DNA of 64,000 nt from a phage. The position numbers and the translations under genes were made by a program. Positions within the stretch are counted from its first letter, which is position 1. The number at the start of each line of letters is the position of its first letter. The notes below the pieces were generated by a model. It made no database searches. It worked only from the letters and a program-made list of their open reading frames with translations, and had not been told where the DNA came from. The stretch lies in sequence record PZ027503.1; one strand, given 5' to 3'. Positions 1 to 64,000 of this stretch are shown piece by piece.

Positions 1-149
1 TGCTTCAATACAGTAATATACGACTCACGACGCGGAGAAAACGAAAATGAACCTTACATTGAAATTTCTAAGAACAAAGGTCAATGTATTTGTAAGAACT
101 GTGCAGTAGCTATTAAGGAGGTTGTAAATGAAAACGCTTGGGACCAATG
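1..149 (+). CDS. 3' end of an upstream gene (Cys-rich C-terminus, partial at window edge)
   Basis: Frame 1 is open from the window edge to TAA at 147-149; contains CxC..CKNC; overlaps next start by 22 nt. Confidence 0.3.
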
Positions 150-319
150 AAACTGGCGAAATCTCTCTTCAAGAAGTGACAAACGACAAACTGATTAAGC
201 TACGAGACGTAGCTCGTGACCATCTTCAAGAATCTTTTAAAGAATACATGGAAGCACGAGATCGTGTCATCCAAATCCAACAGGAAATGATTAAACGCGG
301 GATTGTAGCCGACAGTTAA
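128..319 (+). CDS. hypothetical protein (63 aa)
   Basis: ATG preceded by AAGGAGG; ORF track. Confidence 0.5.
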   Translation: MKTLGTNETGEISLQEVTNDKLIKLRDVARDHLQESFKEYMEARDRVIQIQQEMIKRGIVADS

Positions 320-335
320 TATAACGGAGGGGAGA

Positions 336-899
336 ATGATTTATTATATTACTCCCTATCTGACAGGAAATATCGGCAAGGCTATCAATGAAGCCATTGC
401 CGTTCTTCCAGATGATAGTTGGGTGTGTTTAAGAGATACCGATACAATGTTCCTCCTACCTGATCAACCATCTATGCTTGAAGAGCTTGTTATGTCAAAC
501 CCACCTTTTGATGTAATAGGTGCAACTTGTAACAGGTTAGGCAGTGGTTATCAGCTTTTCTCTAACCAAATTAACGATGATCCAGATATTCTAAACCATA
601 TAGAATATGCTAAGATTGCAAGAGAATATCATAAAGTGAGTGTTGAAGAAGTTCCTTTCGGAACACCTCTGGCAGGTTTCTTTTTGCTTTTTAGAAAATC
701 CTTGTGGAATGAAATTCCTTTCGAAGAAAAATCTATCCAATTCGACTTAATTTTCTCTCGCACTTTACATGAAAAAGGAAAGAGGTTAGGATTGATGCGG
801 GGAATGTATCTATTTCACATTTACAGATTAGGTCAAACAAATCCTCAACGGTCTATACATCATTTATTACACTGTCACGATCACAGTAAAACTATTTAG
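336..899 (+). CDS. putative glycosyltransferase (GT-A-like, DxD-type motif LRDTDT)
   Basis: ORF with GGAGGGG SD; DTD motif and GT-A-like N-terminal pattern; weak. Confidence 0.4.
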   Translation: MIYYITPYLTGNIGKAINEAIAVLPDDSWVCLRDTDTMFLLPDQPSMLEELVMSNPPFDVIGATCNRLGSGYQLFSNQINDDPDILNHIEYAKIAREYHKVSVEEVPFGTPLAGFFLLFRKSLWNEIPFEEKSIQFDLIFSRTLHEKGKRLGLMRGMYLFHIYRLGQTNPQRSIHHLLHCHDHSKTI

Positions 900-907
900 G
901 AGAGAAA

Positions 908-1591
908 ATGGAAAATATTAAAATCGGAGTGGGTGTTATCACTGTAGGTGTCCGTCCACTTAAAGACTACCTTGTAACAGATCCACGTGCAGATTTTCGA
1001 GTATTCAACGATCCAGACCGTAAAGGTGTAGCTTATGCCAGGAATGAACTTATGCACCAGTTTTATGAAGAAGGTTATGATTATTGGTTTATTTTTGACG
1101 ACGATTGCTACCCAGTCATGGAGGGATGGGAAACATATTTTGTAGATCAAGCTGTCTCTGGAGGATGGGATTTCTTTGGTATGCCGGAGTACTTCAAAGA
1201 TAAAGTTGTTGGAAGCAAAGGAGAAGTTATTCTCTGGGAACTTGCAATGTGTCAATTTGCAATGTATTCTCGTGCCGTTGTTGAGAAGATGGGTTATTTC
1301 CGTCCTTACACTCATGGTTATGGTTTTGAAGATGCTGAATGGGGACACCGTTTACAAGCTGCTGGTTTGAATCATGGTATTCAGGCAACACCTTGTCCAC
1401 TTCGTATCATGGCTTATATCCACCCAGACGATGTTTTTGGAAACAATCCTATGCCTTTTGCTAATCTGACAAAAGAAGAGAAAGAAGCTGCTATCGGGAT
1501 TAACTGGGAAGAATATAAAACATCTTTAGAGGATATTAAAAATGGGAAAATCCGAATTTCCTATGAGGAGGCACTAGCACATGTCAAATAA
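908..1591 (+). CDS. glycosyltransferase family 2-like protein
   Basis: WFIFDDDCYP (DxD) and GYGFEDAEWGHR motifs typical of GT-A/GT2 enzymes; SD AGGAGAG. Confidence 0.55.
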   Translation: MENIKIGVGVITVGVRPLKDYLVTDPRADFRVFNDPDRKGVAYARNELMHQFYEEGYDYWFIFDDDCYPVMEGWETYFVDQAVSGGWDFFGMPEYFKDKVVGSKGEVILWELAMCQFAMYSRAVVEKMGYFRPYTHGYGFEDAEWGHRLQAAGLNHGIQATPCPLRIMAYIHPDDVFGNNPMPFANLTKEEKEAAIGINWEEYKTSLEDIKNGKIRISYEEALAHVK

Positions 1592-2528
1592 AAAATGGTC
1601 TAAACTAAAAATTGATGCAAAACCTCACAGCGGTTGTGACTATCATCGTATTGTTATGCCATTTAACAACCATAATCTTCAACCTAAGAAAGATGTTGTT
1701 GTGTTTAACCGTATCCACTCTAAAGGTGCAGAATACGTTTTATCTTTGAAACGTCAAGGTGTTAAGATTGTTGTAGATTTAGATGATTTCTACCAACTTA
1801 ATCCAGAACATTATTTAGCAAGTCTATACGAGTCAAACACTCATGCTATTGTAGCTATGGTTAAGCTTGCTGATGTGGTTATTGTGACTACAGAATATTT
1901 GGCATATAAGATCCGTCACTTAAATAGGAATGTTGTTGTGATCCGAAATGCACTTCCTTTTGATAGTGGACAATTCACTTTGTCAAATGATCGTTCATCC
2001 GGTACCCCTGTTGTATGGGCTGGCGGTGCTAGTCACGAACCAGATTTACGACTAGTCTCTAATACTTTCGATGATGAACTTCTTACTATTGCGGGATATG
2101 AAGCATCACAGAGCATCACGGGACAAGAATGGATTAAGATTCGCAGAAATTTACCAAATGCCAAATATAAAGCCGCTGTAAAAGATTTAGATAATTACAT
2201 GAGTGTTTACGAAAGTCATGCTATTGCTATAGCTCCTTTGGTAGATAATGATTTTAATAATTGTAAAAGTAATCTCAAAATCCTGGAAGCTGGAGCAAAA
2301 GGTATTCCAATTGTTTGTTCTAAGGTATTACCTTATTTTAACCCTGTAGATGCTCGCGCTGTTGCTTACGCAGAGAATAAAGCAGAATGGCATTACGAAA
2401 TTGTTAAGCTTCTTCGCAATCCAAACTATCGGGAAGATCGTGGTTTGTTCTTGGCGGAACATGTTCGAACACATTATAATCTGGCAGATGCAAACGAGTT
2501 GCGACGCCAGGTTATTGAAAGTTTGTAG
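1581..2528 (+). CDS. GT-B fold glycosyltransferase (paralogue 1 of tandem pair)
   Basis: C-terminal KSNLKILEAGAKGIPIVCS resembles GT4-type E-x7-E sugar-donor motif; N-terminus CDYHRIVMP shared with neighbour. Confidence 0.5.
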   Translation: MSNKKWSKLKIDAKPHSGCDYHRIVMPFNNHNLQPKKDVVVFNRIHSKGAEYVLSLKRQGVKIVVDLDDFYQLNPEHYLASLYESNTHAIVAMVKLADVVIVTTEYLAYKIRHLNRNVVVIRNALPFDSGQFTLSNDRSSGTPVVWAGGASHEPDLRLVSNTFDDELLTIAGYEASQSITGQEWIKIRRNLPNAKYKAAVKDLDNYMSVYESHAIAIAPLVDNDFNNCKSNLKILEAGAKGIPIVCSKVLPYFNPVDARAVAYAENKAEWHYEIVKLLRNPNYREDRGLFLAEHVRTHYNLADANELRRQVIESL

Positions 2529-2535
2529 GTGAAGT

Positions 2536-3480
2536 ATGGGACAAATAATTCTTGACAATCGTAACGGAATCAATTATAGTGTCTGCGATTTCCATAGGGT
2601 AGTGCTGCCTTACTCAAGGCAGTTCTCTTCACAACCTAAGCACAACGTTTTCGTTTTTAACGGGGTGCCAACAAAAGGTAAACAGGGCTTTTTAGCCCTT
2701 AAAAACCTAGGCTTTAAAATGGTTATGGATTTGGATGACTCTTTAGTTATTCCAAAAGGACACATGTTAGAAGGTATTTTTGAATCAGGTATTCGTGAAC
2801 ATTTAAAATGGTTTTTAGAGCACAGCGATCTTGTCACAACTACGACACCTGCTTTGCAAGTTGAACTTTCACAATACAATGATAATGTGCACATAATCCC
2901 TAATGGACTTCCTTACGATGAAGGTCAATTTGTGTTGACCCGTGATCGCTACTCCAAAACTCCATTAGTCTGGGCTGGAAGTGAAACACATAAACAAGAC
3001 TTGGCTATCTTGCCCGATTTTGGTAAAGATCTTACAATATGTGGTTTTCGTAGGGATTCTGAAGTTTTAAGTAGTCGTGAATGGTCTGTAATCAGAGAAA
3101 ATGTAGCACCAACTTGTGTTTATGAAGGTGTAAGACCATATGCCAACTACATGGAATCTTACGATGGTCATCAAATCAGTCTTGCGCCATTGATTGATAA
3201 CGTGTTTAATAATGCAAAAAGCAATCTTAAAATTCTTGAGGCAGGTGCTAAGGGTTTACCTTTGATCTGTTCTCCTCGTGAGAATTATCACACGCAAGAG
3301 TTTAAAGATTTGTTATTCTTTGCTGAAACACCTTCCGAGTGGAAAGATATTACGGAATACTTATTAAGTGCTCCCGATGTTTGCATGGAGAAAGGATTAG
3401 CATTAGCTAAGTATGTCAGGACTCATTATCACATTGATGTGTTGAATGAGCGTCGTAGACTTTTATTTGAGGAGCTATAA
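2536..3480 (+). CDS. GT-B fold glycosyltransferase (paralogue 2 of tandem pair)
   Basis: Same length and motifs as 1581-2528 (CDFHRVVLP, KSNLKILEAGAKGLPLICS); tandem duplication. Confidence 0.5.
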   Translation: MGQIILDNRNGINYSVCDFHRVVLPYSRQFSSQPKHNVFVFNGVPTKGKQGFLALKNLGFKMVMDLDDSLVIPKGHMLEGIFESGIREHLKWFLEHSDLVTTTTPALQVELSQYNDNVHIIPNGLPYDEGQFVLTRDRYSKTPLVWAGSETHKQDLAILPDFGKDLTICGFRRDSEVLSSREWSVIRENVAPTCVYEGVRPYANYMESYDGHQISLAPLIDNVFNNAKSNLKILEAGAKGLPLICSPRENYHTQEFKDLLFFAETPSEWKDITEYLLSAPDVCMEKGLALAKYVRTHYHIDVLNERRRLLFEEL

Positions 3481-3758
3481 TGATTAACACTTTTGATTTT
3501 GAATACACCACTCGTAACGGGAAAGCCTTAGTTGTGGAGGTGGATTACTATTATGAAGAGCCTAACCCGCTTTCTCGTGAAAGTGATTGGGATTACCACG
3601 GAGGGCTTTTAATTGACGGTATTCGTTTTTATGAAGGCTCTACAGAAGTTTTTGAAAAAGATTTAAATGTAACTGTAGCAGAAATTGCTTTCCAATTTAG
3701 AAAGCATATGGAAGAACTAGAAGCAGAATATATGATGGAGACTAACGAACCATTTTAA
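3480..3758 (+). CDS. hypothetical protein (92 aa)
   Basis: ORF with GAGGAG SD, start overlaps upstream stop (TAATG). Confidence 0.45.
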   Translation: MINTFDFEYTTRNGKALVVEVDYYYEEPNPLSRESDWDYHGGLLIDGIRFYEGSTEVFEKDLNVTVAEIAFQFRKHMEELEAEYMMETNEPF

Positions 3759-3770
3759 CAGGAGAACAAA

Positions 3771-5549
3771 GTGTCGCACATTATAACTAAATATGGATTT
3801 GATGTTGATCTTAGCAAGGAAGGGCATACAGGTTGTCCGCGCTGCATGAAAAATGGCAAGGATCGCTCTCGTAATAACCTGATGGTTTATGGATTAGATT
3901 CTAATGGAGAGCATAAAGGTGCTAAGTGCTTTGCGTGTGAATACACTATTCCTAGCGTAGAATGGTTACGAGAAAATGGTGAAGTTTTAGAAGAAGAGGA
4001 GGAGATTGTGGGTTCGGAATTTAATAAACAGATTCATCGTAAAATTGTTCAAGAAACATCAACCAACCCACGTGGTTATCGAGGCATTAAAGAAAAAGTT
4101 TCATCTTTCTATGGTGTTCGTTATGAATACCGTCAGGAAGGGGATCAGATGGTAGTAGAAAGTTGTTTATATCCGACTACTATCGGTAAAGAATTGGTTG
4201 GTTTTAAGCGTCGTATTCATCCTAAAGATTTCAGTAAACCTATTGGTCAAGTAGGTAAAGATGTAGATCTTTTTGGACAAATTCGTTTTGCAGACCGTTC
4301 TCATACTGTGGTAATTACAGGTGGTGAACACGATGCTCTGGCAGCTTATCAAATGTTGTCTGAAAACTTGGACAACAAATATGAACTTCCAGCAGTAGTT
4401 AGTGGCACAACTGGTGAAACCAGTATGTATAAACAAGTTCAGGCACAATATCCTTTCTTTGAAAAATTTAAGAAGATTATTGTTTGCATGGATAATGACA
4501 AAGCAGGTAATGAGGCATTTGAAAATATTGTTAAGGTGCTGCCCCGTAACAAAGTCTACCGTATGCAGATGGATCTTAAGGATGCCAATCAGTATCTGGA
4601 AGAAGGTCGTGCAAAAGATTTCGTAAAAGCTTTTTGGAGTGCTCGTCTATACACCCCAGCAGGTGTTTATGCTTCTAATGTCTTGTATGAAGCTGCATTA
4701 GAATGCTTGGAATCCAAGATGATTACCTTGCCTCCTTTTATGCGTGTTGCTGCAAATATGCTGGGTGGTGGTTTAGTAGAGGAAGAGATTACAGTGATCC
4801 TGGCAAAGACCAGTATCGGTAAAACTTTGATGGTGAACGAGATCACCAAACATATTATTGTTGCTCACCCAGAACATACCTTGGGTATTCTGTCCTTGGA
4901 AGCAACTTATAAGAAATATTCTCGTAACCTGTTGTCCTCGTTCCTGCATATTCCTCTACACAGGAAAACACCGGAAGAGAAATTTCAAATCTTGGAAGAG
5001 AATAAAGAAAAAATCCTAGATTTTTACGAAAGAGAAGATGGATCACCACGTTTTTATGTGTGTGATGATCGTGGAGCAGATGTGGAGTCTATCAAAGAAA
5101 AAGTTTTGGAGATGATCATCTATTTTGGAGTAACAATTCTTGTTATCGACCCTTATTCTGATTTGCTTTCTGGTATGGATGTTCAAGCCCAGGAAGAGTT
5201 AGCAACATGGTTGAAGCGCATCATGAAAGAGTACGCTATAACTATTATCGTCATCTCACACGTTAAGAAATCGGCTAATGGTGGCAATGAACACTTAACA
5301 GAGGACGATGCAATGGGTAGTAGTTTCTTGGCTAAAGGTGCTGGTATTACCTTGGCTTTGGAACGAGATAAAGCCGCTGAAGACCCTGTAGAACGCAATA
5401 CGACTCATTGCTTTATCCTAAAAAACCGTGAGTTCTCGGAAACTGGTCCGGCAGGGCAGTTTTACTATGACATTAGAACTGCAACTCTGCATGACAAAGA
5501 GCAGTATTTCAACAATCCTGCTAATTTGCCTACGGATAGCAACTATTAA
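3771..5549 (+). CDS. bifunctional DNA primase-helicase (T7 gp4-like)
   Basis: N-terminal Zn-binding CPRC..CFAC, TOPRIM-like VITGGEHDALAAY, DnaB-type Walker A LAKTSIGKT and Walker B LVIDPYSD; GTG start with AGGAGA SD. Confidence 0.85.
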   Translation: MSHIITKYGFDVDLSKEGHTGCPRCMKNGKDRSRNNLMVYGLDSNGEHKGAKCFACEYTIPSVEWLRENGEVLEEEEEIVGSEFNKQIHRKIVQETSTNPRGYRGIKEKVSSFYGVRYEYRQEGDQMVVESCLYPTTIGKELVGFKRRIHPKDFSKPIGQVGKDVDLFGQIRFADRSHTVVITGGEHDALAAYQMLSENLDNKYELPAVVSGTTGETSMYKQVQAQYPFFEKFKKIIVCMDNDKAGNEAFENIVKVLPRNKVYRMQMDLKDANQYLEEGRAKDFVKAFWSARLYTPAGVYASNVLYEAALECLESKMITLPPFMRVAANMLGGGLVEEEITVILAKTSIGKTLMVNEITKHIIVAHPEHTLGILSLEATYKKYSRNLLSSFLHIPLHRKTPEEKFQILEENKEKILDFYEREDGSPRFYVCDDRGADVESIKEKVLEMIIYFGVTILVIDPYSDLLSGMDVQAQEELATWLKRIMKEYAITIIVISHVKKSANGGNEHLTEDDAMGSSFLAKGAGITLALERDKAAEDPVERNTTHCFILKNREFSETGPAGQFYYDIRTATLHDKEQYFNNPANLPTDSNY

Positions 5550-5568
5550 GGGCTTCGGCCCTTTTATT
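5549..5568 (+). terminator. rho-independent terminator after primase-helicase
   Basis: AGGGC-TTCG-GCCCT hairpin followed by TTTTATT. Confidence 0.5.
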
Positions 5569-5579
5569 AAAAATACCTG

Positions 5580-5608
5580 TTGACAACTTTGCGGAAGGGA
5601 CTTATACT
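5580..5608 (+). promoter_or_regulatory. sigma70-like promoter
   Basis: TTGACA - 17 nt - TATACT, upstream of ATG at 5641. Confidence 0.55.
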
Positions 5609-5640
5609 TGTCTCATCAACCAAACAAGAGGAGAAGTAAA

Positions 5641-6072
5641 ATGCGTATGACAATCGATCTGAATGCAAAAGTTAAAGCTGCTGGTGCTCTGGGTGCTGGT
5701 GTTATTAAACACAAACAAGCGTTGGCATTTGCCATCCCACATATGATTGTTGAGGATCATCCTGAAGAGTTTGCTGTAAAAGTTGTTGAGAACAATGTTT
5801 CTGTTATTGAACATATCCCAACTGGACGTTCTTACCGTGTTGTTTCTTCTAAAGGTTTCCGTTTCGATGTAAGCCCTTCTTTCACAAAAGGTGCTGGTCG
5901 TAGTAAAGTGGGTATTCTTTCTTACAAATATTATATCGATAAAGTTGCAGATGGTGTTGCATTCTGTCGTGTAAGTGAAGGTAAAGTAGATATCATCTTT
6001 AAAAATACTAAAAACATGGTTATTTCTGATGATGGTAAAGTTGACCTCACTATTGAGTTCGCTAACAACTAA
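5641..6072 (+). CDS. hypothetical protein (143 aa)
   Basis: ATG with GAGGAGAAG SD; the track start at 5608 (TTG) lies inside the -10 element so the downstream ATG is preferred. Confidence 0.45.
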   Translation: MRMTIDLNAKVKAAGALGAGVIKHKQALAFAIPHMIVEDHPEEFAVKVVENNVSVIEHIPTGRSYRVVSSKGFRFDVSPSFTKGAGRSKVGILSYKYYIDKVADGVAFCRVSEGKVDIIFKNTKNMVISDDGKVDLTIEFANN

Positions 6073-6081
6073 GGAGGACTA

Positions 6082-6876
6082 TTGAGCAAGTTGAACATAC
6101 TTGATCAATATTACACTAACCCCGCTTATGCGGGGTTCTTATGTGATAAGATCAAAGAAATTTTTGGAGAGGAAGCTAACTACGTAGAACCATCTGCGGG
6201 AGAAGGAGCTTTCTCTTCTTGTTTTAAAAACATAACTTCTTTTGATATTGACCCTAAGTTTGAAGATTGTATTGAGGCAGATTTTTTAGCTCAATCTGTT
6301 GAGTCTGTTGGTAGTGTAACTGCTTTTGTCGGTAATCCTCCGTTTGGAAAAAATGCCAGTCTTGCCATTAAGTTCTTTAACCATTGTGCTGAAATGTTGG
6401 ATAACGAAGGTGGTATTTGTTTTATCTTGCCTCGCACATTTCAAAAAATCTTTTTTGCACACAAACTAAATCCCCACATGCATCTTCTTTACGAAGAAGA
6501 ATGTCCAAAAGGATCTTTTATTCTTCATGGAGAACCTTGGGATGTTCCTTGTGTATTCCAGATATGGATTAAACGCAACGAGAAGCGTTCTCCCGTTGTT
6601 TTAGGAGAGAATCGACTATTCGTATTAGGTAACAGTAAAGACTACGATATAGCCGTTAGGAGAGCGGGAGCAAGTGCAGGTAAAGTGTTATCAGAAGAAG
6701 ATTCTTTATCTGAAGCATCTACCTATTTTTTAAAAGCCTTGACTTCTAATCTTAAAACGCGTATCATTGAGGCTTACCCGTTACTTAAAGCTGAAGCTAG
6801 TAAAACTGCGGGAGTAAGAAGTTTAAGTTTAAAAGAACTTCAGTGGGTTCTGGAGAACATTAGAAAGGAGGAATAG
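6082..6876 (+). CDS. DNA N6-adenine methyltransferase (gamma-class motif order), orphan
   Basis: QYYTNP, motif I YVEPSAGEGAF, motif IV VGNPPFG in that order; no adjacent restriction endonuclease. Confidence 0.6.
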   Translation: MSKLNILDQYYTNPAYAGFLCDKIKEIFGEEANYVEPSAGEGAFSSCFKNITSFDIDPKFEDCIEADFLAQSVESVGSVTAFVGNPPFGKNASLAIKFFNHCAEMLDNEGGICFILPRTFQKIFFAHKLNPHMHLLYEEECPKGSFILHGEPWDVPCVFQIWIKRNEKRSPVVLGENRLFVLGNSKDYDIAVRRAGASAGKVLSEEDSLSEASTYFLKALTSNLKTRIIEAYPLLKAEASKTAGVRSLSLKELQWVLENIRKEE

Positions 6877-9473
6877 TGAGTAAGTTTACATGGGATATTG
6901 AAGCAAACGGATTGTTGAATAATGACACTATCGATTATTTAGCTAGTCCTTATCGTCTCAAAGACACATTTCAAATGCACTGTATTGTCTTAGAGAACCA
7001 TGAAACAGGAGAAATAGTAGCTTTCCACGATGGCCCTAAATACATCTTTGATGGGCGTCCTTATGAAGAGTCAGATGGTAAATACACATATGTTCTTAAA
7101 GAGTATGTGGCGCAAGATTACACACATTTTCAACTAAAAGATTTCCCAGACTTTATTAATCATGAAGGTTATTTTAAAGATAAGCCTGAATATCTGGTTG
7201 AAATGGCTGTGGCTCACAACGGTATCAACTATGACTGGTTGGCTACAAAACTGTTTTATGGTTTAGATTACAGTGTTAAATATAATACGTGGGGCAAAAA
7301 TAAGGTAAAACTTATTGACTCCTTGATTTTGAGTAAAGTGTTAAACCCAGATCGAAAGATTGAGGGCAAATCAGGACATAGCTTGGCAGCACTTTCTCGA
7401 AAGGCAGGTGGTGATGTAAAAATAGATTTCCGTAAAGAGATTCCAGAAGAAGATCGATTTAAGACTTTTGCTGCGGATATGCTTTATTACTGTATCTATG
7501 ACAACAAAGCCAATACGAGCGTATATAATTACCTTATGGAAGAATGGGGTGATTATGATAAATGGGAAGGTCCATTTGAACTTGAACAACGTGTAGCAGA
7601 CATTATTACACGCCAGGAACACCGTGGGTTTGCTTTTAACATGAAACAAGCAGAAGAGAACCTTGCTTTTTTGGATGCAGAAATGGAGCGTCTTCGTTTA
7701 CTCGTTGAGCCTATTTTGCCACCTAAACCAGCAACAAAAGGTTATCTTAAGGCTTTTATTCCACCTAAGTTGCAAATTAAAAAGAACTTAGAGCCAACTA
7801 ACCATATGATCAATTTTGCTAAGAAACATGATGGTCATTTGGAAGAGAGGGATGGAGATTGGTGGTTAGTGATGTTGGGGAAAGAATGGAAACTGCCAGT
7901 TGCAGCAGATGAACCTTTGTGTGATCCTAATATCCCTGCAACATTGAACGATACTACCCATATTAAAAACTGGCTTGTAGGATTAGGTTGGGTACCGTCT
8001 GAATATAAAGATAAAGACTTGACTCTTAAATCTGGCACCAAGATTAAAAAGAGCGAGGAAGAACTTCAGAAAGGTATTCGAGCTTACGTTGAGCAAACTC
8101 TGTCTTCTAATTTTTGTCAGGATCGTTGTGATCATCTGGAGTGCACACCGGAAACCTTGGAGAGGAAGATTCAAGAGCGTATAGCAAAAGGTAAGGGTCG
8201 CGGTCTTAAAGTATTGACTAACCCATGTTTTACCAAAGGTCAGGAAAAAGAAATCTGTCCTAACCTGCAAGCTTTAGGTGAGAAATTCCCTTATGCTACA
8301 CAGATTGTAGAATACTTAACGTATAAGCATCGTAGGAACTCTATTTTAGGCGGTGGTGCTGATTGGGAAGAAGATGAGGAAGATCAAGAATATGATAAAG
8401 GTTTCTTAGCCGCAGTAAGGGCGGATGGTCGTATTCCTACCCCAGCAGCTACATGTGATGCTGCAACCTCTCGTATGAAGCATAGGTCTGTAGCTAATAT
8501 TCCTCGTGTCACATCTTTGTTTGGATGGGAGATGCGTAACTTGTTTGGTGTAGAGGTTCCTAAGTACTTCCAGATTGGCTACGACTTCGACTCTTTGGAA
8601 GCAAAAATTGAATCACACTACTGTTGGCGGTACGAGCCGGAGCCACACGAATATTGTAACGCTCTGTTGTTAGAGAAACCTAACGATGTTCACACAATGA
8701 TGGCAAAACGTATCACTGAAACTATTGGACGTAAATTTGAACGTAGTCCTGCTAAATCTGTTAAGTATGGTATTACCTATGGTGCACAAGCCGACAAGGT
8801 TGCTAAAACAATTGGTAGCGACAAGTTTACAGGTCAATTGGTGTTCGATGCTTTCTGGGAAGCTGCATTCCCATTGGCGCGTCTTAAAGAACGTTTAAAT
8901 GATTTCTGGGTTAAGACTGGTAAACAATATGTTTTGGGTATTGACGGTCGTAAGGTTCCTACTCGTTCTGCTCACGCGATTCTTAACTCTCTGTTCCAAA
9001 GCGGTGGGGTTATCTGTGCTAAACGTGCAATGGTTATTTATGATGACATGATCGAAGAAGAAGGGCTAAGTGTTGACTTCTTTAAAGATGACTGGAAGAA
9101 TAAAGACTTCGTGCAACAAATGATTGCATATCACGATGAAGCCCAGCTTGAAGTTTCTCGTAACCTTGTAGAATTCAAATGGTTTTCACCTGAATCATTA
9201 GGTTGGAAGAAAGTAGACGATCCTGAAGAACAAAAGAAAATTGATAAAGAATGCCTTGCTAAAGTCGAAGAATGGAAGCATAATAAGGAAAAAGAGACAG
9301 GGCAAATTTGGGCTAACATTCATGAATCTCCCAAAGGTGGATGGTTTACAGCCTATAGTCGGGCAGGTGAACTTGCTGCTTTAGCTGTTACTAAGGCTGG
9401 AGAATTTTACAATCTTAATGTTCAGCTTACTGCTGGATATGACGTGGGGAATTCCTGGGCCAGTTGTCACTAG
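6876..9473 (+). CDS. family A DNA polymerase with 3'-5' exonuclease domain
   Basis: Exo I WDIEANGL; motif A-like GYDFDSLEAKI; motif B RSPAKSVKYGITYGA; motif C YHDE; GTG start with GGAGG SD. Confidence 0.85.
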   Translation: MSKFTWDIEANGLLNNDTIDYLASPYRLKDTFQMHCIVLENHETGEIVAFHDGPKYIFDGRPYEESDGKYTYVLKEYVAQDYTHFQLKDFPDFINHEGYFKDKPEYLVEMAVAHNGINYDWLATKLFYGLDYSVKYNTWGKNKVKLIDSLILSKVLNPDRKIEGKSGHSLAALSRKAGGDVKIDFRKEIPEEDRFKTFAADMLYYCIYDNKANTSVYNYLMEEWGDYDKWEGPFELEQRVADIITRQEHRGFAFNMKQAEENLAFLDAEMERLRLLVEPILPPKPATKGYLKAFIPPKLQIKKNLEPTNHMINFAKKHDGHLEERDGDWWLVMLGKEWKLPVAADEPLCDPNIPATLNDTTHIKNWLVGLGWVPSEYKDKDLTLKSGTKIKKSEEELQKGIRAYVEQTLSSNFCQDRCDHLECTPETLERKIQERIAKGKGRGLKVLTNPCFTKGQEKEICPNLQALGEKFPYATQIVEYLTYKHRRNSILGGGADWEEDEEDQEYDKGFLAAVRADGRIPTPAATCDAATSRMKHRSVANIPRVTSLFGWEMRNLFGVEVPKYFQIGYDFDSLEAKIESHYCWRYEPEPHEYCNALLLEKPNDVHTMMAKRITETIGRKFERSPAKSVKYGITYGAQADKVAKTIGSDKFTGQLVFDAFWEAAFPLARLKERLNDFWVKTGKQYVLGIDGRKVPTRSAHAILNSLFQSGGVICAKRAMVIYDDMIEEEGLSVDFFKDDWKNKDFVQQMIAYHDEAQLEVSRNLVEFKWFSPESLGWKKVDDPEEQKKIDKECLAKVEEWKHNKEKETGQIWANIHESPKGGWFTAYSRAGELAALAVTKAGEFYNLNVQLTAGYDVGNSWASCH

Positions 9474-9491
9474 TCTAACGTATTGTTTTAT

Positions 9492-9512
9492 AAGGGGCTT
9501 CTGCCCCTTTAT
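9492..9512. terminator. hairpin, weak terminator or attenuator after DNA polymerase
   Basis: AGGGGC-TTCT-GCCCCT followed by TTTAT; downstream gene starts 10 nt later. Confidence 0.3.
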
Positions 9513-9522
9513 AGGAGAAGAT

Positions 9523-9714
9523 ATGAGTTACGATTTAGATTGTTTTGGTATGCCTTACCTACCAGATGAATTTGAAGGTAAAGAAGAACGTGAATGGGAC
9601 GATGGGGATATCCGTTGTTGGTCTTGTGGTAAAGATATGTCTTATGAACAACATATGCACAATGATGGTTTCTGCATACATTGCTATAATGAAATTGATC
9701 TGGAGGAAGATTAA
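9523..9714 (+). CDS. small zinc-ribbon protein (63 aa)
   Basis: ATG with AGGAGAAG SD; CWSCG..CIHC; the longer track ORF from 9418 overlaps the polymerase and has no SD. Confidence 0.45.
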   Translation: MSYDLDCFGMPYLPDEFEGKEEREWDDGDIRCWSCGKDMSYEQHMHNDGFCIHCYNEIDLEED

Positions 9715-9881
9715 TGGGAAATGGTATCATGATTTGCTATAAAATTGTGCGTATTGTCGGAGACGAAATTACCACTCGGTATTTTATGATAGAGTCTCAA
9801 GCCGATGAGGTTTACAATGACTGGCTTGAAAAAGGTGGATACGATTTTGTATCTAAAGAAACTTTCCGTTTAGAAGTATAA
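9714..9881 (+). CDS. hypothetical small protein (55 aa)
   Basis: ATG overlapping upstream stop (TAATG); below the ORF-track length cutoff. Confidence 0.3.
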   Translation: MGNGIMICYKIVRIVGDEITTRYFMIESQADEVYNDWLEKGGYDFVSKETFRLEV

Positions 9882-9891
9882 GGAGAAAACA

Positions 9892-10110
9892 ATGCGTAAA
9901 TTAGTGAGCTTTAATGTTTCAATTCTTGTTGATGAACAAAATGAAGATGTTATTAAAGGTCTTGCAAATAAGATTGCAGGTGGAATGACGGAAGCTGAAG
10001 TGTGGGAAGAATGTGCTCGACTTTATGAGGAAGGTGTTATTGAGGTCTTGGGGGATGAGATTAATATGGACGATGTTGTAAAAGTAACTGTGGAGCGTAT
10101 CAATGACTAA
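9892..10110 (+). CDS. hypothetical protein (72 aa)
   Basis: ATG with AAGGAGAAAA SD. Confidence 0.45.
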   Translation: MRKLVSFNVSILVDEQNEDVIKGLANKIAGGMTEAEVWEECARLYEEGVIEVLGDEINMDDVVKVTVERIND

Positions 10111-10696
10111 ATCAAAACAAATCAATATTGCCAAAGAAATTCTTACCGTATTAAAGATCGCTGATCCTAATTCTGTCTTGGCTGGCGGTGCTGTTCGTGA
10201 TTGGCGTATTCTTGATATTGCTGGACGTGATCTGGATTTCTATACATCCCTTCCTGCACATCGGACTGAAGAACAAATACAAGGATTAATTGCATCTGCT
10301 TTAATGGGAACCAATATTCGTAAACTAGGAAACAAAGAGGCTTCTGACAATTATGAAGGTGTTACTGGTCTTAAACACGTTTTTGAGTTTGAACGTGATG
10401 GTCAGCTTTGCAACCTTATGATTATGGAACCAAGCGTAATGACAACCTTTCTAAATGAGTTCGATCTGTCCATCTGCCAGGCTGCATTTGATGGGAAGGA
10501 TTGTTATTATTCTAAAGATTTTGAAACAACCTTGGAAACAGGGATCTGCTTCTTGCACAAAGACGTTAGAGAAGATGCCAAACACGTTATTAAAATTGCT
10601 ACACGTTTCCCATATCTTCGTTTTGTGAAAGAGGTTAAGGTTCCACGTCCACCTCAAGTAGATACCAGATTGGAAGAAGATGATATTCCTTGGTAA
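10103..10696 (+). CDS. minimal Pol-beta superfamily nucleotidyltransferase (CCA-adding / poly(A) polymerase head-domain type) with acidic SSB-tail-like C-terminus
   Basis: LAGGAVRDWRILDIAGRDLDFYT matches the GGxVRD...DxD catalytic signature of CCA/PAP enzymes; ends EEDDIPW. Confidence 0.55.
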   Translation: MTKSKQINIAKEILTVLKIADPNSVLAGGAVRDWRILDIAGRDLDFYTSLPAHRTEEQIQGLIASALMGTNIRKLGNKEASDNYEGVTGLKHVFEFERDGQLCNLMIMEPSVMTTFLNEFDLSICQAAFDGKDCYYSKDFETTLETGICFLHKDVREDAKHVIKIATRFPYLRFVKEVKVPRPPQVDTRLEEDDIPW

Positions 10697-10703
10697 TTAA
10701 AGC

Positions 10704-10733
10704 TTGACAATATTAAACATTTTATGATAGGAT
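10704..10733 (+). promoter_or_regulatory. sigma70-like promoter (TTGACA-N18-TAGGAT), nearly leaderless relative to the ATG at 10742
   Basis: Perfect -35 hexamer, 18-nt spacer, TAGGAT; same motif recurs at 52898-52927 and 53485-53514 on the minus strand. Confidence 0.5.
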
Positions 10734-10741
10734 AGCATTCA

Positions 10742-11134
10742 ATGACTGAACGTTCTAAGATAGCTGTTGAAACTGTTTATGGAAACTATACCAGTTTGAC
10801 ACTAGTTGAGAAAAATGTTGTAGGTCTTGACAACTCTTTTTATTTTCAAATTTTGGTTATTCAAGGTGGAAACAAGAAGCTAACTGCTCGTGTTGAAACA
10901 TCTGAAATAATTGAAACCACTGTTACAAACAAAGAATTCATTTCACTGCAAGATACAATCCGAAACGTTATAGACGAAGAAGGCAAAGCTGCCACAATTA
11001 AACTCGGAGGTTTTCCAGTGCAAATAGTTCATTTCCCTAATGGTGAAATTGGAGTTGGAATAGGTAAAGGTAAATACCTGTTAGAGCAAGATGATATGGA
11101 AAGACTCCGCTCTTTCTGTGCAAAATTAATGTAA
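10742..11134 (+). CDS. hypothetical protein (130 aa)
   Basis: ORF track; start immediately after promoter. Confidence 0.45.
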   Translation: MTERSKIAVETVYGNYTSLTLVEKNVVGLDNSFYFQILVIQGGNKKLTARVETSEIIETTVTNKEFISLQDTIRNVIDEEGKAATIKLGGFPVQIVHFPNGEIGVGIGKGKYLLEQDDMERLRSFCAKLM

Positions 11135-11150
11135 TGTAGAGGAGATAATA

Positions 11151-12038
11151 ATGTCCGTAATTAATACTGAAACTGATCGTAAAGGCAAAACCGTAACTTA
11201 TGCAACTGGTATCGTAGACTACGTTAAACTGGATAAATTCGCTGAACCTAAAACTTTTCATTGGGAAGGAAAAACGATTGTTTCAACTCACCGAGCTTCT
11301 CTTGTTCTGAAAGAGAAAGGTGCTAAACCAGATGAGAAAGGTGTTTGGATTTCTCTTGGTGACATTGAACTGAAAGAAGGTTATGAAAACCTGCAAGTCA
11401 AAGAAGGTGATAATTGGATCACTATTGAAAAAGGTGTAGAAGTAAGTATTGATATTGATCGCGTTGATAATAAAGGCGGTAAAACTTACTACAATACTAA
11501 AAAATCTCGTATTACAGTATTGTCTACCGATGGTGTTCAGAAGTCTAACAAATCTTCTGGCAATAAAGGTTCCAACGATGCTGCTCCTAAGCAGTCCTAT
11601 AAAAAACGTGATACTGTAGGTCTGGAAACTGGTCACGCAGTAAATGGTGCACTGGAACTGATTCGTAATGGTGTTAAAGGTGATGCTTTCGATATCGCTG
11701 GGGTTGTTCAATCTGCAACTGTCACGCTGAAATCGGAAATTGCTGAATCTCGTGGCGTTGACATTAATGATTATGATCTTGGGGCATCTGTTGGTCACGC
11801 TATCCTCAATGCTTGTAAAGACCATACCATTAAGACTGTATCTGTAGAAGATTTGATTGACTCTGCTCGTAAAGTTCTAGCTTTGTCTGATAAAGTTGCT
11901 GCTGCCATTCGTGGTTCCGCAGAACAACCTAAGAAAGAAGAGAAGAAAGAAGTTAAAAAACCTGAACCACAACCAGAACCAACTCCAAGTAATCAAGAAG
12001 AACCTCCAATGGACTTCGATGATGATATTCCATTCTGA
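11151..12038 (+). CDS. ssb: single-stranded DNA-binding protein
   Basis: C-terminal PPMDFDDDIPF acidic tail matching the E. coli SSB tail as recalled; Gly/Ser-rich linker; SD GAGGAG. Confidence 0.8.
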   Translation: MSVINTETDRKGKTVTYATGIVDYVKLDKFAEPKTFHWEGKTIVSTHRASLVLKEKGAKPDEKGVWISLGDIELKEGYENLQVKEGDNWITIEKGVEVSIDIDRVDNKGGKTYYNTKKSRITVLSTDGVQKSNKSSGNKGSNDAAPKQSYKKRDTVGLETGHAVNGALELIRNGVKGDAFDIAGVVQSATVTLKSEIAESRGVDINDYDLGASVGHAILNACKDHTIKTVSVEDLIDSARKVLALSDKVAAAIRGSAEQPKKEEKKEVKKPEPQPEPTPSNQEEPPMDFDDDIPF

Positions 12039-12071
12039 TCTTATTGATCTATAAAGAGTTTTTATAAAAGA

Positions 12072-12100
12072 AAGGAGCCAAATGGCTCCTTTTCTTATTT
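12072..12100. terminator. bidirectional rho-independent terminator between convergent operons
   Basis: AGGAGCC-AAAT-GGCTCCT hairpin with T-tracts on both strands. Confidence 0.55.
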
Positions 12101-14767
12101 ATAACCCGAAGGAATATTGTTATAATCAGAAAGTTTTGTGCAATACCTGAATAGGTAACTATTAGCTACTCCGCCTAATGTATTTGTTAATGTTGTTCCT
12201 GTTCCTGTAAGATTTGTGCATCCACTAAAGAAAGAAGATAATGCTCCACGTTTACCACAAACAGTTAACCCTGGGTTGTCATTAAAGATTTTATTAAAAT
12301 CTGTAAGTGCTAAACAACCTTGGAATGTAGCTGTTAAAGAGGTCACTTTCGTTGGAATATTATCAAACATTCCTGCTGGAACTTCTGCAAGAGAGGTGCA
12401 ATCTTTAAAGGTGTAAGAATATCTTGTAACTTTTGATAGATTTTTAAATAAATCTGAAGGAATAGATGTTAAAGATGTACAACCTTCAAACGTGCTTGAC
12501 ATTGTTGTCATTGAAGGAAATAAAGCATCACTGAATAATCCTTCAGGGATAGCTGTCAAACTTGTACAGCCAGAGAAGATACCACTTATAGATGTTCCGG
12601 TGTAAGATGTGTTACTAAAACAATCAGAAGTTATTCGTCTTAAGTTAGCACAACCTTTTAAGAATTGTGAGGCTGGGCTTGTAGAATAACCAATTCTGTT
12701 GCCGCCCCATAATTCTAAAAGATCTGGATTTGCTTCCATAGACACATCAACACTATTCACTACTGAAGCACTTGCAAATTCAATAGCCAGTCTATATTCT
12801 CCTGCTGGATAACTATCCACTGTAGAGAAAGCTTTATTTCTAAATATTACTTTATTTGAAGGTATTACAACGTCATCCACCTTAACTACAAAGTTAGCTG
12901 GTGTGACAGTACCCGATAAAATTGGGAACGTAATTGCCCCATCTGCCGAGTGGTTGAAATATCCGTTTAGAACCGTTAAACTACTACTCGGAGATGGAGC
13001 TAACTCCTTTCCCGCAACAGCGTTCACCGTTAAATAAGAACTATCAGAAGCGGTAACAACACCTTGATATGTAGCTGTGCAACCAATTCTACAACCACCA
13101 TCACCAACACCAGTTATTACACCAGTTGTAGGATCTACTGTAGCAACATTAGGATCTGTAGTTGTATACTCAACAACCATACCAGGTAAGCTTGCTGCTC
13201 CTGTTGGCGTTATTTCTGCTACCATTGTTTGTGTTGTTCCTACATCCATCGCAGATAAGCTAGGGGTGTAAACACTCAATGTTGAAGCATATCCTCCAGA
13301 GGTATCTGATAAAGTTGTTCCTTCAGCGTTTAAGGCTGTCATACCTGCATCAAAACCACCTTCTGCATGGAAAGTCATTAAACCAGTAGATGATATTGTC
13401 ATGTTTGCAGGGGCAGAAGAAGTGTATTTAATATTGAAAAGTTTACCTCCTTCTGGGCTAACAGAATGTGTCAACTGTTTAGTTCCACCTACAATACAAA
13501 TTCCTAAAGAATCTGTAGTTAAGCCAGTTGCCAGAACATCCCCCGTAATCACGGAGCTTGCTATTGGTGTGAATTTATTATAGTTTAGACCACTATTGAA
13601 CAGATACGAGGCTTTCCCATCTTTCCAAATACCGGAATAATACATATCCCCGTTATAAACGAAAAAGGTTCCTTGATAACCTAATTGGTTAGTAATATCC
13701 ATATTCAACGTATGAACGCTTGTGAGCTTGTTTATATCCCAGGAACCCACTCCTTCAGGTTTAACTGGTTTTCCCACTTGGAGTGGATCTCCGCTCGCAG
13801 AATCATATCCCAAACCTAAGTTTGCAGTGTAGTTCTTACCAATAGCCCACAAGGAATTATTGATCCCAACGAAAAAAGAGTGGCGGCTTGGTGGAAATTT
13901 CCATGTTGAGAAACCTGCTGCAAAGGTGTCCAGTTTAGTGTAGGTTGTTTCTGTATTAGATCTAACATATAAGTAGTTTACTGTACCCGCGCCACCGGAG
14001 GTATCTCCTACAACTATTGTCTGGGAAACTGTATTGATGTAATCTTTGACATACACTGTTTCAGTAGTGGATATCGTGGCATTGACAAAAGCGGTTGTTG
14101 TGTTATTATTACCTGCTAAACCTTTACTAGCTCCACAAACACGCAAGGTTCCCGCATTGTTGACATAAGAGCATTGGTTATAACCTGCATCAAAAGCAAC
14201 TGCTGAACTTGTTATCTGACGGGGAGTAGAAACTTCGTTAGTAGTGCTTGCACCTAAACTGCCTACTGTGTTTTGACCCGATCCATAAAGAACACCGCTA
14301 TTCATTAACCAAAGAGTATTGTTATACCCTCCTTTAACCTCTTTAAGATTGGCTAAAGAGATAGTCCCTGTTATTACAGATGGAAAGCTGGTCCAAGTAG
14401 TTACACATGCATCCGTACCACCTGCTGCTATAGATCCTACCAACCCTGCTGTCAATCCTGAATATTGCCATCCCCCGCTGTTAGTTTTAATAACAAAACA
14501 ACGATCTGCGGTAAACACATCCGCTACTACAGTAGAAGCTAAGTGGAAATTATTGAATCGTGCACTACGAGTTCCATCTGCAATCTCACCAAAAAGGTTT
14601 GCGCCTTGAGTAAACAATCTACCATCATTAAGCAAAATTGCTAAACTGCTGTTAGAATTACCAGCATTATCTGGGTAATCTAAAGTGATTACTTTTTTAA
14701 CAATACCCGCTGGCAGAGGAACGACACCAGTGCTGGTCATAATAGTAAATATTGGAATTGGAAACAT
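12095..14767 (-). CDS. tail fiber / receptor-binding protein with C-terminal BspA-type leucine-rich repeats
   Basis: 890 aa; repeated FxGCTSLTxIPxxLF units (FSGCTSLTAIPEGLF, FEGCTSLTSIPSDLF, FKDCTSLAEVPAGMF, FSGCTNLTG) near the C-terminus. Confidence 0.7.
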   Translation of the reverse strand: MFPIPIFTIMTSTGVVPLPAGIVKKVITLDYPDNAGNSNSSLAILLNDGRLFTQGANLFGEIADGTRSARFNNFHLASTVVADVFTADRCFVIKTNSGGWQYSGLTAGLVGSIAAGGTDACVTTWTSFPSVITGTISLANLKEVKGGYNNTLWLMNSGVLYGSGQNTVGSLGASTTNEVSTPRQITSSAVAFDAGYNQCSYVNNAGTLRVCGASKGLAGNNNTTTAFVNATISTTETVYVKDYINTVSQTIVVGDTSGGAGTVNYLYVRSNTETTYTKLDTFAAGFSTWKFPPSRHSFFVGINNSLWAIGKNYTANLGLGYDSASGDPLQVGKPVKPEGVGSWDINKLTSVHTLNMDITNQLGYQGTFFVYNGDMYYSGIWKDGKASYLFNSGLNYNKFTPIASSVITGDVLATGLTTDSLGICIVGGTKQLTHSVSPEGGKLFNIKYTSSAPANMTISSTGLMTFHAEGGFDAGMTALNAEGTTLSDTSGGYASTLSVYTPSLSAMDVGTTQTMVAEITPTGAASLPGMVVEYTTTDPNVATVDPTTGVITGVGDGGCRIGCTATYQGVVTASDSSYLTVNAVAGKELAPSPSSSLTVLNGYFNHSADGAITFPILSGTVTPANFVVKVDDVVIPSNKVIFRNKAFSTVDSYPAGEYRLAIEFASASVVNSVDVSMEANPDLLELWGGNRIGYSTSPASQFLKGCANLRRITSDCFSNTSYTGTSISGIFSGCTSLTAIPEGLFSDALFPSMTTMSSTFEGCTSLTSIPSDLFKNLSKVTRYSYTFKDCTSLAEVPAGMFDNIPTKVTSLTATFQGCLALTDFNKIFNDNPGLTVCGKRGALSSFFSGCTNLTGTGTTLTNTLGGVANSYLFRYCTKLSDYNNIPSGYK

Positions 14768-14777
14768 TTAAACCCTC

Positions 14778-14805
14778 CATAAAAAGAAAGCCCCTTTCGG
14801 GGCTT
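14778..14805 (-). terminator. rho-independent terminator or attenuator after collagen-like fiber gene
   Basis: AAGCCCC-TTTC-GGGGCTT hairpin followed on the minus strand by CTTTCTTTTTAT. Confidence 0.45.
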
Positions 14806-14808
14806 CTG

Positions 14809-16833
14809 TTATCGTGTTACAACAACCATGTCCACGACATTACCCACACCAGGATACGTTAATTGCAAAATTGTTACTGCGTTAGCAGTAGTTGCTATTT
14901 CTGTATCATTCAGTGCTCCATAAGACGCATCTAGTGTAACCGTGTGTCCCGTTGTATCTTGAATCAAATAAATCATTGCTGAAAACGCTTTAGGCTTTGT
15001 AGAGCCAGTGACACCAGGCCATGCTCCAACTGTTAAAGCATCTGTTACTGTAACAACATACATATTGGAAGTTCCAGAAGGAGTCCAAGATGCTCCAGAG
15101 TTGGCAGTAGTTGTTTCAAGTTCCATGAAACCTGCTGTAACTTTAGTTGGTGTTATAGCTTCCGTAGGATCTGATCCTGATATTTCAATCCAGTTACCAT
15201 CAGAACGACCATACGTCAAGCCATCTTGAGGGGCTTCTGGTATACTAGGAAGAGTTCCTATAAGTGTCCACGTAGAAGAATCTGTTTTCTTGAACACTGC
15301 TCCAGTGGTAGTATTGAAGGCGTAATCATTGATAACACCGTCTCCTGCGACTGGATTAGTTGTTGCTACAAACCACTGTGCGCCGTCCTTACCGTTGGTC
15401 CCATCAGTACCGTTGGTTCCGTTTGTTCCAGGATCACCCTTATCTCCTTTATCTCCTTTTTCACCTTTGTCGCCTTTAATACTTCCCATGTCAACAAAAG
15501 ATGCGGAATTGGTGTCTTGATCGTAGGTATAGATGTAAAGATTACTAGTGTCTTCAGTTAAGTAGGCATCACCATAGTTATTATAAACAGGGAGAGCTTC
15601 ACTGTTCGGAACATGACCTTTAGCTGTAATTGATGTTCCTCCAAGACTGCCAACATTCATCCATTCCGTAGCATCTTGAATCCAAACATACAAATCATTA
15701 TTAATTTTATATGCATCACCTACTTCTCCAGTAGGAGGAAGTTCAGCTTCACTGTTCAGAACCCCGATAATCTCTAAGCCTGATCCTGTTGCACCCACTG
15801 GTCCTTGTGGACCTAGTTCACCTTGTGGACCTCGCTCTCCTTGATCACCCTTGTCTCCTTTTGGACCTTTAAGTGAGGCAATAAAATCTACTTCTGTCCC
15901 TTCATTACCAGCATCCAGCCAACTTTGATATGCAGATTTCCCTTCATCTCCATCTGTTCCATCAAGACCGTCTTTACCTGCCTCACCTTGTGGACCTTGA
16001 GGACCAACAATATTACCCATGTTGACCCAAGCTGTCCCATTAGAGACATAAAGATTACCATTGATAGAATAAGCTTGACTTACGTTTTCAGAGTTTGGTT
16101 GTGGTAAGTTACTTGTAGAAGGCAAATCCCCACGATAATCAAAACCGTTGGCGTTAACACCAGGTGCTCCCTGTGGCCCTGTAGGACCAACATCGCCTTT
16201 ATCACCTTTTATAGAGGTAAGAAAATCATAAACAGATCCTGTATTACCATCTGCCAACCATACCTCGTAAGCTGATTTACCTTCTGGCCCAAGAGAAGAA
16301 ATAAGTTTCCAAACAGAACCATCCCAAGCGTAGATTACATCACCTACGATATAACCATCCCCTGCAACGTTACCTGTGGATGGTAGTTCACTAGTGCTTG
16401 CTAATGATCCTTTAATATTAAGTTGAGCACCAGTATCCCCTTTCAAAGAAGCAAGCCATTGTGCTTCTGTTCCAACAAAACCATTATCAAGTGCGATCTG
16501 ATAAGCCGATTTACCAGCTTCAGGTATTGTTTCCGACAGATCATCAATCTGTTGCTGCATTGCCGTAAACTTGGCATTGATAATTGCTATATCATCAGCG
16601 GTCCCAACACTTTGCCATGCAAGGGAAGAAATACCACCTGTGGTGGCTGGCGTAGAGTTTGCTGGAACTACTTTAGGAAAAGTTCCTTTCCATTGGTAAT
16701 AATTCCCTTCTGCTGCTAACAGCAAAACTTCACGGGAATTACGTAATGTAAAACCTGCCTCAAAGCTGCGACGTTTTCGATAAGTAGCTTCTACCAGATC
16801 GGCTATCGCACTATTAGGTCTTGTTAAATTCAT
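14809..16833 (-). CDS. tail fiber protein with collagen-like Gly-X-Y repeats
   Basis: 674 aa; GDKGEKGDKGDKGDPGTNGTNGTDGTNGKDG, GPQGPQGEAGKDGLDGTDGDEG, GPKGDKGDQGERGPQGELGPQGPVG. Confidence 0.75.
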   Translation of the reverse strand: MNLTRPNSAIADLVEATYRKRRSFEAGFTLRNSREVLLLAAEGNYYQWKGTFPKVVPANSTPATTGGISSLAWQSVGTADDIAIINAKFTAMQQQIDDLSETIPEAGKSAYQIALDNGFVGTEAQWLASLKGDTGAQLNIKGSLASTSELPSTGNVAGDGYIVGDVIYAWDGSVWKLISSLGPEGKSAYEVWLADGNTGSVYDFLTSIKGDKGDVGPTGPQGAPGVNANGFDYRGDLPSTSNLPQPNSENVSQAYSINGNLYVSNGTAWVNMGNIVGPQGPQGEAGKDGLDGTDGDEGKSAYQSWLDAGNEGTEVDFIASLKGPKGDKGDQGERGPQGELGPQGPVGATGSGLEIIGVLNSEAELPPTGEVGDAYKINNDLYVWIQDATEWMNVGSLGGTSITAKGHVPNSEALPVYNNYGDAYLTEDTSNLYIYTYDQDTNSASFVDMGSIKGDKGEKGDKGDKGDPGTNGTNGTDGTNGKDGAQWFVATTNPVAGDGVINDYAFNTTTGAVFKKTDSSTWTLIGTLPSIPEAPQDGLTYGRSDGNWIEISGSDPTEAITPTKVTAGFMELETTTANSGASWTPSGTSNMYVVTVTDALTVGAWPGVTGSTKPKAFSAMIYLIQDTTGHTVTLDASYGALNDTEIATTANAVTILQLTYPGVGNVVDMVVVTR

Positions 16834-16868
16834 TTATCTCTCCTATCATTAGACCATTCTATTGGAAG

Positions 16869-16890
16869 AAGAGGGGGGAATCCCCCTCTA
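16869..16890 (-). terminator. hairpin, putative terminator after tailspike gene
   Basis: GAGGGGG-GAAT-CCCCCTC hairpin; moderately U-rich 3' flank on the minus strand. Confidence 0.35.
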
Positions 16891-16895
16891 TTCCA

Positions 16896-19800
16896 TTAGG
16901 TTGTTGGCACATCTACTACTGGCGTTGGGCGAATAACCGCAGTATTACCTACAGAAACATTACTGGAATCATTAGGTATGGTTTTAATTCTAACTCCAGC
17001 ACTTGTAGGCGTTACAATTGGATCTGCAATGTCTATTTTAACTGGGTTAGTCCACGTATCATTATCTTGATAAGGTGCACGAGTAATAACTGTGTCCAAA
17101 TCTGCTCCACCTACGCCAGCACCAGGAATACGGATACGTGTCCCTGCTGACAGAGGGTAATGATACAACCAAGAAGCATTTGTTGCTGTCCCGTTAGGAG
17201 TCAAGTTCTGTGTCAGGAAGGTATCTCCTGCCTGTGTAGCTCGAATACCGAAAGCTGGGATATCTGGAATATATGCCCCACTTGTTGTTACAAGGAAGAA
17301 CGTATTATCCGCCTTGACTATCATATCCCCTTTGTCAAACTCTTTCCCTGTTGGGAAATGCATTCCATCAATGTTTCGACTAGGATTAGGCTCTAAGTAA
17401 TAAACTTTGCCCGTTGTCCCTACAATAGCTCCAATACCACCTGCGATATTGGTATACATATTAGCTTCAACATTACAGTTGACACGATGAATATCCGAGT
17501 AACGGCAACGGCTCCACTGTGGACGACCAGTAACCATCGTCTTGCCATCTGGGTAACAGTTTACGTTAACCATTTCAAGAACAGATTTTTCTCTACGGAA
17601 GAATCCATCATAAAATGTCCCTGGACCAGATTCAGGTTGACCAACACAATCGAAGATATTACAGGTGATGTTAGACATTGAAAGCCAAGAAGCTATACCG
17701 AACAACTGCAAGGCAGCGCAACGAATATTTTCAAAGCTAACTCTGTTTTCATAACCTGGCCCAGCGGAAACTCCCGCAAAAACACGCCCAGTTTTGGTGT
17801 GAATGTTACGAACAGAATAGTTAAAGCATGGGTTTGAAGGTCTGCCCTGTGCCGGAACTACCGGATTACCCTCTTCATCCAGAACTGCGTTAGTTCCCCA
17901 CTCCAAGTAAATCATACGGATATTACTTGCAAGTGTGCTACCGTCTGTTTTAGGCTCTCCATAAACACCATCAATCGTAAAGTCTTTACTTCCATACATT
18001 ACAACTGCGCCAGTTGCCAAACCTGTCCCAACAGATACGGTTTGATCTGGATCGCCATGAATGTTTTCGATAGAGATATTACGACCAACTTCTACGTGGA
18101 CAATCTGACGACAACGTTTTGCAAAAACGTTACGAATTGTAATGTTCTTACAATATTGATCATCAGGGATTCCGTAACCATATGGTCCTTTACCAGCTAC
18201 ACCGATACCGATACCCCAGTTGGACAGAGGAATAGGAGCGTTAGTCCCATCGATATTAGACAGGTAAATATTCTCAATCACACAACCATCGTCATAATGT
18301 TTATTGATGACGTTCAGTTCTATTGCATCACCTTGCATGTCCATGAAGGTAAGGTTACGGAAGACACCGCGTGTTACTGGTTCCCCTGTTCCTTGTTGAA
18401 GAATGCCATATAACCCGTTTTTAAAAGTACAATTATCAATTTCAAAAGTACCTGATATTGGGTTGCCTTGGAATACCAAGCTACCAACTTGACCTGCGCG
18501 AGGAGCACCGTCCCACAAACAATCGAACATGCGCACAGCACCACCCCAATACATAACACGAGAGTTACGGAAAGTTGTGCCTTCTACTGTAGCATTCTGC
18601 ACACGATAGTCGCGTTGACCACGGAACACACCACCACGCAAAGTGATATCTTGAATATCAAAAGAGCTTGTCGTGAAAGTCATGTCGCAACCGTAAGCAT
18701 CGAGAATCTTGCTTTTCGAAGCTTTTGCTGCTAACAGTGCCGCCTGGAAAGCTGCTTCTGGTGTGGTATAGGTAGTTGTATTGTTAGCAAATTCTGACAA
18801 GTAGACAACATCGAATAGATCGTTGTATGTTCCACCACGAGGGGTTAACAGTCCTTCTGTATTAGTCAGAACCCATGCATTTGGACCTAATCCTCCGCTT
18901 GTCTCCAATGTATCAGAGGCCAAAATACTTTTTGGTAAACTTCCAGCCCAACGATAACGACCAGCACCACGTCCAATCGTCTGATTTTTAGCTGTCAGAG
19001 TTACGTTATTACCAAAGCTTGTAGGCAAATGAACAAACTGTCCACGCTCAACAGCCAGTGCAGAAAGGTCTACAGATCCTCCAGAATAAGTCATTACTCC
19101 AGAAACAGATAAAGATGTTAAAGTTCCTGTGATGTTAGGAGGTAATGTGTAGGAAGACTGTGCTACCGGATCATACAGAGCTTTAATCCCTGTTAACGAT
19201 TGACCTGCTGTTGCGTAAGCCACCTCATCATCTAACAAACCATACTTACGAGCAATAGCTTGCAGAGGGACTTTATCCATGCTTTCTGTTAGTTCTTCCG
19301 TTTTTGTTTCTAAACTAACAAGACGGTTCTCTAGATTAGGATCTGTATCTGCTGAAGCTACGATTTTACCAATATAAGCAAAAAGCTTGTTTGGCAGTCC
19401 TGTTGCAGGATCGTGTCCCAAAGGTTCAGATAAGATGATCTTACTGTCTTCTATACGGAAAGCTTCCCCCAGAACCTGAATAACACCATTGATCGTAACA
19501 ATAGCACTATCAAAGATGTAAGGAGGACTAATTACTGTTTCATAACCAGTTGCACCAGAGTATACCCACGGGGTGACTTCTGTTGCTAATTGTTCTGTTT
19601 TCAGTCCCCACAATACCCAGTTGTTATCTCCTACTGGAGTCCCTTGCATAGGGATTGGGTTAACCAATGTAGCGTTAGGAGCATAGTAATAACCGCTCAA
19701 TACTCCATTCTGGAAATAACGAAGTTGGTTAAAAACTGTTTCGTTTGTGCCTTGCGCCCAATCTAATGGGCTTTTAAAGAAAAAGTTGTCAACAAGGGCT

Positions 19801-19949
19801 TTTCTCAGGGTTGGTATCAACCCTGATTCTGTTTCAATACTCTCTGTAGCACTTCCATTAATAACATCATGGAGTTGGTTAGATGAGAAAATAACCAGAT
19901 CTACGCCCTGTTCGAGAGACGTTGCTGGATATGTTGGGAATGTTGCCAT
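16896..19949 (-). CDS. large tailspike / tail fiber protein (1017 aa), probable beta-helix depolymerase-type
   Basis: Size, position in fiber cluster, Gly/Asn/Thr-rich repetitive beta-strand-like composition. Confidence 0.6.
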   Translation of the reverse strand: MATFPTYPATSLEQGVDLVIFSSNQLHDVINGSATESIETESGLIPTLRKALVDNFFFKSPLDWAQGTNETVFNQLRYFQNGVLSGYYYAPNATLVNPIPMQGTPVGDNNWVLWGLKTEQLATEVTPWVYSGATGYETVISPPYIFDSAIVTINGVIQVLGEAFRIEDSKIILSEPLGHDPATGLPNKLFAYIGKIVASADTDPNLENRLVSLETKTEELTESMDKVPLQAIARKYGLLDDEVAYATAGQSLTGIKALYDPVAQSSYTLPPNITGTLTSLSVSGVMTYSGGSVDLSALAVERGQFVHLPTSFGNNVTLTAKNQTIGRGAGRYRWAGSLPKSILASDTLETSGGLGPNAWVLTNTEGLLTPRGGTYNDLFDVVYLSEFANNTTTYTTPEAAFQAALLAAKASKSKILDAYGCDMTFTTSSFDIQDITLRGGVFRGQRDYRVQNATVEGTTFRNSRVMYWGGAVRMFDCLWDGAPRAGQVGSLVFQGNPISGTFEIDNCTFKNGLYGILQQGTGEPVTRGVFRNLTFMDMQGDAIELNVINKHYDDGCVIENIYLSNIDGTNAPIPLSNWGIGIGVAGKGPYGYGIPDDQYCKNITIRNVFAKRCRQIVHVEVGRNISIENIHGDPDQTVSVGTGLATGAVVMYGSKDFTIDGVYGEPKTDGSTLASNIRMIYLEWGTNAVLDEEGNPVVPAQGRPSNPCFNYSVRNIHTKTGRVFAGVSAGPGYENRVSFENIRCAALQLFGIASWLSMSNITCNIFDCVGQPESGPGTFYDGFFRREKSVLEMVNVNCYPDGKTMVTGRPQWSRCRYSDIHRVNCNVEANMYTNIAGGIGAIVGTTGKVYYLEPNPSRNIDGMHFPTGKEFDKGDMIVKADNTFFLVTTSGAYIPDIPAFGIRATQAGDTFLTQNLTPNGTATNASWLYHYPLSAGTRIRIPGAGVGGADLDTVITRAPYQDNDTWTNPVKIDIADPIVTPTSAGVRIKTIPNDSSNVSVGNTAVIRPTPVVDVPTT

Positions 19950-19952
19950 TAA

Positions 19953-20288
19953 TTACCCCTTATTCTGTGTACGTTTAACTATGTCATCTAGCATCATTTG
20001 GATAGTCGCATTCTTGAGGTCCATAATCTTTTCAATTTTTTGCTCAAGGGTGTTGTTATTTGCCATTAATGTAGAGTTAATTTGATTTAGCATCTGGGTA
20101 AGTTCGGCTTTAGTTGCATAAGTTGATTCAACAAAGACCAACTTCTTCTCTAGCTCTCGACTTTTCTCCTCCATTTCCTCAAGATCAGAGCCGAATTTAT
20201 CCATTTTTTGTTTGAAAAAGAACCAGATGACTCCGATTAAAGGGATTATTGCATCCTTTGCAAGTCCCCATGCTTCTTGAAATTCCAT
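19953..20288 (-). CDS. hypothetical membrane-anchored coiled-coil protein (111 aa)
   Basis: N-terminal hydrophobic helix IIPLIGVIWFFF followed by charged coiled-coil region. Confidence 0.4.
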   Translation of the reverse strand: MEFQEAWGLAKDAIIPLIGVIWFFFKQKMDKFGSDLEEMEEKSRELEKKLVFVESTYATKAELTQMLNQINSTLMANNNTLEQKIEKIMDLKNATIQMMLDDIVKRTQNKG

Positions 20289-20297
20289 AGTGATCCC

Positions 20298-20843
20298 TTA
20301 TTCCGTCGGTAATGTAGGCCAATCTATAGTGTAAGGATAATCTTTTTGAAGCGGAACACGATTTAGTTTAACCACATAAACTTGAAGATTTTTAAGATAA
20401 GCTAATTCTTCTTCAGTAGCCATTTCTAAATCTTTAGCATACTGTAAAGGTGTTATAAGTGCTACCGCTGTTTCTTGTAAAGAGCGAATTTTTGCACTAG
20501 CTTGTGTCATCAACTCTTCACGGGAATACTCTTTATCCTTAAGAGTTAAGGTTTCTAAATCCAGAACCTTGTTTCTAATATCCTCAAAAGTATCTATATT
20601 AAAGTCTACTTGTGCTATAGAAAGATCTTCAGGGCAAAGTAGGGTAGGATCAGTATTCCAAAACACAATACGATTTTGATCATCAAAAACGACTTTCATT
20701 TTATCGTTATTGAATTCTGTGCTACGTAAATCATACCAATCGTAACCTTGATCGCAACGAAGAAAAAGAATGTTCTCTGCTTCTACCAATTCTTTTAGTT
20801 CAGGATCTTCAGGAATATATTTTTTAAAGTTTGTAAATATCAT
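20298..20843 (-). CDS. hypothetical protein (181 aa), possibly tail fiber assembly
   Basis: ORF track; position between fiber genes. Confidence 0.4.
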   Translation of the reverse strand: MIFTNFKKYIPEDPELKELVEAENILFLRCDQGYDWYDLRSTEFNNDKMKVVFDDQNRIVFWNTDPTLLCPEDLSIAQVDFNIDTFEDIRNKVLDLETLTLKDKEYSREELMTQASAKIRSLQETAVALITPLQYAKDLEMATEEELAYLKNLQVYVVKLNRVPLQKDYPYTIDWPTLPTE

Positions 20844-21905
20844 TTAGCCTCCAATATCGTACCAGTTTCCGTTAACGTTGCGCTGGAGGCGTTTGAAGTA
20901 AACCCCACCGATGTTATCCGCAGAGCTACGTCCTGTTTCCTGTACGATAATACCAGAAAGAACATAACCAGAAGAACAGATATAAGTCCAAGAAACCTCG
21001 TTCCCTGGTGGATAATACACACCTTGGCTAGTATAACGAATATCTCTTACAAAGGTTCCGTTAGCATAGTTGTAGTTATTTGTAATCTGACTTTGATGAT
21101 TACTTTCTACATTGTTTATACGGGAAGAAAGATTGCTGTTAACATTATTCAAGTTATTTTGAACAGTGTTAATATTCGTCTGCAATGTGTTCTGAAGGGA
21201 AGTCAAACGAGAGTTCAGATAATCTAAACGAACTAAAGCATTTCCGTTAGAAGTATCTTGTCCACTGTTAGATCTTGGATTATCAATTAGAACATAACCC
21301 GCATCATATAAACGAATACCTGCCGATACACCACCTGTACTAGGATTTCTACGATAGATGTAAAGCTGACCTCCGCTTTGATACTCGGCAGAAATCTCAC
21401 CATTTGTTTGTCCTGCGAAGTTTTTGAAGAACAGTGTTGCAGGATCTGTTGTGGAAGTACCGTTAACATAAACATCGCCACCATAAATAGCACCACCCGC
21501 ATCACGTTTTACCAACACGTTTGGTGTTACTGTTGAACTAGTAGCATCTGTAATGTTTGCTGACAAGTGATTATGACTGTTATCTTGAACTTGGATAGAT
21601 AAAGTAACTTCTTTGTTACCGTTCCAAGTGGCCTCACCAGTAGCATCACCTGCCATTGTAATCTTAGTTCCCACTAAAGGCAAGTAGGTATTAGGTAAAG
21701 TTGGAAGAAAATCATCCACCAAATAGCGAATCCATAAACCGATATTATTAAGAATCCAGTTCATTTCTTCGCAAGTCATGATTTGACCATAATCCATACC
21801 GACTGTGCGGATAGTTTCTTTAGGTCTAATTTTGTTTGTGTTTAAAGTTCCTGGGAGCGTTACAGTTTGTGTAGCCCAGTCAGGATAATATATTGGCTTC
21901 GCCAT
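20844..21905 (-). CDS. tail fiber-like protein (353 aa)
   Basis: Asn/Gln/Thr-rich coiled-coil segment (NTLQTNINTVQNNLNNVNSNLSSRINNVESN) typical of fiber shafts. Confidence 0.5.
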   Translation of the reverse strand: MAKPIYYPDWATQTVTLPGTLNTNKIRPKETIRTVGMDYGQIMTCEEMNWILNNIGLWIRYLVDDFLPTLPNTYLPLVGTKITMAGDATGEATWNGNKEVTLSIQVQDNSHNHLSANITDATSSTVTPNVLVKRDAGGAIYGGDVYVNGTSTTDPATLFFKNFAGQTNGEISAEYQSGGQLYIYRRNPSTGGVSAGIRLYDAGYVLIDNPRSNSGQDTSNGNALVRLDYLNSRLTSLQNTLQTNINTVQNNLNNVNSNLSSRINNVESNHQSQITNNYNYANGTFVRDIRYTSQGVYYPPGNEVSWTYICSSGYVLSGIIVQETGRSSADNIGGVYFKRLQRNVNGNWYDIGG

Positions 21906-21914
21906 TTAAACTCC

Positions 21915-22544
21915 TTAATCTATTTGCTTGAGAAGCGTACACATGCGTCCTGTTTCATCCCCAGTAGATTCCATGTACAGGGAACCTAAACCACCAATAC
22001 CATGAGGCGGTTTGGTAGCATAATAAGAACTAAAACCAAAAGCTGATCCTGCTTTTGCTCCAAGACGGTAGCTACTAATAATAGGGAAAACACTTAGCAA
22101 CTGCTCTAAAGCTTGATCAGATTGAAGACACAGGTTGTAGAAAAACACATCAAAGGTTTTATTCAAACCTACGTAAGTATTAAGCGTTTCACGCTCTGTT
22201 CCTGTGAAACGGGCGAAGATATCAATTATGTCACCACGAGTCCCCGATGAGGCTACGCGGTAAGCCCTGATTTTTAATATTGTTCTATACTCTTCATCAT
22301 CAGAGCCATTACGTTCGATCCCCATTTCTTCCCCTAGAATATCTAGGTATTTGCCTGTAGCTGTAGAGATCAAGCGGTGTTTAGCAAGATAGATCATTGC
22401 CTGATCTATCTTTTGCTTTTCACTGGATACGATGTAGAGGAGCTTGACAATGTTAGGAGAAGATTTAAAATCTTCAATCAGAAGGTTTTTAACGTCTTCA
22501 TTGATACTGGCCCAAGTTGTTACATGGTCAACACTCACTGCCAT
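21915..22544 (-). CDS. putative baseplate protein (209 aa)
   Basis: ORF track; synteny. Confidence 0.4.
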   Translation of the reverse strand: MAVSVDHVTTWASINEDVKNLLIEDFKSSPNIVKLLYIVSSEKQKIDQAMIYLAKHRLISTATGKYLDILGEEMGIERNGSDDEEYRTILKIRAYRVASSGTRGDIIDIFARFTGTERETLNTYVGLNKTFDVFFYNLCLQSDQALEQLLSVFPIISSYRLGAKAGSAFGFSSYYATKPPHGIGGLGSLYMESTGDETGRMCTLLKQID

Positions 22545-22546
22545 TT

Positions 22547-24034
22547 TTACACTCCATACTCGTAAGAAATGTTATCAAGGTCAAAAGAAGGGACAACATT
22601 ATAAGCAGGAACTATATTATTCTCTGTATATTTACTGTCATCCTCAGTATTAAGTTTAACATAAACACGAAGAGAAGTCAAGCGTCCAAAAGCAAGTGCT
22701 GCATAAATAACACCTTTGATTTGATCGTTCGTTACTGAAGAACCTAACTCAAAGTAAGCTTGCAGGTTTTGTAAAGCTTCTACGATGTTTTGTTTTTCTG
22801 TTCCACTTAAAGTCGTTCCGTTGACAGTTTGATAAACAAGTTTTACGGAATACATAGCAGAAGCACCAGGAGAGAAGCGAATAATTTCTTGTCCTCCATC
22901 TTCTGTTGTAACTGTTATGTTAGTTGTTCCGTGTGTCAAAGTGTTGATTGGTTTGGTTTTATAGATAACATTTGCAATTTCTTCTGCACTGCCACCATAA
23001 ACTATAGTCTGGAAAGTCATAGCTGGAGCGTGTTCTTGATCATGTAACGTAGGGTTATCATAAATCTTCACCTTAGTAACACCATCTGTAAGCAACAAAG
23101 CTTTCACAATAGCTGCTCGTGTCCCTGCGTTAGCTTCATCAACGTTGTCATTGAAACGAGAGCGGAATTCTGCGTCTGTCTCAACATCTCGACCAGGAGA
23201 AAATGAATAGAAGTTACCACTGTCAAGATAACCTGTAAAGGTGGAAGATATCCCTGTAATAGACTCCACACCAACAGGATTGTATCCTTTCTCTGCTGCA
23301 ACTACCGGAATCTCACTCCATTTGGTTCCAACCGGAACACTAGCATAAAATTTAATAGGAGTTACCAGCCCCACTGGAGTATCACTGGTTAAAGAAGTAA
23401 AACCAATTGATAAGTTACCTGAATCAGAAAATACAAGACTACGATCAGCTTCTGTTAAATTTGCCTTGATAAAAGTTTCAAGATCGGTTATAAATGTAGA
23501 AGAACCAGGTGCAAGTGTTTTACTGTTTAGTCCTCCATCGACCGCACTTTGTGCATAAAAAGTAATATTTGGAACACCTGTAGCAGTTGCATTAGCACGA
23601 GAGATTTGATAAGCTGCAATCTTAGCATTCAACATAGTTGGTGTGCTAACATAGTAGTTCATATCACTATCAGAGTTGAAGTAAATATCCGTGCCTAGCT
23701 CATAAGTCCAAGCTGCTTTGTTATTACTCTTAACATATGCATAACCTGTACTTGCTGCTGCACCTGCTCGATAGAAACCGCGTTTAGAAAAGATTTCATC
23801 AAGATAAATACCTTCTGCACCATCCAGTGTTTGAGTATTATAAACACCTTGCATACCTTCCCACAATGTGTAATCTGTGTATGCAATTATTCTAAACAGT
23901 TGTCCGATCACAGTATCTTCCGAAGTGGCTGCATCTGCACCAAATGTGTTTTTTACTGCTGTCATGTAGTTGTTTAAAACATCGTCAAAAGTTGGGATTA
24001 CAAATCCCGCATCTGTCAAACCATATTCGTCCAT
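22547..24034 (-). CDS. putative baseplate wedge protein (495 aa)
   Basis: ORF track; size and synteny. Confidence 0.45.
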   Translation of the reverse strand: MDEYGLTDAGFVIPTFDDVLNNYMTAVKNTFGADAATSEDTVIGQLFRIIAYTDYTLWEGMQGVYNTQTLDGAEGIYLDEIFSKRGFYRAGAAASTGYAYVKSNNKAAWTYELGTDIYFNSDSDMNYYVSTPTMLNAKIAAYQISRANATATGVPNITFYAQSAVDGGLNSKTLAPGSSTFITDLETFIKANLTEADRSLVFSDSGNLSIGFTSLTSDTPVGLVTPIKFYASVPVGTKWSEIPVVAAEKGYNPVGVESITGISSTFTGYLDSGNFYSFSPGRDVETDAEFRSRFNDNVDEANAGTRAAIVKALLLTDGVTKVKIYDNPTLHDQEHAPAMTFQTIVYGGSAEEIANVIYKTKPINTLTHGTTNITVTTEDGGQEIIRFSPGASAMYSVKLVYQTVNGTTLSGTEKQNIVEALQNLQAYFELGSSVTNDQIKGVIYAALAFGRLTSLRVYVKLNTEDDSKYTENNIVPAYNVVPSFDLDNISYEYGV

Positions 24035-24276
24035 TAGTCATCCTCTTTGGTAGATTGTGATCTGCCCCAGCGTAAATCAATAAGATTTTTCATGAGGCGA
24101 GAAGGAGTTATCATGAAAACAAAAGCCCAACCCATCCATTCAGGAATTTCTTTTTCTATTCCTAAAAAGATAAACATGCCTGTCATAACCGACATGCCTA
24201 CAGCGTTCCAGACTTTCGTAGAACTGACTTTATTATCAGGATATGTACAGAACATACCTATTAAAAATTTTCTCAT
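24034..24276 (-). CDS. small membrane protein (80 aa, two predicted TM helices)
   Basis: Hydrophobic segments MSVMTGMFIFLGI and WMGWAFVFMI. Confidence 0.4.
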   Translation of the reverse strand: MRKFLIGMFCTYPDNKVSSTKVWNAVGMSVMTGMFIFLGIEKEIPEWMGWAFVFMITPSRLMKNLIDLRWGRSQSTKEDD

Positions 24277-24581
24277 AGTGCGTTCTCATTACTTTTTAAA
24301 TCACGATATACAGCTAATTCCCCAAGGTCTACAGAACCCGCTGAATGCACAAGTACAGCAGCACTAAGACTAATGGCAGTAGTACCTGGGGCAATATCAG
24401 CAGGTAATGAGTAAGCCCTCTGTGACACTTTGTCATAGATGACTTTGTAACCTGTAAGCAGAGCACCTACTGAGAAGTAAACAACCTCAGATTGTTTAAC
24501 CCCAAAGTGACGGGCTACTGCTTGCTTGTTGGTTAGGATTCCTGTTGAACCCTTACCACCTTGGGAGAATAATTCGTTCAT
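24273..24581 (-). CDS. hypothetical protein (102 aa)
   Basis: ORF track; start overlaps upstream stop. Confidence 0.4.
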   Translation of the reverse strand: MNELFSQGGKGSTGILTNKQAVARHFGVKQSEVVYFSVGALLTGYKVIYDKVSQRAYSLPADIAPGTTAISLSAAVLVHSAGSVDLGELAVYRDLKSNENAL

Positions 24582-24733
24582 AAGTACCTCTTTGTTTTTC
24601 TAAGTAAGCCCCTCCAAAGAGGGGCATGCAGTGGTAATGACAGCATTTTGAGTTAGTATGCTAGTAACTAAAGACAAGATTAATCCTGCTATGATGCGTT
24701 TCATCCTGTCCTTTGTTTATTGCGTTCCAGCTT

Positions 24734-26524
24734 TTATGGTGTAGTTCTCATGGAATAAGTAAACGCCTCATTTTGCCCTGTCAATAAAGGCACGTCACCA
24801 GAGGCATTAATTATCAGATCTACTTGTGAGTTTGCTAGTTCATCTTCAGTTTTCCCAGTCATGACTTCATCTCGAATTGTGATGCGTATAGTGGATAGCG
24901 GATCACCTTGATAGAATGTGGCTCGAATCAACTGCTCACCCTTGTCATTCGTTAAACCTGCGGCAGCGCCGTAATACACGTAATCGTGTGTCCAGATACC
25001 TGCCTTTTTATAAACAGAAACCAGAACCCCAGAGTCCTGAAGTTTACTAGATAGTATGACACCCTTATTTGATATTTTTGAAATCCTGCAATCAAATTGA
25101 TAGCCGCCATCGGTGTTTAAGAAGTTCCCATTCACCGAAAAGTTTATATCACTCTTCAGTATTGAGCTTCCTCTAACAGTGCCTGAGTACTCCCATAAAA
25201 GCGGTAGCTCACGCAATTCAGATTCACCAGTCCATTTAGGGTTAGTGTTCTGATTGTTTGTTTTTAGGACTATCGCATTAACCTCTTTTGAGGCCGTGCC
25301 ACAAAGCCCTTCATAATACCCGGAAGATGCGTTAAAGGCACTTTTTGTAAACGGAATACTGTCTGTGTTTGTACATCTCGGAGCAGGACTTATTGTAATA
25401 CCATCTAGAGCGTATATTTGTTTAGCCCTAGAGAATGAATTAGAAAAAGACCCTGGGAGATACGAACCATTTATCATTGCAGTAGCATATGCGTCGATTG
25501 TTATAAAATTCTTTGTTGGTAATGCTGTAGAAGGTCTAGAATTATTAACAACAAGAGATCCATTATATGCCCAGATAAAATCTTCTATAGATGCCTCCGC
25601 TCCGCAACCATTTATAACAACGTACCCGCCATGCAGTTCAAAACCTTTAGCTGACGCGTTGTTTGTCGGCTGCTCCCCGAACGAGCACGCATTAACTTCA
25701 GAGTATGTTGATTTCATCTGAATACCGGCCCATAACGGGTCTACTGCCCACACTCTGTTTACTATATTTGATGTACCATAGGCTCTCAGTAGTACACCGC
25801 AACTGTAGCTCGTTAAGTCTTCAAACCGAGACATCCAAGAATGAATATCTATACCGATGAAGAATTTAGAAAACGTACATCTAGTAAAAACAGATTTTGG
25901 ACAATTACTGCCCCCCTCCTTTTTTTGTATCCATCGTGTTGGGTATACGTCTGCACTATCGCCAACCGCCCAAAATACCCTATTGTTGGCAGCTACTACT
26001 CCTGCTGTTCCACCCAGGCTATTTAAGTTCTCAAACGCAAGGTTATCAATTTCAACCTCACCTTCAGGCCACTTACCATCCCCTTCATATGAAATAAAAG
26101 CCTCTCCATTAGCCAAATCGCACAGAAACAGACTGATATTAGTGTCAATTGTTGATGCGCTATATCTGTTACCTGCGCCAAAAAGTTTAAATCCTTGTTT
26201 TGCAATGAGTGGCTTACACTTGTAGCGACCAGCAGGTACATATATTTTTTTACCGAATGGGTTTGCGGCATTTATAGCAGCTTGAATAGAACTTGTATCA
26301 TCCGTAATCCCATCACCTACTGCACCAAAGTCTTTAACGTTAATTACATCAGCAAATCTATCGGCTAATGTTCTGGGTGTATCACTCCCCGCAGCAACCA
26401 CCCCAATGTTAGTAAGAAAGTTGGAAACTGTGCTTTTAACGGTTTTATCAGGTTGGTCTAAAACTAGGTAATCAGAACCATTAACTTTTGAGGTTTCCGG
26501 TAAATTAGTAATTGTAGTTGACAT
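24734..26524 (-). CDS. tailspike protein with pectate-lyase-like right-handed beta-helix
   Basis: N-proximal VKDFGAVGDGITDDTSSIQAAINAA signature of Pectate_lyase_3-type tailspikes. Confidence 0.7.
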   Translation of the reverse strand: MSTTITNLPETSKVNGSDYLVLDQPDKTVKSTVSNFLTNIGVVAAGSDTPRTLADRFADVINVKDFGAVGDGITDDTSSIQAAINAANPFGKKIYVPAGRYKCKPLIAKQGFKLFGAGNRYSASTIDTNISLFLCDLANGEAFISYEGDGKWPEGEVEIDNLAFENLNSLGGTAGVVAANNRVFWAVGDSADVYPTRWIQKKEGGSNCPKSVFTRCTFSKFFIGIDIHSWMSRFEDLTSYSCGVLLRAYGTSNIVNRVWAVDPLWAGIQMKSTYSEVNACSFGEQPTNNASAKGFELHGGYVVINGCGAEASIEDFIWAYNGSLVVNNSRPSTALPTKNFITIDAYATAMINGSYLPGSFSNSFSRAKQIYALDGITISPAPRCTNTDSIPFTKSAFNASSGYYEGLCGTASKEVNAIVLKTNNQNTNPKWTGESELRELPLLWEYSGTVRGSSILKSDINFSVNGNFLNTDGGYQFDCRISKISNKGVILSSKLQDSGVLVSVYKKAGIWTHDYVYYGAAAGLTNDKGEQLIRATFYQGDPLSTIRITIRDEVMTGKTEDELANSQVDLIINASGDVPLLTGQNEAFTYSMRTTP

Positions 26525-26532
26525 TTTTACTC

Positions 26533-28686
26533 CTATATATAAAATTTTTGTGTTGTTACTAAATCTTCTCCAGATTTAGTGGCTAATGTAATTCCACTTA
26601 TAGTGGCAATCTCAACATTTACCTGTTTAAGAGTGATATCCTGTAAATAAACGTTCAAAGGCACGTTACCCATATAGAAAACTTGGGATTGAGAATTAAC
26701 TACTGTGATAGAATCATGCATTATTTGAGGATAGGCCCATATATATTGTGTAAGTCCGTCAAACTTATTGGCGTTCAACACTATGTTACCTATAATCATC
26801 TTCCAAAGATATGTGCGGTAGTTTGATTTAGGATCAAAGCCATACAAAGGTGCAAGAGTAGCATCTGGAACAAACCCTGCAAGATAATGTATCTTATCGT
26901 AACTAAAACCTAGTTGCTCATTAGGTATAGTAATTGCATCAAACGCTTTCATCATCTTACCTTCCAGAAGCCAGTCATAACACTCTGAACAGTAAAAATC
27001 AAAAGCTTCAGGAATGTAGTAATCAGACGGAAAGTTAACTTTCTCCATCAAACCGTTGCCGATAATCGATGGTAAGAACGGAAGCAATGTTACTTTAGCT
27101 CCTGGGTAAGTTGCTCTAGTATCTGTTGCAAACTTTGTAACTCTTAATCCTAGTTTACGAGACAAAAACGCATAGTATTCGTCAAACGGTGTTCCTGTTT
27201 TATAATTATCTATTGTTCCTGCATCTTGTGCAAATAAGCCAGTTTCTGTGTTGAATGCCAGTTTGGTAGTGTAATCGTATATGCAAGGCATTTTACTTGC
27301 TGTATTATACCACCACCAAGGCTCACCAATTTGAATGACAACTGGAATATTATTAGCTTGCGAAATAGATGCTATTTTATTAATAACATTTTGCAAATAT
27401 TCCATACCTTCGTCAATAGTTGGAGACAACACGTAACTAGGAGGCTTATACCCTGTTGCTGCAAGAGCATCGTTCCAATCATGCTGGACCCATTCAACAG
27501 GACAAACTGTGCTCATCAACTCAAAACTCAAAGAGTTCATTATTGTGTAGCCATTTTCATTAGCTATAGAATGGAAACTGTTAAGCCAAGCTTCTGTAGC
27601 CGGATTCAGGAAAACAGATCTATTTAAAGCCCAAGATGTTCCGTTCCATGAGAACTCATAATAGTGAGACATTCCGTTGTAATGGTTAATCATTCCACGA
27701 TAACCTAGTGCATATGTATTATAAATAACTCTCTCTGGAGTCAGGTTATACATATCATCATAAGATGTGCACATGCGAATATCATGTTCAGGCTGGACAA
27801 GGTTGCTGACTTTCATCATACTGTAACCAGAAGTAGGTTCAAGAAGAGTGAAAGTAAACCAAGCCTCTTGACTGTCAATAGGTACAACCTCTTCTATTTT
27901 TTCATACCTTGCTGTAATCAAAGAGAAGAAAATATTATCTACAGCACTCATATCCAAAGGAATATCATTATTAGGGCCAGAAAAGATATTACCAAAATCT
28001 AACTTGATTGTAGCTGTTTTACCATCTTCTGAAATATCCGAAGCGTAGAATCCTAAACTGACATAATGAACACTTTTATCCAGGAGAGTTACAGTCAAAG
28101 TCGGCACCAAAGGTTCTTCTTTAAAACCTGGCATGTTTTGACTAATTTCCATTTTAAACCAAAGTTTCTCTGAACTTAAATCTGTGTGAGGCAAATACCC
28201 AACACCTTTATGGTCATATTTGTCAACTGTGCTCCAGATAACCCCTGCCAAACCTGCTGTTGTTCTGTTTACAAATCTTGCAGTAAAAGAGTCTCCATGA
28301 GATACAATAGAACAACTTTCCGTTGCTTGAGAATCTATTGTCCAATACATAGGAGAGAACATTTTAACGTCTTTTGTAGTCCAAGTTATTGGAGTAGTAT
28401 TTTCTTGGATAGTAGTTATAATACAATTGATGGTTGTTTCAACCATCATGTTATTTTGACTAATCCCTGAAACTTGGAGGGAGAAGTTAAGATCTATTGA
28501 GTTCTTTGGTCGTTCAAATACTTCAACCACAATAGTAGCAGAATCAGCATCATCAGGGAACACAAGTGTTCCCGATTTTGCAATATAATCTCTACCAGCG
28601 ACTGCTGTTCCGTCAACAGTCGTGTAGTTAAATGAACTCGCATTTACTCTCTTGTCTCGCGTGACAGTAAATATAGCTTGTTTCAT
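26533..28686 (-). CDS. tail fiber / tailspike protein (717 aa)
   Basis: ORF track; large protein in fiber cluster. Confidence 0.5.
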   Translation of the reverse strand: MKQAIFTVTRDKRVNASSFNYTTVDGTAVAGRDYIAKSGTLVFPDDADSATIVVEVFERPKNSIDLNFSLQVSGISQNNMMVETTINCIITTIQENTTPITWTTKDVKMFSPMYWTIDSQATESCSIVSHGDSFTARFVNRTTAGLAGVIWSTVDKYDHKGVGYLPHTDLSSEKLWFKMEISQNMPGFKEEPLVPTLTVTLLDKSVHYVSLGFYASDISEDGKTATIKLDFGNIFSGPNNDIPLDMSAVDNIFFSLITARYEKIEEVVPIDSQEAWFTFTLLEPTSGYSMMKVSNLVQPEHDIRMCTSYDDMYNLTPERVIYNTYALGYRGMINHYNGMSHYYEFSWNGTSWALNRSVFLNPATEAWLNSFHSIANENGYTIMNSLSFELMSTVCPVEWVQHDWNDALAATGYKPPSYVLSPTIDEGMEYLQNVINKIASISQANNIPVVIQIGEPWWWYNTASKMPCIYDYTTKLAFNTETGLFAQDAGTIDNYKTGTPFDEYYAFLSRKLGLRVTKFATDTRATYPGAKVTLLPFLPSIIGNGLMEKVNFPSDYYIPEAFDFYCSECYDWLLEGKMMKAFDAITIPNEQLGFSYDKIHYLAGFVPDATLAPLYGFDPKSNYRTYLWKMIIGNIVLNANKFDGLTQYIWAYPQIMHDSITVVNSQSQVFYMGNVPLNVYLQDITLKQVNVEIATISGITLATKSGEDLVTTQKFYI

Positions 28687-28694
28687 TTTACCCC

Positions 28695-31571
28695 TTACTC
28701 GGTAACGTCCACACTAATGTTTGCCATTGTCAAAACAGTAAGTGCAGGAATATTGCTCGAATCCAAAACAGGTAATGCATTTTGGGGATTAAGTTTTTTG
28801 TATAAAGCATACAACCCAAAACCACGTAACAACTCTCCAGCGTGGAAGCCAAAGAAGACTCCGTTATCACTGTCTGGTCTAGGAGCAGCACTCCAACAAC
28901 CATTCATAACGTGATTAGGACCAAGAACAATATAATTTTCCTGAATAAGTTCAAAACAGCGATCTGCTACTATTTTAATGTTAGGAATTTCTGAATCATA
29001 TCCAGCCATCCCCATTATAGCACATCCCGCCATAAAGAGCGCAGACATGTGACTTGTAAAGTCATCTACAGGCGCAGCCACTTCTCCGTTGGGATAAAAT
29101 ATTGTTGGTGTTCTTCCTTCGTTGTTATCTTGGAACCACTTCAGGTAGTTGATCCAGTTTTTACAAACTGTTAAAAGTTTTTCAGGAACTTCGGCTCCTC
29201 GTCGCTTTAGTTCGTATACCGTATGACACGCACAGAAGAATGCTCTTGCTTCATAACCATCCCAAGCTTTATCGTTCCAATGATACATTGTGAACTCATT
29301 TTTGTTTCCATATTTATGAGCATCCCAACGATCCCAAACATAAGCTTGTGCCATTGGCCCAGGCATTACAGGGGCAAACTTATTATAAAACCACATTTGT
29401 GAATCATATAAAAAGTCTATACTGTTGTTCATACGAACCCAGTCAATATCTCTCCCTTTAAAACAATATAAGGATGGGTATTGATAACCTGGGTAAGGAA
29501 TACCACGCCAACCGTCATATAATGCTGTATTAGGATCACTAATATTGGAAAATGGGATGATTCCTGGAGTATAATTCAAACTGTCAAGTTTGTAGTCCAG
29601 TATTGTACAATCTCCAAGTTTTGCTGTATAAGGATTTTCAGATGAAACTGTAACCCTGAAATACATTGTGTAATCATCACCAGCGGCTGAAGAATACAAA
29701 GATGGGATATCGTTAACGCAATAAAAGTCGATTGCCCCTGTCAAGCCATTTGCAGGTTCAGAATCCAATGCAATGTTCATCTGATCAACAGCAGTCAGGT
29801 TTATTGACGAAGGTTTTGTCTCTGTGTCATTGTGATTAGGTTGCCAAGTACTTAATTTGAAATCAGCAGGACTTAAAGCTTTAGTAACCCATGCAGAATT
29901 TGTTTTTTCTAACATGGCCCACCATCTCCAACCTGCGGAATCCGTAATAGTGATGTTAAAATCATCTGCGTATGAACGATACGTAATAGATTTTAAATTG
30001 GTTGTTTTAGTTGGTGTTAACCAAAACCCAATAGTAAAACCACCATCTGAATCCATATTAGCAGAAACTATCTGATCACTATTTGTCCCAGCAATACCAG
30101 TTGCATATTTATATTGTATCACAGTATTGCTTCCCCAGTCAACAATGATTCTAGGTTCAGCAATAATATATACACCACCTCCAGGAGGTTCAGTGCGCAT
30201 AAAACTGGATAAAGGTATATCCATCTTAGTCATATTAGCTGCACCAAGAGGTAAGCCACAACGATATGTCACTGTGTCTGTTTCACTCTTAGTCTTGCTT
30301 AATTCTAGCTCTGGACGGAAAAGAACACCTTCCCCTGCATCATCTACACCTTGAAACTCAATACGCAGTTTTGAATTCTGATCTACTCTGAACCAAACTG
30401 CCTGTTGTTCTAGAGTTGTTTGTGCTGCAACATCTTGGCGAATTATTGTGTATCCTAACTCGTCACGAGAATATTTAGGTATTGCTGTAGATGGGTATGA
30501 GTAATCATACGAGATACCATCTGTAAAAGGAATTATTGCTGTCGTAGATCTACGAAAGAATTTATCAAACATATCGATGTTTGAATAGTCTTGACACAAC
30601 AATAAAGAAGATTGCCAGCAAAGCCAGTATTTTCTCTCTCCTGTGATCTGATACATCAAGTAGTTTGCATCACACCACCACGTTTCAGCATCGGAAGCAT
30701 TGTCTTGATAACCTAACTCTACCGGAACGTTTACAGGACGGTTATGCCACATCTCATTACGCTTAAGCAGATATCCACCGTGTTCTACAGGGTTGCATGT
30801 AGCGTAGTTGAATTTATAGTCACCGTTCACAGAAGCGTTTTTAAGTTGCACTGTTCCATATTCTGCAAAGCTATGACCAGTAGATAAAATATTACCATCC
30901 CAATCAACTTTACGTCCTAGACGATCTATAATCCATTCAACGTCCCACTGATCTCCATATTCTTTCCAGTTGGTTGAACCATCTGGGTTAGTTGCATACA
31001 CTGTTGCGTTAACAGAGTTCCAACCAAGATTACCATTGAAAGCAAACCAAGCTTTATCTAAGTATTCTCCCCAATGTGGCGCACCTTTAGGAATAACAGT
31101 CCTTCCGTTAATCCAAGTCATCATGCTACCTTTGAACCCACCGTGCGTAGGATACCCATCATCTGTGAGAGGGTAGTGTGCTAAACGTGGTTCTTTACCA
31201 TTGATGATCCAGTTGGGACGATACTTAGCTGGAGGATCAGGAATAGGTTGGCCCCCGAAGAAGTGATCTATATATGCTTGCCAATACTTCTCGGCAGATT
31301 CAAGATATTTTTTATCTCCTGTAGCCAAATATGCATAAGCAAAACCAGTGATAAGCACAGATTGACCTTCGGTAGTAGCGTCACCGTTTGGTTGCCCTTC
31401 CTGCGCTGTCCAGTTAATAAAGTGTCTGTTGTTCGCCAATACGTTTTGTGGGTTGATAATGTAGTGCTGAACCGTAGGATCTATGGTAAGACCAGTATTT
31501 CTTTCCAAAAACTGAACCAACCCTTCAATCAACTGAAACGTGTTGTCAATATTGTGCTTAACTCTTGACAT
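28695..31571 (-). CDS. large tail-associated protein (958 aa), possible carbohydrate-active receptor-binding protein
   Basis: ORF track; Trp/Tyr-rich globular composition; synteny. Confidence 0.5.
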   Translation of the reverse strand: MSRVKHNIDNTFQLIEGLVQFLERNTGLTIDPTVQHYIINPQNVLANNRHFINWTAQEGQPNGDATTEGQSVLITGFAYAYLATGDKKYLESAEKYWQAYIDHFFGGQPIPDPPAKYRPNWIINGKEPRLAHYPLTDDGYPTHGGFKGSMMTWINGRTVIPKGAPHWGEYLDKAWFAFNGNLGWNSVNATVYATNPDGSTNWKEYGDQWDVEWIIDRLGRKVDWDGNILSTGHSFAEYGTVQLKNASVNGDYKFNYATCNPVEHGGYLLKRNEMWHNRPVNVPVELGYQDNASDAETWWCDANYLMYQITGERKYWLCWQSSLLLCQDYSNIDMFDKFFRRSTTAIIPFTDGISYDYSYPSTAIPKYSRDELGYTIIRQDVAAQTTLEQQAVWFRVDQNSKLRIEFQGVDDAGEGVLFRPELELSKTKSETDTVTYRCGLPLGAANMTKMDIPLSSFMRTEPPGGGVYIIAEPRIIVDWGSNTVIQYKYATGIAGTNSDQIVSANMDSDGGFTIGFWLTPTKTTNLKSITYRSYADDFNITITDSAGWRWWAMLEKTNSAWVTKALSPADFKLSTWQPNHNDTETKPSSINLTAVDQMNIALDSEPANGLTGAIDFYCVNDIPSLYSSAAGDDYTMYFRVTVSSENPYTAKLGDCTILDYKLDSLNYTPGIIPFSNISDPNTALYDGWRGIPYPGYQYPSLYCFKGRDIDWVRMNNSIDFLYDSQMWFYNKFAPVMPGPMAQAYVWDRWDAHKYGNKNEFTMYHWNDKAWDGYEARAFFCACHTVYELKRRGAEVPEKLLTVCKNWINYLKWFQDNNEGRTPTIFYPNGEVAAPVDDFTSHMSALFMAGCAIMGMAGYDSEIPNIKIVADRCFELIQENYIVLGPNHVMNGCWSAAPRPDSDNGVFFGFHAGELLRGFGLYALYKKLNPQNALPVLDSSNIPALTVLTMANISVDVTE

Positions 31572-32044
31572 TAAATAACTCCTGCTAAAACTAAGCTACC
31601 TGTCCAAGTTGCTCCATTATCATAACTGATAAACTCAAAAGTGTCTGTTGCACCTTGACGATAACTCAAAACTGGGGGGCGACCAAAACTCCATTTTACA
31701 GAAGAAGGCCATACGACTTTATTTGCACCACTTCCTTGACGCAAAGCTAAAGTAAAGTTTAAAACTGCATTTGTTGCTACTGGAATATTAGTAAAACTAA
31801 TTGTGCACGTTGCAGAAGATAAAGTTGCAGAAAAATATTCTGCTGAACTAATATCTAATGCCAAGGTGCTAGTTACTGTTCCCCGTGCATTCAGACGGTT
31901 TCTAGTTACCCCTGCACCACTCAACAGCACTTTCAAAGAAGTTTTCTTTGTTATTCCAGCCTGATCTGTTACAAAGAAATCTGTATCAGACACAGAGGTT
32001 GTTTGTGTAAGATCAGAAATTTTGATCGTAGTTAAATCTGCCAT
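31571..32044 (-). CDS. hypothetical tail/baseplate protein (157 aa)
   Basis: ORF track; start/stop overlap with neighbours. Confidence 0.45.
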   Translation of the reverse strand: MADLTTIKISDLTQTTSVSDTDFFVTDQAGITKKTSLKVLLSGAGVTRNRLNARGTVTSTLALDISSAEYFSATLSSATCTISFTNIPVATNAVLNFTLALRQGSGANKVVWPSSVKWSFGRPPVLSYRQGATDTFEFISYDNGATWTGSLVLAGVI

Positions 32045-32670
32045 TACTCTTCTACTCCTGTCATAGCGGTTATACCGAAGTCATTGTTTGTAGCTAATGC
32101 ATCACCTTTTTCGTTAACCATGATTCTTTCCACTGCTGACTCTGTAGACCATTCATTCCACCAAGTAGAGTAGGTATCACGTGGCAAACCAACAAAGTTG
32201 ATAAAGCGATAAAGTCTATTCGAATTCTCAACAATACTGTAAGCTTCACAAATGATCGCTGCATTGTCTTCACCAGCTTCAGGGTAAATAAACTCTTCAG
32301 AAGGTTGAGTATTGAATATAGATGTTACTGTATCTGCTCCAACTGTGACCATAACTGTCATTGAGTAATAACGTTGGTCCATATCATAAGCAGATTTATA
32401 ACTGTTTATTGTATCTACGTAAACGTTTTTGGCAATCTCTGCTAAAAATATTCTATCTACAATATCTTTCTTTCTGGCAACACCAATAATCTCTTGTAAA
32501 TAAGGAACACCGAAGTTAGTATTTAAAAACCACTCTCCACGATACGTGTTCAGAGTTATCCCAAGAGTTTGTGCTGCAATTTCTGTTCTGGTTGTGGTAA
32601 GGACCAAATCCCCATCGTCCATGATGAGGTCGTTGTTTGGTCCAAGTTTTAAGTCAAAAGGGATTCCCAT
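32044..32670 (-). CDS. putative baseplate protein (208 aa)
   Basis: ORF track; synteny. Confidence 0.45.
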   Translation of the reverse strand: MGIPFDLKLGPNNDLIMDDGDLVLTTTRTEIAAQTLGITLNTYRGEWFLNTNFGVPYLQEIIGVARKKDIVDRIFLAEIAKNVYVDTINSYKSAYDMDQRYYSMTVMVTVGADTVTSIFNTQPSEEFIYPEAGEDNAAIICEAYSIVENSNRLYRFINFVGLPRDTYSTWWNEWSTESAVERIMVNEKGDALATNNDFGITAMTGVEE

Positions 32671-32671
32671 G

Positions 32672-33406
32672 TTAGGCTCCTGTTGGTTTTAAGGACTCGG
32701 CACTTGAGCTACCGCTCTGAATATTACGAACCGTGTGCGTGTGAGTATGGAATCCGATGCCATTACCATCTGTCATCAAACCGTTCTGATCTATTTTAAG
32801 ACCATTGATATCTGCTACGCCGCCTTTGAAAGTTAAATTACCACCTTTTAGATCCAAAGTCCCTGTGCCGTCTGTAATAGTAATACCGGAGGTAGTAATA
32901 TCTATTTTCATCCCTTGACTATTCCATATTGAAATATTACCTGTAGGGTCGAAAGAAGCGTACGTGTTTTTGTTATTAGAAATAACTACCTTTTCAGAAT
33001 CTACAGCTTCTGTTGAATCTGTTCCTGTAGCTATTTTGGGAATAAAACAAATAGGGTATAATCCACAAGGCTGCATAAAAGTGGATGATGAAGAGGTTTC
33101 TCCACTAGTTTGCAGTGCATTAGAAGGATCTCTTTCAGAAAATATAACAGTTCCTAAATCGCCAGCTTTAATAGGGAATGAGATTCTTCCTGTCCCACCC
33201 CCATTAACCATAAAAGGAACATCTTCAAAAGTAGGGTAATCTATTTCATCTTCACTAGATCGTGTGTTTTTAACAATAGATTCTAAAGTGACAGTTTTAG
33301 CACTATAATTAACGCCAGTCACACGGACTGGCAGGGCTGTATGGACTTCTGCTAATTGTTCTGTCATTAAGCCACGCATTGCTGTGACAAAATTTAATGC
33401 ATCCAT
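32672..33406 (-). CDS. putative baseplate central spike protein
   Basis: C-terminal GFHTHTHTV His-repeat resembling metal-binding spike-tip motifs. Confidence 0.4.
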   Translation of the reverse strand: MDALNFVTAMRGLMTEQLAEVHTALPVRVTGVNYSAKTVTLESIVKNTRSSEDEIDYPTFEDVPFMVNGGGTGRISFPIKAGDLGTVIFSERDPSNALQTSGETSSSSTFMQPCGLYPICFIPKIATGTDSTEAVDSEKVVISNNKNTYASFDPTGNISIWNSQGMKIDITTSGITITDGTGTLDLKGGNLTFKGGVADINGLKIDQNGLMTDGNGIGFHTHTHTVRNIQSGSSSAESLKPTGA

Positions 33407-34416
33407 TATTTCTCCTTAGTCATTATTTCAGACACGGATACACATTCCACTTCAGTAACCCACTCTTTACCTTCTTTATCCCCATTGTGGGAAACAGAGA
33501 CTACTTTAAATGGACCATCATAATCTCGGCTTTTTAACCAGATTGTTTTTTCTGGTAAGATTGCACCATTCATTTGGCATTTAAATTTAACACCATCTGT
33601 AGGTTTCTTTGCCTTCTTAGAGGATTTGGTAACTTTTTTAGTAGGTTTAATATCGTTGTGGAATGGTTCTGGGCTTCCTATTAAACCAGTTTCAGGACTA
33701 ATGTAGGCGCTACGTGCACTAGACATTTGGGAACGTGGAGTAACATAAACAGATCCGTCTTGTATTGACACATTGTGATCAATACTCTTACAAATATGTT
33801 CTAGGTAATGTGAAGTGTTCCCACACATAGCTGTTGCTGAAGATAAGGTTTGGTCATTGTCTACATGTATATTACCTTCTGTAGTCCCTAAATCCTTTAC
33901 CAAATCTGTCACAACACGTTTGATTTTAGTTCCTTTTGGGTAACTGCGGCTTGTTCTTGCTTCTGCAATGTTAATACCACCATCCAAACAGTGTAAAGTG
34001 GTTTTCCTGTCTACCGAGTCAAAAGTATCACTAACCCACTGGATAGTTCCTTTGAAGATCATAACCAACTCTTCACCTTCGTATCCTACCGCTAAAGCAA
34101 CAGCCAAGTTATTTCGGATACCACGGTTTATATAGTTAACAGTATCATCTGAAAGGTTATAAACTACAATCTCTGCTTGGTTAGGATCTTTGTTATTATC
34201 TTTCTTAATACTGAAGGTTATTTGATGGTCTTGCAACAAATACAAATTAGAAGAGGATTTTTCTGTTGTCCCTAACTTGGTATCCAAATCTACTGTAGAT
34301 TTAAATGCCGAGTTCTTAGTTCTCTTCTGTATTGTGTTTGTGGCAGAACCAATTAATAATTTGTATGCCCTGTTTAAATTAGGGGCAGGGGCTTTTGTAT
34401 ACTCTCTTTCTGCCAT
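33406..34416 (-). CDS. putative baseplate hub protein (336 aa)
   Basis: ORF track; synteny. Confidence 0.45.
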   Translation of the reverse strand: MAEREYTKAPAPNLNRAYKLLIGSATNTIQKRTKNSAFKSTVDLDTKLGTTEKSSSNLYLLQDHQITFSIKKDNNKDPNQAEIVVYNLSDDTVNYINRGIRNNLAVALAVGYEGEELVMIFKGTIQWVSDTFDSVDRKTTLHCLDGGINIAEARTSRSYPKGTKIKRVVTDLVKDLGTTEGNIHVDNDQTLSSATAMCGNTSHYLEHICKSIDHNVSIQDGSVYVTPRSQMSSARSAYISPETGLIGSPEPFHNDIKPTKKVTKSSKKAKKPTDGVKFKCQMNGAILPEKTIWLKSRDYDGPFKVVSVSHNGDKEGKEWVTEVECVSVSEIMTKEK

Positions 34417-34425
34417 ATTATCTCC

Positions 34426-34839
34426 TTACGCCTGATTAGGTTTGTTATCAATATAAACCAATACAAAACGTTTATCTCGACCTGTAGTTGTATACCCAGG
34501 ACGACCATTAATCTTAACTGTATCTACTATATACAATTGACCATCTGGTACACTTTCAAGATATTTATAAGGTTTAAGAAGATCTAAACCATTTGTAACT
34601 TTGAAACTTATACTCGGATCATCTCCAGATAATCCCATTTGACATTGCCAAGATTCGTCCCTAGTGTTCCACCTTAAACGAATGTCATAATCAACTCCAT
34701 CCAATGTAACTGTATATGTTTGATCAGGGTACTCTTCAGTTTTCAGATACCATGCAAAATAAGTAGAATGGTCCTCCAGATAAACTGCACTGTAGCCAGT
34801 ATTACTTGTAGACCTTGTTGTTTTAGAATAAGTTGTCAC
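34426..34839 (-). CDS. hypothetical tail protein (137 aa)
   Basis: ORF track. Confidence 0.45.
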   Translation of the reverse strand: MTTYSKTTRSTSNTGYSAVYLEDHSTYFAWYLKTEEYPDQTYTVTLDGVDYDIRLRWNTRDESWQCQMGLSGDDPSISFKVTNGLDLLKPYKYLESVPDGQLYIVDTVKINGRPGYTTTGRDKRFVLVYIDNKPNQA

Positions 34840-34841
34840 TA

Positions 34842-35543
34842 TTAACCTCCGTTGTTTGTTGGGGTATTAGTAGCTTCAGCAGTTCTTACTGTAATATCTG
34901 ACTTAGGACCATTAGAAGCAACTTGACCTTTCACATCACCGCCAGTTGACTTATTTGGTGCTGTTTTTACAGCAATAGCGTTAGTAGTGGCCTTAGAAAC
35001 GAGACGGATTTGTTCAAACTCTAAATCAAATTGCATAGCAAATTCAGATTTATAATCATATGAATAACCTTTGAGAATAACATTTTCAAAAGTTCTGTGT
35101 TCTGTCAAAAGAACTATTGGTTGTCTTGACTCAAATATTTGATCTAGATATTCTATTGCTTGAGAAATCCTTGCCCCATTTACACCTGCACTGTATAATT
35201 GATCTCGCATAAGCCGAATTGGTGTTTCGGTAATTATACCTGAAAGTTTAAATCTGTTGTTTTTTATTTGAACGTGGTCGCTTACATCCGATCCCGATTC
35301 TACTGGAAAACTTGTAACATCTGCCTCACGAGTTACACCTATTTCAGGGACTGAATCGAAAGTAATTGCTTTAAAGTTTTGAATGTATTGATCACTTGAA
35401 CTATTATAAACACTTGCTAAAATGCAGAAACCATTATCACCCTTTACAGTAGATGCCGAGGTATTTTTATTCTCGGTAGAGTTGATTTCCTGTTCTGCCT
35501 TATAGACGGCTCTCACCGACTGTTGTGGAGTCATTGCTGCCAT
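34842..35543 (-). CDS. hypothetical tail protein (233 aa)
   Basis: ORF track. Confidence 0.45.
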   Translation of the reverse strand: MAAMTPQQSVRAVYKAEQEINSTENKNTSASTVKGDNGFCILASVYNSSSDQYIQNFKAITFDSVPEIGVTREADVTSFPVESGSDVSDHVQIKNNRFKLSGIITETPIRLMRDQLYSAGVNGARISQAIEYLDQIFESRQPIVLLTEHRTFENVILKGYSYDYKSEFAMQFDLEFEQIRLVSKATTNAIAVKTAPNKSTGGDVKGQVASNGPKSDITVRTAEATNTPTNNGG

Positions 35544-35669
35544 GATAACCTCGTAGTAATGATAATGCCAAAAGGAAGATGCAAGATCTTCCCATATTGA
35601 TTATTGTAACACATATAGAAACTTCGTGTCAAGGGAAACGAAAAAACCCCGCCGAAGCGAGGTATTTTA

Positions 35670-37658
35670 TTAACCACCAGTGTTAGATTGTCCACTTAGA
35701 GTTGAAAGAGACAAACGTTGGAAAATGCTATTTCCGCTATTTTGAATTCTTGCATCAAGAATATTTCCAAACTCGGAAGAAGGGCTGATCGTAACTTTGA
35801 TAAGATCACTTGGTATTGCTACCGTATTCTCAACAACAGGTTGATTACGAGCCAAACTTACGTTAGGTGTATAGGCTGATTCACGTAAATCTTCAAGAGG
35901 ATTACCAAATCCAAAAGCACGTGTCCTTGTTTGTTCTCCTCTCCACATACGACCAATATCTTGTGTATCAATACCTGTTAAATTGTACAACCAATCTGCT
36001 ACAGGGTTACTGTCTCCACTTTGCGTTGCCTCGTATGCTTTTTGTGCCATAGATTTATTAGGATCTGTGTTGTCTCCGAAGGTATCTGGGAATGTTTCTT
36101 TAAGCCAATTGGTAAAAGATCCGAAACCATCTCCCAATTCTTTAGCAAAACCACCAAGTTGAACTGTTGTTTTACCAAGTTCTTCACCTAAATCTTTGGC
36201 AAACTGATCTAGCACTTTAACGTTATCCAACCAAGAATCATCTTTAGGTAAGGCTTTCACAAAACCCTCTAAGAAATGGTTCTGCATACCTTGACCTACA
36301 AGCTGAACTGTTGCAGCAAAACGAGTAAACTCTTTAGAAGCATCTATTTGTTCTTGAGTTAATGTTGCACCTGTTCTTTGAAGCATTTTCAATACCTCAT
36401 TATACCCTTCGCCGTTTTTACTAAACATGCGCTGGTAGTGCATAAGGTCGTCACCAAGGTTTTCAAGAAGTCGCCCGATTTGAGCAGAGTTCATACCTCG
36501 ACGCTCACCTTCATTAACAGTAGCCTGAATAAAAGCTAAAGGGTCGTTCTGTAAAGGTTTAAGCTGTTCTGGATTCCATCCAAACAAGTTCATAATGTCA
36601 TTTATGCCATTATCCCCGCCTTTCCACTTCCCTTCTTTCTCATTCCATTTTGAGGCTAAAACTGTATTACCAAGACGTTCACGAACGTCTTTAATATTAT
36701 CTATTGATTTAATAATATTTGCAGAGTCTACACCGTTCTGTTCACCCCAAGCTGTCATTGCCAAAATAGCGTTGGCGTTTGTCTGAACGTTTTCAGCGCC
36801 ACGACTTACAAGTTTAATTCTTTCGTTAGTATTCATCAACGTGTTACCAACTACAGAACCACCTGCAAACAGCCCAGCACCTATCAAAGAGGATGCAATC
36901 ATACGTGGATTAAGACCTGCTGCACCTTCTTTTAATTGTCCATATCGACGATCACGATCACGTTTTTGTTGAGCTAATTCACGCTTACGGTTGCGTTCTA
37001 TATCTCTAAGTTCACGATTTCGCATACGTATACGCATTTTAGCTTCTGCTTCTAGCTCTCTACGAATACGGCGACGACCGCGAACCTCGTCTTCTATTTC
37101 AGCATTCTTTTCACGATGAGATCTGCGTAAGGCATCTAACTGGTGAGCAAGAGCTTGGTTCATACGTTGAAGAGTTATTTCACCCTTTTTGTATTGCTCT
37201 ACAGCTTTACCCATAACGTCTCTAGCTTCTTGCATAGCGCCAGGGCTGGCTTTACTAAATGCTTTTGCTCGGTAGTTAAAGTTTTGCAAACGAAGATTAC
37301 CTAAGTCTTCCCTACGTGCTGCTGCTTTAGCTTCGCGTTCAGCCGCTTTACGAGCTTTTTCTTCTTCTCTTCCTTGCGGGGTTTTAGGAGTTCTTGGTCT
37401 GCCAGATCCACCTACAGGAGCACCCGCTCCAGCGGGAGTAGGTGCTCGCATAGGTTTTTGACTTTGAGTTTGAGCTTTCTTAAGTTCACGCTCAATCTCT
37501 TTCATTTGTTGTCTAAACTTGGTCATGTTCATAGTGGGTTGCATTTTATTTGCAAACTTCTGAACACTCAACACGGCATCTTTTGCTTCCTTGAGACTGT
37601 TCTTGTCCACCTTAAACGTAACCACGTTACTAATTTTGGAGGCGTTAATTTCTAACAA
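35670..37658 (-). CDS. tape measure protein
   Basis: 662 aa; Arg/Glu-rich coiled coil (RRIRRELEAEAKMRIRMRNRELRDIERNRKRELAQQKRDRDRR), hydrophobic glycine-rich segment IGAGLFAGGSVVG; sits between tail chaperones and baseplate. Confidence 0.6.
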   Translation of the reverse strand: MLEINASKISNVVTFKVDKNSLKEAKDAVLSVQKFANKMQPTMNMTKFRQQMKEIERELKKAQTQSQKPMRAPTPAGAGAPVGGSGRPRTPKTPQGREEEKARKAAEREAKAAARREDLGNLRLQNFNYRAKAFSKASPGAMQEARDVMGKAVEQYKKGEITLQRMNQALAHQLDALRRSHREKNAEIEDEVRGRRRIRRELEAEAKMRIRMRNRELRDIERNRKRELAQQKRDRDRRYGQLKEGAAGLNPRMIASSLIGAGLFAGGSVVGNTLMNTNERIKLVSRGAENVQTNANAILAMTAWGEQNGVDSANIIKSIDNIKDVRERLGNTVLASKWNEKEGKWKGGDNGINDIMNLFGWNPEQLKPLQNDPLAFIQATVNEGERRGMNSAQIGRLLENLGDDLMHYQRMFSKNGEGYNEVLKMLQRTGATLTQEQIDASKEFTRFAATVQLVGQGMQNHFLEGFVKALPKDDSWLDNVKVLDQFAKDLGEELGKTTVQLGGFAKELGDGFGSFTNWLKETFPDTFGDNTDPNKSMAQKAYEATQSGDSNPVADWLYNLTGIDTQDIGRMWRGEQTRTRAFGFGNPLEDLRESAYTPNVSLARNQPVVENTVAIPSDLIKVTISPSSEFGNILDARIQNSGNSIFQRLSLSTLSGQSNTGG

Positions 37659-37678
37659 AGTATGTTCCTCGTGTTGGA

Positions 37679-37897
37679 TTAAACAAGTTTCTTAAACAAA
37701 TCTGACATTTTATTTGTCTGGTTTTGATGTTTTCTCTTTATTGAAGTGTCTTTAACATACATGGCTTCAACATACTCTTCGTATGTTAAATACTCATATA
37801 GTTTTAAAAGATAATCTACACCGTAGTTATCCAATGTTTTCAGTGTTTCCGAGGTATCTTTAACGACTTTGCAAAGAATAACCTCATACCACTTCAA
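37679..37897 (-). CDS. hypothetical protein (72 aa), possible tail assembly chaperone
   Basis: ORF track; position upstream of tape measure. Confidence 0.4.
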   Translation of the reverse strand: MKWYEVILCKVVKDTSETLKTLDNYGVDYLLKLYEYLTYEEYVEAMYVKDTSIKRKHQNQTNKMSDLFKKLV

Positions 37898-37944
37898 AGT
37901 AAGGGTTTTCGTTGCTGTGTCGATAGCATGTTCAATCGCAGGTG

Positions 37945-38427
37945 TTAATTTGCTGCTAAACTCGTCATCGCCTGAAGCTGTGTGAACAGTTTTCCGAAAC
38001 CTCGTTTGAAAAAAGGGCCGTAGTTTACCTCCAGAACTTTAGCAGTAAGATCTAACACTAGTTCTGGGTGAGCCATAAATAATTCATCAAAATTTTCTGC
38101 AACGTTATAACCGTCTTGAGTATAAACCTCATCTAAAATTTTACGCAAAAAGACAGTTAAATTCTTTTCTTCCAAACCTGCAAAAAGTTGGATCAGTGCC
38201 ATAGCAATACGTGACTCAAGGTCTTCGTCTGCGGACATTGTTGCTGTGCTATACATAGTCATAGGAACAACCAGAACACTACCTAATTCTGGAATCCTGT
38301 CAAACACTTTAGATGGACTCCACTTCATAATACGGAAAGTAACAGATCTGTTTCCATCTAACGGAATCTCAACTACTTCTTCTGGTCGAGCATATTTTTG
38401 AATTGTGTTATCTTGTTCTTGTGACAT
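37945..38427 (-). CDS. putative tail assembly chaperone (160 aa)
   Basis: ORF track; synteny. Confidence 0.4.
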   Translation of the reverse strand: MSQEQDNTIQKYARPEEVVEIPLDGNRSVTFRIMKWSPSKVFDRIPELGSVLVVPMTMYSTATMSADEDLESRIAMALIQLFAGLEEKNLTVFLRKILDEVYTQDGYNVAENFDELFMAHPELVLDLTAKVLEVNYGPFFKRGFGKLFTQLQAMTSLAAN

Positions 38428-38443
38428 ATTTTCCTCTCTAATG

Positions 38444-38470
38444 ATAAAAAGGGCATTTCTGCCCTTTATT
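38444..38470 (-). terminator. rho-independent terminator or attenuator after tail tube gene
   Basis: AAGGGCA-TTTC-TGCCCTT hairpin followed on the minus strand by TTTTTATCAT. Confidence 0.45.
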
Positions 38471-38472
38471 TA

Positions 38473-38952
38473 TTATTGAATTGTCAGAGCAGAGATTGAG
38501 TTAAGGGTGCTCAAACCTACACCAACTTCATTACGCAGAAGGCTTGCATCTTTAAGACCAATAACCCATTGGTTCTCTGTAATCATTTCGCCAATAGTAT
38601 CTTCAGGCTGACTTTGAATCCATCCAATCGTGCTAATGTAATAGCCACGTGGGTCTTCCAAGTAAACGCTGAATGCTACTTGACGAGTAGAATACATTGT
38701 TTGTGCATATGTTGCAAGTACTTCGTTAGCTGGAGATGTGCGTTGCAAAGACATTGTGAGTGTTCCCAAACGGTTACGACTCAAAGCTAGTGAAACGTCA
38801 CCATCAGTCCCTGAATAAGGGTTGATAATATCGTTAGATTTAGCAATAACGATTTTAGTATCAGCCGCAAAACCCCACGGTTCCCAACCACCTAATGAAA
38901 GGATAACTTGAGATGGGTCGTAGGCCATTACGCCAGTAAGCATTTTATCCAT
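38473..38952 (-). CDS. putative tail tube protein (159 aa)
   Basis: Size and position immediately downstream of sheath gene. Confidence 0.5.
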   Translation of the reverse strand: MDKMLTGVMAYDPSQVILSLGGWEPWGFAADTKIVIAKSNDIINPYSGTDGDVSLALSRNRLGTLTMSLQRTSPANEVLATYAQTMYSTRQVAFSVYLEDPRGYYISTIGWIQSQPEDTIGEMITENQWVIGLKDASLLRNEVGVGLSTLNSISALTIQ

Positions 38953-38998
38953 TATAGATCCTCTTTATTTTGATAACGGGGGCTTAACCCCCGCCGTA

Positions 38999-40372
38999 TT
39001 AGTTTGCAGTACGGTTAGTCAGGACGTTGACCTGAACTTTAACGTAATGGAAGAAGCCAGCGTAAACATATTCAATCTTCATCCCATCGACCAGACGAGC
39101 ATTGATTTGCGCATCAGTCATATCAGCACGAGAAGGAATATAAACAATAGGTTTCAGATCGACACGCAAACCAGTCTCTTCAGAAGTAACAACTTCATTA
39201 GCGATGGAACCGTTGAGGATACCTACTTGGATCGGGTTAGCCAGAACAGCTTGTCGAATCAAAGCCAGACCGTTTGAAGTAGCACGAACGCCACCACCCA
39301 GCATAGACTGTTGTTTAAACAGTGTAAACAGTGATTCTTCTGTGCGAGCTTTAAACCACAAAGCATGAACAACATAGTCAACAAAGAAACCGCTAACCAT
39401 CAATCCATCACGATAGAACAGAGTTCCATGCTCTTTACGATAGATGTTGCCGTTCTGTTGAACAATATTGTTTTCCGAAGTCTGATCCAGTTTCTCGATC
39501 TCTACACCTACCAGTGTTTTACCGTGAAGAGTAGTTAAACCAGGCTGACGAGAACAGATTGCACCAACAACTGCTGCTTCTGGGAATACAGAATCTGCAT
39601 CGGTCATCCACAAAGCAAAGCAAGTGTTATTATAACCGAGGTCATTCAGTCGTTCCAGAACGTTATCTTCTGCTTTCGTTTTAATTCCAGGTTCAGAGCT
39701 AGAGAAGAAGTAAACTTTATCATTCTCTTCTACCCATGCAGCCAAAGCTAGAACATCTTCTGTTTCATGGGAATCTGAAAGGGTCCAGAACCAGCTACTA
39801 TCAATATCATGCAGAGCAGCAATATCTTCCGTAATAGCATTAGCATAGACAGTTTTTTGAGTGAAACCTGTGCTGTCAATAGAACCAAACTTACCTTCTA
39901 CTGGAGTGAAAGTCATTGCAGCGCCGTTGTTAGCTACTGTAAACAGTGGGCCATAAACAAGATCTGCATTGATCATTTCAGTCAGACCAACTACAATCTC
40001 TTGTGCAGTTGCAGTGTCATCAGCAATGAATTTAAATTCTTTTTTCTTGGTACCATTTTTGATGGTAATTGTGTAAGTTGCACTATCTTCTACGATTGGA
40101 GTTAGAGTAAAGTTTGTAACTTCACGCTTACCAACCATGACTTGATCTGGTGGGAACAAACCGTTAAACAGTTTGACTGCCATAATATACGCTGGATCAT
40201 TTAATCCATAACCTGCTTCCAAAAGTGCATCGGAAGAAGAGTAATATTGAATCGCTTCGCCAGTTACGTTCTGACCTGTAAGGATCAGGGGAATATCGAA
40301 CTGGGTTTCACGAATTGATGTAGCACCATACAGTAAAGTTACGGTTGCTACCTTTTCACGAAAAGTTGCCAT
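38999..40372 (-). CDS. putative tail sheath protein (457 aa)
   Basis: Size and position upstream of tube gene. Confidence 0.55.
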   Translation of the reverse strand: MATFREKVATVTLLYGATSIRETQFDIPLILTGQNVTGEAIQYYSSSDALLEAGYGLNDPAYIMAVKLFNGLFPPDQVMVGKREVTNFTLTPIVEDSATYTITIKNGTKKKEFKFIADDTATAQEIVVGLTEMINADLVYGPLFTVANNGAAMTFTPVEGKFGSIDSTGFTQKTVYANAITEDIAALHDIDSSWFWTLSDSHETEDVLALAAWVEENDKVYFFSSSEPGIKTKAEDNVLERLNDLGYNNTCFALWMTDADSVFPEAAVVGAICSRQPGLTTLHGKTLVGVEIEKLDQTSENNIVQQNGNIYRKEHGTLFYRDGLMVSGFFVDYVVHALWFKARTEESLFTLFKQQSMLGGGVRATSNGLALIRQAVLANPIQVGILNGSIANEVVTSEETGLRVDLKPIVYIPSRADMTDAQINARLVDGMKIEYVYAGFFHYVKVQVNVLTNRTAN

Positions 40373-40406
40373 TTATGCTCCTGTTAGAAACTTAATTCCA
40401 ATGAGT

Positions 40407-41066
40407 TTATTCGGTAGGGTTGTTAAATAATGATCCATTTTGATTAACTGACGAGTATTCGCCTGGAACCAAAGTAATTGCATAAACCCTGTTTAGAATT
40501 AAATCTAAAGGGATAGGATCATTGTAACTATCTCTGAATGAACGGATGTGCATGTTGATTGCTTCTATTGGTGTAGTAGCAATATCTTCAATACTCATAC
40601 GAGTGTTGAACGTCATAACCATACGCGCTCTTAATTCAGTCTTATCTCCGTCTACAATTGTATTGGCTTGAGCTATATTAGAGGCTCCTAAAAAACCAAG
40701 ACCTTTAGAATAGAGATGTTTGTATTTTAATTCCTCTGCACCACGGAGAGCAGCCAGAACATAGCTCATCAAAGTGGTAGGTCTTCCACGATAGGCTACA
40801 AGTTCAATCTCGTAGGTATTATCCATCTCGTAGGAATACATATCATTTTGAATAGAGCTTCGGTAAGACCAACCTCCAGAATCGCTGGAAGTGATAATAC
40901 GTAGTGCTAGGTAAGGAGTATCCGGTTTAATGAATGGCTTATCCATAACATAGACTGGCAACCCCACTAATTCTTGAAGGAAGCCACCTATATTTAAGTA
41001 GATGGCATTTTCGTATGCTTCTATTTGTTGGTAAATATTAGCCAAAGTTTCCTCCTTCTGTTCCAT
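40407..41066 (-). CDS. hypothetical head-tail joining protein (219 aa)
   Basis: ORF track; synteny. Confidence 0.45.
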   Translation of the reverse strand: MEQKEETLANIYQQIEAYENAIYLNIGGFLQELVGLPVYVMDKPFIKPDTPYLALRIITSSDSGGWSYRSSIQNDMYSYEMDNTYEIELVAYRGRPTTLMSYVLAALRGAEELKYKHLYSKGLGFLGASNIAQANTIVDGDKTELRARMVMTFNTRMSIEDIATTPIEAINMHIRSFRDSYNDPIPLDLILNRVYAITLVPGEYSSVNQNGSLFNNPTE

Positions 41067-41487
41067 AAGACCAGGAGTTGTTTTGATCGTCTAATATCGC
41101 AACACAGTGATGATGGACTAAGAAAGATGTTCTGGTCCAATCTTTAAGGGAATAAACAGAATACCATTTACCATCTATCAATATCTGATCTGATAACTGT
41201 TCTGTTCCTTGTTGTAACCCCTTCATTTCTGTTTTAGTCCAGAAACTATATTGAGCCTTAGATCTGTAACCTTCAGGTAGTGCATTCAGTGTTTTACCAG
41301 ATATCGGTTGTAAGCTTGCCGCTTCAATAGTAAATGGTTCATATTCTACACTACTTTCTAAGTTAGCAATAACTGAACCAACTGCCTCTTTGTAGACTCG
41401 TCTACGACCTTGGTATTCAGTTAGATCAAGGAGAGTAAATTGATCTAGTAACACTTGTATCTCCTTTTTAGTATACATCAAAAACAA
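41038..41487 (-). CDS. hypothetical protein (149 aa)
   Basis: ORF track. Confidence 0.45.
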   Translation of the reverse strand: MFLMYTKKEIQVLLDQFTLLDLTEYQGRRRVYKEAVGSVIANLESSVEYEPFTIEAASLQPISGKTLNALPEGYRSKAQYSFWTKTEMKGLQQGTEQLSDQILIDGKWYSVYSLKDWTRTSFLVHHHCVAILDDQNNSWSYGTEGGNFG

Positions 41488-41499
41488 AGTTTATGCAAG

Positions 41500-41988
41500 T
41501 TATTTTTTAGACTTGCTTTTTGTGATTTTTGTTTCGATTGCATTTATCATATATGCCGTATCTATTAAGATATGATTAGAATAGTTGCCTTTATCTTGTC
41601 GTATCTTAATTGTCACAGGAGATAAAGGACGATAACGTTGCATTGCAATCGCTTGAGCTATTCCTTCTCTAGAGGCTCTCGCTATAGGCTCAAAAACAGC
41701 TAATCCGACATTGTTCATTAGGTAATTTGCAAAAACCTGCTTCATCTTTTTAGCGATATTGTTCTGTGAGATAACAGCACCATCTGTTATAAAAGGACGA
41801 GCAGGTATGTTATTTGTTTCATTACCATATTGTTGAATAGCTGCTATTGCAGGAATAGTGAGATCTGATTCAGGATGCCTTTTGTTTGTTAAAAAACCAG
41901 CTTCGATTTGAACTTGTTCGAGATCCATCATCTTTTTGATAATGGTTTCCCAATCTGTATCATCACCTGGTAAGATCTCACTTTCCAT
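41500..41988 (-). CDS. hypothetical protein (162 aa)
   Basis: ORF track. Confidence 0.45.
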   Translation of the reverse strand: MESEILPGDDTDWETIIKKMMDLEQVQIEAGFLTNKRHPESDLTIPAIAAIQQYGNETNNIPARPFITDGAVISQNNIAKKMKQVFANYLMNNVGLAVFEPIARASREGIAQAIAMQRYRPLSPVTIKIRQDKGNYSNHILIDTAYMINAIETKITKSKSKK

Positions 41989-42536
41989 TATTTGTCCCTA
42001 CGATAAAAAGAAACAGGTCCGTAATTTCGCAAATAATTAACGTTGCGTGTATTACGATCAACACTTGCAACATTACCAAGACCATTCACAGAGTTAGGAT
42101 CGCTGTTTACTCGATCAATCTCACGAGCATCAACACCGCCAATAAGAACTTTACTGGTTGCCCCTCGTCCTGCCGTGCACCCAGGAATGACCATAAGACC
42201 ATTTAAATAGTTATGATAGATATCTTCCCACGGAGACTTATAAGTTACTTGACCGTTGTTAAATTTAACTTCAACTTCGACTTCACCCATCTTTTCTCTG
42301 CGGGACATAGCTCCTCCTGTTTGAGTACTATTGTTAAGAACATCGTTGTTCCATAAATACTCTAAAACAGAAATCAAGCTGTTCCACAATACTGCACACT
42401 TATCCTTATCTTCATTCCCTATAATATCAATCCAAGTTTGGATGATCTGAATCAGCATTGCATCTGGCAATACTTCTTGAGAAGGGTTATAAACAAGAAT
42501 TCGGATCAGTGGTGCCAACTCTACCGCATTCAGCAT
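41988..42536 (-). CDS. hypothetical protein (182 aa)
   Basis: ORF track. Confidence 0.45.
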   Translation of the reverse strand: MLNAVELAPLIRILVYNPSQEVLPDAMLIQIIQTWIDIIGNEDKDKCAVLWNSLISVLEYLWNNDVLNNSTQTGGAMSRREKMGEVEVEVKFNNGQVTYKSPWEDIYHNYLNGLMVIPGCTAGRGATSKVLIGGVDAREIDRVNSDPNSVNGLGNVASVDRNTRNVNYLRNYGPVSFYRRDK

Positions 42537-42545
42537 AAGCCCACC

Positions 42546-42944
42546 TTATTTTTTACGAAGGGAACGTTTTTTAGCTGGAGTGTCTACCGCTTCTACTTTT
42601 AAAACTTCTTCTTTGATTTTTACAGGTGCATAGTCTTCGTAACTTACAAGATAGTAACCCATGTGTTCTTCACTTGCAAAAGGATGCACAAGAATACCTG
42701 TTTCTTCTCTCAAACGCGTGAGGAAGTGGATGAAGTTTCCACCTAATGCAATACGACCATCTTTCAGATAGAAAGACATTGGTGGCGCAGATACTAATGT
42801 TTTATCAGCATCGATCAGTGGTGAAAGCGATTCGAAATCACGAATCATTTCGTGATAACTAAAGTAACGTTTCAATTCTGGGTTTGACATATCAATCTCC
42901 TCGTTGTAAACTCTTATTGTAAACAGAAAAGGCTCGCCCATCAC
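42546..42944 (-). CDS. hypothetical protein (132 aa)
   Basis: ORF track. Confidence 0.45.
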   Translation of the reverse strand: MMGEPFLFTIRVYNEEIDMSNPELKRYFSYHEMIRDFESLSPLIDADKTLVSAPPMSFYLKDGRIALGGNFIHFLTRLREETGILVHPFASEEHMGYYLVSYEDYAPVKIKEEVLKVEAVDTPAKKRSLRKK

Positions 42945-42955
42945 GGACGAGCCTC
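42920..42955 (-). terminator. rho-independent terminator or attenuator after major capsid gene
   Basis: AGGCTCG...CGAGCCT stem followed on the minus strand by TTTTCTGTTTAC. Confidence 0.5.
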
Positions 42956-42974
42956 TAATCTTAACAGAGTTCTA

Positions 42975-43976
42975 TTAAGCCGTAGTCAGTTTAACTACCA
43001 GTTCTGGACGGGTGTTAACTGCGAGCAGCGAGAATTCAGACTGAAGCTGAATAGTGCGGTGCTGGCTGATCATGAAGGTATACAGTTCACGAGCCTGGGT
43101 GTTAGCCAGTTCTGGAGTATCCGCAGGAGCGTAGTGCGCCTGGAACATACCTTCGATACCCATAGGCAGAACATATGCTTCACCAGCAGGGATGTTACCG
43201 TGGATATCTTCAATGTAAGTTACACCGTTCCATTCGAACACCTGAACATCCATGTTACCGCTAAGGCGATCACGCAGAAGGTTAGGAGTTCCCTGGAAAT
43301 ACTGATATGCCTGGCGAACAAATGGAGAGTTAACCAGAGATGCGAAAAATTCACGAGAACACAGAGCTACGATACGAGTAGCGGTAGAGCCATCTTGTTT
43401 AGTATCGATGATGTAAGCACGAGCTTCTTTCTCGATAGTGGCTGCTGGAGAAACAGTGGTAGAAGCAAAGTCTACAGCAACAGATTTCTGGGTAGCACCC
43501 CATTCGGTATACCAGTTGTATGCAGAGTTAGCTGCACCACCTACGCCGTTATAGGCACGACCCATAACTGCTTCTGCAAAGATTTTCTCTTTGGTTTTTG
43601 CTACGTCACGCAGAATCTGGGACATATAGCGGTTAACAACTTCAGCGTCTGTGCGCAGAGAGTCATTGATTCCTGCCATTGCAAAGCTACGGAAAGATTG
43701 AATATCTTGAGCTTTGATGTTTTTATCCAGAGGGAAGAACGGAATGCGGAACGCTTTCAGTTCTGGATTTTTCATGCTCAGGAAGTTACGCTCACCACCA
43801 CGCTCACGAGCGGAGATCAGAGCATCTTCAGCTTTTTCTTTACCGATTTCAATAGCGGTAGTTGAATGATAGTCAACACTGAACAGATTCAGGCTGGCAA
43901 TCAGTGTATCAGGGGAATCCTGAAGTTCGATCATAGGGCTGAAATCTACAACCTGATCTAAAATTACTGCTGGCAT
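42975..43976 (-). CDS. major capsid protein
   Basis: 333 aa; position between scaffold/decoration genes and head-tail genes; strongest terminator downstream. Confidence 0.65.
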   Translation of the reverse strand: MPAVILDQVVDFSPMIELQDSPDTLIASLNLFSVDYHSTTAIEIGKEKAEDALISARERGGERNFLSMKNPELKAFRIPFFPLDKNIKAQDIQSFRSFAMAGINDSLRTDAEVVNRYMSQILRDVAKTKEKIFAEAVMGRAYNGVGGAANSAYNWYTEWGATQKSVAVDFASTTVSPAATIEKEARAYIIDTKQDGSTATRIVALCSREFFASLVNSPFVRQAYQYFQGTPNLLRDRLSGNMDVQVFEWNGVTYIEDIHGNIPAGEAYVLPMGIEGMFQAHYAPADTPELANTQARELYTFMISQHRTIQLQSEFSLLAVNTRPELVVKLTTA

Positions 43977-43997
43977 TATATTAATCTCCTATTAAAA

Positions 43998-44396
43998 TTA
44001 AGAAGTGAAAACGACTTTTTCGGTCAGTTTCAGATCATGTGTTTCCAGTGCTGCTACGCCAGCGTCATCTACCAGGGAGCCATCTTTGTAGTATACTGCA
44101 AAGCGGTTCAGAGTAAGATCACGTACGCCAACAACTGCGGTGAAAGTGTCACCTACTGCTACATCGTCAATACCGAACAGAGCATCAGTCCAAATCAGAA
44201 CTTTAGCAGCATCGGCAGCTTCAGCTTTAGCAGCTTCAGTGTTGTCAGCTTTCAGGATAGAACCAATTTTCATGGTTGCTGTTTTAACCAGGTTAACTTC
44301 ACGTACACAGTGTCCAAGGTCAGAGCTAAACACTCCACCCAGAACCAGGTGTCCGAATTCCTGGCGAGAGTTAGATAAAGTAATTCCTTTAGCCAT
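43998..44396 (-). CDS. putative head decoration / capsid accessory protein (132 aa)
   Basis: Small protein immediately upstream of capsid gene. Confidence 0.4.
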   Translation of the reverse strand: MAKGITLSNSRQEFGHLVLGGVFSSDLGHCVREVNLVKTATMKIGSILKADNTEAAKAEAADAAKVLIWTDALFGIDDVAVGDTFTAVVGVRDLTLNRFAVYYKDGSLVDDAGVAALETHDLKLTEKVVFTS

Positions 44397-44415
44397 TTAA
44401 TTTAATCTCCTAAGA

Positions 44416-45531
44416 TTATTGTTTCTGGGCTTTTTTAAGTTCAGCAGCTTTCTGACTAATCAGTTCAGAAGAAGATTTAGCTACAGGTTGAGTATTGATC
44501 ACGTCAACACCACGTTCTGTTCCAAATTCTTTCTTAACTGCGTCCACTTCTGCACGTGCTTTTTCGAATGCTTTGACGATAGTTTCAGCGATATCTTTAT
44601 TGTCTACCAGATATTTAACGAGAGCTTCAACTTTGTCTTCTTCTACGAAAGAATAGGATTTAACAACAGTTGTATATTCTTCTTCGATACGAGCTTGTTC
44701 AGCTTTACGAAGTTCTTCTGCTTCCTGTTCTGCCTTAGCGATTTTTTCCTGTGCTTCAAGTTCTGCGGCTGCACGTGCATCTGCTGCTGCTTTTTCTACA
44801 GCTTCAGCGATCTGTGCTTTCATCAGTTCTTGGAATTCAGCAGATTTCAGGAATTCTTCTTTGTTGATATTTTCCAAAGGGGTTTCTCCTTTATTGATTC
44901 CAGTTGTGTTTGCAGATTTATCACCTGCGGGGTTAGCCTCTGCATCCACAGAGTTTGTATTAGCTTTAGCGTGAGCTTTCACTAAATAATCTTTAACTTG
45001 ACTTTGTTTCAAGGAACTCTTAACGAGATTACTCAAAGCATCGTCTAAAACGTCCTCAAAGAAATCAATGGAGATCATTACATCACCATCAACAACTTGA
45101 TAATCAGTAACACGAACAACAGGTTTAGCAACCTCTTCAACTTCAACATTCAGTCCGTCAACTTTAAAGCCAACAGAGAACATACCGTTATCTGAACAGA
45201 AAATTGCAACGTTCGCATCGAAGTCAGCATCAATAACGTAAACCCAATCCCAACCAGCTTCAAATTTTTCACGCACTTTTTCAGAAATGCGATCCATCAC
45301 TTGTTGAATATAGCTTTTACGTAACTCTGTAACATCTTCTCCCATTTTAGTGAGAGCTTCTAACTTTTCAAAAGTTATGTCTGGAGATCCGTCTGACTTA
45401 AATAAAAGGGGGGTATTATAACCAGATGCCGCTCCACCTTGAAAATCAAAAGTGTAAGCAATATGAGCACCTAGTGACTCTTCCGTAGCTTTTCCTGAAA
45501 AGTCTACGTTAGTTAAATATGTATTTGCCAC
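44416..45531 (-). CDS. putative scaffolding protein
   Basis: 371 aa; Ala/Glu/Lys-rich coiled coil (AAELEAQEKIAKAEQEAEELRKAEQARIEEE); precedes capsid gene. Confidence 0.55.
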   Translation of the reverse strand: MANTYLTNVDFSGKATEESLGAHIAYTFDFQGGAASGYNTPLLFKSDGSPDITFEKLEALTKMGEDVTELRKSYIQQVMDRISEKVREKFEAGWDWVYVIDADFDANVAIFCSDNGMFSVGFKVDGLNVEVEEVAKPVVRVTDYQVVDGDVMISIDFFEDVLDDALSNLVKSSLKQSQVKDYLVKAHAKANTNSVDAEANPAGDKSANTTGINKGETPLENINKEEFLKSAEFQELMKAQIAEAVEKAAADARAAAELEAQEKIAKAEQEAEELRKAEQARIEEEYTTVVKSYSFVEEDKVEALVKYLVDNKDIAETIVKAFEKARAEVDAVKKEFGTERGVDVINTQPVAKSSSELISQKAAELKKAQKQ

Positions 45532-45533
45532 GA

Positions 45534-46013
45534 TTAGTCCTTCTTGACTTTAACGCCCATTGCGCCTATACTCAAACCTTTAAGAACGCCGTCTTTACGA
45601 GCTTGATATAATTCAGGGTCGTTGAATTGGATTTTAACGAGGGGAGTTCCTTCCACAACGAGTTCGTCACCAATGTAACAATCGACTTCATTTACCCAAG
45701 CTTTAATTGGAGCAAACTTATCGGTGTTCTTCATGTGACCAAGATTACCGCTAATATTGGTAATATTCTCATTGAAGTTGTCAACCATCTTCCTGATTTC
45801 CAAATCAGACATGCGCTCTCCGTGGAGATCGTCTTCTTCAGGTGGACAATACAAGACCTCAATAACCTGCATCTTTTCTTCATCAAATTTATTTTGTTTG
45901 ACTAGAGTTTCAGGTTTTTGAGATGGTATAGAATCTTGTTGGGATTCAGAATTCTCTTTAAAACCAGCGAAGGTTTTGAAGAGTTCCCACAGTGTATCTT
46001 TATTGAGTTCCAT
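45534..46013 (-). CDS. hypothetical head morphogenesis protein (159 aa)
   Basis: ORF track; between portal and scaffold genes. Confidence 0.4.
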   Translation of the reverse strand: MELNKDTLWELFKTFAGFKENSESQQDSIPSQKPETLVKQNKFDEEKMQVIEVLYCPPEEDDLHGERMSDLEIRKMVDNFNENITNISGNLGHMKNTDKFAPIKAWVNEVDCYIGDELVVEGTPLVKIQFNDPELYQARKDGVLKGLSIGAMGVKVKKD

Positions 46014-46049
46014 TTGAAACCTCTTAAAAACAGATATCCCATAAATCTT

Positions 46050-46078
46050 AGTCTACAGGATATTTGTTGTTTTGTCAA
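46050..46078 (-). promoter_or_regulatory. sigma70-like promoter on minus strand
   Basis: TTGACA - 17 nt - TAGACT read on the minus strand; upstream of gene starting at 46013. Confidence 0.4.
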
Positions 46079-46106
46079 TAGAAAAATTAAAAAATATTAA
46101 ATATTT

Positions 46107-47672
46107 TTAATTCGACAGGTTTTGTGCTGAAGGATCTAGAGCAGAAACAGTATCAGACGTTCCAGTTCCCGCTGTAGCTAAACCATCTCCTGATCGTGAA
46201 GTTTTGTCAGGCATATAGTTATCCATGAATTCAAAGAATTTCTCTTTATTGGCAACAATATCATCAGGGATGCGATATTCAAAACCAATTTTTTCAAGAA
46301 ACTCGTTAATAACTTCTGGGGTTAAAGGTATCGCACCAGAGGCTACCAACTGCTGAATAGCTTTAGCATTTACTTCAATATCAGGATCACCCATTTCACC
46401 ACTGACAAACTTAGGCATATCTTCATCAGAAAGGAAGATATTGTTTAGTCGTAGTGTTTGAGGGATCAGTTGAGAGTTTATAGCTTCTACAACAATATCT
46501 ACATCTCGCTCAATAAAATGAGACAATAGTGTTTGTTTGTTGTCAGAAAGCGCAAAACTTCCTGCATCACCATCACCCATAATCAACACACCCGCACCAA
46601 AGCGGTTATAAATATCCAGTTTACGTTGTTTGATTAGTGCTTGAGTGTCAAACTGTTTACCCGTGCCATCAACACCTTGGAATACAAGATCGTATTGACG
46701 CATCACTGTGCCTTCATAAACGTCTGAAGGCAACACCATGTAGGCTTGCTCACCAGAGTGCAGGTTAGCGATGTTGGCTTGGAGAACTCGAAGAGATTGT
46801 GCTTCATCCCCCGCAGGATCTAAAGATGCCCTGTTTAGAATGTCACTTGGAACCTTAAGAACTGGCATACCGCCTAAATCTTTAGATACCCCAATAACCT
46901 CAAATTCCTGAATAAGAGATTTTTCACGCCAGCTACGATATACAGCTAACAGCGGACTAACTCCTAATGGGTTATTCTCTGTAATGTTGCTACCAACAAA
47001 TAAAACTTTACTGAAAGGAATTTCTTTAATACCCGTTTCTAAAGTTGTATTACCTGGAGCTAACATCGTATTGGTGATATTCTGGTTAACAGATAGAATA
47101 GAACGTCCGTCTGCCGAATATGTAAAAGGTTGAGCCATGTGAAGAGTGTCTTGTGGTCTAAAAGCCAATTTGGTCAATCGCCAATACCCAAAGTAAGGAC
47201 TTTTAGGATCTTCATCCAACTCATAAACTTTCTCTGCGAATGCAAAACCATATTGCTTATATGTCAAAAGTGATCTAACATATTGACGTAGAGGGGCTTG
47301 CATATTGCGTAACATGTAATCAATAAACTTAGCAGCTTTTCTTGACTTTGCCGAGTTTACATTGTATTTTATCTTGAAATCAAAGAATGCTCTATCTACA
47401 AAGATATATGTAGCGTCAAGAGCAGTAGCTACATCAGGGTCTTCACCCATCTCTTTAAAAGTGCGAATACATTCTGGGAAACGAGTCTCATAAGGTTGCA
47501 TGAAATTCGTAAATGCTTTGATTGAGTTTAATCCGATCGTTCCTATTTCAGGTGACAGGAGTAACGTTTTCTCTTTCTCTGCTTCTTTTGTTGGAGAGAG
47601 AGCAGCTTTATTTGCAGCACCTTTGTCCCAGTATTCTGACTTTTTAGTGTACGTTCTTTTTCCTGTTGACAC
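46107..47672 (-). CDS. portal protein
   Basis: 521 aa; immediately downstream of large terminase. Confidence 0.6.
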   Translation of the reverse strand: MSTGKRTYTKKSEYWDKGAANKAALSPTKEAEKEKTLLLSPEIGTIGLNSIKAFTNFMQPYETRFPECIRTFKEMGEDPDVATALDATYIFVDRAFFDFKIKYNVNSAKSRKAAKFIDYMLRNMQAPLRQYVRSLLTYKQYGFAFAEKVYELDEDPKSPYFGYWRLTKLAFRPQDTLHMAQPFTYSADGRSILSVNQNITNTMLAPGNTTLETGIKEIPFSKVLFVGSNITENNPLGVSPLLAVYRSWREKSLIQEFEVIGVSKDLGGMPVLKVPSDILNRASLDPAGDEAQSLRVLQANIANLHSGEQAYMVLPSDVYEGTVMRQYDLVFQGVDGTGKQFDTQALIKQRKLDIYNRFGAGVLIMGDGDAGSFALSDNKQTLLSHFIERDVDIVVEAINSQLIPQTLRLNNIFLSDEDMPKFVSGEMGDPDIEVNAKAIQQLVASGAIPLTPEVINEFLEKIGFEYRIPDDIVANKEKFFEFMDNYMPDKTSRSGDGLATAGTGTSDTVSALDPSAQNLSN

Positions 47673-47773
47673 TTGTTCCTCCAGTCAGGTATAAAATCGT
47701 TAAGGCAAGGCTGTATTATATACAACCTCACCTATCTAGTTATAATACACTTTAAAGTGACTTTTGTCAACAA

Positions 47774-49849
47774 TTATCTTTTACGGACACTATACGGTTG
47801 GTGAAATCCGCTGTTCATTCTACTGTATCCTGTAGGAGCATTTGTTGTTGTAGGGATAGCTACTGCCTTGAAAGTATTCTCTTTTGACAGAGTATTAAAA
47901 CAAGAGGCAGCAGCATCGGGAATGTCATCTTTAATAGTGGCTGTAGATCTTTCACCATTGAAAGATTCCAATTCTTTATAAAAGTGGGTTAAAGTTTCCA
48001 CATTAGGGAAAGAATCTTCAACAATATAAACAAAACCGTTTTGACACGCACTACTAAAAGGCATAAAACGCTGAAGCTTTTTCTTGTTACCTGGCATAGC
48101 ATCTGGTTTAACAACAAAACCTTCCAGAATGAGTTTCTTTGCAGACTCTGTATATTCTATTGTCCCAGCACCAGATGGGTCTTTAGGAAGAACTACTGTA
48201 ACTTCTGGTCCATCGATCTTACATTGATTTAGAATCAGGTTATCCCTTTCCCCAGGTAGTCTTCGAAACCTTCCAAAAATTTTACTTTTCTCATCCACAG
48301 CATCATAATCATAGTCGCCAAAGATGTAGATATTACCATCTTGGTCTTTACCCATTTTGACAGATGTTGTATAGTCTGGATAACGGTAAGTTTCTGTAGG
48401 AACTGAAACAGCTTTATCCCATGCTCGCATTAGTTTAAGATTGTTAGGAACATCTTTATAAGATATTTTATGTAACCATTCACGTTGAAAGAAAGATTCT
48501 TTCTGAATACGTGCAAACCAACAACCGTCCAGAAGCTGTGCTCTTTTAATCGCTGTTTGTGATTTAAGCTGTGCTAAATAATTAGGGTTAAGCCTAATGA
48601 GTTCTGGGTTATCAAATATTGTCCCACCAATAAATACGAAAGTTTGTGGTTCAATAACAACTGTCTCCCCTGTATTAGGGTTTTCCATGAAACAGTTTTC
48701 TGGATATTTTTCTTTCAGTTCTTCAGGTGTGTCAGCAAAAACAGGTTCATCGTTAACAATGATGAAATATTTTTGTTTACCACACATATCTTCTCTAGGA
48801 TAACCACCCTCATCAAGATAAGGTAACACCCAATTCAAAACCCAACTATCTGCGTCAGGGTTACATGTGCACAACATGAAACTTGTTTCTGACTCTGAAC
48901 GCATACGTCCCAGAAGATAGAGCATTTCATATTGTGTGAAGTGGGTTAACTCGTCAAAACCTACCATTGAATACTGTGTACCCTGATGGTTTGTTTCTGC
49001 TGTTACGTTATCATTTTCCAAATGGTCAAATTTGAGGGTTCCACCACCAGTGGCTTCAAAAATGATATCCATTGTACTTTCTTTTACGTGCGGTTGTAAA
49101 GGAAGATACAAACGTTTTGCTTCTGTAAACAGACCACCTGGTTTACGGTGAGCAGTGGTGTTCTTACGGAAAAGTATTCCACCAAACAAAGGGTCTTTGT
49201 AGGCGTATTTTAAAGCTTTCAGCAATAGCAGACGAGACTTGCCGCTATTCCCAGTAACGAAGCAGTGATCGCCACGTCTAAAGACAATATAACTGCTTGG
49301 AGTCTCAAAACAATATTTCTTATCATCTGTTGAAATAACCTCGTGTATTTTTAAGTAAGTGCTCTTTTTACCAGGTATGTTAAAAGGAACACGTTTACCG
49401 AATGGATTTTCTACATAACCTTGAAGGGGTTTTCCTATTTGCTGTAATGCAATAAGATCTCCTACAAGAATCTCGAAATGTTTCTTTGATTTCTTTTTCT
49501 TATAGAATACAAAACGGTGTTCCATACTAAGTTCTTGGAACAATCCTACACCATTTGTTATTCTGTATAGGTTATCTCCATTTAAATCGTATTCTACAAA
49601 ATAAGGTGTTACCAATTCTAAACGCTTATTCTTAGGATTGTATTGGTAAATATCCTCTCCCGAATATTCACTAATCTGCCTCCAACCATCTTTTGTAAGA
49701 TATTCTGTTTCAGCAGAAACACATCCAGCGGCACCACCATAAATCATAACTTCTGGCATTAAATCCATTGCAAGAGTCTGTTTACCTGGTTGAGCCTTTA
49801 CTTCAATATCTACTCCAGCTAAACTACCTGCTGCCTTTTTCTTTGCCAC
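47774..49849 (-). CDS. terL: terminase large subunit, intein-containing precursor
   Basis: 691 aa; Walker A reconstituted only after removal of residues 43-202; 531-aa mature size; ATPase/nuclease-type composition. Confidence 0.8.
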   Translation of the reverse strand: MAKKKAAGSLAGVDIEVKAQPGKQTLAMDLMPEVMIYGGAAGCVSAETEYLTKDGWRQISEYSGEDIYQYNPKNKRLELVTPYFVEYDLNGDNLYRITNGVGLFQELSMEHRFVFYKKKKSKKHFEILVGDLIALQQIGKPLQGYVENPFGKRVPFNIPGKKSTYLKIHEVISTDDKKYCFETPSSYIVFRRGDHCFVTGNSGKSRLLLLKALKYAYKDPLFGGILFRKNTTAHRKPGGLFTEAKRLYLPLQPHVKESTMDIIFEATGGGTLKFDHLENDNVTAETNHQGTQYSMVGFDELTHFTQYEMLYLLGRMRSESETSFMLCTCNPDADSWVLNWVLPYLDEGGYPREDMCGKQKYFIIVNDEPVFADTPEELKEKYPENCFMENPNTGETVVIEPQTFVFIGGTIFDNPELIRLNPNYLAQLKSQTAIKRAQLLDGCWFARIQKESFFQREWLHKISYKDVPNNLKLMRAWDKAVSVPTETYRYPDYTTSVKMGKDQDGNIYIFGDYDYDAVDEKSKIFGRFRRLPGERDNLILNQCKIDGPEVTVVLPKDPSGAGTIEYTESAKKLILEGFVVKPDAMPGNKKKLQRFMPFSSACQNGFVYIVEDSFPNVETLTHFYKELESFNGERSTATIKDDIPDAAASCFNTLSKENTFKAVAIPTTTNAPTGYSRMNSGFHQPYSVRKR
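49244..49723 (-). mobile_element. mini-intein (160 aa) inserted in the terminase P-loop
   Basis: Starts CVSAETEYLT (Cys1), ends FVTGN with +1 Ser; excision joins MIYGGAAG to SGKSRLLLL giving GAAGSGKS; SMEH block-B-like motif. Confidence 0.65.
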
Positions 49850-49858
49850 ATTCCCTCC

Positions 49859-50203
49859 TTATTCAGCAATAATACCTTTTTCTTGCAGTGTTTTAATATA
49901 TGTTTGTAAACCTAAAACCTTTCGTCTATCTTGCTCCCAAAGAGCATTGTTTTGAGTTTGGTTGTTAACAACTTCAGATCTACTAACCCCTTTTGCAATT
50001 TGATTTTTAGTGTATGGCACAGGTGTCGATACTTTATCCATCAAGTCCGAATCTGGACCTTTAACCTTTTCTATGGCTACAGCCTTACACTCATCAATAA
50101 GAACTGGGGAAACTTTTGTTGATGATGAACAACCCGTCATCATTAGGGGCAAAGCAAGACATACTGCCAGAATTAGTTTTTGCATAATTCGTTGTATCCT
50201 CAT
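49859..50203 (-). CDS. o-spanin-like outer-membrane lipoprotein
   Basis: Signal peptide ending in lipobox-like LMMTGC; gene overlaps the C-terminal end of the upstream i-spanin-like gene in another frame. Confidence 0.55.
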   Translation of the reverse strand: MRIQRIMQKLILAVCLALPLMMTGCSSSTKVSPVLIDECKAVAIEKVKGPDSDLMDKVSTPVPYTKNQIAKGVSRSEVVNNQTQNNALWEQDRRKVLGLQTYIKTLQEKGIIAE

Positions 50204-50486
50204 TGATCGTTTGTTTCTTCTTCTCTAAATCTGCTTTTAATTGTGCATTGTTTTTAGACAAGTTGTTTATTTGAGTATTTAATAATGCTCTTTCTTCATC
50301 TGCTCTTTTTTGAAGAACATCAAAATCTTGTTTTGCTTTTGCTTGGGCTGCTTGATATACTTGCGTTTGATAGGCAACACCATCTTTGTAGCCAGACTCA
50401 CGTATCTTGTTATAAGCAAACATTCCGGCAAGAATAAGAACAACAATTAAAACAAAACTTAATACAGTTTTAGTCTTTAGATTCAT
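50094..50486 (-). CDS. i-spanin-like protein (N-terminal TM helix plus coiled coil)
   Basis: TM segment VLSFVLIVVLILAGMFAY then periplasmic coiled coil; SD GAGGAAG. Confidence 0.55.
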   Translation of the reverse strand: MNLKTKTVLSFVLIVVLILAGMFAYNKIRESGYKDGVAYQTQVYQAAQAKAKQDFDVLQKRADEERALLNTQINNLSKNNAQLKADLEKKKQTINEDTTNYAKTNSGSMSCFAPNDDGLFIINKSFPSSY

Positions 50487-50607
50487 TATCTTCTACTTCC
50501 TCATAAAATTTTATTTTAGGAAGAGAAGGGGCGTTGTTAACTATCTTCTTCACTTCCATTGGTTGAGCCTCCGCTAGGATCTCTTCCCAAGTCTTCTCTG
50601 TCATCAT
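50470..50607 (-). CDS. hypothetical small protein (45 aa)
   Basis: ATGATG start with GGAGG SD on the minus strand; track ORF extends to 50685 without SD. Confidence 0.3.
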   Translation of the reverse strand: MMTEKTWEEILAEAQPMEVKKIVNNAPSLPKIKFYEEVEDNESKD

Positions 50608-50762
50608 AAAGTTCTTCCTCCAAGTTCCAAACCCGTGTGTAATCATTCTTTTTATCTTTATGATAAGAAGAACGGTTAAAATCATTTTTAACTACAAAAT
50701 TGCGCATATTTTATCCTCCTCATATCTGATCTTATCACAAAATGATATACAATTGCAAGCAT

Positions 50763-50798
50763 TAAAAATAAAAAAGCCCCTAACCTTTCGGAGAGGGG
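50763..50798 (-). terminator. rho-independent terminator
   Basis: CCCCT...AGGGG stem followed on the minus strand by CTTTTTTATTTTTAAT. Confidence 0.45.
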
Positions 50799-50847
50799 TG
50801 TTAAAAATAACAAGGAGGAGGGGCAAAGCCCCAAGAGAGGAGAGGGA

Positions 50848-51144
50848 TTAGATTACGATCTTTTTAGGAACGTCATCTGTATTCTGCACGGCAGGGGTTT
50901 CTTCTTCCATAGCTTCATAATGTTCTTCTAACCATTCTTCTACTTGCTCTTTAATAGCTTTAGCTGCTTGGAAGCGGAGAGGTTTTGCTGCATCCTTATC
51001 ATTAACAAGTTCAACAATATACCGCATAGCTTCTAAATAATGCTCTGCAAATAATTCTTTTACACTTGCTTGCGCCGCATCCATTGCGTAAATCTGTTGC
51101 ATTTCGGCTGTTGGTCTTCCACGACCACGTTTTAGTTTAGGCAT
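50848..51144 (-). CDS. hypothetical DNA-binding protein with AT-hook-like motif (98 aa)
   Basis: N-terminal KRGRGRP motif; acidic C-terminus. Confidence 0.45.
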   Translation of the reverse strand: MPKLKRGRGRPTAEMQQIYAMDAAQASVKELFAEHYLEAMRYIVELVNDKDAAKPLRFQAAKAIKEQVEEWLEEHYEAMEEETPAVQNTDDVPKKIVI

Positions 51145-51209
51145 AATAAAATCCTCCTAAACTTTATCTTAACATATAAAAAATAATAAGTCAAGTTTTA
51201 TTCAATATA

Positions 51210-51236
51210 TAGCAAAAAGCCTCCAATAAGGAGGCT
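51210..51236 (-). terminator. rho-independent terminator closing the tRNA array
   Basis: AGCCTCC-AATAA-GGAGGCT hairpin followed on the minus strand by TTTTTGCTATAT. Confidence 0.5.
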
Positions 51237-51351
51237 AATAAATACTGTTAATTTGAAATGCTTTATTATAATTGTGCGTTAAGGAGTCGCACCCCTCCAT
51301 CTTAGAAGGAACCAGGCAAGGTCTTCAAAGATACCGCTGGCAAGCGATATT

Positions 51352-51430
51352 TGGAGGCGGGAATTGGATTTGAACCAATGATCTCCAGCATATGAAACTG
51401 GCGAGGACGACCAGACTCCTCTATCCCGCT
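51352..51430 (-). tRNA. tRNA-Met or Ile2 (anticodon CAT)
   Basis: Manual fold: anticodon stem CCAGT/GCTGG, loop TTCATAT, T-arm ATTGG-TTCAAAT-CCAAT, encoded CCA; A1:C72 mismatch. Confidence 0.5.
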
Positions 51431-51436
51431 ATTAGG

Positions 51437-51506
51437 TATCCCGTGCTGGATTCGAACCAGCATCACAATAAGTTGTGGAACTCTTATCCTGTAAGTCTAA
51501 CGGGAA
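51437..51506 (-). other. degenerate tRNA-like element
   Basis: T-arm GCTGG-TTCGAAT-CCAGC and acceptor-like pairing but no canonical anticodon arm and no CCA. Confidence 0.3.
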
Positions 51507-51508
51507 AT

Positions 51509-51582
51509 TGGTTGTTTCGACAAGAATCGAACTTGTGTCTCACGATTATCAGTCGTGGGTTCTACCATTGAACTACGAAACA
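51509..51582 (-). tRNA. tRNA-Ile (anticodon GAT)
   Basis: Manual fold: perfect acceptor TGTTTCG/CGAAACA, D-stem GTTC/GAAC, anticodon stem CACGA/TCGTG loop CTGATAA, T-loop TTCGATT, CCA. Confidence 0.65.
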
Positions 51583-51588
51583 TTAAAT

Positions 51589-51665
51589 TGGTCGGAATTG
51601 CAGGATTCGAACCTGCGACCCTACGCTCCCAAAGCGTATGCTCTACCAAACTGAGCTAAATTCCG
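51589..51665 (-). tRNA. tRNA-Pro (anticodon TGG)
   Basis: Manual fold: acceptor CGGAATT/AATTCCG, D-stem GCTC/GAGC, anticodon stem TACGC/GCGTA loop TTTGGGA, T-arm GCAGG-TTCGAAT-CCTGC, CCA. Confidence 0.65.
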
Positions 51666-51670
51666 TTATA

Positions 51671-51746
51671 TGGCTGGTCTGTCTGGATTTGAACCAAACC
51701 TACGACAGTCAAAGTGTCGTGTGCTACCTGACTACACTACAAACCA
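51671..51746 (-). tRNA. tRNA-Gln (anticodon TTG)
   Basis: Manual fold: anticodon stem CGACA/TGTCG loop CTTTGAC, T-loop TTCAAAT, CCA; D-stem pairing imperfect. Confidence 0.55.
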
Positions 51747-51844
51747 ATAAATCATTTAATGAAGGGCAACCAGAAGAGGTGTGAGAGAAGGAGAAAACCA
51801 TGAGTAAAAGAGAAAGTTTTCTGGCAACCCTTTATTAAATAATT

Positions 51845-51918
51845 TGGAGCGTTCTACGAGGATCGAACTCGTGCCGCCGACTTGGAAGGACGGAATGCTA
51901 CCGCTACACCAAGAACGC
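51845..51918 (-). tRNA. tRNA-Gly (anticodon TCC)
   Basis: Manual fold: acceptor GCGTTCT/AGAACGC, anticodon loop CTTCCAA, T-arm ACGAG-TTCGATC-CTCGT, CCA; one anticodon-stem mismatch. Confidence 0.55.
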
Positions 51919-51929
51919 CCTACATCTTT

Positions 51930-51959
51930 ACTATACTACATTTTACTATTGGTTGTCAA
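51930..51959 (-). promoter_or_regulatory. sigma70-like promoter for downstream tRNAs (minus strand)
   Basis: TTGACA - 18 nt - TATAGT read on the minus strand; ends about 12 nt upstream of tRNA-Gly 5' end. Confidence 0.55.
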
Positions 51960-52232
51960 TAGTTTTATTGAGTGGGACAGTGACGAGTATCCCATTGGGT
52001 GACTAGCCCTACGTTCGGTAAGCTAACTTAAAATAATACAAAACCAAAGTCAAATATTATTCTTCGTTGCTGTCGATGGGAGAGCCGCTTCTTCTTTTGC
52101 CCCATCCAACCCTACTCCGGTCAAGTTTCAGGTGACTCTTTGTGTGATCAACACAATACTAAGAACACTGTCTTTCGAACAGACCTTGTGCACAGGATAC
52201 GACGATCAATCACAGTGCCCTTAATGTTATGT

Positions 52233-52307
52233 TGGTGCTCCCACTCTGAATCGAACAGAGATCCACGGATTACAAAACCGTTGTAATAGCCATTATACTA
52301 TAGGAGC
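52233..52307 (-). tRNA. tRNA-Thr (anticodon TGT)
   Basis: Manual fold: acceptor GCTCCTA/TGGGAGC, anticodon loop TTTGTAA, T-arm CTCTG-TTCGATT-CAGAG, CCA; U31:U39 mismatch. Confidence 0.5.
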
Positions 52308-52313
52308 AAAACT

Positions 52314-52390
52314 GGGACTCGGCAGGATTCGATACCTGCAATTCCAGAAGCCTCTTGGCGACTGGGGGTTTACCTTAACTCTACAAGTCC
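52314..52390 (-). other. degenerate tRNA-like element
   Basis: Acceptor-like pairing GGACTTG/CGAGTCC and T-arm with 8-nt loop TATCGAAT but no canonical anticodon arm, no CCA. Confidence 0.3.
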
Positions 52391-52397
52391 ATAATTC

Positions 52398-52483
52398 TGG
52401 CGATGAGTATAGGATTTGAACCTATATCGTTCTTTCGAACACGGATTAACAGTCCGCCGCTTAAACCATTCAGCCAACTCATC
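52398..52483 (-). tRNA. unusual tRNA: Asn-type anticodon arm (GTT) in a class-II body with 15-nt variable region, G73
   Basis: Manual fold: perfect acceptor GATGAGT/ACTCATC, anticodon stem GCGGA/TCCGT loop CTGTTAA, variable hairpin GTTC-GAAA-GAAC, T-arm ATAGG-TTCAAAT-CCTAT, CCA. Confidence 0.45.
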
Positions 52484-52489
52484 TTAATT

Positions 52490-52577
52490 TGGTGGTGAGT
52501 GATGGAGTCGAACCACCCGAATCGCAATGATAACAGATTTACAGTCTGCCCCGCTACCCCTACGGAATTAACTCACC
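52490..52577 (-). tRNA. tRNA-Tyr (anticodon GTA)
   Basis: Manual fold: acceptor GGTGAGT/ACTCACC, anticodon stem GCAGA/TCTGT loop CTGTAAA, long variable arm, A73, CCA. Confidence 0.6.
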
Positions 52578-52707
52578 TAAATACTAATATTTAAATTCTT
52601 TTTAAAATAGCCAGTGTTCACACCACTAACTATGAGTTATCGGTAAAGTGGTTACCGCCACTTGCCGAAGATTTACTCTGCTAAAGTAAGCTATATTAAA
52701 AAGAACT

Positions 52708-52793
52708 TGGCGGTAGATGTAGGACTCGAACCTACACGCCGTTTCCGACTACAGTTTAGCAAACTGTCGTGGCTACCATTTCACCAATCTACC
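52708..52793 (-). tRNA. tRNA-Ser (anticodon GCT)
   Basis: Manual fold: acceptor GGTAGAT/ATCTACC, D-stem GTG/CAC, anticodon stem ACAGT/ACTGT loop TTGCTAA, long variable arm, T-arm GTAGG-TTCGAGT-CCTAC, G73, CCA. Confidence 0.65.
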
Positions 52794-52798
52794 TAATC

Positions 52799-52889
52799 TG
52801 GCGGAAGGAGGGAGAGTCGAACTCCCAAGGCTCTTTCAAGCTCGGCGGTTTTCAAGACCGTTTTCGTCGCCACGTCGATTTGCCCTTCC
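52799..52889 (-). tRNA. tRNA-Ser (anticodon TGA)
   Basis: Manual fold: acceptor GGAAGGG/TCCTTCC, anticodon loop CTTGAAA, long variable arm, T-arm GGGAG-TTCGACT-CTCCC, G73, CCA; D-arm irregular. Confidence 0.5.
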
Positions 52890-52897
52890 ATACTTAT

Positions 52898-52927
52898 AAT
52901 CTAACATAAAATAATGTTAGTTGTCAA
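52898..52927 (-). promoter_or_regulatory. sigma70-like promoter inside tRNA array (minus strand)
   Basis: TTGACA - 18/19 nt - TTAGAT/TAGATT; about 10 nt upstream of tRNA-Ser(TGA) 5' end. Confidence 0.45.
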
Positions 52928-53123
52928 TAGTTTTTTAAAACATTTTACCATGAATGGTGACTCCACCAACCCCCGTTCTCAACGAACGGTGCTCTTCGAG
53001 CATTTATGTCTTCTAATATAACCGTGGCCTTTGTTTATAATGTCTGACATACTTGCCTCATTCTCTGCCACCATGATCAGTAGTGGGTTCAAATCACTTG
53101 AGCTAATTCATGTTAAAATGTTC

Positions 53124-53198
53124 TGGTGTCTTTACAAGGAATCGAACCTTGACTAAGAGTTTAGAAGACTCCTGTGCTATCCATTACACCATAAAGAC
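53124..53198 (-). tRNA. tRNA-Arg (anticodon TCT)
   Basis: Manual fold: acceptor GTCTTTA/TAAAGAC, D-stem GTGT/GCAC, anticodon stem GGAGT/ACTCT loop CTTCTAA, T-arm CAAGG-TTCGATT-CCTTG, CCA. Confidence 0.65.
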
Positions 53199-53200
53199 GT

Positions 53201-53275
53201 TGGTGGCCCTGGCTGGTTTCGATCCAGCTACCTATCGGTTATGAGCCGACAGCTCTCCCATTGAGCTACAGGGCC
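53201..53275 (-). tRNA. tRNA-Met (anticodon CAT)
   Basis: Manual fold: acceptor GGCCCTG/CAGGGCC, D-stem GCTC/GAGC, anticodon stem GTCGG/CCGAT loop CTCATAA, atypical T-loop ATCGAAA, CCA. Confidence 0.55.
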
Positions 53276-53484
53276 ATAAATGTGGTAACAGAGACGCTGA
53301 CGATTGTAGAGAACCGCTACATTCTCTAAGACCAAGCCCAACTTTCAGCGTAAAAGTTCTTGAGCCGAGACTATTCCTTTTCCTCTTTGGTAGCTAACCT
53401 CTGAAGAAGTAGTCTCTAACACTACCGCAGTGCAAGCCCCTCTTAACAAAAGTCAACGACCCTGTTACCACACTTGATGAACGT

Positions 53485-53514
53485 ATCCTAACATATGAAG
53501 GATACGTTTGTCAA
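53485..53514 (-). promoter_or_regulatory. sigma70-like promoter at the head of the tRNA array (minus strand)
   Basis: TTGACA - 18 nt - TAGGAT read on the minus strand; followed by about 200-nt leader before tRNA-Met. Confidence 0.5.
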
Positions 53515-53521
53515 TAGTTAT

Positions 53522-53771
53522 TTAAGCATATTCTGCTACCTCTTCACTATCTTTCTTTTCCAGAAGAGCAACAACCAAAGCTTCTGCGTTAAAAGTATTA
53601 ATTTCAAGATCCATCTCTCGCATCAGAGCCAAGAAATCAATAACTTTAACATCTTTAGTGATTACAATAGAAGTTGTACCATTGTTTTCAGATGTGTATT
53701 TTTCTGGATGGAAAAGAAAAACTGCATTGCCGTTACCATCTTCAAACACGTGTTTTTCTAATAGAGACATT
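53522..53771 (-). CDS. hypothetical protein (83 aa)
   Basis: ATG with AGGAGG SD on the minus strand; track ORF extends further upstream without SD. Confidence 0.4.
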
Positions 53772-53778
53772 GTTCCTC

Positions 53779-53994
53779 CTAATCTGTTAGTTGTTCGTCC
53801 TCTACCAAGTTTGACACGAGAACGTCTGTTATACATTGATGCTGATAAACCCTTTCGGGACTATCATCAAAAGCCAAACCTGTGCAAATAGAACAGAGGT
53901 CTGATTCCTTGATGACTCCATTTTTATCACGTCTGGAGTGGTTTGTCAAATGCCTATTACAAGCACGGCACCTAAAATAAAAGCTGTTTTGCAT
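53779..53994 (-). CDS. hypothetical zinc-finger protein (72 aa)
   Basis: CRAC...CSIC; ATG with GAAGGA SD; track ORF extends to 54030. Confidence 0.4.
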   Translation of the reverse strand: MQNSFYFRCRACNRHLTNHSRRDKNGVIKESDLCSICTGLAFDDSPERVYQHQCITDVLVSNLVEDEQLTD

Positions 53995-54067
53995 ATATCC
54001 TTCGAACCCCAAATGGGGAGTGATCGGCATCTCCTCACTTCTAGTTTAGCACGAAGGATATCTTAAG

Positions 54068-54253
54068 TCAACTAGGAATAATTTTATCCTTTTTGGTTTC
54101 ATAACCAGTCCAATCTAAATCCTCCCAGCCTTCATCATCGTCTAACACATTGTCGTCATCATAAGATGCAATGTTATAAATAGAACGTGGATTACAAGAC
54201 ATACAATCTTTAATAGGCACATGATGCCATTTGCACGGATTCTCACTAATCAT
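54068..54253 (-). CDS. hypothetical Cys-rich protein with acidic C-terminus (61 aa)
   Basis: ATG with GGAGG SD on the minus strand; CKWHH..CMSC then DDDNVLDDDEGWEDLD. Confidence 0.4.
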   Translation of the reverse strand: MISENPCKWHHVPIKDCMSCNPRSIYNIASYDDDNVLDDDEGWEDLDWTGYETKKDKIIPS

Positions 54254-54736
54254 TGCACACCTCCATTCTTGTTAAGATGTTCCGTACTGTACTTCATACT
54301 GATCTATAGATCAAGTATTATTTATAATAATTTATTATTTTATTTTTAATTGATAGAAGTTGATCTGTACGTACCAGTTCTGATACACTGTACCTGTTGG
54401 TTAGATCTAATAATTATTTATTATTAATATTTAATAATTATTAATCTAGTACGGAATACAGTACTTGAGTACAGAGTACTACATCAACAACCTTAAAACC
54501 TTAACTCGCTGCGCTCGTTAATAGATTTCTAGGGTAGCATACTTCGAACACAAAAGTCAAGAGTTTTATTAAAAAATTATTTTCTGTGTGCAAAAACCTT
54601 GCTTAAACAGGTAGCAATAGTATAGCCTATAACACAAGCTTCATAAGAGGCTCGTAGAGCAAGTTTACTTACTAGGTAAGGTGATTTATCATCTTATATA
54701 TAAAAAGTGCGTCAGAGACGCGTTTAGGAGGCCAGA
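54254..54736. promoter_or_regulatory. AT-rich divergent intergenic control region with palindromes and GTAC/GATC repeats
   Basis: 483 bp without ORF between divergent operons; palindromes GATCTATAGATC, TTAGATCTAA, GTACGTAC; inverted TTCCGTACT / AGTACGGAA; long AT tracts. Confidence 0.4.
54286..54314 (-). promoter_or_regulatory. candidate promoter for minus-strand gene ending at 54253
   Basis: TTGATC - 17 nt - TACAGT read on the minus strand; weak match. Confidence 0.3.
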
Positions 54737-55060
54737 ATGAGATTTACAAGACAAGAGGTAGTTGTGCTGGACGAAGCAATGACAATGATCGTCTTTTACT
54801 ATGAAGATATCTTCTGTGCAGCATATCATTTAAATGACATTCAGATTGAATGGCAGCAGATAGCATTCCTGTTGGACAAGAGTAATCATTTGGATGGCTT
54901 TGAGTATTTGGAGTGGGATGGTGCAAAGGAAGTTAAAATTGTAGGGTTAAATCACGATCAGATTGTTGACATGCAATGTAAGTTGTGTCATTATCAGTTC
55001 TCAAACAAAGTCAAACTCGAAAGGCAATTGGAGGTGGTTAAAGATGATAGCACTAATTAG
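54737..55060 (+). CDS. hypothetical early protein (107 aa)
   Basis: ATG with AGGAGG SD. Confidence 0.45.
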   Translation: MRFTRQEVVVLDEAMTMIVFYYEDIFCAAYHLNDIQIEWQQIAFLLDKSNHLDGFEYLEWDGAKEVKIVGLNHDQIVDMQCKLCHYQFSNKVKLERQLEVVKDDSTN

Positions 55061-55160
55061 TGAGAATCCAGTCCTGACAACAATTGTTCTGATTTTTGCC
55101 ATGTGTGTGGTTCACGATGTTCTGGTAAGTTATTTTGACAACAAAGGAGGTAAGAAATGA
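55044..55160 (+). CDS. hypothetical small membrane protein (38 aa)
   Basis: ATG with GGAGGTGG SD; single TM helix VLTTIVLIFAMCVV; track ORF from 54963 overlaps the previous gene. Confidence 0.3.
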   Translation: MIALISENPVLTTIVLIFAMCVVHDVLVSYFDNKGGKK

Positions 55161-55351
55161 AAGACGTTATTCAAATGGTATTCCGTGTAACTCTAGATGG
55201 TATACACGTTGTTAAAGGCACACAGAACTACACAGAAGCGAAAGAACACTTCTTAGAGTGGATTGATACACTGAAGACACAAGATGTGTCCTACAGCCGT
55301 GTTACGCTTACTGGCGACCATACCCCAATCATGGAGTACGTAAAGAAATGA
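55157..55351 (+). CDS. hypothetical protein (64 aa)
   Basis: ATG with GGAGG SD. Confidence 0.45.
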   Translation: MKDVIQMVFRVTLDGIHVVKGTQNYTEAKEHFLEWIDTLKTQDVSYSRVTLTGDHTPIMEYVKK

Positions 55352-55587
55352 GCAACTATCCAATTACAGGCGTAACCTATTCTTGTGTAGCAAAAGGTGG
55401 TTTATATACGGTAGTGGAATTTCCAAAACCTGCCGGAATATCTAAAGTGTTTGATCCTGTGGTTATCTATGAAGATCTTAGAACAGGTCAACGTTACTGG
55501 AGATTTGTGAATGACTTTTTAGATCGTATGGAGGTAGTAAGTGGCGAAAACACCGAAGAAGTTATCAAAGCCAAAGAACGTTACTAA
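55348..55587 (+). CDS. hypothetical protein (79 aa)
   Basis: ORF track; overlapping start/stop. Confidence 0.4.
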   Translation: MSNYPITGVTYSCVAKGGLYTVVEFPKPAGISKVFDPVVIYEDLRTGQRYWRFVNDFLDRMEVVSGENTEEVIKAKERY

Positions 55588-55894
55588 GAAACCGAAAAAC
55601 GAGGTTCTCAAAGTAGCCAAATCAGTTCCTAAGAAAGATAAATTTGATACGGAGGCATTCGTCTTTGACACACCAATCGAGAAGATTGAAGAAGCGTTGC
55701 AACGTCTTGAGGAGCAGGAGGCAGATCCAATGGCTGAACCACTCACGGCAGACCAAATTTATTGGTGGGGAATATGGACTTTGCAACTGCCAGAAGCAAA
55801 AAGAAGAGGAATGACTTCAGTTCCTACTTGTGCAAAAGAAGCGGCTGTGTTAGGTTTGTATGAGAAATCTAAAAAGAGGAGCAAAAAGAAATGA
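55541..55894 (+). CDS. hypothetical Lys-rich protein (117 aa)
   Basis: GTG with GGAGG SD; N-terminal KKLSKPKNVTKKPKNEVLKVAKSVPKK. Confidence 0.4.
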   Translation: MAKTPKKLSKPKNVTKKPKNEVLKVAKSVPKKDKFDTEAFVFDTPIEKIEEALQRLEEQEADPMAEPLTADQIYWWGIWTLQLPEAKRRGMTSVPTCAKEAAVLGLYEKSKKRSKKK

Positions 55895-56172
55895 TCAAGA
55901 CTTTTCTGAAGTGTGTAAAAGCAACAGATAATGAGTGGTACTCTGGATTATTCACTGCTGGCAAGAAATACGAGATCCTCAACGGAACAGGCAAGAAGTT
56001 TTCTCTTGTTGTAAATGATGAAGGAACGAAGCAAATGGTATTTGCTGAAAGTTCTGTTTATGGTATCTTTGAAGTAGTGCAAGAAGGCTCTCCAATGATT
56101 CTGGAGTATCATGGCACTAATAAACCATATACTGCTATGGATGTTATCAACAACAAGAGGAATGCAAAATGA
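55891..56172 (+). CDS. hypothetical protein (93 aa)
   Basis: ATG with GAGGAG SD. Confidence 0.45.
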   Translation: MIKTFLKCVKATDNEWYSGLFTAGKKYEILNGTGKKFSLVVNDEGTKQMVFAESSVYGIFEVVQEGSPMILEYHGTNKPYTAMDVINNKRNAK

Positions 56173-56351
56173 TTTTACTCTATTCCGGTAAGGCAAAATA
56201 CATGCAAGGTGTTAAACGTGTAGAGGTTACTAAGACAGTAACAATCGGGAAATCTTTTATCGTTTATTATTTCCTTGTTAATGGGAAGGAGTATGCTGTA
56301 GCAAAGACCTTGGTTGATAAGGGTAAAACGTGGAAAGTGGAGGCACTATGA
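56169..56351 (+). CDS. hypothetical protein (60 aa)
   Basis: ATG with GAGGA SD. Confidence 0.4.
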   Translation: MILLYSGKAKYMQGVKRVEVTKTVTIGKSFIVYYFLVNGKEYAVAKTLVDKGKTWKVEAL

Positions 56352-56554
56352 TCCCTATAGCTGGGTGGGTGGTATTGGCAACACTTAATGGGAATGTTAC
56401 TGTGGAGACTAAAACCATCTTCAAAGCACCAGAAGATTGCTATAACTCCTTGGTAACTTGGCCTCGTGATGAAGATGATAAGTCAGAGTATCAGTGTTTT
56501 TACATTGAGGGCAAGCCTGTAGAATTTGAGGTTAAAGTGAAGGAGGAAAAATGA
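56348..56554 (+). CDS. hypothetical protein (68 aa)
   Basis: ATG with GGAGG SD at 56348; the track start at 56330 lacks an SD. Confidence 0.4.
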   Translation: MIPIAGWVVLATLNGNVTVETKTIFKAPEDCYNSLVTWPRDEDDKSEYQCFYIEGKPVEFEVKVKEEK

Positions 56555-57021
56555 AAATTAAAGTAACTAAAGCTTACGATGATAACCCGAAGTTTATCTC
56601 TTTGAATAAGAGCTATGGTATCGAAAACGGTGATGAGTTCGAGGTTATCGATCTTTTTGAGGACCACGGGTATATTGTCAAAGCCCCAATCACAGAGCAG
56701 GCTATTATCATCTTACGCACAGAGGCTGTTGAGGTAGGTTCTGATGAGCCTCAATATGACAGCCCATACATGACAGAGTGGATCGTAGCTGTGGATGTTG
56801 GAGGTATGGTTTCTGTACTGAAAGCTCCTAATCTCCATCCTGGTTTTACAGAGAACGGTAAGACAGCTTTGGATTATGGGTTGCCAGAAGATGTTGAGAA
56901 TACACCGCCAGGTATGTACCGTTGGATTTGCTCTTTCCATGAAGAGAAGGATTGGGAATCAGGACTTGTTGATGATTGGCATTTTGAAGTGGAAAGTTCT
57001 TTTTTGATCATGCCAGCTTAA
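56551..57021 (+). CDS. hypothetical protein (156 aa)
   Basis: ATG with AAGGAGG SD. Confidence 0.45.
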   Translation: MKIKVTKAYDDNPKFISLNKSYGIENGDEFEVIDLFEDHGYIVKAPITEQAIIILRTEAVEVGSDEPQYDSPYMTEWIVAVDVGGMVSVLKAPNLHPGFTENGKTALDYGLPEDVENTPPGMYRWICSFHEEKDWESGLVDDWHFEVESSFLIMPA

Positions 57022-57031
57022 AGGAGGTTAT

Positions 57032-57376
57032 ATGAAAGTTTGGATAGATGATATGCGGAACCCAGCCGACTATGGACAGGAAGATGCAATTTGGTTTAAA
57101 ACGTCACAAGAAGCTATGGCCTTTCTCAATGATCCTGCTAAACTGTATCGAAGAGTAACCGAGTGGTCTTTTGACAATGATTTAGGTATGGAGTCAGACC
57201 AAGATGGGTATGATGTTTTCCTGCACCTGGAAGAACTTCTGGCGTTTGGTAAACCTTGCTTTGGTTCACCTACCATTTTCGTGCATACTTCTAATCCCGC
57301 CGCTGGGGATAAATTCATGCTTGCAAAAGAATCCATGCAGCGTTATGGTATTAAAATGATTCGTGTGCACTACTAA
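57032..57376 (+). CDS. hypothetical protein (114 aa)
   Basis: ATG with AAGGAGG SD. Confidence 0.45.
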   Translation: MKVWIDDMRNPADYGQEDAIWFKTSQEAMAFLNDPAKLYRRVTEWSFDNDLGMESDQDGYDVFLHLEELLAFGKPCFGSPTIFVHTSNPAAGDKFMLAKESMQRYGIKMIRVHY

Positions 57377-57385
57377 GGAGAGAAC

Positions 57386-57529
57386 ATGCATCATTCGGTT
57401 TGGTCGGAACAAGAAGAGGACGAAGGTTACTTTATCTACAGAGAAGAAGAGGATTGGCCCGACACAAGCAATGATCTTTTACTTCCAGATACTAGTTTTT
57501 TCGAGGATAATTTAAGAGAGGAGGATTAG
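57386..57529 (+). CDS. hypothetical small highly acidic protein (47 aa)
   Basis: ATG with AAGGAGAG SD; about 40 percent Asp/Glu; below the ORF-track cutoff. Confidence 0.35.
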   Translation: MHHSVWSEQEEDEGYFIYREEEDWPDTSNDLLLPDTSFFEDNLREED

Positions 57530-57535
57530 GAAACA

Positions 57536-57892
57536 ATGAGTGGTATTGAAAACAACATTTGTTACCAACCTCTTACCTGGATGGGTGAGGGTCATTATGC
57601 GCAACGTGTTATTGTCTGTGCTGCAAATAAGTATATTTTGAATAATGGCGAAGAGTTAATTATTCCTTGTGTTCGACATGCAAATCCTGTACTATATGCA
57701 CAGTTAAACGTGTTGAAAGAAGCAGGTGTAATCAACAAAACTTTGTGCACACCAGATAATCAAGGCTTTATCGATCAGTATTACAATTGGTGGAGTCGTG
57801 CGGATGCTTACATCATCGCGGAAAATGCTGACCAGATCGACCATGAGCGTAATGGTCACGACCATGAATTATTTAGCGAGGGATTATACTAA
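57536..57892 (+). CDS. hypothetical protein (118 aa)
   Basis: ATG with GAGGAGG SD. Confidence 0.45.
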   Translation: MSGIENNICYQPLTWMGEGHYAQRVIVCAANKYILNNGEELIIPCVRHANPVLYAQLNVLKEAGVINKTLCTPDNQGFIDQYYNWWSRADAYIIAENADQIDHERNGHDHELFSEGLY

Positions 57893-58443
57893 TGTTTATT
57901 ACAAGCGATTTGCATTTTATGCATAAACGCATTCGAGAGTTTGCTCCTGAATATCGTCCGTGGGAAGATATGGACCACATGACAGAAGCCTTGATCGAAG
58001 CATGGAACAAATGTGCTACTACCCCTGGTGTTAAGATGTGGCATTTGGGCGACTTCTGTTTCGGGACTGAAGAAGATACCCGTAAGATTGCTTCCCGTCT
58101 GCAAGGGGATATCACTTATCTTGTTGGGAACCATGATTACAGCAAGCACCGAGAAGTGCTTGCAGAGTATGGCGAAGTGGTGTATTATGACGAAGTGAAA
58201 TACCAGAAGCTGTTCTTCGTCTTAAGTCATTACCCTATTGCCTCCTGGAATAAACAAGGTCGTGGATCAATCATGCTACACGGGCATTCCCACGGATCTT
58301 TCCCTGATGAAGCTTATGGTAAAATGTTAGATGTGGGTTGGGATGCACACGGAAAAATCTTGCATTTTGATGAGATAATTTCTATGATGAGTAAACGAGA
58401 TATCGTGACTGTAGACCATCACAAAATAATCAAAGGAGAGTAA
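57892..58443 (+). CDS. calcineurin-like metallophosphoesterase (putative RNA 2',3'-cyclic phosphate / 3'-phosphate healing phosphatase)
   Basis: Motifs SDLHF (DxH), LGDFCFG (GD), VGNHDY (GNHD), LHGHSHG (GH). Confidence 0.6.
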   Translation: MFITSDLHFMHKRIREFAPEYRPWEDMDHMTEALIEAWNKCATTPGVKMWHLGDFCFGTEEDTRKIASRLQGDITYLVGNHDYSKHREVLAEYGEVVYYDEVKYQKLFFVLSHYPIASWNKQGRGSIMLHGHSHGSFPDEAYGKMLDVGWDAHGKILHFDEIISMMSKRDIVTVDHHKIIKGE

Positions 58444-58444
58444 T

Positions 58445-59377
58445 GTGACTAAATTTAATTGCGACGATTTGGTTGAAAAAGGTTTAGTTCATAAGAAAAC
58501 ATATAAAGAAGGAGAGTATTCTGGTCTATCTATTCTTAAGTATAAGAACAAAGTTTTCTGGGATAACTTATGGAGCATTGATTCTCGTCTTCTAGAATGT
58601 CGCGGAATCGTTGTTGATGCTGATGACAATGTTGTTATTTGGCCTTTCACTAAGATTTTTAATCGTTTTGAGAATGGCACAGATCTACCAGCGGATGAAC
58701 TTGTAGATGTGGTTCGTAAAGTAAATGGTTTTATGGCCTCTGTAGGTGTATATAAAGGTCAACTTATTGTATCGACAACAGGAAGCCTTGAATCAGATTT
58801 TGCAAGTATTGCAAAGAATCATATTGTTTCAGAGTGCGATGACATAGAACATTTCATCAAATGGGCAGAGAGTGCAAAAGCAACTTTCCTGTTTGAAATC
58901 TGTGATCCTTCTGATCCACATATTGTCGAAGAAGAACCAGGTGCATACTTAATTGGTGCCAGAATTCAAAATCCTGATGGGACAAGTTTTATGTTACCTG
59001 AAGGTGCTCTTGATGGAATTGCTTCTGTCACCAAATTTAAGCGTCCTGAAGTTCATCCAATGGTTAAGTTTTCAGATGTTGTTGAAATGTCTAAACATTG
59101 TAAACACGAAGGGTTTGTAGTTCGTGAAACAAACTATCCGTTCAACTTACTTTTAAAAATTAAATCACCACACTATCTTACTAAGAAGTTTCTTATGCGT
59201 GGTGGAGATAAAAAGTGGGATCTGATTTGGGATAATCCAAAAAATGCCAAACAAATTGTTGACGAAGAATATTACGCTTTGTTAGAATGGATTCGAAATA
59301 ATTTTACGAAGACTCAATGGGCTGCTTTAAATCAGCAAGAGCGACGTGAAAAAATCGAAAACTTCTTTGGAGGATAA
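58445..59377 (+). CDS. RNA ligase (T4 Rnl1-like)
   Basis: Nucleotidyltransferase motif I RKVNG, motif IV EGFVV, motif V LKIKSPHYL (compare T4 Rnl1 FKIKSDHYL as recalled); GTG start with AAGGAGAG SD. Confidence 0.6.
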   Translation: MTKFNCDDLVEKGLVHKKTYKEGEYSGLSILKYKNKVFWDNLWSIDSRLLECRGIVVDADDNVVIWPFTKIFNRFENGTDLPADELVDVVRKVNGFMASVGVYKGQLIVSTTGSLESDFASIAKNHIVSECDDIEHFIKWAESAKATFLFEICDPSDPHIVEEEPGAYLIGARIQNPDGTSFMLPEGALDGIASVTKFKRPEVHPMVKFSDVVEMSKHCKHEGFVVRETNYPFNLLLKIKSPHYLTKKFLMRGGDKKWDLIWDNPKNAKQIVDEEYYALLEWIRNNFTKTQWAALNQQERREKIENFFGG

Positions 59378-59782
59378 ATGAAACAACTTATCATTTTACG
59401 TGGCGTTTCAGGTGCTGGTAAATCTACGGTAGCAGAAATTATTTCTGAAGGTTATTGGCCTATCTGTGAGGCAGATCAATATCATTACACAGAAAGTGGT
59501 GTTTACGATTGGAAGCCAGAAAATGTAGGTAAAGCACACGCATGGTGTCAGAGTATTGTTCGTGATGCTATGGCATCTAATCTTAACAAGATTATTGTTT
59601 CTAACACTTCAACCACAGAGAAAGAACTTAAACCTTATCTAACTCTTGCTGAAGAGTTTGGTTATCAAGTTATCTCTTTAGTTGTTGAAAATAGGCACGG
59701 TAATGATTCAATTCACGAGGTTCCACAATATATTCGTGATCAGCAAGAGAAACGTCTTCGTGGTTCACTTAAACTTCAATAA
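59378..59782 (+). CDS. P-loop polynucleotide 5'-kinase-like protein
   Basis: N-terminal Walker A LRGVSGAGKST; 134 aa; adjacent to ligase and phosphatase. Confidence 0.55.
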   Translation: MKQLIILRGVSGAGKSTVAEIISEGYWPICEADQYHYTESGVYDWKPENVGKAHAWCQSIVRDAMASNLNKIIVSNTSTTEKELKPYLTLAEEFGYQVISLVVENRHGNDSIHEVPQYIRDQQEKRLRGSLKLQ

Positions 59783-59791
59783 GGAGTAATA

Positions 59792-60118
59792 ATGCAGATT
59801 TATACAGATGATCGTAAATATGAGACAATTTTAGATGAAAACACGGGACGAATCACAATCTTGCGCCACGGGGAAGAGTGGCGAGATGAAACTGGGGATA
59901 ACTATATCTTGTCTCTGATTCATCTTATTGAACAAATGCGTGATGATTACGCTGAACTGCATTATGAAAATGAGGCTAATAAAGTAAAATTTGAAAATGA
60001 ATTAGAAGAGAAAGAATCCGAAATGGTATATCTAAAAGAAGAGATCTCCCGTTTGGAGGAAGAGATTGATGCTCTTCAAGAAGAGATTTACGAACTCAAC
60101 AACGAACTTAACGCTTAA
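59792..60118 (+). CDS. hypothetical coiled-coil protein (108 aa)
   Basis: ATG with AAGGAG SD; C-terminal heptad-like EEISRLEEEIDALQEEIYEL. Confidence 0.45.
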   Translation: MQIYTDDRKYETILDENTGRITILRHGEEWRDETGDNYILSLIHLIEQMRDDYAELHYENEANKVKFENELEEKESEMVYLKEEISRLEEEIDALQEEIYELNNELNA

Positions 60119-60126
60119 GGAGGATT

Positions 60127-60318
60127 ATGAAAAAAGATATCGTTGTTGTTGGTTGGCTGACTTGCCCTTGTGGTAGTAATGACATAACTGTAAACACAGA
60201 GGGTGATAAAAATTATTTATTCTACGGGGATAAAATCACTTGCAATACCTGCGGACGTGTTGGTATTATAGAAACCGATGATTGTTGTGCTTTTGAATCT
60301 TGGGATGAAGAAGAATGA
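60127..60318 (+). CDS. small zinc-ribbon protein (63 aa)
   Basis: CPCG...CNTCG; ATG with AAGGAGG SD. Confidence 0.45.
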   Translation: MKKDIVVVGWLTCPCGSNDITVNTEGDKNYLFYGDKITCNTCGRVGIIETDDCCAFESWDEEE

Positions 60319-60536
60319 GTACTGCATTTTATGTTCGTAGCGGAGACGAGGATTTTCTAGCTACTTTTGATGACGGTGATCTTGAAGATATGTATGAAGA
60401 TATGCTTGACTATGCCAAAGGGCAAGGTTTCACAAGCATTGATTACATGTTGGCAACATCTACAACGTTACTCGACGCAGATTTGGATGAAGTGTGTAAC
60501 AGATTGAAAATTTCAGTTTTTAAATGGGAGGACTAA
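60315..60536 (+). CDS. hypothetical acidic protein (73 aa)
   Basis: ORF track; stop overlaps next start. Confidence 0.4.
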   Translation: MSTAFYVRSGDEDFLATFDDGDLEDMYEDMLDYAKGQGFTSIDYMLATSTTLLDADLDEVCNRLKISVFKWED

Positions 60537-61651
60537 TGCAACAAACAAATCAAACGCTGTATGGTAAAGATTCAAAAGGAAAACTTAAACAGTGGACAGT
60601 GTATACAGATGGTGCAGTTGTTACTGTAGCTCATGGAAGAGTAGGTGGAAAAATCACAGAAAAATCTTATACAGCAGAAGCAAAAAACATTGGTCGTTCC
60701 AATGAAACAACACCGGAAGAACAAGCTGAACTTGAAGCTTTTGCCAAATGGACAAAACAGTTAAAGAATGGCTATTATAGAACAAAAGAAGAAGCTGAAA
60801 ACCATGTTCCTTCCACACCAATGAAATGCCAGGATTATAAAGATTATCCTGAAAGGGTTGTGTTCCCTGGTTATGCACAATACAAACTGAACGGGTTACG
60901 TTCTATGATTAACATGAAAGGAGAGTGTTTATCAAAAGCTGGGGAAGTGTATAACCTGCCACCTCATTGGAAAGGTATTCCAAACTTTATTAGTGAAGTT
61001 GTTGGTCATCCTCTTGATGGTGAAGTGTTTGCTGGGTTAGGTGTCCTTAGTCTGCAACAAATTAACAGCGCCTGGAAGAAGCATAATGCAAATACACCTT
61101 TGCTGAATTATTACGTATACGATATTCCAGTTCCAGATCTACCGTTTGAAAAACGTGTTGATGTTCTTGCTGCTCTTAAGGCAGTAGTTGAAGATTATGG
61201 TCTTGACGAGCTTATTTGCGTAGTTCATACAGAGTATATTGAAAACCAAGAACAGTTTGATGCTTTCTATGAAAAAGCTTTACTTGAGAAAGCTGAAGGT
61301 GTAGTATATCGTAATGCTCACGGAGTTTACGAATTTGATAAACGTTCTTATGACGTTATTAAACGTAAGCCTCGCCACACCCTTGAAGTTAAAGTAACAA
61401 ATTCAAAAAGTGATAAAAATGGTGATGGAGTGTTGACAGGTGAGATGGAAAATGGTAAAGTAGTCGAATTCTTAATGCGTAAAGATGCTCATGAGACTAT
61501 CAATTATCGTAAAGCAGAGAATGCTTCTACCTTGATTAATCAGTTCGTTGAAATAGAGTATGAAGAATTTTCAGATGAAGGTATTCCAACAAAACCTGTT
61601 GGTGTTCGTATTCGAGAAATGATCCCAGGCACTTGGGAACCAGCAGAATAA
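60536..61651 (+). CDS. ATP-dependent ligase (probable DNA ligase)
   Basis: Motif I KLNGLR, motif III LDGEVF, motif IV EGVVYR, motif V VIKRKP; ATG with GGGAGGA SD (track start at 60524 lacks an SD). Confidence 0.6.
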   Translation: MQQTNQTLYGKDSKGKLKQWTVYTDGAVVTVAHGRVGGKITEKSYTAEAKNIGRSNETTPEEQAELEAFAKWTKQLKNGYYRTKEEAENHVPSTPMKCQDYKDYPERVVFPGYAQYKLNGLRSMINMKGECLSKAGEVYNLPPHWKGIPNFISEVVGHPLDGEVFAGLGVLSLQQINSAWKKHNANTPLLNYYVYDIPVPDLPFEKRVDVLAALKAVVEDYGLDELICVVHTEYIENQEQFDAFYEKALLEKAEGVVYRNAHGVYEFDKRSYDVIKRKPRHTLEVKVTNSKSDKNGDGVLTGEMENGKVVEFLMRKDAHETINYRKAENASTLINQFVEIEYEEFSDEGIPTKPVGVRIREMIPGTWEPAE

Positions 61652-61660
61652 GGAGGAAAA

Positions 61661-61855
61661 ATGTTCTTAGCCATTTTAATCGTTTTCAGTGTGCTTTCTT
61701 TTTATTGTATGAATGCTTCGGAAAGCTTTCCTAAGAATTCAAAGAAAAGAACCGTATGTATTGCGATTGATTCATGTATGTCTGGAGTTGGGTATGCGGT
61801 AGTTTCTTGCTTCTTAGCTTATCATTGTGCAAAATACCTGGAGGCATTTTTATGA
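61661..61855 (+). CDS. hypothetical small membrane protein (64 aa)
   Basis: ATG with AAGGAGG SD; N-terminal TM helix. Confidence 0.4.
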   Translation: MFLAILIVFSVLSFYCMNASESFPKNSKKRTVCIAIDSCMSGVGYAVVSCFLAYHCAKYLEAFL

Positions 61856-62034
61856 TAATTTTAGCAACAATTCTTATGATGTTGATAGCAATTGCTATTG
61901 TAATTCTGGCATCTTTTCCGGCGGATAAATGGTATTTCAATATTCCACGTATGCTTGTTTTCGGTTTCGCAGGAATTTACATGGGTGAGACTGTAGTAAA
62001 TATTAGCAACTTTCTAGAAAGCTATTTTAAATAA
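61852..62034 (+). CDS. hypothetical small membrane protein (60 aa, two TM helices)
   Basis: ATG with GGAGG SD overlapping upstream stop; track ORF from 61774 lacks an SD. Confidence 0.4.
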   Translation: MIILATILMMLIAIAIVILASFPADKWYFNIPRMLVFGFAGIYMGETVVNISNFLESYFK

Positions 62035-62043
62035 GGAGTTATA

Positions 62044-62769
62044 ATGATCGAGAATTTTTTTAAAGATATTAAATTCGATACTGAATTTTTCAAAAATGCA
62101 GCAAAGCACGTGATTGATTGGAATGCCAAAGCACGAGGTGGTGAACAACCTGAATTCACTCAAGAGCTATTTATGTCCCAAATCGGGTTCGTTCGTGAAG
62201 AGCTTAAAGAGTATGAAACAGCCGCGAAAGTAAACGATCATGTAGAACTCTTGGATGCAGCAGCGGATATTTTTGTAGTATCCAGTTATCTTACTTACAT
62301 GTTCTTTGGTGAAGAACATACGATGAATTTCTTGGACTATGCTGTAGGCGATGTTTTTACTCCAACTGTGTATACTGATTTTGATGCTTTGGAACAAACA
62401 TTTACAGAGCCAGTTCAAATGGCACTAATGGCTGCTGGTATTATGCGTATGTCTCGTGACACTCTAATCCGTTCAAAATATCCAGAAAAGAAAGTTATTA
62501 AAGAGGTATTGAAAAGTAATGATTCCAAGTATCCAACTAAACAACAGTTGCTGAAAACTTGGAAAACTTCAGATATCGATTCAGCCATTGCACAAGAATG
62601 CGCTGCAATTGAAGAACGAAATGCCAATCGTCCAGAAGGGGCATACACTGGTGTTCATGCTGTTTATAATGAAAAACAGAAAGTGTATGTGTTCTTTGAT
62701 GATAAAGGTAAGATCATGAAACCATCGACCTTTGTCAAACCTAATATTGCAGGTATTATTAACAAGTAA
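62044..62769 (+). CDS. putative MazG-like nucleotide pyrophosphohydrolase (241 aa)
   Basis: REELKEYETAAK...VELLDAAADIFVV resembles the MazG EExxE...ExxD metal-binding helices; tentative. Confidence 0.4.
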   Translation: MIENFFKDIKFDTEFFKNAAKHVIDWNAKARGGEQPEFTQELFMSQIGFVREELKEYETAAKVNDHVELLDAAADIFVVSSYLTYMFFGEEHTMNFLDYAVGDVFTPTVYTDFDALEQTFTEPVQMALMAAGIMRMSRDTLIRSKYPEKKVIKEVLKSNDSKYPTKQQLLKTWKTSDIDSAIAQECAAIEERNANRPEGAYTGVHAVYNEKQKVYVFFDDKGKIMKPSTFVKPNIAGIINK

Positions 62770-62825
62770 TGTTGTAAGCCGCCCTTTACGGGCGGTAATG
62801 TGAGATGTATTAAATAGGAGGAAAC

Positions 62826-63704
62826 ATGTTTGTAAAATCTTTTAAATCCGCTCTGCCTATGGTTGTTGGTGACAATGCTTCTGTAGCATCCCTTAACAAC
62901 ATTACAGATATTCCTCTGGAATTTGTAACAGCAGAAGGCTCCCAGTCACACACTATCGGTCTTGTTCGTTTCGAAGATGACTCTAAATTTGTAAAAGAGT
63001 TCTCAGATCTTGAACTACTTAATGTAGGTCAATCTGTGAAGAAGGTAGATAAAAAGAAAGTTAAACGTATTCTGAATGAACGTCTAGAAGAAATGCGTCA
63101 GGACATGGAGAGCGAAGGTAAAGAGTTTTATGTCGATAAAGAAGTAGTCAAAGCAATGAAGGAAGATATTGAATTTGCACTATTGCCTGAAACAGAACCT
63201 GAAGATTTCTTTAACTATGTTGTCTTGGATAAAACTACGAATCTTCTTTATGTTCTTAATGGAAGTAAAAAGGTTGCAGAAGAGATTACTTCTTTCCTCC
63301 GTTCCGTTCTGGGGACTTTCCCTTCGGTAGGTTTTAGTGTGCACGAAGAAGCTATTGTAAAAGGTTTTGGTGAATTGCTGGAGAATCATGAAGCAGATCG
63401 TATTACTCTCGGAAATTATATCAAAATGGAGGATAGCGAGGGCGTTGTTGTTTGGAGTAAAGAATCCCTATATGAGTCTAAAGCTGTCGAACTAAAAGAA
63501 GATGGTAAAGATGTGGTTGCAATCGGTCTTGAATATGACGGTGTTGTAGATTTTGTAGTGGATAAAGAGTTTAAACTTTCTAAACTACGTTTTCCGAAAT
63601 ATTTTGCAGACGAAGAAGGTAGTATTGAAGCTTCAGTCCTTCTGTGCTTCAATGAGATTCGAGGTCTGATGGAAGATTTAACCAAAGCAACAATCCTTAA
63701 ATAA
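62826..63704 (+). CDS. hypothetical protein (292 aa)
   Basis: ATG with AGGAGG SD. Confidence 0.45.
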   Translation: MFVKSFKSALPMVVGDNASVASLNNITDIPLEFVTAEGSQSHTIGLVRFEDDSKFVKEFSDLELLNVGQSVKKVDKKKVKRILNERLEEMRQDMESEGKEFYVDKEVVKAMKEDIEFALLPETEPEDFFNYVVLDKTTNLLYVLNGSKKVAEEITSFLRSVLGTFPSVGFSVHEEAIVKGFGELLENHEADRITLGNYIKMEDSEGVVVWSKESLYESKAVELKEDGKDVVAIGLEYDGVVDFVVDKEFKLSKLRFPKYFADEEGSIEASVLLCFNEIRGLMEDLTKATILK

Positions 63705-63708
63705 GTTC

Positions 63709-63737
63709 TTGACTTGCGGGATTAGTTATGATATTAT
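63709..63737 (+). promoter_or_regulatory. sigma70-like promoter
   Basis: TTGACT - 17 nt - TATTAT; immediately precedes a hairpin. Confidence 0.45.
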
Positions 63738-63766
63738 GCCTACCTACTTAATGAGGTAGGCTTTTT
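63738..63766 (+). terminator. rho-independent terminator
   Basis: 8-bp stem GCCTACCT/AGGTAGGC with 8-nt loop followed by TTTTT. Confidence 0.45.
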
Positions 63767-63776
63767 AGGAGGCGTT

Positions 63777-63986
63777 ATGAAAAAGATTCTGACAGTCGTT
63801 CTTTTAGCTTTTAGTTTCACAGTAGCAGCAGGTCAAATTACTTTAATCTTGTCTGATTCTGAAGTTAATGGCAACACAAAATATTGCTACTATTCTAACG
63901 CTAACCAAGATGAAGTTATAGCAATCCCGAAAAGTCGTCAATGTCCGTATACTAAAACATTCTCAACAGAGGATGATGATGAATAA
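63777..63986 (+). CDS. small secreted protein (69 aa) with signal peptide
   Basis: N-terminal MKKILTVVLLAFSFTVAAG; two Cys; acidic C-terminus; AGGAGG SD. Confidence 0.45.
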   Translation: MKKILTVVLLAFSFTVAAGQITLILSDSEVNGNTKYCYYSNANQDEVIAIPKSRQCPYTKTFSTEDDDE

Positions 63987-64000
63987 TTAGGGGGAAATAT

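Follow-up and report, generated by a model that had tools for sequence, protein, structure and literature searches.

A four-gene glycosyltransferase cluster in a phAPEC8-type Escherichia coli phage and its possible role in virion protein glycosylation

Gene layout and enzyme families

We analyzed a window of 64,000 nucleotides from the phage sequence record PZ027503.1, which derives from a phAPEC8-type E. coli phage (Phapecoctavirus) with 99.6% identity to phages dw-ec and ETEC-TG. Near the start of the window, we identified four co-oriented glycosyltransferase (GT) ORFs, as in the initial annotation, followed by a small acidic ORF and replication genes (Table 1). The four genes are already annotated as glycosyltransferases in RefSeq, and the genes of the cluster are in this sense already known.

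Table 1. Genes of the glycosyltransferase cluster and adjoining genes (positions in the window)
Feature	Position	Strand	Description
GT1	336-899	+	187 aa, minimal GT-A glycosyltransferase, DxD motif
GT2	908-1591	+	227 aa, GT-A glycosyltransferase, FDDDC motif
GT3	1581-2528	+	315 aa, GT-B glycosyltransferase, GT4-family-like, first tandem copy
GT4	2536-3480	+	314 aa, GT-B glycosyltransferase, second tandem copy (paralogue of GT3)
Small acidic ORF	3480-3758	+	92 aa, pI 4.2, start overlaps GT4 stop codon
Primase-helicase	3771-5549	co-oriented with cluster	Toprim + DnaB_C
Probable N6-adenine methyltransferase	6082-6876	co-oriented with cluster	NPPF motif, PHROG 799 at 3e-10
Family A DNA polymerase	6876-9473	co-oriented with cluster	

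The spacing between the four GT ORFs ranges from -11 to +8 nt, each ORF is preceded by a good ribosome-binding site, and no terminator-like site was found between the cluster and the replication genes before position 12070. Domain and PHROG matches agree with the proposed adjacency to primase-helicase, N6-adenine methyltransferase and DNA polymerase genes. The cluster is located here among replication genes and not among structural genes, a counterpoint to the virion-protein reading discussed below. As proposed initially, no flippase or other membrane partner is present, and the four GTs themselves lack transmembrane segments (maximum Kyte-Doolittle 19-residue window <1.7). GT1, GT2 and GT4 are acidic (pI 4.9-6.0), GT2 being very acidic at pI 4.9. 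The small ORF matches PHROG 4240 (function unknown) at 6e-33, and its homologues (c43) always separate the last GT-B gene from the primase-helicase gene in phAPEC8/phi92-like loci and in locus L015. In more distant relatives, other small ORFs take its place, and it is absent from the prophage versions. This putative accessory may belong functionally to the GT cluster.

Profile searches matched glycosyltransferase families (PHROG, with weak but consistent Pfam matches) and, together with AlphaFold2 models of GT1 and GT3, support the assignment of two GT-A and two GT-B enzymes. GT1 matched PHROG 14179 ('glycosyltransferase') at 8.5e-113, with no match in Pfam or NCBIfam, and D34 and D36 of its RDTDT motif are invariant across 21 homologues. 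The GT1 model (pLDDT 93) adopts the minimal GT-A fold, and its best 50 PDB fold matches are almost all GT-A enzymes, with TM-scores of ~0.5, including hyaluronan synthase, ppGalNAc-T2, LH3/COLGALT1, SpsA and RmlT. GT2 matched PHROG 2456 at 1.5e-78 and, below threshold, the Pfam families TAGT (PF20691), Glycos_transf_2 and Glyco_transf_7C. The TAGT match (19.5 bits against a gathering score of 27.5; E = 1e-3) covers 37 residues around the DxD motif, the same stretch as the Glycos_transf_2 match. There was also a weak, local match of GT2 to PHROG 842 (T2/T6 beta-glucosyl-HMC-alpha-glucosyltransferase; 7.6e-6), so that the TAGT and PHROG 842 matches each span ~37-39 residues around this motif.

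GT3 and GT4 both matched PHROG 7162 (1e-148 and 2.5e-145, respectively) as well as Pfam Glyco_trans_1_4 and Glyco_trans_1_2. The GT3 Pfam matches are sub-threshold; for the GT4 protein, Glyco_trans_1_2 just reached its gathering score (25.2 bits versus 25), the only Pfam family attained at that level by any of the four proteins. The GT3 model (pLDDT 94) shows a GT-B fold of the GT4-family type. Its top PDB matches are the GT4-family enzymes PglA, BshA, MshA, SdgB, TarM and Gtf3, and its top matches in BFVD (viral structures) are phage and giant-virus GT1-family proteins and CgeB/YkvP-like proteins. Taken together, the profile matches and structural models confirm the prediction that the four ORFs encode real soluble GT-A and GT-B glycosyltransferases. 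The GTs do not belong to the known DNA-glycosyltransferase families: the GT2 matches are sub-threshold and local to the DxD region, and T4 AGT (alpha-GT) and BGT (beta-GT) are absent among the best 50 fold matches in both PDB and BFVD.

The tandem GT-B pair was correctly recognized as paralogous: over 303 residues, GT3 and GT4 share 41% identity (E = 3e-77), along with the motif NN(C/A)KSNLKILEAGAKG(I/L)P. Outside the phAPEC8/phi92-like group and a second group at 55% identity, this duplication is not seen: the prophages all have a single GT-B copy, as do some Klebsiella phages and the more distant myovirus relatives (L015, L027, L028). The two copies probably serve two different linkages or sugars.

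Rhamnose genes and homologous modules in other phages

A search of the rest of the genome for sugar-nucleotide and dNMP hydroxymethylase genes, as suggested by the initial annotation, recovered the former, outside the window, and none of the latter. The sugar-nucleotide genes are rmlC and rmlD, which adjoin nrdAB in the nucleotide-metabolism region and are bona fide (NCBIfam scores of 225 and 239 bits, above cutoffs). Both genes co-occur with the GT cluster in ~65 records at >=95% identity and ~65 at 60-80%; judging from these records, rmlC and rmlD are co-inherited with the cluster in this phage lineage. Some relatives additionally encode RmlA and RmlB. No ThyA-type hydroxymethylase, TET/JBP or C5-methyltransferase was detected in the ~140 kb annotation or in targeted scans, and the sole thymidylate-synthase homologue of the genome is of the ThyX type (Thy1, PF02511).

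A module of the second GT-A gene and the GT-B gene, often with the first GT-A gene, is present at 38-51% identity in Pseudomonas, Enterobacter and Serratia prophages and in many metagenomic phages, and is mobile. Relatives of GT3 are encoded on at least 565 viral contigs. GT2 represents a conserved partner for the GT-B gene: in Enterobacter and Pseudomonas prophages, the GT-B homologue is directly preceded by a gene whose product is 38-43% identical to GT2. Among the 84 most similar loci listed from other phages, a GT2-like gene adjoins the GT-B gene, in either order, in 49 and a GT1-like gene accompanies the pair in 19; counts over these loci are not independent, because the loci represent the top of a similarity ranking and many come from related freshwater phages.

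In these phages, the module is found inside late or structural operons. It lies directly 3' of the major capsid gene (L010, L030), overlaps the end of the portal gene (L044) or sits between head and tail genes (L036, L046), and a recognized TerL or portal gene is <=6 kb away in 50/84 loci (median 2.7 kb). In most other loci the module is just upstream of terS/TerL, a position that alone cannot separate a protein from a DNA target, because the region 5' of terS in freshwater phages also carries DNA methyltransferases. Flanking genes on the same strand are a median of 8-9 nt away, and ATGA overlaps are frequent, which indicates co-expression with late genes and not an independently transcribed moron cassette. 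Among the neighbors of the module are sugar-nucleotide and tailoring enzymes of the kind that usually go with surface glycans. An NAD-dependent epimerase/dehydratase occurs in L005, L027 and Streptomyces phage Zuko; other neighbors are methyltransferases, one of which has a CmcI/rhamnosyl-O-methyltransferase-like match below threshold, a PLOD-type GT (1.9e-23) and a hexapeptide acyltransferase. The prophages with the module have lambda-type replication functions and canonical nucleotides, and no base-modification genes were found in their flanks (<=10 kb on each side). For a cytoplasmic GT that is expressed late in these prophages, virion proteins are the obvious substrate. The capsid proteins of module-bearing phages belong to Gp13-like, HK97-type and Major_capside families, none common to all, so that no conserved acceptor can be named.

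Candidate targets of the glycosyltransferases

The initial annotation primarily read the cluster as anti-restriction hypermodification of phage DNA. In a scheme of this kind, a modified base would receive rhamnose or other sugars from the GTs, and host nucleases would be blocked. This would accord with the co-orientation of the cluster with the replication genes directly 3' of it, with no terminator-like site between them, with the location of the rml genes beside nrdAB and with the weak local matches of GT2. Late expression is also compatible with post-replicative DNA modification, of which phage Mu Mom is an example. DNA glycosylation has moreover been published as a speculation by Olsen et al. 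2020 (PMC7552041). However, the hydroxymethylase route is missing and the thymidylate-synthase homologue is of the ThyX type, generic GT2-family and Glyco_transf_7C profiles match GT2 below threshold just as TAGT does, GT3 is akin to GT4-family enzymes, three of the GTs are acidic, and the temperate phages with the module combine host-type replication with canonical DNA that offers no hydroxyl handle. Furthermore, HincII cut all phages of a collection except three Tevenvirinae, and thus cut its Phapecoctavirus isolates, unlike the Tevenvirinae of the same study (PMC10269720), and phi92-like BASEL phages, which carry an orthologous cluster at 71% identity, are 'exceptionally susceptible' to restriction-modification systems (PMC8594841). 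We therefore regard a DNA target as quite improbable.

A host-directed activity, on a precursor of the envelope (a lipid-linked intermediate of ECA, O-antigen or LPS core, for example), another host glycan or a host protein, appears unlikely, though less so. The benefit could be remodeling or shutdown of receptor glycans, resulting in superinfection exclusion or sparing progeny adsorption to debris, or the disabling of a host factor, and RmlC and RmlD would simultaneously drain the dTDP-4-keto-6-deoxyglucose required for ECA synthesis. Lysogenic-conversion 'moron' genes are often inserted in prophage late regions. Among the structural neighbors of GT3, PglA acts on an Und-PP-linked acceptor, TarM on wall teichoic acid, and BshA and MshA on small molecules, and surface glycans (ECA/NGR, LPS core) serve as receptors of these phages (PMC8594841). 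In the chromosomes of Burkholderia dolosa and Trinickia symbiotica, homologues lie beside an invasin/intimin-type adhesin gene, suggesting that some members modify a bacterial surface protein; this context is only a hint, because the 555-aa neighbor in Trinickia, the counterpart of a 571-aa Burkholderia gene, has no similarity to GT1 or GT2. Against a host target, the GTs have no membrane segment, they are accompanied by neither a flippase, polymerase or ligase nor any membrane partner, and the module is kept in strictly lytic phages. Moreover, its translation is coupled to that of capsid, portal and terminase genes, without a flanking promoter and terminator of its own; its products would hence appear only late in the lytic cycle, when it is too late for surface remodeling. 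The cluster might instead produce an oligosaccharide or glycoconjugate that is free or linked to a nucleotide (such as a small-molecule effector), or be a largely dispensable cassette without a single acceptor. In line with this, enzymes that glycosylate small molecules (BshA, MshA, trehalose synthases and sucrose-phosphate synthases) occur among the GT3 fold matches, and no acceptor was identified computationally. We consider this option very doubtful, as conservation of the three-gene module is strong even between very different phages, its place is consistently inside morphogenesis operons, and it has no partner genes for export or other biosynthetic steps.

We favor the target that the initial annotation had offered as its alternative and propose, with moderate confidence, that the cluster glycosylates one or more virion proteins in the cytoplasm, in several steps and with a rhamnose-containing glycan. 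Building on the enzyme folds, operon structure, co-inheritance of the rml genes and homologous modules in late or structural operons that the analysis shows, the pathway could run as follows. In E. coli, dTDP-4-keto-6-deoxyglucose is supplied by RmlA/B or RffH/G. Phage RmlC and RmlD would turn it into dTDP-L-rhamnose, the probable donor sugar. The four soluble GTs would then act in succession, one placing the first sugar on the acceptor and the others extending or branching a short glycan that probably contains rhamnose, although the step order and, above all, the acceptor are inferred. The acceptor would probably be a capsid, decoration, tail or fiber protein, and the result would be a sugar coat on the particle. 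The tail fiber encoded at 14809-16833, with collagen-like G-X-Y runs (the longest of 11 triplets), is a candidate acceptor. The GT3 fold does not point to a protein acceptor, because PglA, BshA and MshA use lipid-linked or small-molecule acceptors, and no glycoprotein in phAPEC8-like or phi92-like virions was found in the searchable literature. There is precedent in mycobacteriophage Che8, whose capsid proteins are O-glycosylated by phage-encoded GTs according to the accounts of Freeman 2023 in PMC11256854 and PMC13445384. The question of the target bears on phage therapy.

Comparison with known glycosylation systems

In virion O-glycosylation of actinobacteriophages (Che8 and relatives), as far as those accounts describe it, several phage-encoded cytoplasmic GTs function without membrane export machinery, as would be the case here, and relatives of the present module likewise occur within or beside structural genes. 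Annotated GTs of Streptomyces and Arthrobacter phages are distant GT-B homologues (~25% identity), and in Streptomyces phage Zuko a GT-B homologue and a nucleotide-sugar epimerase lie directly upstream of terminase. Mycobacteriophage GTs gave no match at E <= 1e-5, and hence homology to characterized enzymes was not demonstrated. In contrast to the Che8-type systems, the present putative one has Gram-negative hosts, a cluster in the replication module and a dedicated rmlC/rmlD supply. T-even DNA glucosylation and the TAGT enzymes also employ phage-encoded soluble GT-B and GT-A enzymes among DNA-metabolism genes, with more than one transferase in sequence. However, the GT2 matches to these enzymes are confined to the DxD region and below family thresholds, hydroxymethylase and TET are absent, the folds show no preference for T4 AGT/BGT, the DNA of this genus is cut by HincII (PMC10269720), and sister phages are hypersensitive to restriction-modification systems (PMC8594841).

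GT1-family proteins of giant viruses are among the structural neighbors of GT3. Giant viruses bring cytoplasmic GTs of their own, together with sugar-nucleotide enzymes that include those for rhamnose synthesis, and their rhamnose-containing, sometimes O-methylated capsid glycans are added without the host secretory glycosylation machinery. Familiar examples, covered also by a review (PMC7019647), are the rhamnosyltransferase A064R and the Vp54 glycans of chlorovirus PBCV-1 and the fibrils of mimivirus. Their hosts are eukaryotic and their virion architecture differs. The Bacillus subtilis spore crust, a bacterial developmental system and not a viral one, resembles the cluster at the family and fold level, with no orthology claimed. 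It involves the GT-A enzyme SpsA, the GT-B proteins CgeB/YkvP (PF13524) and the Rml enzymes SpsI-L. The GT1 fold matches include SpsA with bound dTDP, those of GT3 include CgeB/YkvP-like viral proteins, and CgeB-type Glyco_trans_1_2 is the family reached by the GT4 protein. Both the spore crust and the proposed phage system would decorate a self-assembled protein shell in the cytoplasm with rhamnose-containing glycans.

A compact glycosyltransferase cluster in a Phapecoctavirus

The window belongs to a Phapecoctavirus, a phAPEC8-like myovirus of the subfamily Stephanstirmvirinae; over the first 6 kb it shares 99.6% identity with the Escherichia phages dw-ec and ETEC-TG and 99.0% with phAPEC8, and the taxonomy of the matching records marks the phage as strictly lytic. 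We recovered the four plus-strand ORFs that the initial annotation had proposed as glycosyltransferases (GT1 to GT4), spaced by -11 to +8 nt and each with a ribosome-binding site. All four match PHROG glycosyltransferase profiles (E-values of 1e-78 to 1e-148, with GT3 and GT4 sharing PHROG 7162), and the genes are already annotated as glycosyltransferases in RefSeq records of the genus. Pfam matches are weak, the gathering score being reached by GT4 only (Glyco_trans_1_2, 25.2 vs 25), and no NCBIfam model matches GT1, GT2, GT3 or GT4. Sequence searches of the PDB with each protein and with family profiles gave no meaningful match, and the folds were therefore sought by structure prediction and fold search.

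The AlphaFold2 model of GT1 (pLDDT 93) is a minimal GT-A domain whose best PDB matches are, with few exceptions, GT-A transferases; homologues invariably keep the D34-x-D36 motif of GT1. GT2 has a DDD motif together with PHROG and weak Pfam GT-A matches, the Pfam gathering score being reached by neither protein. A single Rossmann-like domain with a DxD motif, as in GT-A enzymes, is thus predicted from the model for GT1 and from sequence for GT2. The model of GT3 (pLDDT 94, pTM 0.91) adopts a GT-B fold, and its top Foldseek matches are PglA, BshA, MshA and SdgB (E = 3e-10 to 1e-9, TM-scores 0.6-0.65), with TarM also among the GT4-type enzymes nearest by fold. Residues L235, E236, G238 and G241 are invariant in 36 homologues, and Cys228 occupies the place of the first Glu of the EX7E motif. 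GT3 and GT4 are accordingly classed as GT-B, GT4-like/Glyco_trans_1_2 (CgeB-type) enzymes with two Rossmann-like domains and a C-terminal nucleotide-sugar motif. They are indeed a tandem paralogue pair, 41% identical, and share the motif singled out in the initial annotation, which is the ordinary nucleotide-sugar-binding LEAxAxGxP motif of the superfamily (the LEAxAxGxP part of EX7E). The reported lack of a flippase or other membrane partner also holds: none of the five cluster ORFs, including a small acidic one, contains a hydrophobic segment (maximum Kyte-Doolittle value in a 19-residue window ≤1.65), and none has a Pfam or PHROG match to the Gtr proteins (GtrA flippase, GtrB, GtrC).

The neighbouring replication genes are as described previously: genes for a primase-helicase and a family A DNA polymerase flank that of a probable N6-adenine methyltransferase, which carries an NPPF motif, and the cluster sits with these genes and not with virion structural genes. 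The putative methyltransferase has no Pfam match above threshold (Eco57I, E = 0.017), and the profile that it matches best, PHROG 5172, is labelled 'unknown function'. Scanning positions 1-12500 for promoters and terminators yielded counts not above those of shuffled controls, and no terminator-like site was found from the glycosyltransferase genes through the replication genes before 12070. At that point, a strong hairpin falls exactly where the plus-strand replication block meets the convergent minus-strand tail-fibre block.

Other features of this phage group were recorded alongside. The tRNA cluster is placed between the packaging genes and a plus-strand block close to the window's end. 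Upstream of the window, in OR786310.1, three adjacent genes for a HAD-like hydrolase, a ComF-like phosphoribosyltransferase and a Macro-domain protein could form a module for nucleotide, NAD or ADP-ribose metabolism or for counter-defence. The 'tellurite resistance' genes TelA, TerD and vWA-TerF-like are kept a few kilobases upstream of the glycosyltransferase cluster in this phage group and also in a myovirus that is more distantly related. Records 98-99% identical to coliphages of the genus or to phi92-like phages are labelled Acinetobacter phage vB_AbaM_ABPW7, Campylobacter phages A110a and A145, and 'Dompiswa phage', and Pseudomonas phage PsgM04F is related at 79% identity. The hosts assigned to some of these records look doubtful.

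Coordinates of the features in the window and in compared loci (L001 is OR786310.1)
Feature	Sequence	Position	Strand	Details
GT1	window	336-899	+	GT-A type
GT2	window	908-1591	+	GT-A type
GT3	window	1581-2528	+	GT-B paralogue
GT4	window	2536-3480	+	GT-B paralogue
Small acidic ORF	window	3480-3758	+	92 aa; fifth ORF of the cluster
Putative N6-adenine methyltransferase, orphan	window	6082-6876	+	264 aa, motif VGNPPFGK; between primase-helicase and DNA polymerase
Terminator-like hairpin	window	12070-12093		bidirectional; 10 base pairs, T-runs on both strands
Collagen-like tail fibre	window	14809-16833	-	674 aa; several G-X-Y runs, e.g. GPTGPQGAPG and KGDKGEKGDKGDKGDPGTNGTNGTDGTNGKDG; longest 11 triplets
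S/T-rich ORF	window	31571-32044	-	157 aa; baseplate/tail region; 27% Ser+Thr, 14/30 in richest stretch
tRNA cluster, 10 genes	window	51352-53275	-	two Met, plus Ile, Pro, Gln, Gly, Thr, Asn, Ser, Arg
rmlC and rmlD	OR786310.1	44224-45626		beside ribonucleotide reductase genes
HAD-like hydrolase, ComF-like phosphoribosyltransferase, Macro-domain genes	L001	8937-10900		PRTase_3, 1.7e-41
TelA, TerD, vWA-TerF-like genes	L001; L015	14400-15512; 936-4749
Chromosomal GT-B loci (Burkholderia dolosa, Trinickia symbiotica)	L007; L008	3025-8440; 4742-11026

Rhamnose supply and DNA as a candidate acceptor

The genome-wide check for sugar-nucleotide genes called for by the initial annotation revealed bona fide RmlC and RmlD in the near-identical genome of ETEC-TG (225 bits on TIGR01221, cutoff 156, and 239 bits on TIGR01214, cutoff 224, respectively), encoded ~11 kb past the window's end. 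RmlA is annotated in many Phapecoctavirus records, and both RmlA and RmlB have been reported for phage ESCO5 and not for ESCO37 (PMC10269720). Matches to RmlC and to GT-B come from the same lineages and fall in matching identity bands, with, per band, ~65 records at ≥95% and ~65 phi92-like records at 60-80%, plus Klebsiella relatives, and the two thus look like one co-inherited system. By these sequence data, the genome appears to supply RmlC and RmlD together with the glycosyltransferases, and dTDP-L-rhamnose is likely to be the donor for at least one transfer step.

It has been speculated that these phages rhamnosylate hydroxymethylated nucleotides (Olsen et al. 2020, PMC7552041), and hypermodification of phage DNA against restriction was also the function preferred in the initial annotation. 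This preference was not borne out, given that we found no enzyme producing hydroxymethylated bases and no membership in a DNA glycosyltransferase family, and that relatives are sensitive to restriction. The annotation of record positions 1-140640, where many genes are hypothetical, contains no dNMP hydroxymethylase, whether of the ThyA type or otherwise, and no TET/JBP. The only thymidylate synthase homologue in ETEC-TG is of the ThyX type (TIGR02170, 1e-7; Pfam Thy1, 35 bits vs a cutoff of 24.8). Three genes outside the window are annotated as 'DNA methyltransferase' and were considered as C5-methyltransferase candidates: two lack a Pfam match and the third matches Peptidase_S78_2, a phage serine protease family, so that no C5-methyltransferase was found in the annotation or in the scan of these three genes.

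Assignment of GT2 to the DNA glycosyltransferases was rejected, as the TAGT match (PF20691) scores 19.5 bits vs a gathering score of 27.5 and spans residues 32-68 only, and the match to PHROG 842, the T2/T6 beta-alpha-glucosyltransferase profile, is limited to residues 32-70. A generic GT2 profile is likewise sub-threshold on the same DxD stretch of ~37 residues. T4 AGT and BGT are absent from the best 50 fold matches of GT3 in the PDB and from the best 50 in the viral structure library BFVD; the GT3 model shows no preference for T4 DNA glucosyltransferases in either.

Phenotypic data on relatives point the same way. Among the avian-pathogenic E. coli phages of one collection, three Tevenvirinae were the only ones that HincII left uncut (PMC10269720); the enzyme therefore cut the Phapecoctavirus ESCO5, 13, 25 and 37 and the phi92-like ESCO9. 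Maffei et al. described phi92-like BASEL phages as 'exceptionally susceptible' to restriction-modification 'despite a putative dTDP glycosylation machinery' (PMC8594841); the glycosyltransferase cluster of these phages is orthologous, at 71% identity. These data point to a lack of restriction resistance in virion DNA or phage, and the published DNA glycosylation idea is already at odds with them. T4-style protective hypermodification is unlikely, whereas a sparse or sequence-specific DNA modification may occur. The rml and glycosyltransferase genes are thus unlikely to serve anti-restriction DNA modification, in keeping with a sensitivity of these phages to restriction that is otherwise puzzling.

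Homologous modules in other phages and prophages

The 'bacterial' homologues of GT3 (43-51% identity) sit in prophages. In Pseudomonas silvicola, Enterobacter huaxiensis and Serratia sp. M24T3, a GT2 homologue (38-43% identity in P. silvicola and E. huaxiensis, the two compared) directly precedes the GT-B gene, and the pair is placed between lysis genes and terS/TerL. In Pseudomonas alliivorans, the major capsid gene is followed, with zero intergenic space, by the trio GT-A1, GT-A2 and GT-B (relatives of GT1, GT2 and GT3/GT4, respectively). A scan of IMG/VR located GT-B relatives on at least 565 viral contigs. Among 84 loci whose genes were called and clustered, and which are not independent samples, 49 have a GT2-like gene adjoining GT-B, in either order, and 19 have a GT1-like gene; in 50, a TerL or portal gene could be recognised no more than 6 kb away (median distance 2.7 kb). 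The module follows the capsid gene in two loci (L010, L030) and the portal gene in another, with overlapping stop and start codons (L044), and in two it lies between head and tail genes (L036, L046). Only in Stephanstirmvirinae-like myoviruses (8 loci and 4 truncated ones of the 84) does it lie beside primase-helicase and polymerase genes. The median gap to same-strand flanking genes is 8-9 nt and ATGA overlaps are numerous, which argues that the module is part of late operons and not an independently transcribed accessory (moron) cassette.

A large group of uncultured freshwater phages of ~32 kb (L051-L097; IMG/VR contigs of ~30-35 kb) has GT-B followed by interchangeable two- or three-gene cassettes, all upstream of terS-TerL. 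The cassettes comprise a hexapeptide acyltransferase, a PLOD-type glycosyltransferase, methyltransferases (one weakly similar to CmcI/rhamnosyl-O-methyltransferases) and further glycosyltransferases, in the combinations acyltransferase and GT-A; 226-aa and 171-aa proteins; methyltransferase and GT-A; and PLOD-type glycosyltransferase and CmcI-like methyltransferase. By analogy, this interchangeability resembles serotype-like glycan variation. In an Enterobacter prophage, a myovirus relative and Streptomyces phage Zuko, the module occurs together with nucleotide-sugar epimerase/dehydratase genes. A single GT-B gene is present in three of the compared loci (L015, L027, L028), in some Klebsiella phages and in all prophages, implying that the GT3/GT4 duplication is lineage-specific. 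Position upstream of the terminase was not accepted as sufficient evidence by itself, since DNA methyltransferase genes share that region in the freshwater phages.

Chromosomal GT-B homologues (41-45% identity) were also found in Burkholderia dolosa and Trinickia symbiotica, where they follow an invasin/intimin-type inverse autotransporter and a 555-571-aa protein, and this may be an adhesin-glycosylation locus. The Trinickia 555-aa neighbour (571 aa in Burkholderia) resembles neither GT1 nor GT2 and gave no informative Pfam match, and we keep these loci only as a hint.

Candidate acceptors and comparison with known systems

Few substrates are plausible for soluble, late-expressed glycosyltransferases that have no export partner and occur in temperate phages whose canonical DNA is replicated by host-type machinery; the obvious choice is virion proteins. 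The variability of the tailoring cassettes, in turn, resembles surface-glycan diversity by analogy. We therefore put at about even the chances that one or more virion proteins of the phage studied here are glycosylated with a rhamnose-containing glycan. The main weaknesses of this reading are the location of the window cluster in the replication module and the DNA methyltransferase genes upstream of terS in freshwater phages. The same location could be taken in favour of DNA as the target, which the enzyme inventory and the restriction data nonetheless leave decidedly improbable. Action on the host envelope or a host protein, to which the adhesin-linked chromosomal homologues would be a pointer, is unlikely for a cluster lacking membrane partners, and the remaining probability falls to other readings.

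The phages with the module have no capsid family in common, and for this reason no acceptor can be named. The collagen-like tail fibre, the alternative acceptor of the initial annotation, has no specific link to the glycosyltransferases that we could find. In a search of the structural proteins in the window for S/T-rich tracts, only this fibre and the ORF at 31571-32044, whose S/T content is the highest of any protein in the window, stood out, and neither gave a decisive pointer. Our literature search found no paper on the function of these glycosyltransferases, on virion glycoproteins or on nucleoside analysis in Phapecoctavirus or Justusliebigvirus.

Extending the virion-protein reading beyond this lineage, we tentatively propose, at somewhat less than even chances, that many phages of Gram-negative bacteria have their virions coated in variable glycan by the three-gene module GT-A1/GT-A2/GT-B and a changing set of sugar-tailoring genes, a widespread and so far unrecognised system. 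In the phAPEC8 and phi92 groups, the virion glycan would contain rhamnose, and the duplicated GT-B of this lineage would add an extra branch. Such a coat would be a phage 'glycan shield' outside Actinobacteria, and might influence how antibodies recognise the particle, how stable it is or how it interacts with host glycans.

Both the genes and a generic annotation for them were already known; what is new is that GT-A1/GT-A2/GT-B is a conserved mobile module, that it is embedded in morphogenesis operons of many phages and that it is co-inherited with rmlCD in this lineage. Together, these three observations move the likely target from DNA to the particle, and the anti-restriction speculation in print is, on current evidence, settled. 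Of the coliphages with a broad host range, the phAPEC8-like and phi92-like phages belong to those isolated most often; they are therapy candidates, and E. coli phages from both groups are under development for that use. A glycan made by the phage and borne on their particles, should it exist, would affect immunogenicity and clearance in patients, particle stability and possibly adsorption to glycan-rich surfaces. Virion glycosylation would then extend from actinobacteriophages to phages of Gram-negative bacteria, and a gene module found in hundreds of uncultured phage genomes would gain a function.

Among known systems, DNA glycosylation of the T-even or TET-TAGT type needs a ThyA-fold dCMP/dUMP hydroxymethylase or a C5-methyltransferase with TET/JBP, neither of which was found in the annotation and scans described above, and employs enzymes of the T4 AGT/BGT, T2/T6 beta-alpha-glucosyltransferase or TAGT families, to which the profile searches and the fold search with GT3 do not assign the present proteins. 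O-antigen glucosylation in GtrABC lysogenic conversion relies on the membrane proteins GtrA, GtrB and GtrC, whereas this cluster encodes no such proteins and the phage is strictly lytic. Chloroviruses, mimiviruses and the Bacillus subtilis spore crust (SpsA, CgeB and Rml enzymes) provide further precedents for surface glycosylation. For virion proteins of phages, the precedent is mycobacteriophage Che8, as cited in PMC11256854 and PMC13445384; PMC8402811 is irrelevant because its subject is host LOS on a cystovirus envelope. In a tblastn search of 50,697 phage records with GT3 (E ≤ 1e-5), the actinophages among the matches listed are Streptomyces and Arthrobacter phages only, at ~25% identity, with no Mycobacterium phage; with GT3 as query, the cluster thus differs from the Che8-type system in lacking homology to characterised mycobacteriophage glycosyltransferases. 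Linkage of the glycosyltransferase genes to structural genes, which would be expected of a Che8-type system, is not seen for the cluster in the window, which lies with replication genes, but is seen for homologous modules elsewhere.

Follow-up and report, generated by a model that had tools for sequence, protein, structure and literature searches.

A phage DNA stretch of 64,000 nucleotides (PZ027503.1), hereafter the window, contains at 10103..10696 on the plus strand, stop codon included, the gene of a 197-aa Gad2-like / class II-type nucleotidyltransferase (NTase), delimited from the ORF list and the sequence. The ATG start is situated 7 nt 3' of a GGAG (10092–10095), and the ORF overlaps the stop of the upstream ORF by 8 nt. 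A family A DNA polymerase gene (6876..9473, plus strand) lies 630 bases upstream on the same strand, assigned from the ORF list, the GenBank annotations of 98–99% identical phages and the gene order kept in relatives. On the other side, the gene of a 130-aa protein (10742..11134, plus strand; phrog_16560, E 1e-76) separates the NTase gene from that of an SSB-like protein; the 130-aa protein has no match in Pfam, NCBIfam or PADLOC and accompanies both the NTase and the SSB-like gene in only 11 loci. The SSB-like protein, encoded two genes downstream of the NTase (11151..12038, plus strand), comprises an OB fold (residues 1–125), a four-helix domain (residues 156–253) and a disordered tail closing with PMDFDDDIPF; over these residues the tip is identical to that of E. 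coli SSB. A sigma-70-like promoter match (TTGACA-18-TAGGAT with an extended TG; 10704..10733, plus strand), from a consensus scan only, occupies the 45-bp gap after the NTase gene, and such matches are no commoner in this region than in shuffles. A bidirectional terminator-like hairpin (12070..12093) closes the replication gene block. Ten tRNA genes, all with an encoded CCA end, are located on the minus strand (51352..53275).

The globular catalytic core of the NTase (residues 1–175; 10103..10627, plus strand) consists of the head domain and a short helical neck stub, and the AF2 model of the whole protein has a mean pLDDT of 88.8. The protein matches PHROG 10174 'nucleotidyltransferase' (E 6.5e-63) and the HMM of its own family (E 3e-59). 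Motif A (residues 27–47, AGGAVRDW...RDLDFY; 10181..10243, plus strand), located by the family alignment and by the class II and Gad2 alignments, reads AGGAVRDWRILDIAGRDLDFY and carries the GGxVRD...DxD signature, with GGAVRD at residues 28–33 and DLD at residues 43–45. Judged from the sequence, this layout would provide a helix-turn GG and two catalytic Asp residues, D43 and D45. G28, G29, D43 and D45 are invariant in all 252 aligned family members and W34 in 251 of them, and the motif can be aligned with motif A of both the class II enzymes and Gad2. No third catalytic carboxylate is conserved in the family, so the catalytic competence of the NTase is not assured; position 95, E95 in the NTase, carries an acidic residue in 74% of members and lacks an equivalent in Gad2, and position 104 is Gln or Asn in 98%. 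Furthermore, the core is acidic (pI 5.6), which is atypical for a nucleic-acid binder.

The predicted model of the NTase has the fold of a class II CCA/poly(A)-type nucleotidyltransferase head. A Foldseek search with this model, the comparison that the original prediction had proposed as a check, gave as the closest solved folds only PAP I and class II enzymes that add CCA, CC or A (E 4e-5, about 190–200 aligned columns). The 197-aa ORF and the GGAVRD...DLD signature described at first sight are both present, and the protein is indeed about half the usual length, compared with 412 aa for E. coli CCA, 465 aa for PAP I and 370–469 aa for phage CCA enzymes. The polypeptide stops at residue 197, and the body and tail domains, which contact the tRNA elbow, are absent, as had been claimed. 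The Pfam PolyA_pol model (PF01743) reaches only 13.9 bits (E 0.07) on residues 26–65, below its cut-off of 23, and NCBIfam TIGR02692 gives 12.6 bits against a cut-off of 438.8. Motif B (RRD), which recognizes the ribose 2'-OH, was not found in the NTase sequence; at the position of the class II LeeDLxRRD, hhalign places a 19-residue gap in the NTase family, and the alternative match of FDLSICQAA to RDFTINAMA likewise lacks both Arg residues. Motif D (EDxxR), the amino-acid template for CTP and ATP, is not conserved. The NTase has EDAKH at residues 157–161, and the EDAKH..K...RF of its clade resembles the EDPLR..R..RF in the helix after the class II head. However, the commonest family residues are A, D or W at position 157 and K, D or G at position 158, both of which vary even inside the close clade, and only H/Y161 and K164 are conserved. 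The NTase has lost everything that confers tRNA/CCA specificity, and motif A and the neck stub are kept.

At the profile level, the NTase family aligns with a 10-sequence class II profile at 65% (hhalign, E 5.9e-5), and comparison with the single E. coli Cca or PcnB sequence aligns motif A alone. The class II HMM matches 38 of 252 sequences (the query and 251 family members; best E 2e-6). Single-sequence and profile searches of the PDB sequences with the NTase gave chance-level matches, the CCA enzymes at E of about 0.35 and over motif A alone. A stand-alone CCA-adding-enzyme head domain of 191 aa exists in PDB 2la3 (NP_344798.1, Streptococcus pneumoniae); this protein is bacterial, was not recovered by the profile search of the PDB sequences, and has no detectable sequence relation to the NTase. 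The full-length CCA enzymes in 475 phage records form a different family, and no full-length CCA enzyme was found in the window. The minimal nucleotidyltransferases of toxin-antitoxin systems, MNT of HEPN-MNT and MenT/AbiEii, were also considered and rejected, as the NTase does not combine a closest fold or sequence match to them with a partner gene. PADLOC gave no relation of the NTase to defence-system proteins.

By sequence profile, the closest characterized relative of the NTase is Gad2 (PF26128), the Gabija anti-defence protein known from Bacillus phage SPbetaL7 and a Brevibacillus laterosporus prophage. The NTase family aligns with a 9-sequence Gad2 profile with a probability of 96.3% (hhalign, E 1.9e-9, 158 columns), confined to Gad2 residues 12–177, and with a single verified Gad2 at 79% (E 1.6e-5). 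The Gad2 HMM matches 158 of the same 252 sequences (best E 2e-13), and a precomputed PF26128 match exists in 48 of the best 120 family members. The NTase of the window itself is unmatched by the small Gad2 HMM, is not significantly similar to the verified Gad2 in BLASTP, and hmmscan does not report PF26128 for it; the link to Gad2 therefore runs through the family profile. The CCA/poly(A)-type identity first assigned to the protein thus holds for the head fold and fails for the nearest kinship, since at the level of the family profile Gad2 is closer (96% against 65%) and PolyA_pol stays below threshold.

Both proteins are encoded by phages or prophages and have in common AGG...ND(L/V)D(V/F)Y, a conserved Gln in the next hairpin strand, and the FD(F/L)(T/S)(V/I)C motif. 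There are differences as well. The verified Gad2 has about 400 aa, the C-terminal half of which (about 220 aa) is missing from the NTase, although the published homologue list includes short forms of 214–228 aa; Gad2 has GGxIT(S) where the NTase has GGxxRDW, and carries no SSB-like tip. The Gad2 locus is an anti-defence locus of temperate SPbeta-like phages, whereas the NTase gene is part of the replication block in a virulent myovirus. On these sequence comparisons the NTase family is probably a sister group or a short form of the Gad2 N-terminal catalytic domain, and descent of both from a class II head domain is the best explanation.

Among bacterial defence systems Gabija is one of the commonest, and its inhibition by Gad2 has been validated by experiment. 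SPbetaL7 needs Gad2 against Gabija, and a homologue inhibits Gabija on co-expression; the protein is predicted to be a nucleotidyltransferase, is toxic on expression, and is proposed to inhibit Gabija otherwise than by the direct binding used by Gad1 (10.1101/2023.05.01.538930). Gabija is listed as a sensor of DNA ends in a review of 2026, which calls the mechanism of Gad2 unknown (PMC12904381). In the P. putida phage Emajogi, the nucleotidyltransferase gp22, with a Gad2-family annotation in some phages, adjoins the primase/helicase and is toxic at high induction. In phage 4MG, a long Gad2 homologue directly follows the tRNA array; no synteny was found between the NTase gene of the window and the long Gad2 homologue of Vequintavirinae.

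The NTase family, made up of proteins of 175–230 aa, is very large and essentially restricted to phages, comprising 2,932 clusters at 50% identity that are almost only phage-encoded; among 185,579 species genomes there are only three matches, all on MAG contigs. Most of the best 150 family representatives are about 170–260 aa long. The few longer members carry N- or C-terminal extensions, the N-terminal ones giving no informative domains. Unlike the class II enzymes, the family is tied to replication modules. With the loci made non-redundant and restricted to contigs of 40 kb or more, 24 of 38 have a gp4-like primase-helicase within 10 kb, where about nine are expected by chance, and tRNA genes lie within 10 kb of family members in only 6 of 36 loci. 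The genes that accompany family members are thus those of gp4-like primase-helicases and PolA rather than of tRNAs, and in a 47-kb Zobellviridae phage without a tRNA gene the family gene overlaps the stop of a 5'–3' exonuclease gene. In the case of a distant DFPW-tailed member (P0028), PolA is missing from the neighbourhood, which contains a UvrD helicase, RlaP and an endonuclease, and the context is uninformative. A literature search found no functional study of the NTase protein, of Phapecoctavirus NTases, or of SSB-tip mimics.

Behind the core, a predicted disordered Pro-rich linker (residues 176–190, KEVKVPRPPQVDTRL; 10628..10672, plus strand), delimited by pLDDT and variability, leads to an acidic tip with a C-terminal aromatic residue (residues 191–197, EEDDIPW; 10673..10693, plus strand), delimited by conservation and by comparison of the window ORFs. 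The tip, formed by E191, E192, D193, D194, I195, P196 and W197 and followed by the stop codon, has the layout of an SSB-Ct. The mean pLDDT by 10-residue block falls from 85 (residues 171–180) to 65 (181–190) and 50 (191–197), with residues 192–195 below 50, and secondary structure is absent after residue 175. Among relatives of 59–98% identity (194–201 aa in total), the linker varies in sequence and length, while the tip is kept: IPW is invariant in all 28 cluster members read, and DDIPW closes eight of the nine representatives of related clade clusters, down to 59% identity, the ninth ending in DSFPW. The terminal Trp is present in all 28 members and all nine representatives. Among the 577 ORFs of the window (six frames, stop to stop, at least 40 aa), tails with an acidic run plus [ILVMF]P[FWY], or with at least three acidic residues among the last eight plus a terminal aromatic, occur in two only, the NTase and the SSB-like protein, so their likeness is not a chance feature of the window. 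The resemblance between EEDDIPW and the DFDDDIPF of the SSB-like protein that had been pointed out is therefore borne out, and the recruiting role suggested for the tail is plausible, given that the tail is real, conserved and placed behind a disordered linker.

Outside this clade, three other lineages, 29–37% identical, likewise have D[IF]PW ends, and the nearest relatives of these lineages (40–52% identical) are without them, which makes the SSB-tip-like handle an acquisition of several independent lineages. Most family members have other C-termini and no such tail; a C-terminal Trp is found in 24 of 251. In Justusliebigvirus, the sister genus, the gene order is the same and the NTase ends in ...DDDKI or ...EEFKI, so the core function can do without the tail. 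Family-wide, the co-variation of NTase tails with those of neighbouring proteins gave a null result (observed 5.93 against a null of 5.31 ± 0.49), such co-variation being confined to Phapecoctavirus-like loci. Of 120 SSB-like homologues, about 100 have PF as their last two residues and not one has PW; with Trp always in the NTase and Phe always in the SSB-like family, the two tails are similar and not interchangeable by sequence, and the two tips may use different pockets. Acidic D[IVM]PW ends also close replication-module proteins of about 230 aa (phrog_862) in Zobellviridae-like phages; these were considered as gp2.5-like proteins or as kin of the SSB-like family of the window, with no detectable link.

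The bacterial SSB-Ct (...DFDDDIPF) has the same layout as the NTase end, namely a disordered linker, an acidic run, a hydrophobic residue, Pro, and an aromatic residue with a free carboxylate. There are two differences: the carrier here is an enzyme rather than an ssDNA-binding protein, and it ends in Trp instead of Phe. In phage T7, known from work of the Richardson laboratory, the SSB gp2.5 and the helicase gp4 each bind the DNA polymerase through an acidic tail with a terminal Phe; these two replisome proteins thus use a common tail for polymerase docking.

We favour, with a rough probability of 0.45, the reading that the NTase is Gad2-like, serves phage DNA metabolism or counter-defence, and docks by an SSB-tip-like handle. 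Its context suggests that it would be expressed alongside the phage replication genes for the primase-helicase, PolA and the SSB-like protein. With motif A, the part that would bind metal and NTP, the most likely action would be a Mg2+-dependent nucleotidyl transfer to the 3'-OH of a DNA or primer end or to another replication intermediate, either in phage DNA metabolism or in escape from end-sensing host nucleases such as Gabija. The disordered linker and the acidic ...DDIPW-COOH tip, which reproduces the architecture of the SSB C-terminal tip, have been gained in the Phapecoctavirus lineage. The tip would most likely dock in SSB-tip pockets, either of host SSB-interacting proteins or of the phage's own polymerase or helicase, and would concentrate the enzyme at ssDNA and 3' ends. 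Action in DNA rather than tRNA metabolism, which had been offered as an option at the outset, fits the frequency of nearby primase-helicase genes, and the family, context and tail results together direct attention to ssDNA, 3' ends and the SSB interaction network, not to tRNA. Counted against the favoured reading are the lack of a direct Gad2 match for the NTase itself, the location in a replication block instead of an anti-defence locus, the absence of the Gad2 C-terminal half, the unconserved third carboxylate, the tailless NTase of Justusliebigvirus, the null result on family-wide tail co-variation, the division into Trp and Phe tips, the acidic core, and the position of the long Gad2 homologue of 4MG after the tRNA array. 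Phapecoctaviruses are in development as therapeutic E. coli phages, and knowledge of their counter-defence genes is of practical use.

A bolder form of the favoured reading, which we consider unlikely, is delivery of the Gad2-like NTase by SSB-tip mimicry, the invariant ...DIPW-COOH end plugging into the SSB-recognizing pockets of host genome-maintenance or defence proteins. Possible targets would be ExoI/SbcB, RecQ, PriA or a UvrD-like helicase such as GajB, and at the very place that sets off end-sensing immunity the enzyme would modify either DNA ends or the protein to which it is bound. If true, this would be the first enzyme shown to be addressed by an SSB-tip mimic, and the finding would offer a mechanistic entry point to the action of Gad2. 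A somewhat less improbable proposal is that the tail serves as a phage-internal handle for PolA or the primase-helicase, as in T7, or as an autoinhibitory ssDNA mimic, without engaging the SSB partners of the host. The gene lies between those of PolA and the SSB-like protein, the family is linked to T7-type primase-helicases, the strict division into Trp and Phe suggests distinct pockets, and the D[IVM]PW ends of the Zobellviridae-like replication-module proteins indicate that Trp tips exist in phage replisome proteins. However, the NTase tail is lacking in Justusliebigvirus, whose polymerase, helicase and SSB-like genes are the same, and the identity of the SSB-like tip with that of E. coli SSB points to host partners. 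That the likeness of the tails is a functionless accident of an acidic C-terminus is very improbable and already disfavoured. It would agree with the tailless sister genus and with the other C-termini of most family members; yet the tip persists down to 59% identity beside a changing linker, with IPW in all 28 members read, reappears in three distant lineages, and is one of only two such ends in the window, and an [IF]PW end is expected in roughly one in 10,000 proteins or fewer, as estimated from residue frequencies rather than computed.

Two further explanations concern the chemistry of the enzyme. GajA, a component of Gabija, is an OLD-family nuclease. In a doubtful alternative, the NTase is a minimal tRNA nucleotidyltransferase or poly(A) polymerase that repairs or tails RNA 3' ends, for example after tRNA-directed defences of the host have damaged phage or host tRNAs, with the tail of the protein irrelevant or regulatory. 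Its nearest solved folds are all class II enzymes and PAP I, the phage has at least 10 tRNA genes and the window no full-length CCA enzyme, the long Gad2 homologue of 4MG immediately follows a tRNA array, and two articles describe OLD-family nucleases as able to target tRNA (PMC12445682; PMC12904381). Against this, the body/tail domains and RRD are absent, EDxxR is not conserved, PolyA_pol remains below its cut-off, primase-helicase genes are near in 24 of 38 loci and tRNA genes in 6 of 36, the gene is present in a 47-kb phage without tRNA genes, and the true CCA enzymes of phages belong to another family. In addition, E. coli has its own Cca, and all tRNA genes here encode CCA (10 of 10, as had been noted at first); the proposal that the enzyme is kept for tRNA repair is not supported, on the evidence of motifs B and D and PolyA_pol. 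Still less probable is the idea that the NTase, instead of extending a nucleic acid, has a protein as its nucleotidylylation target or produces a small molecule derived from a nucleotide, its DDIPW tip targeting a host SSB-tip-binding protein, such as a nuclease or helicase and possibly a defence component, that is then modified or inhibited. The acidic core without a recognizable nucleic-acid-binding domain agrees with it, the unconserved third carboxylate together with Gln/Asn104 suggests a non-polymerase chemistry, Gad2 is proposed to act on Gabija differently from the direct binding of Gad1, and both SPbetaL7 Gad2 and Emajogi gp22 are toxic on expression. However, the best structural matches are, by a clear margin, enzymes that extend nucleic-acid 3' ends, most family members are without such a tail, and neither PADLOC nor other family evidence indicates a protein target.

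The name 'tRNA nucleotidyl transferase / poly(A) polymerase', a widespread database label, is corrected by these results, as it denotes a function unsupported by the NTase sequence. The identical protein is carried under this name by 123 contigs.

The NTase gene (window 10103..10696, + strand) encodes a 197-aa nucleotidyltransferase-like protein, with GGAG 7 nt before the start and an 8-nt overlap with the upstream ORF stop. Residues 27–47 read AGGAVRDWRILDIAGRDLDFY, and the C-terminus is EEDDIPW. The surrounding region (9400–12100) shares 98–99.5% identity with dozens of Phapecoctavirus phages of Escherichia (phAPEC8-like, Stephanstirmvirinae), whose records label the gene 'nucleotidyltransferase', 'putative tRNA nucleotidyl transferase / poly(A) polymerase' or 'hypothetical protein'; the identical protein is present on 123 contigs under the same three kinds of label. 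An acidic C-terminus with a final [ILVMF]P[FWY] occurs in two of the 577 window ORFs (stop-to-stop, at least 40 aa), namely the NTase and the SSB-like protein two genes downstream (11151..12038, +). The latter ends in PMDFDDDIPF, ten residues that are the same as the end of E. coli SSB. Ten tRNA genes are found by ARAGORN (51352..53275, minus strand), each encoding CCA at its end. The sequence and ARAGORN thus bear out the ORF, both C-terminal ends and the CCA-encoding tRNAs of the original prediction. Its downstream 'SSB' holds for the tail, but no SSB domain is detectable by sequence in the rest of that protein, so 'SSB-like' is preferable. The 45-bp gap past the NTase gene contains a match to a sigma-70-like promoter (10704–10733; TTGACA-18-TAGGAT, with TG), and a bidirectional terminator-like hairpin (12070–12093) follows the SSB-like gene where it meets a convergent 890-aa tail-fibre-like gene.

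The AlphaFold model of the NTase (108 homologues) has a mean pLDDT of 88.8 and is disordered past approximately residue 176. In Foldseek its top PDB matches consist entirely of E. coli PAP I and class II enzymes that add CC, A or CCA (E 4e-5 to 1e-3, TM 0.50–0.57, about 190–200 columns, 13–18% identity). Because the best matches are all class II enzymes, the predicted 'CCA/poly(A)-type' assignment is right for the fold; a class II-type fold is highly likely. At the sequence level, the Pfam PolyA_pol match is sub-threshold (13.9 bits vs a cut-off of 23; residues 26–65), PHROGs assigns phrog_10174 and phrog_1614, each named 'nucleotidyltransferase', and the family profile matches a class II profile of 10 sequences (E. 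coli Cca, PcnB and eight phage enzymes) with 65% probability (E 5.9e-5). The family profile has a 19-residue gap at the class II LeeDLxRRD (motif B), and RRD is found nowhere in the NTase. EDAKH (157–161) aligns with the class II EDPLR (motif D); E157 and D158 vary among close relatives (NEYAKH, KVDAKH, KADAKH) and across the family, in which only H/Y161 and K164 are kept in this region. The tRNA-selecting body and tail domains, suspected to be missing or very divergent, are absent. True class II CCA enzymes of 370–470 aa are common in phages (475 records), and the window contains neither a full-length one nor a paralogue of the NTase. On these sequence features the NTase is very probably not a CCA-adding enzyme.

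A profile search of 1.84 billion representatives recovers 2,932 family clusters at E ≤ 1e-3, of which 1,079 also pass E ≤ 1e-10 and 223 pass E ≤ 1e-30; the best 150 of the 2,932 are mostly about 170–260 aa and matched over their full length. G28, G29, D43 and D45 are invariant in 252 aligned sequences, and W34, A27, Y84, K164, Q6 and A10 are each more than 94% conserved. At position 104, 98% of the aligned family have Gln or Asn, and Gad2, the second Gabija anti-defence protein, has Gln. The best candidate for a third carboxylate, E95, is matched by an acidic residue in only 74% of members and by nothing in Gad2. The family alignment thus shows no third catalytic carboxylate conserved throughout, and the active site may depart from the canonical Pol-beta transferase layout. 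Among 185,579 bacterial and archaeal species (one genome each), the family has three matches, all on MAG contigs and one 98% identical to the window protein; in practice the family is restricted to phages. In Vibrio phage ICP1, ORF223 (locus L004, 4956–5369) is a 137-aa head-only member that stops at the conserved C-x-A-W position, with a 180-bp gap behind it, and represents a gene truncation or else a minimal version of the enzyme.

Many members carry precomputed Pfam hits to PF26128, which contig look-ups name 'Gad2'. [quoted passage not shown] Against a profile of nine homologues taken from Supplementary Table 10 of that study, the family profile scores 96.3% probability (E 1.9e-9, 158 columns, query 7–190 vs Gad2 12–177). 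Furthermore, a small Gad2 HMM matches 158 of 252 sequences (query and 251 family members; best E 2e-13), and a class II HMM 38 of the same set (best E 2e-6). The family and Gad2, but not class II, share a conserved Gln in a hairpin strand (vQvM / iQlI) and an FD(F/L)(T/S)(V/I)C motif. However, the window protein is matched directly by neither the Gad2 HMM nor BLASTP, lacks the C-terminal half of Gad2 and is encoded outside any anti-defence locus. Very probably it belongs to the wider Gad2-like group, as the profiles suggest. The core is class II-derived and Gad2-related, with an intact GG/DxD site and with the tRNA- and CCA-specific elements lost. The Gad2 mechanism is 'yet to be elucidated' according to a February 2026 review, which gives RecBCD inhibition and DNA-end sensing as Gabija triggers (PMC12904381). 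In P. putida phage Emajogi, the nucleotidyltransferase gp22 adjoins the primase/helicase gp23, is toxic at high induction and carries a Gad2-family annotation in some phages. Escherichia phage 4MG (KF550303.1) encodes a 474-aa homologue from the Gad2 paper's list (locus L105, 8001–9425), directly downstream of an array of about 25 tRNA genes and upstream of the terminase gene, with no synteny to the window NTase.

In Stephanstirmvirinae the gene order is primase/helicase, PolA, small ORFs, NTase, 130-aa protein and SSB-like protein. The 130-aa protein (phrog_16560; window 10742–11134) has no match in Pfam, NCBIfam or PADLOC and travels with both neighbours in Stephanstirmvirinae-type loci only (11 loci). 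Out of 80 IMG/VR loci with family members, the comparison used the 38 that were non-redundant and lay on contigs of 40 kb or more. A Toprim-DnaB (T7 gp4-like) primase-helicase lies within 10 kb of the family gene in 24 of the 38, with about 9 expected by chance; PolA is recognised in 14 of 38 by a crude criterion, and any tRNA gene lies within 10 kb in only 6/36. In the Zobellviridae Vibrio phage 1.253.O (47 kb), the genes for primase-helicase, PolA, an acidic-tailed protein, 5'-3' exonuclease and NTase form a compact block, the start of the NTase gene overlapping the stop of the exonuclease gene; the whole phage contains no tRNA gene. Because of these contexts, including this tRNA-less phage, a role of the replisome-linked family in DNA metabolism, not tied to phage tRNAs, is favoured.

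The tail is disordered in the model (pLDDT <50 at residues 192–195). All nine other clade representatives (59–98% identical to the window protein) end in PW (DDIPW in eight, DSFPW in one), while the 15–20 residues before the tip differ in sequence and length; the window lineage thus carries a conserved, disordered SSB-tip-like handle. The sister genus Justusliebigvirus has the same gene order without the tip (DDAWDDDKI or NNEEFKI), and therefore the tip is a lineage-specific gain or a loss. NDFPW, PDDIPW and SNDIPW ends occur in three other family lineages, which share 29–37% identity among themselves and with the window clade and whose nearest sampled relatives (40–52% identical) have other ends; in one of the three (P0167), the gene directly follows a primase-helicase and a PolA. 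C-terminal Trp (24/251) and Phe (30/251) are strikingly common across the family. Tails of the NTases and of neighbouring proteins show no family-wide co-variation (observed 5.93 vs null 5.31 ± 0.49). The NTase and SSB-like tips are alike in design with a consistently different last residue, because the SSB-like family (120 homologues) never ends in W and the NTase clade never in F.

The mechanism that we favour, with a probability of roughly 45% for the whole chain, is that the NTase would transfer a nucleotide onto a 3'-OH, either at the end of DNA or a primer or on another replication intermediate, thereby aiding phage DNA replication or shielding ends from nucleases that sense them, such as Gabija. 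Through its DDIPW tip the enzyme would dock in SSB-type-tail pockets of host SSB-interacting proteins or of the phage polymerase/helicase; the tails of T7 gp2.5 and gp4 are a precedent for such docking. The tail is probably a functional docking element, an SSB-tip pocket is its partner with even odds, and a DNA end as the acceptor is by itself doubtful. Repair or tailing of RNA or tRNA 3' ends, to which the position of the long 4MG homologue right after a tRNA array points, runs opposite to the family gene contexts and is unlikely. That the tail instead brings the enzyme to a protein or small molecule which it modifies is improbable. A purely phage-internal or autoinhibitory tail overlaps the favoured mechanism and is rather unlikely. 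An accidental tail is highly improbable: IPW ends 28/28 members read in two clusters, behind a varying acidic run (EEDD, TDED, TDDD, EEED, LEED, KLED, TDDG).

Existing annotations of the gene are wrong or too specific, and Pfam already holds a Gad2-named model for the wider family; the enzyme therefore belongs to a known, mechanistically unsolved kind. What appears new is the short form's size and its linkage to the replisome, the absence of CCA-enzyme determinants and the conserved, recurrent D[IF]PW tip. The tip suggests how Gad2-like enzymes reach their site of action, which also appears new; literature searches returned no study of any of these points.

Among 120 homologues of the SSB-like protein, approximately 100 end in xD[ILVC]PF. 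Longer homologues (mostly 370–430 aa) resemble, by its description, Bas52_0087, an SSB-like phage protein of about 400 aa with an FDDDIPF tip that a 2026 preprint reports to trigger the DRT10 reverse-transcriptase defence; by analogy with this report, the SSB-like gene of the window may not only serve replication but also set off a defence. Some Justusliebigvirus SSB-like proteins run about 15 residues past DFDDDIPF (...DIPFAPIGLQYGRNFLHCF; e.g., locus L002, 6026–6973, phage muut), and several cluster representatives end in FLHCF, FIHCI or RIYAL. Such an extension would bury the free carboxylate of the tip; masking of the tip, read-through and faulty annotation are possible explanations. Meanwhile, in Zobellviridae-like Vibrio phage loci, phrog_862 proteins of about 230 aa (L003 2759–3457, L033 727–1416, L039 7134–7805, L066 12918–13604) lie between PolA and the 5'-3' exonuclease and have acidic tips with a terminal Trp of the D[IVM]PW type (DDGEDIPW, DGDDVPW, KDKDIPW, EGEDMPW). 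They are candidates for the SSBs of these phages. Sequence comparison links them neither to gp2.5 nor to the window SSB-like family or any PDB chain. The gp2.5-like SSBs of other loci end in DDS[IL]PF.

Follow-up and report, generated by a model that had tools for sequence, protein, structure and literature searches.

Does the 20-kb block of large tail genes in phage record PZ027503.1 give its carrier an unusually large repertoire of receptor-binding proteins? The original prediction proposed at least five distinct large fibre or tailspike genes here. The DNA that we analysed, referred to below as the window, was a stretch of 64,000 nucleotides. Six minus-strand open reading frames of 890, 674, 1017, 596, 717 and 958 aa were found exactly where they had been predicted, and are called P1 to P6. 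Together with their neighbours they are arranged as follows.

12071-12092, minus strand: terminator-like hairpin after P1, bidirectional, at the convergent junction with the plus-strand SSB gene
12095-14767, minus strand: P1, 890 aa, 'TfpM1'; RCC1-type propeller, Ig-like region, beta-rich linker and leucine-rich repeats (LRR)
14787-14806, minus strand: terminator-like hairpin between the P2 stop and the P1 start
14809-16833, minus strand: P2, 674 aa, collagen-like fibre with Tail_spike_N and Collagen domains, orthologue of phi92 gp151
16874-16886, minus strand: weak terminator-like hairpin with a 5-bp G/C stem, between the P3 stop and the P2 start
16896-19949, minus strand: P3, 1017 aa, tailspike, orthologue of the phi92 colanidase gp150 (PDB 6e0v, PHROG 6117)
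20298-20843, minus strand: Tfa/gpU-type assembly chaperone, 181 aa, by PHROG match
20844-21905, minus strand: short fibre of the Mu gpS/phi92 gp147 type, 353 aa, by PHROG match
21915-24034, minus strand: two baseplate wedge proteins, 209 aa (phi92 gp146 orthologue) and 495 aa (gp145 orthologue), matching PHROG 4056 and PHROG 6
24273-24581, minus strand: 102-aa ORF, a stand-alone first N-terminal domain of CBA120/G7C-type tailspikes
24734-26524, minus strand: P4, 596 aa, pectate-lyase-fold tailspike (PF12708) in the variable slot, the position of the phi92 endosialidase gp143
26533-28686, minus strand: P5, 717 aa, phi92 gp142 orthologue with Calx-beta, NCTSP_N and TIM-barrel domains
28695-31571, minus strand: P6, 958 aa, 'TfpL', phi92 gp141 orthologue; globular, with a predicted (alpha/alpha)6 barrel interrupted by beta-sandwich domains
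31571-32044, minus strand: 157-aa small fibre protein, phi92 gp140 orthologue (PHROG 9017)

Nucleotide comparison was confined to the 20-kb fibre region of the window. In megablast searches more than 60 deposited Phapecoctavirus genomes matched 87-92% of this 20-kb query at 97-99% identity; 61 phage records lay at 95-99% identity, and 66 records covered at least 80% of the query. Phapecoctavirus are myoviruses of E. coli with genomes of about 150 kb and a contractile tail. An N4-like podovirus, suggested by Pfam matches to 'non-contractile tail sheath' and 'Gp66', was rejected on the megablast assignment to these ~150-kb myoviruses. When the ORF map was compared with annotations and by tblastn, the gene order proved to be that of ESCO5 and phi92: gp140-141-142, slot spike, membrane protein, two wedge genes, Mu-type fibre, chaperone, lipoprotein, colanidase-type spike and collagen-like fibre. 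By tblastn, P1, P2, P3, P5 and P6 were 97-99.6% identical to the proteins of ESCO5 and EF1-1, and the flanking baseplate genes were each 72-87% identical to their phi92 counterparts. Compared with phAPEC8, ESCO5, dw-ec, EF1-1, tuntematon and ukendt, the sole difference here is the body of the P4 slot tailspike. The region is thus probably the baseplate-periphery and adsorption module of a phAPEC8/ESCO5-like Phapecoctavirus (Stephanstirmvirinae), with the gp140-gp152 layout of phi92. Because the locus is widespread and syntenic with the published phi92 apparatus, a large receptor-binding repertoire is a known hallmark of Stephanstirmvirinae, and a defining published trait of phi92/phAPEC8/rV5-type phages; it cannot be called unusually large. 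The multi-fibre finding is a rediscovery of this multivalent adsorption apparatus, and the locus is real but ordinary, save for one newly recombined tailspike, P4.

The multivalent adsorption apparatus of phi92 was reportedly described by Schwarzer and colleagues in 2012 (cited in PMC8594841 and PMC11984140) and corresponds to gp140-gp152. It has been published as a "multivalent adsorption apparatus" or "Swiss army knife", with three co-expressed fibre types seen. A cryo-EM study of phi92 dated 2026 (PMC13450770) places three fibre types on each wedge, attaches fibers I and III to gp145 and assigns fiber III to gp147; it lists gp140 as a fibre candidate, leaves fiber II and the proximal part of fiber I without assignment, and does not mention gp141 or gp142. 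A 2025 paper on Stephanstirmvirinae had already given these proteins the names TfpL, TfpM1, TfpM2, TfpS1 and TfpS3. Orthologues in the present phage are 83% identical to phi92 gp140, 83% to gp141, 77% to gp142, 80% to gp145, 87% to gp146, 75% to gp147 (over aa 1-267), 76% to gp149, 75% to the gp150 anchor and 60% to gp151. Both phages carry several co-expressed fibres or spikes on one baseplate; the slot holds the endosialidase gp143 in phi92 and a pectate-lyase-fold spike here, and the orphan 102-aa N-domain ORF is a feature of this phage relative to phi92. Genes, domains, orthology and the division into conserved and exchanged parts were observed directly, and we assigned the proteins to appendages by analogy, guided by the cryo-EM maps of phi92, by the order of the genes and by fusion proteins. 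No virion proteomics of Phapecoctavirus was found in the literature.

P4 had been predicted to be a pectate-lyase-type tailspike with the signature DFGAVGDGITDDT, and this was borne out. The motif lies at aa 65-77 (nt 26294-26332), PF12708 matches at 63.4 bits against a cutoff of 27, and the PDB matches are beta-helix enzymes and tailspike or tail proteins (2vbe, 4urr, 7sg7). The protein consists of a lineage anchor at aa 1-36 (nt 26417-26524), identical to the N-terminus of the phAPEC8 endosialidase, and an exchanged body from about aa 40. Many slot alleles have the N-terminal ~45 aa in common at 93% identity, and the match of P4 to Stephanstirmvirinae is limited to aa 1-91/109. Its body is 91-93% identical to tailspikes in one N4-like contig and in one Ackermannviridae-like contig with four tailspikes. 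The body was not found in about 50,700 phage records, where the widest coverage of it was 57%, at 26% identity. Among 5.8 billion protein clusters there was no full-length match, the best being 93% identical over 94% with a different N-terminus, and no characterised close homologue was found in either the phage-record or the protein-cluster search. Judged by sequence, the P4 body is the sole part of the locus that is new to phage records, and it reads as a textbook case of module exchange across N4-like and Ackermannviridae-like phages; a conserved anchor joined to a horizontally transferred receptor-binding domain is a published principle. A trimeric P4 would plug in through the conserved 36-residue N-terminus, and its beta-helix body would cleave or bind capsule or O-antigen. 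The slot, which in relatives holds an endosialidase, an SGNH esterase or other beta-helices, would then be the main host-range switch. P4 is a clean example of cross-family module exchange, and a distinct specificity for an O- or K-antigen can be predicted from it.

P3 consists of an anchor (aa 1-215), tandem N-domains of the CBA120/G7C type inserted at aa ~216-454 (nt 18588-19304), and a beta-helix body (aa 455-1007). It matched phi92 gp150 (PDB 6e0v) with an E-value of 1.1e-78 over aa 426-1000, and PHROG 6117, annotated as colanic acid degradation; aa 502-662 form a WcaM-like region, and a PDB profile search returned tailspike N-domains for aa 226-372. By tblastn the anchor is 75% identical to that of gp150 and the body 33%, and gp150 lacks the extra N-domain module of about 240 aa. 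From this annotation and the literature on phi92, P3 is a predicted colanic-acid-type depolymerase spike, its body being only 33% identical to that of phi92 gp150. Docking N-domains like those of CBA120 TSP1-4 (Ackermannviridae) and of gp63.1/gp66 of the Gamaleyavirus G7C occur in P2 (aa 12-77), in P3 (aa 226-372) and in the 102-aa ORF. In contrast to the branched complexes of those phages, the domains here are internal (P3) or stand alone (102-aa ORF), and the baseplate adaptor differs, P4 using its 36-residue lineage-specific N-terminus. The 102-aa ORF matched PHROG 7992 (E 4.7e-60) and is 47% identical to P3 aa 230-302. It is conserved in ukendt and EF1-1, and its codon differences to EF1-1 comprise 19 synonymous and 10 non-synonymous changes. 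The ORF is a remnant or else a small adaptor. Its intactness in three phages and the 19 to 10 ratio, which comes from a small sample, do not favour a decaying pseudogene.

The collagen-like nature of P2 was confirmed. Four Gly-X-Y runs of 6, 8, 10 and 11 triplets (35 in total) lie within aa 210-486 (nt 15376-16206), and Pfam Collagen (PF01391) matched at 46.4 bits against a cutoff of 27.2 (E 3.3e-12). The N-terminal TSP1/Gp66-type domain at aa 12-77 matched Pfam Tail_spike_N (1.3e-19) and CBA120 TSP3/4 in the PDB. Three GKSAY repeats and a C-terminal knob were also identified, and aa 557-671 matched 9cuy_g, a tail fibre. Collagen segments had been thought uncommon in phages of Gram-negative hosts. 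P2 matches 75 PHROG families; among the 25 listed, most align to the central collagen/GKSAY repeats and roughly one in two is annotated as a tail or tail-fibre protein. Judging from these matches, collagen-like segments are common in phage fibres.

P1 had been described as a BspA-type LRR fibre. The repeats are there, in the last ~190 of its 890 aa, whereas the rest is mostly an RCC1-type seven-bladed propeller (aa ~20-400) and, over aa 401-590, an Ig-like Big_2 region that shares homology with phi92 gp152. The BspA/DUF285-type LRR at aa ~700-890 (nt 12098-12670) follows after a beta-rich linker. A Pfam scan of the whole protein gave no LRR match, and the C-terminus scored below every Pfam LRR cutoff (DUF285 16.8 bits, cutoff 25). 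The conclusion that the LRR claim was wrong, drawn from the whole-protein scan, was reversed for the C-terminal 190 aa by reading of the sequence and targeted tests. Residues 731-890 contain six F-x-x-C-x-x-L units spaced 26-32 aa apart, and the F-x-G-C-T-S-L-T-x-I-P motif of the 26-32-residue repeats of BspA/DUF285-type surface proteins also occurs in P1. The repeat segment has 18,515 relatives at E<=1e-3; since sampled ones reach the Pfam cutoffs for LRR_5 (BspA type), DUF285 or LRR_8 in the matched region, the repeats are real and not compositional. Strong relatives (E<=1e-58) likewise have LRR_5, DUF285 or LRR_8 above cutoff. The best family members gave E 1e-4 for DUF285 and 9.7e-4 for LRR_5, and hhalign of the P1 LRR with a DUF285 cassette gave E 1.7e-5. 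In the predicted structure there is one short strand per ~27-29 aa, with pLDDT 80-94. Unlike in the BspA/DUF285-type surface proteins, the LRR here caps a propeller-Ig protein of a phage as a tip of ~190 aa; phi92 gp152 is an Ig protein of 202 aa, to which P1 adds the propeller and the LRR cassette. Between phages the C-terminal cassette is swapped while the N-terminus remains 99% identical; orthologous cassettes match DUF285 at E 1e-42, and forms of 565-609 aa without a cassette exist. According to the 2025 paper, TfpM1 is missing from phi92-like phages. P1 would thus be an accessory adhesin specific to Phapecoctavirus and 'Wecvirus', with a conserved propeller/Ig part and an exchanged cassette, here the BspA/DUF285 LRR, and this swapping may be a second, not previously analysed host-range switch in Phapecoctavirus.

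Three further genes for fibre components lie outside the set originally predicted, the Mu-type short fibre with its chaperone (20298-21905; PHROG 4465 and 136) and the 157-aa fibre protein. By analogy the 353-aa fibre and the chaperone are phi92 'fiber III', and on the same grounds the fibres are taken to dock on wedge proteins of the gp145/gp146 type. The 353-aa fibre would bind LPS core and trigger contraction. For 'fiber II' the candidate is P3, from which P2 may branch by way of the TSP-type N-domains. Since P4, P3/P2, the 353-aa fibre and P1 are proposed to be separate recognition parts, the phage would show about five specificities at once and so get through layers of capsule, colanic acid and O-antigen on a variety of hosts. 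The expectation of several different surface targets agrees with what is encoded: two spikes, one of colanidase type and one with a pectate-lyase fold, a fibre with collagen-like runs and a protein that combines propeller, Ig and LRR parts. With several different receptor-binding or glycan-degrading proteins the phage is therefore multivalent. Phages of the phi92/phAPEC8 type attract study for their broad host range and for use in phage therapy. The practical value of the locus is small but real.

Not all of the predicted fibres and spikes are such, however. P1 to P4 can be retained as receptor-binding or glycan-degrading proteins, whereas P5 and P6 are not fibres or spikes. P5 matched PF23845 (267.8 bits) and PF23844 (59.5 bits), both with a cutoff of 27, as well as Calx-beta, and in the PDB N4 gp64 (9lc0_M, E 4.5e-30) and N4 gp65 (9lc0_I, E 6.1e-13). 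Its TIM barrel corresponds to gp64 and its NCTSP_N domain to part of gp65 of the N4 non-contractile sheath heterodimer, but P5 is a single 717-aa chain with Calx-beta, and only one of ten gp65 domains is matched. As this phage is a myovirus with its own contractile sheath, P5 cannot be the tail sheath; it shares only domains with the N4 proteins, and a different role is expected. P6 is evenly conserved, without a variable tip, and 43-55% identical across very different phages. Its predicted structure, like the other structure models a monomer, is an (alpha/alpha)6 glycosidase-like barrel of the six-hairpin GH8/GH76/GH88/GH105-like type; Pfam and PDB profile searches found no match to a glycosidase sequence family. 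Across 39 diverse sequences, invariant residues lie in or near the barrel helices: N47, N48, R49, H50, D64, H276, N277, R278, N291, D294, E296, W298, R748, D750, Y754, W765, W770, Y773, R776 and E913. Two fusion proteins bear on the arrangement. One (P0266) contains a P6-like part, NCTSP_N and a TIM barrel in one polypeptide, and the other (P0245) joins a P2 gpI baseplate domain to a P6-like part. By analogy P6 is probably the baseplate-proximal part and P5 the middle of a scaffold arm that bears the exchangeable P4. P6 would dock on the wedge, P5 extend it and P4 sit at the tip, forming one appendage, phi92 'fiber I'. The phi92 cryo-EM paper gives no assignment for the proximal part of fiber I and is silent on gp141 and gp142; the predicted gp141-family fold, together with the fused polypeptides, offers candidates for the densities left without assignment in 2026.

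In such an arm P5 and P6 might be purely architectural, their TIM-barrel and (alpha/alpha)6 folds being catalytically dead relics without glycan recognition. This is plausible, although we lean slightly against it: invariant polar and aromatic residues like those of P6 are typical of a conserved sugar-binding cleft, and would be equally possible at protein-protein interfaces. Conversely, P6 and P5 may be active glycan-processing or glycan-binding modules that form the proximal fiber-I arm of phi92-like phages, with only the tip, P4, exchanged. If so, the target of the arm itself would be a glycan conserved among enterobacteria, such as NGR, ECA or LPS core. A second and more speculative reading goes with it, namely that P1 may make the phage adhere to a target different from the surface of E. 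coli, since its LRR relatives carry surface-protein domains of Bacteroidota type. We regard this pair of readings as unlikely.

The same relatives bear on the location of P1. P1, P2 or both might decorate the head, neck or tail tube, as Ig-like decoration proteins do, and contribute an adhesion that is weak and non-essential, for instance to glycans of mucus or matrix, or make an initial, reversible contact. What corresponds to P1 in phi92 is the 202-aa Ig-like protein, whose annotation gives a lambda gpV-like fold, the P1 Ig region matches 'major tail protein' PHROGs, and the absence of TfpM1 from phi92-like phages and the 565-609-aa cassette-less forms indicate that P1 is dispensable. Fimbrillin-like (Mfa_like_1) and BACON domains also occur in the surface proteins that are strong relatives of the P1 LRR, which suggests that these proteins originate in Bacteroidota. 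Phi92 gp151 and gp140 resemble the head-spike protein of phage Pa223 (PMC13450770), and P2 may for this reason sit elsewhere than on the baseplate. However, P1 and P2 lie within the tail-fibre gene block, P2 has the TSP1/Gp66 N-domain used for docking in branched tailspike complexes, and swapping of the P1 cassette is the pattern of host-receptor adaptation. A decorative role is accordingly quite improbable. It is very unlikely that the six large proteins are all receptor-binding fibres or spikes attached independently of one another, each with a different receptor: although every one has a glycan-capable fold (propeller/Ig/LRR, collagen fibre, two beta-helices, TIM barrel, (alpha/alpha)6 barrel) and N4 gp65, a partial homologue of P5, is the N4 receptor-binding protein, P6 lacks the variable distal domain of receptor-binding proteins and is conserved across very different phages, P6-like and P5-like parts are fused in one chain, the 36-residue anchor of P4 needs a partner, and phi92 has three fibre types per wedge, not six.

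Transcription signals were also searched for. A promoter-consensus scan gave 49 matches against 54 expected from shuffled sequence, and so no excess. Several of the large genes had been thought to be separated by their own terminator-like hairpins. A hairpin scan found none after P4, P5 or P6; directly past the stop codons on the coding strand, hairpins were present for P1 (12092-12071) and P2 (14806-14787) and, more weakly, for P3 (16886-16874).

The original prediction named six large minus-strand ORFs, P1 to P6: four fibre or spike genes and two more for large tail proteins. All six were found in the ORF map, with exact coordinates, within a single long minus-strand block that starts at a convergent junction near 12.05 kb. 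Their phi92 counterparts were assigned by tblastn.

Main features of the locus, with phi92 counterparts
12070-12093, both strands: bidirectional terminator-scoring hairpin, perfect 10-bp stem
12095-14767, minus strand: P1, 890 aa; gp152 (aa 411-584 at 66% identity)
12098-12997, minus strand: exchangeable cassette, C-terminal ~300 aa of P1
14809-16833, minus strand: P2, 674 aa; gp151 (60%)
16896-19949, minus strand: P3, 1017 aa; gp150 (aa 1-215 at 75%, aa 455-1007 at 33%)
18588-19304, minus strand: inserted docking module of P3, ~240 aa (aa 216-454)
19953-20288, minus strand: 111-aa lipoprotein; gp149 (76%)
24034-24276, minus strand: 80-aa membrane protein; gp144 (81%)
24734-26524, minus strand: P4, 596 aa; gp143 (aa 1-91 only)
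26533-28686, minus strand: P5, 717 aa; gp142 (77%)
28695-31571, minus strand: P6, 958 aa; gp141 (83%)

The same search paired a 495-aa and a 209-aa wedge protein with gp145 (80% identity) and gp146 (87%), and a 353-aa fibre with gp147 (75% over aa 1-267). The predicted terminator-like hairpins between genes are present on the coding strand directly past the P1 and P2 stops, with a weaker one past P3. The hairpin at 12070-12093 occupies the convergent junction of a plus-strand single-stranded-DNA-binding protein gene (end 12038) and P1 (end 12095). The lipoprotein and small membrane-protein genes sit inside the fibre cluster and are both conserved in phi92; their products could have a part in superinfection exclusion or in assembling the fibres.

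Megablast with window positions 12000-32000 matched 164 phage records. A single match spanned at least 80% of the query in 66 records, and 61 records were 95-99% identical; the best match was Escherichia phage dw-ec (98.9% over 91%). The matches were ~150-kb Phapecoctavirus myoviruses (subfamily Stephanstirmvirinae), among them phAPEC8, ESCO5, tuntematon and ukendt, and the gene order is the same as in ESCO5 gp226-gp238 and phi92 gp140-gp152. An N4-like podovirus, suggested by Pfam names, was rejected because megablast, gene order and tblastn point to Phapecoctavirus/phi92.

The adsorption locus is already known, and five of the six large proteins are at least 97% identical to annotated GenBank proteins. 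According to the BASEL paper and the Eryne note, the 'multivalent adsorption apparatus' or 'nanosized Swiss army knife' is typified by phi92, with three co-expressed fibre types visible on its baseplate; large orthologous loci are described for all Vequintavirinae and relatives, with Phapecoctavirus named explicitly. Several fibre proteins were detected in rV5 virions by proteomics in 2013, and a 2025 paper describes the same gene set as TfpL (958 aa), TfpM1 (890 aa, missing in phi92-like phages), TfpM2, TfpS1 (353 aa) and TfpS3 (157 aa). The large repertoire, at first taken to be unusual, is therefore a published hallmark of the phi92/Phapecoctavirus group. In the cryo-EM study of phi92 (PMC13450770, 2026), fiber I is an L-shaped arm on wedge protein gp145 with endosialidase gp143 as its tip, and fiber III is assigned to the Mu-like gp147; neither fiber II nor the fiber I arm receives a protein assignment, and gp141 and gp142 are nowhere named. 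The novelty of the present locus is incremental only, and lies in the slot tailspike, the gp141/gp142 folds, the P1 cassettes and a 102-aa ORF.

P1 had been described as a leucine-rich-repeat (LRR) fibre. The LRR is genuine and C-terminal (aa ~700-890), but aa 401-590, the only part shared with phi92 gp152, are Ig-like (Big_2), and the rest is not LRR. The C-terminal segment contains six or seven F-x-G-C-T-S-L-T-x-I-P-x-x-L-F repeats, spaced 26-32 aa apart. Searched alone it stayed under Pfam cutoffs (DUF285 E 0.006); exhaustive phmmer returned 18,515 relatives at E<=1e-3, many of them giant proteins in which as many as 26 matches follow in tandem. Four of ten sampled strong relatives exceed a Pfam LRR-type cutoff (P0422, LRR_5 'BspA type'; P0363 and P0352, DUF285; P0305, LRR_8), the match overlapping the P1-matched region in P0422 and P0352. 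Fimbrillin-like or BACON domains also occur in some sampled relatives. By hhalign, the segment resembles the DUF285 cassette of P1 orthologs (E 1.7e-5); orthologs P0141 and P0145 match DUF285 at E 1e-42. The repeats are real BspA/DUF285-type LRRs, because their phmmer relatives have Pfam LRR matches and hhalign links them to DUF285.

At least three unrelated C-terminal cassettes, together with cassette-less short forms (565-609 aa), are found on an otherwise conserved propeller-Ig protein. The propellers of two such proteins, P0128 and P0129, are 99% identical and their C-termini 17-20% identical. The window-type cassette (a cluster of 134 sequences) is about as common as the P0129 type (112 sequences), and is 90-92% identical in phages whose propellers are only 75-81% identical, which indicates recombination. 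This description of cassette swapping is new, if incremental. P1 would serve as an accessory adhesin with an exchangeable tip.

P2 is a fibre. Its Gly-X-Y character was borne out, with four runs of 6, 8, 10 and 11 triplets that pass the Pfam Collagen cutoff. A TSP1/Gp66-type N-terminal domain is followed by three GKSAY repeats, the collagen-like runs, each set off from the next by small LP..GD.Y knobs, and a knob at the C-terminus. Such segments had been thought uncommon; they are common in phage fibres, since 75 PHROG families are hit by P2 and, of the 25 listed, most align with the central collagen/GKSAY repeat region. It is possible that P1, P2 or both instead decorate the head, neck or tail: the phi92 counterpart of P1, gp152, is a small Ig protein, similarity to a head spike has been noted for gp151 and gp140 (PMC13450770), and relatives can do without P1.

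P3 is the spike of gp150 type. The crystal structure of phi92 gp150, 6e0v, is matched by residues 426-1000 (E 1.1e-78), and the N-terminal domains of CBA120 TSP1/3/4 and G7C gp63.1 by residues 226-372. The ~240-aa CBA120/G7C-type docking module is missing from phi92 gp150, which suggests that the P3 body came in together with the docking domains it already had, the original anchor being retained internally. P3 is a predicted second depolymerase spike and a candidate for fiber II, possibly branched with P2 through TSP-type N-domains. The 353-aa fibre and its chaperone would form fiber III, binding the LPS core and triggering contraction.

P4 carries the expected pectate-lyase-type signature, DFGAVGDGITDDT, at residues 65-77, within a PF12708 pectate-lyase-like match. 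Over its first 36 residues P4 has exactly the N-terminal sequence of the phAPEC8 endosialidase, and ~45 N-terminal residues are common (93% identity) to many alleles of this exchangeable slot, among them beta-helices with Tail_spike_N, an SGNH esterase and endosialidases. The body, from residue ~40, had no close match among 50,697 phage records and is 91-93% identical to five proteins bearing other N-termini. One relative lies on an N4-like 71.8-kb contig and another on a 153-kb contig, within an Ackermannviridae-like cluster of four tailspikes. P4 follows the pattern of conserved anchor and exchanged domain that Pas et al. 2023 described; as a recombinant slot tailspike absent from phage records it is new. 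The body keeps very different partners: at locus L006 (8001-12895) it comes first in a pair of neighbouring tailspike genes of an N4-like phage, and at L007 (1647-12875) the third of four in an Ackermannviridae-like cluster, adjoining a DUF4815 protein.

P5 and P6, counted at first as two more large tail proteins of the repertoire, are better seen as a conserved arm. P5 contains Calx-beta, NCTSP_N and TIM-barrel domains, and resembles N4 gp64 (E 4.5e-30) and a single domain of N4 gp65, which form the receptor-binding sheath heterodimer of N4. P6 had no sequence match in Pfam, NCBIfam or PDB. It shares 43-55% identity with hundreds of proteins, of phage and prophage origin, from Enterobacter, Pseudomonas, Stenotrophomonas and marine bacteria, and is conserved uniformly from end to end save for the disordered last 30 residues. 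The AlphaFold model is compact (pLDDT 85.8, pTM 0.78), with a predicted (alpha/alpha)6 barrel broken up by beta-sandwich domains; other phage 'tail fiber' proteins have similar folds. In P0245 (1097 aa) a P2 gpI baseplate domain is fused N-terminally to P6-like sequence, and in P0266 (1557 aa) P6-like sequence is followed by a P5-like NCTSP_N and TIM barrel. Further relatives are extended far beyond the P6-like part at the C-terminus, where they have a glycine-rich domain (P0249, 1620 aa). The fold assignment and the fusions are new, and could help to assign open phi92 densities. The arm itself may bind or process a conserved glycan; that P5 and P6 are catalytically dead scaffolds is conceivable, at somewhat less than an even chance. 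Six independent receptor-binding proteins are unlikely because of P6 conservation, the P6/P5-like fusions and the tiny P4 anchor.

The domains, the orthology and the conserved and exchanged parts of the locus are shown by the analysis. For the arm and its tip, we infer a single appendage made up of P6, P5 and P4 and equivalent to phi92 fiber I, with P6 on the wedge and P5 as its extension; the P4 trimer would plug in by its short conserved N-terminus, and the slot would be the main host-range switch. The predicted count of at least five receptor-binding proteins holds, with a changed membership of P1, P2, P3, P4 and the 353-aa fibre, and possibly the 157-aa protein in addition.

Small ORFs next to P4, and tRNA genes
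24273-24581, minus strand: 102-aa ORF, limited to the first of the N-terminal domains of CBA120/G7C-type tailspikes (PHROG 7992, E 4.7e-60)
24600-24704, minus strand: 34-aa ORF MKRIIAGLILSLVTSILTQNAVITTACPSLEGLT, in the 152-bp gap after P4, with AAGGACAGG upstream
51352-53275, minus strand: ten-gene tRNA cluster (Met x2, Ile, Pro, Gln, Gly, Thr, Asn, Ser, Arg)

The 102-aa ORF, a new if incremental case of a conserved orphan tailspike N-domain, has its own ribosome-binding site, its stop codon runs into the start of the gene for the 80-aa membrane protein, and its product shares 47% identity with P3 aa 230-302. Ukendt and EF1-1 carry the ORF intact (relative to EF1-1, 19 differences are synonymous and 10 non-synonymous); it is cut to 49 aa in alia, and missing where an endosialidase fills the slot (ESCO5, phi92). 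It could be what is left of a second slot tailspike, or else serve as a small adaptor or cap. The 34-aa ORF, unannotated in relatives, may be spurious; its hydrophobic N-terminus resembles a signal peptide.
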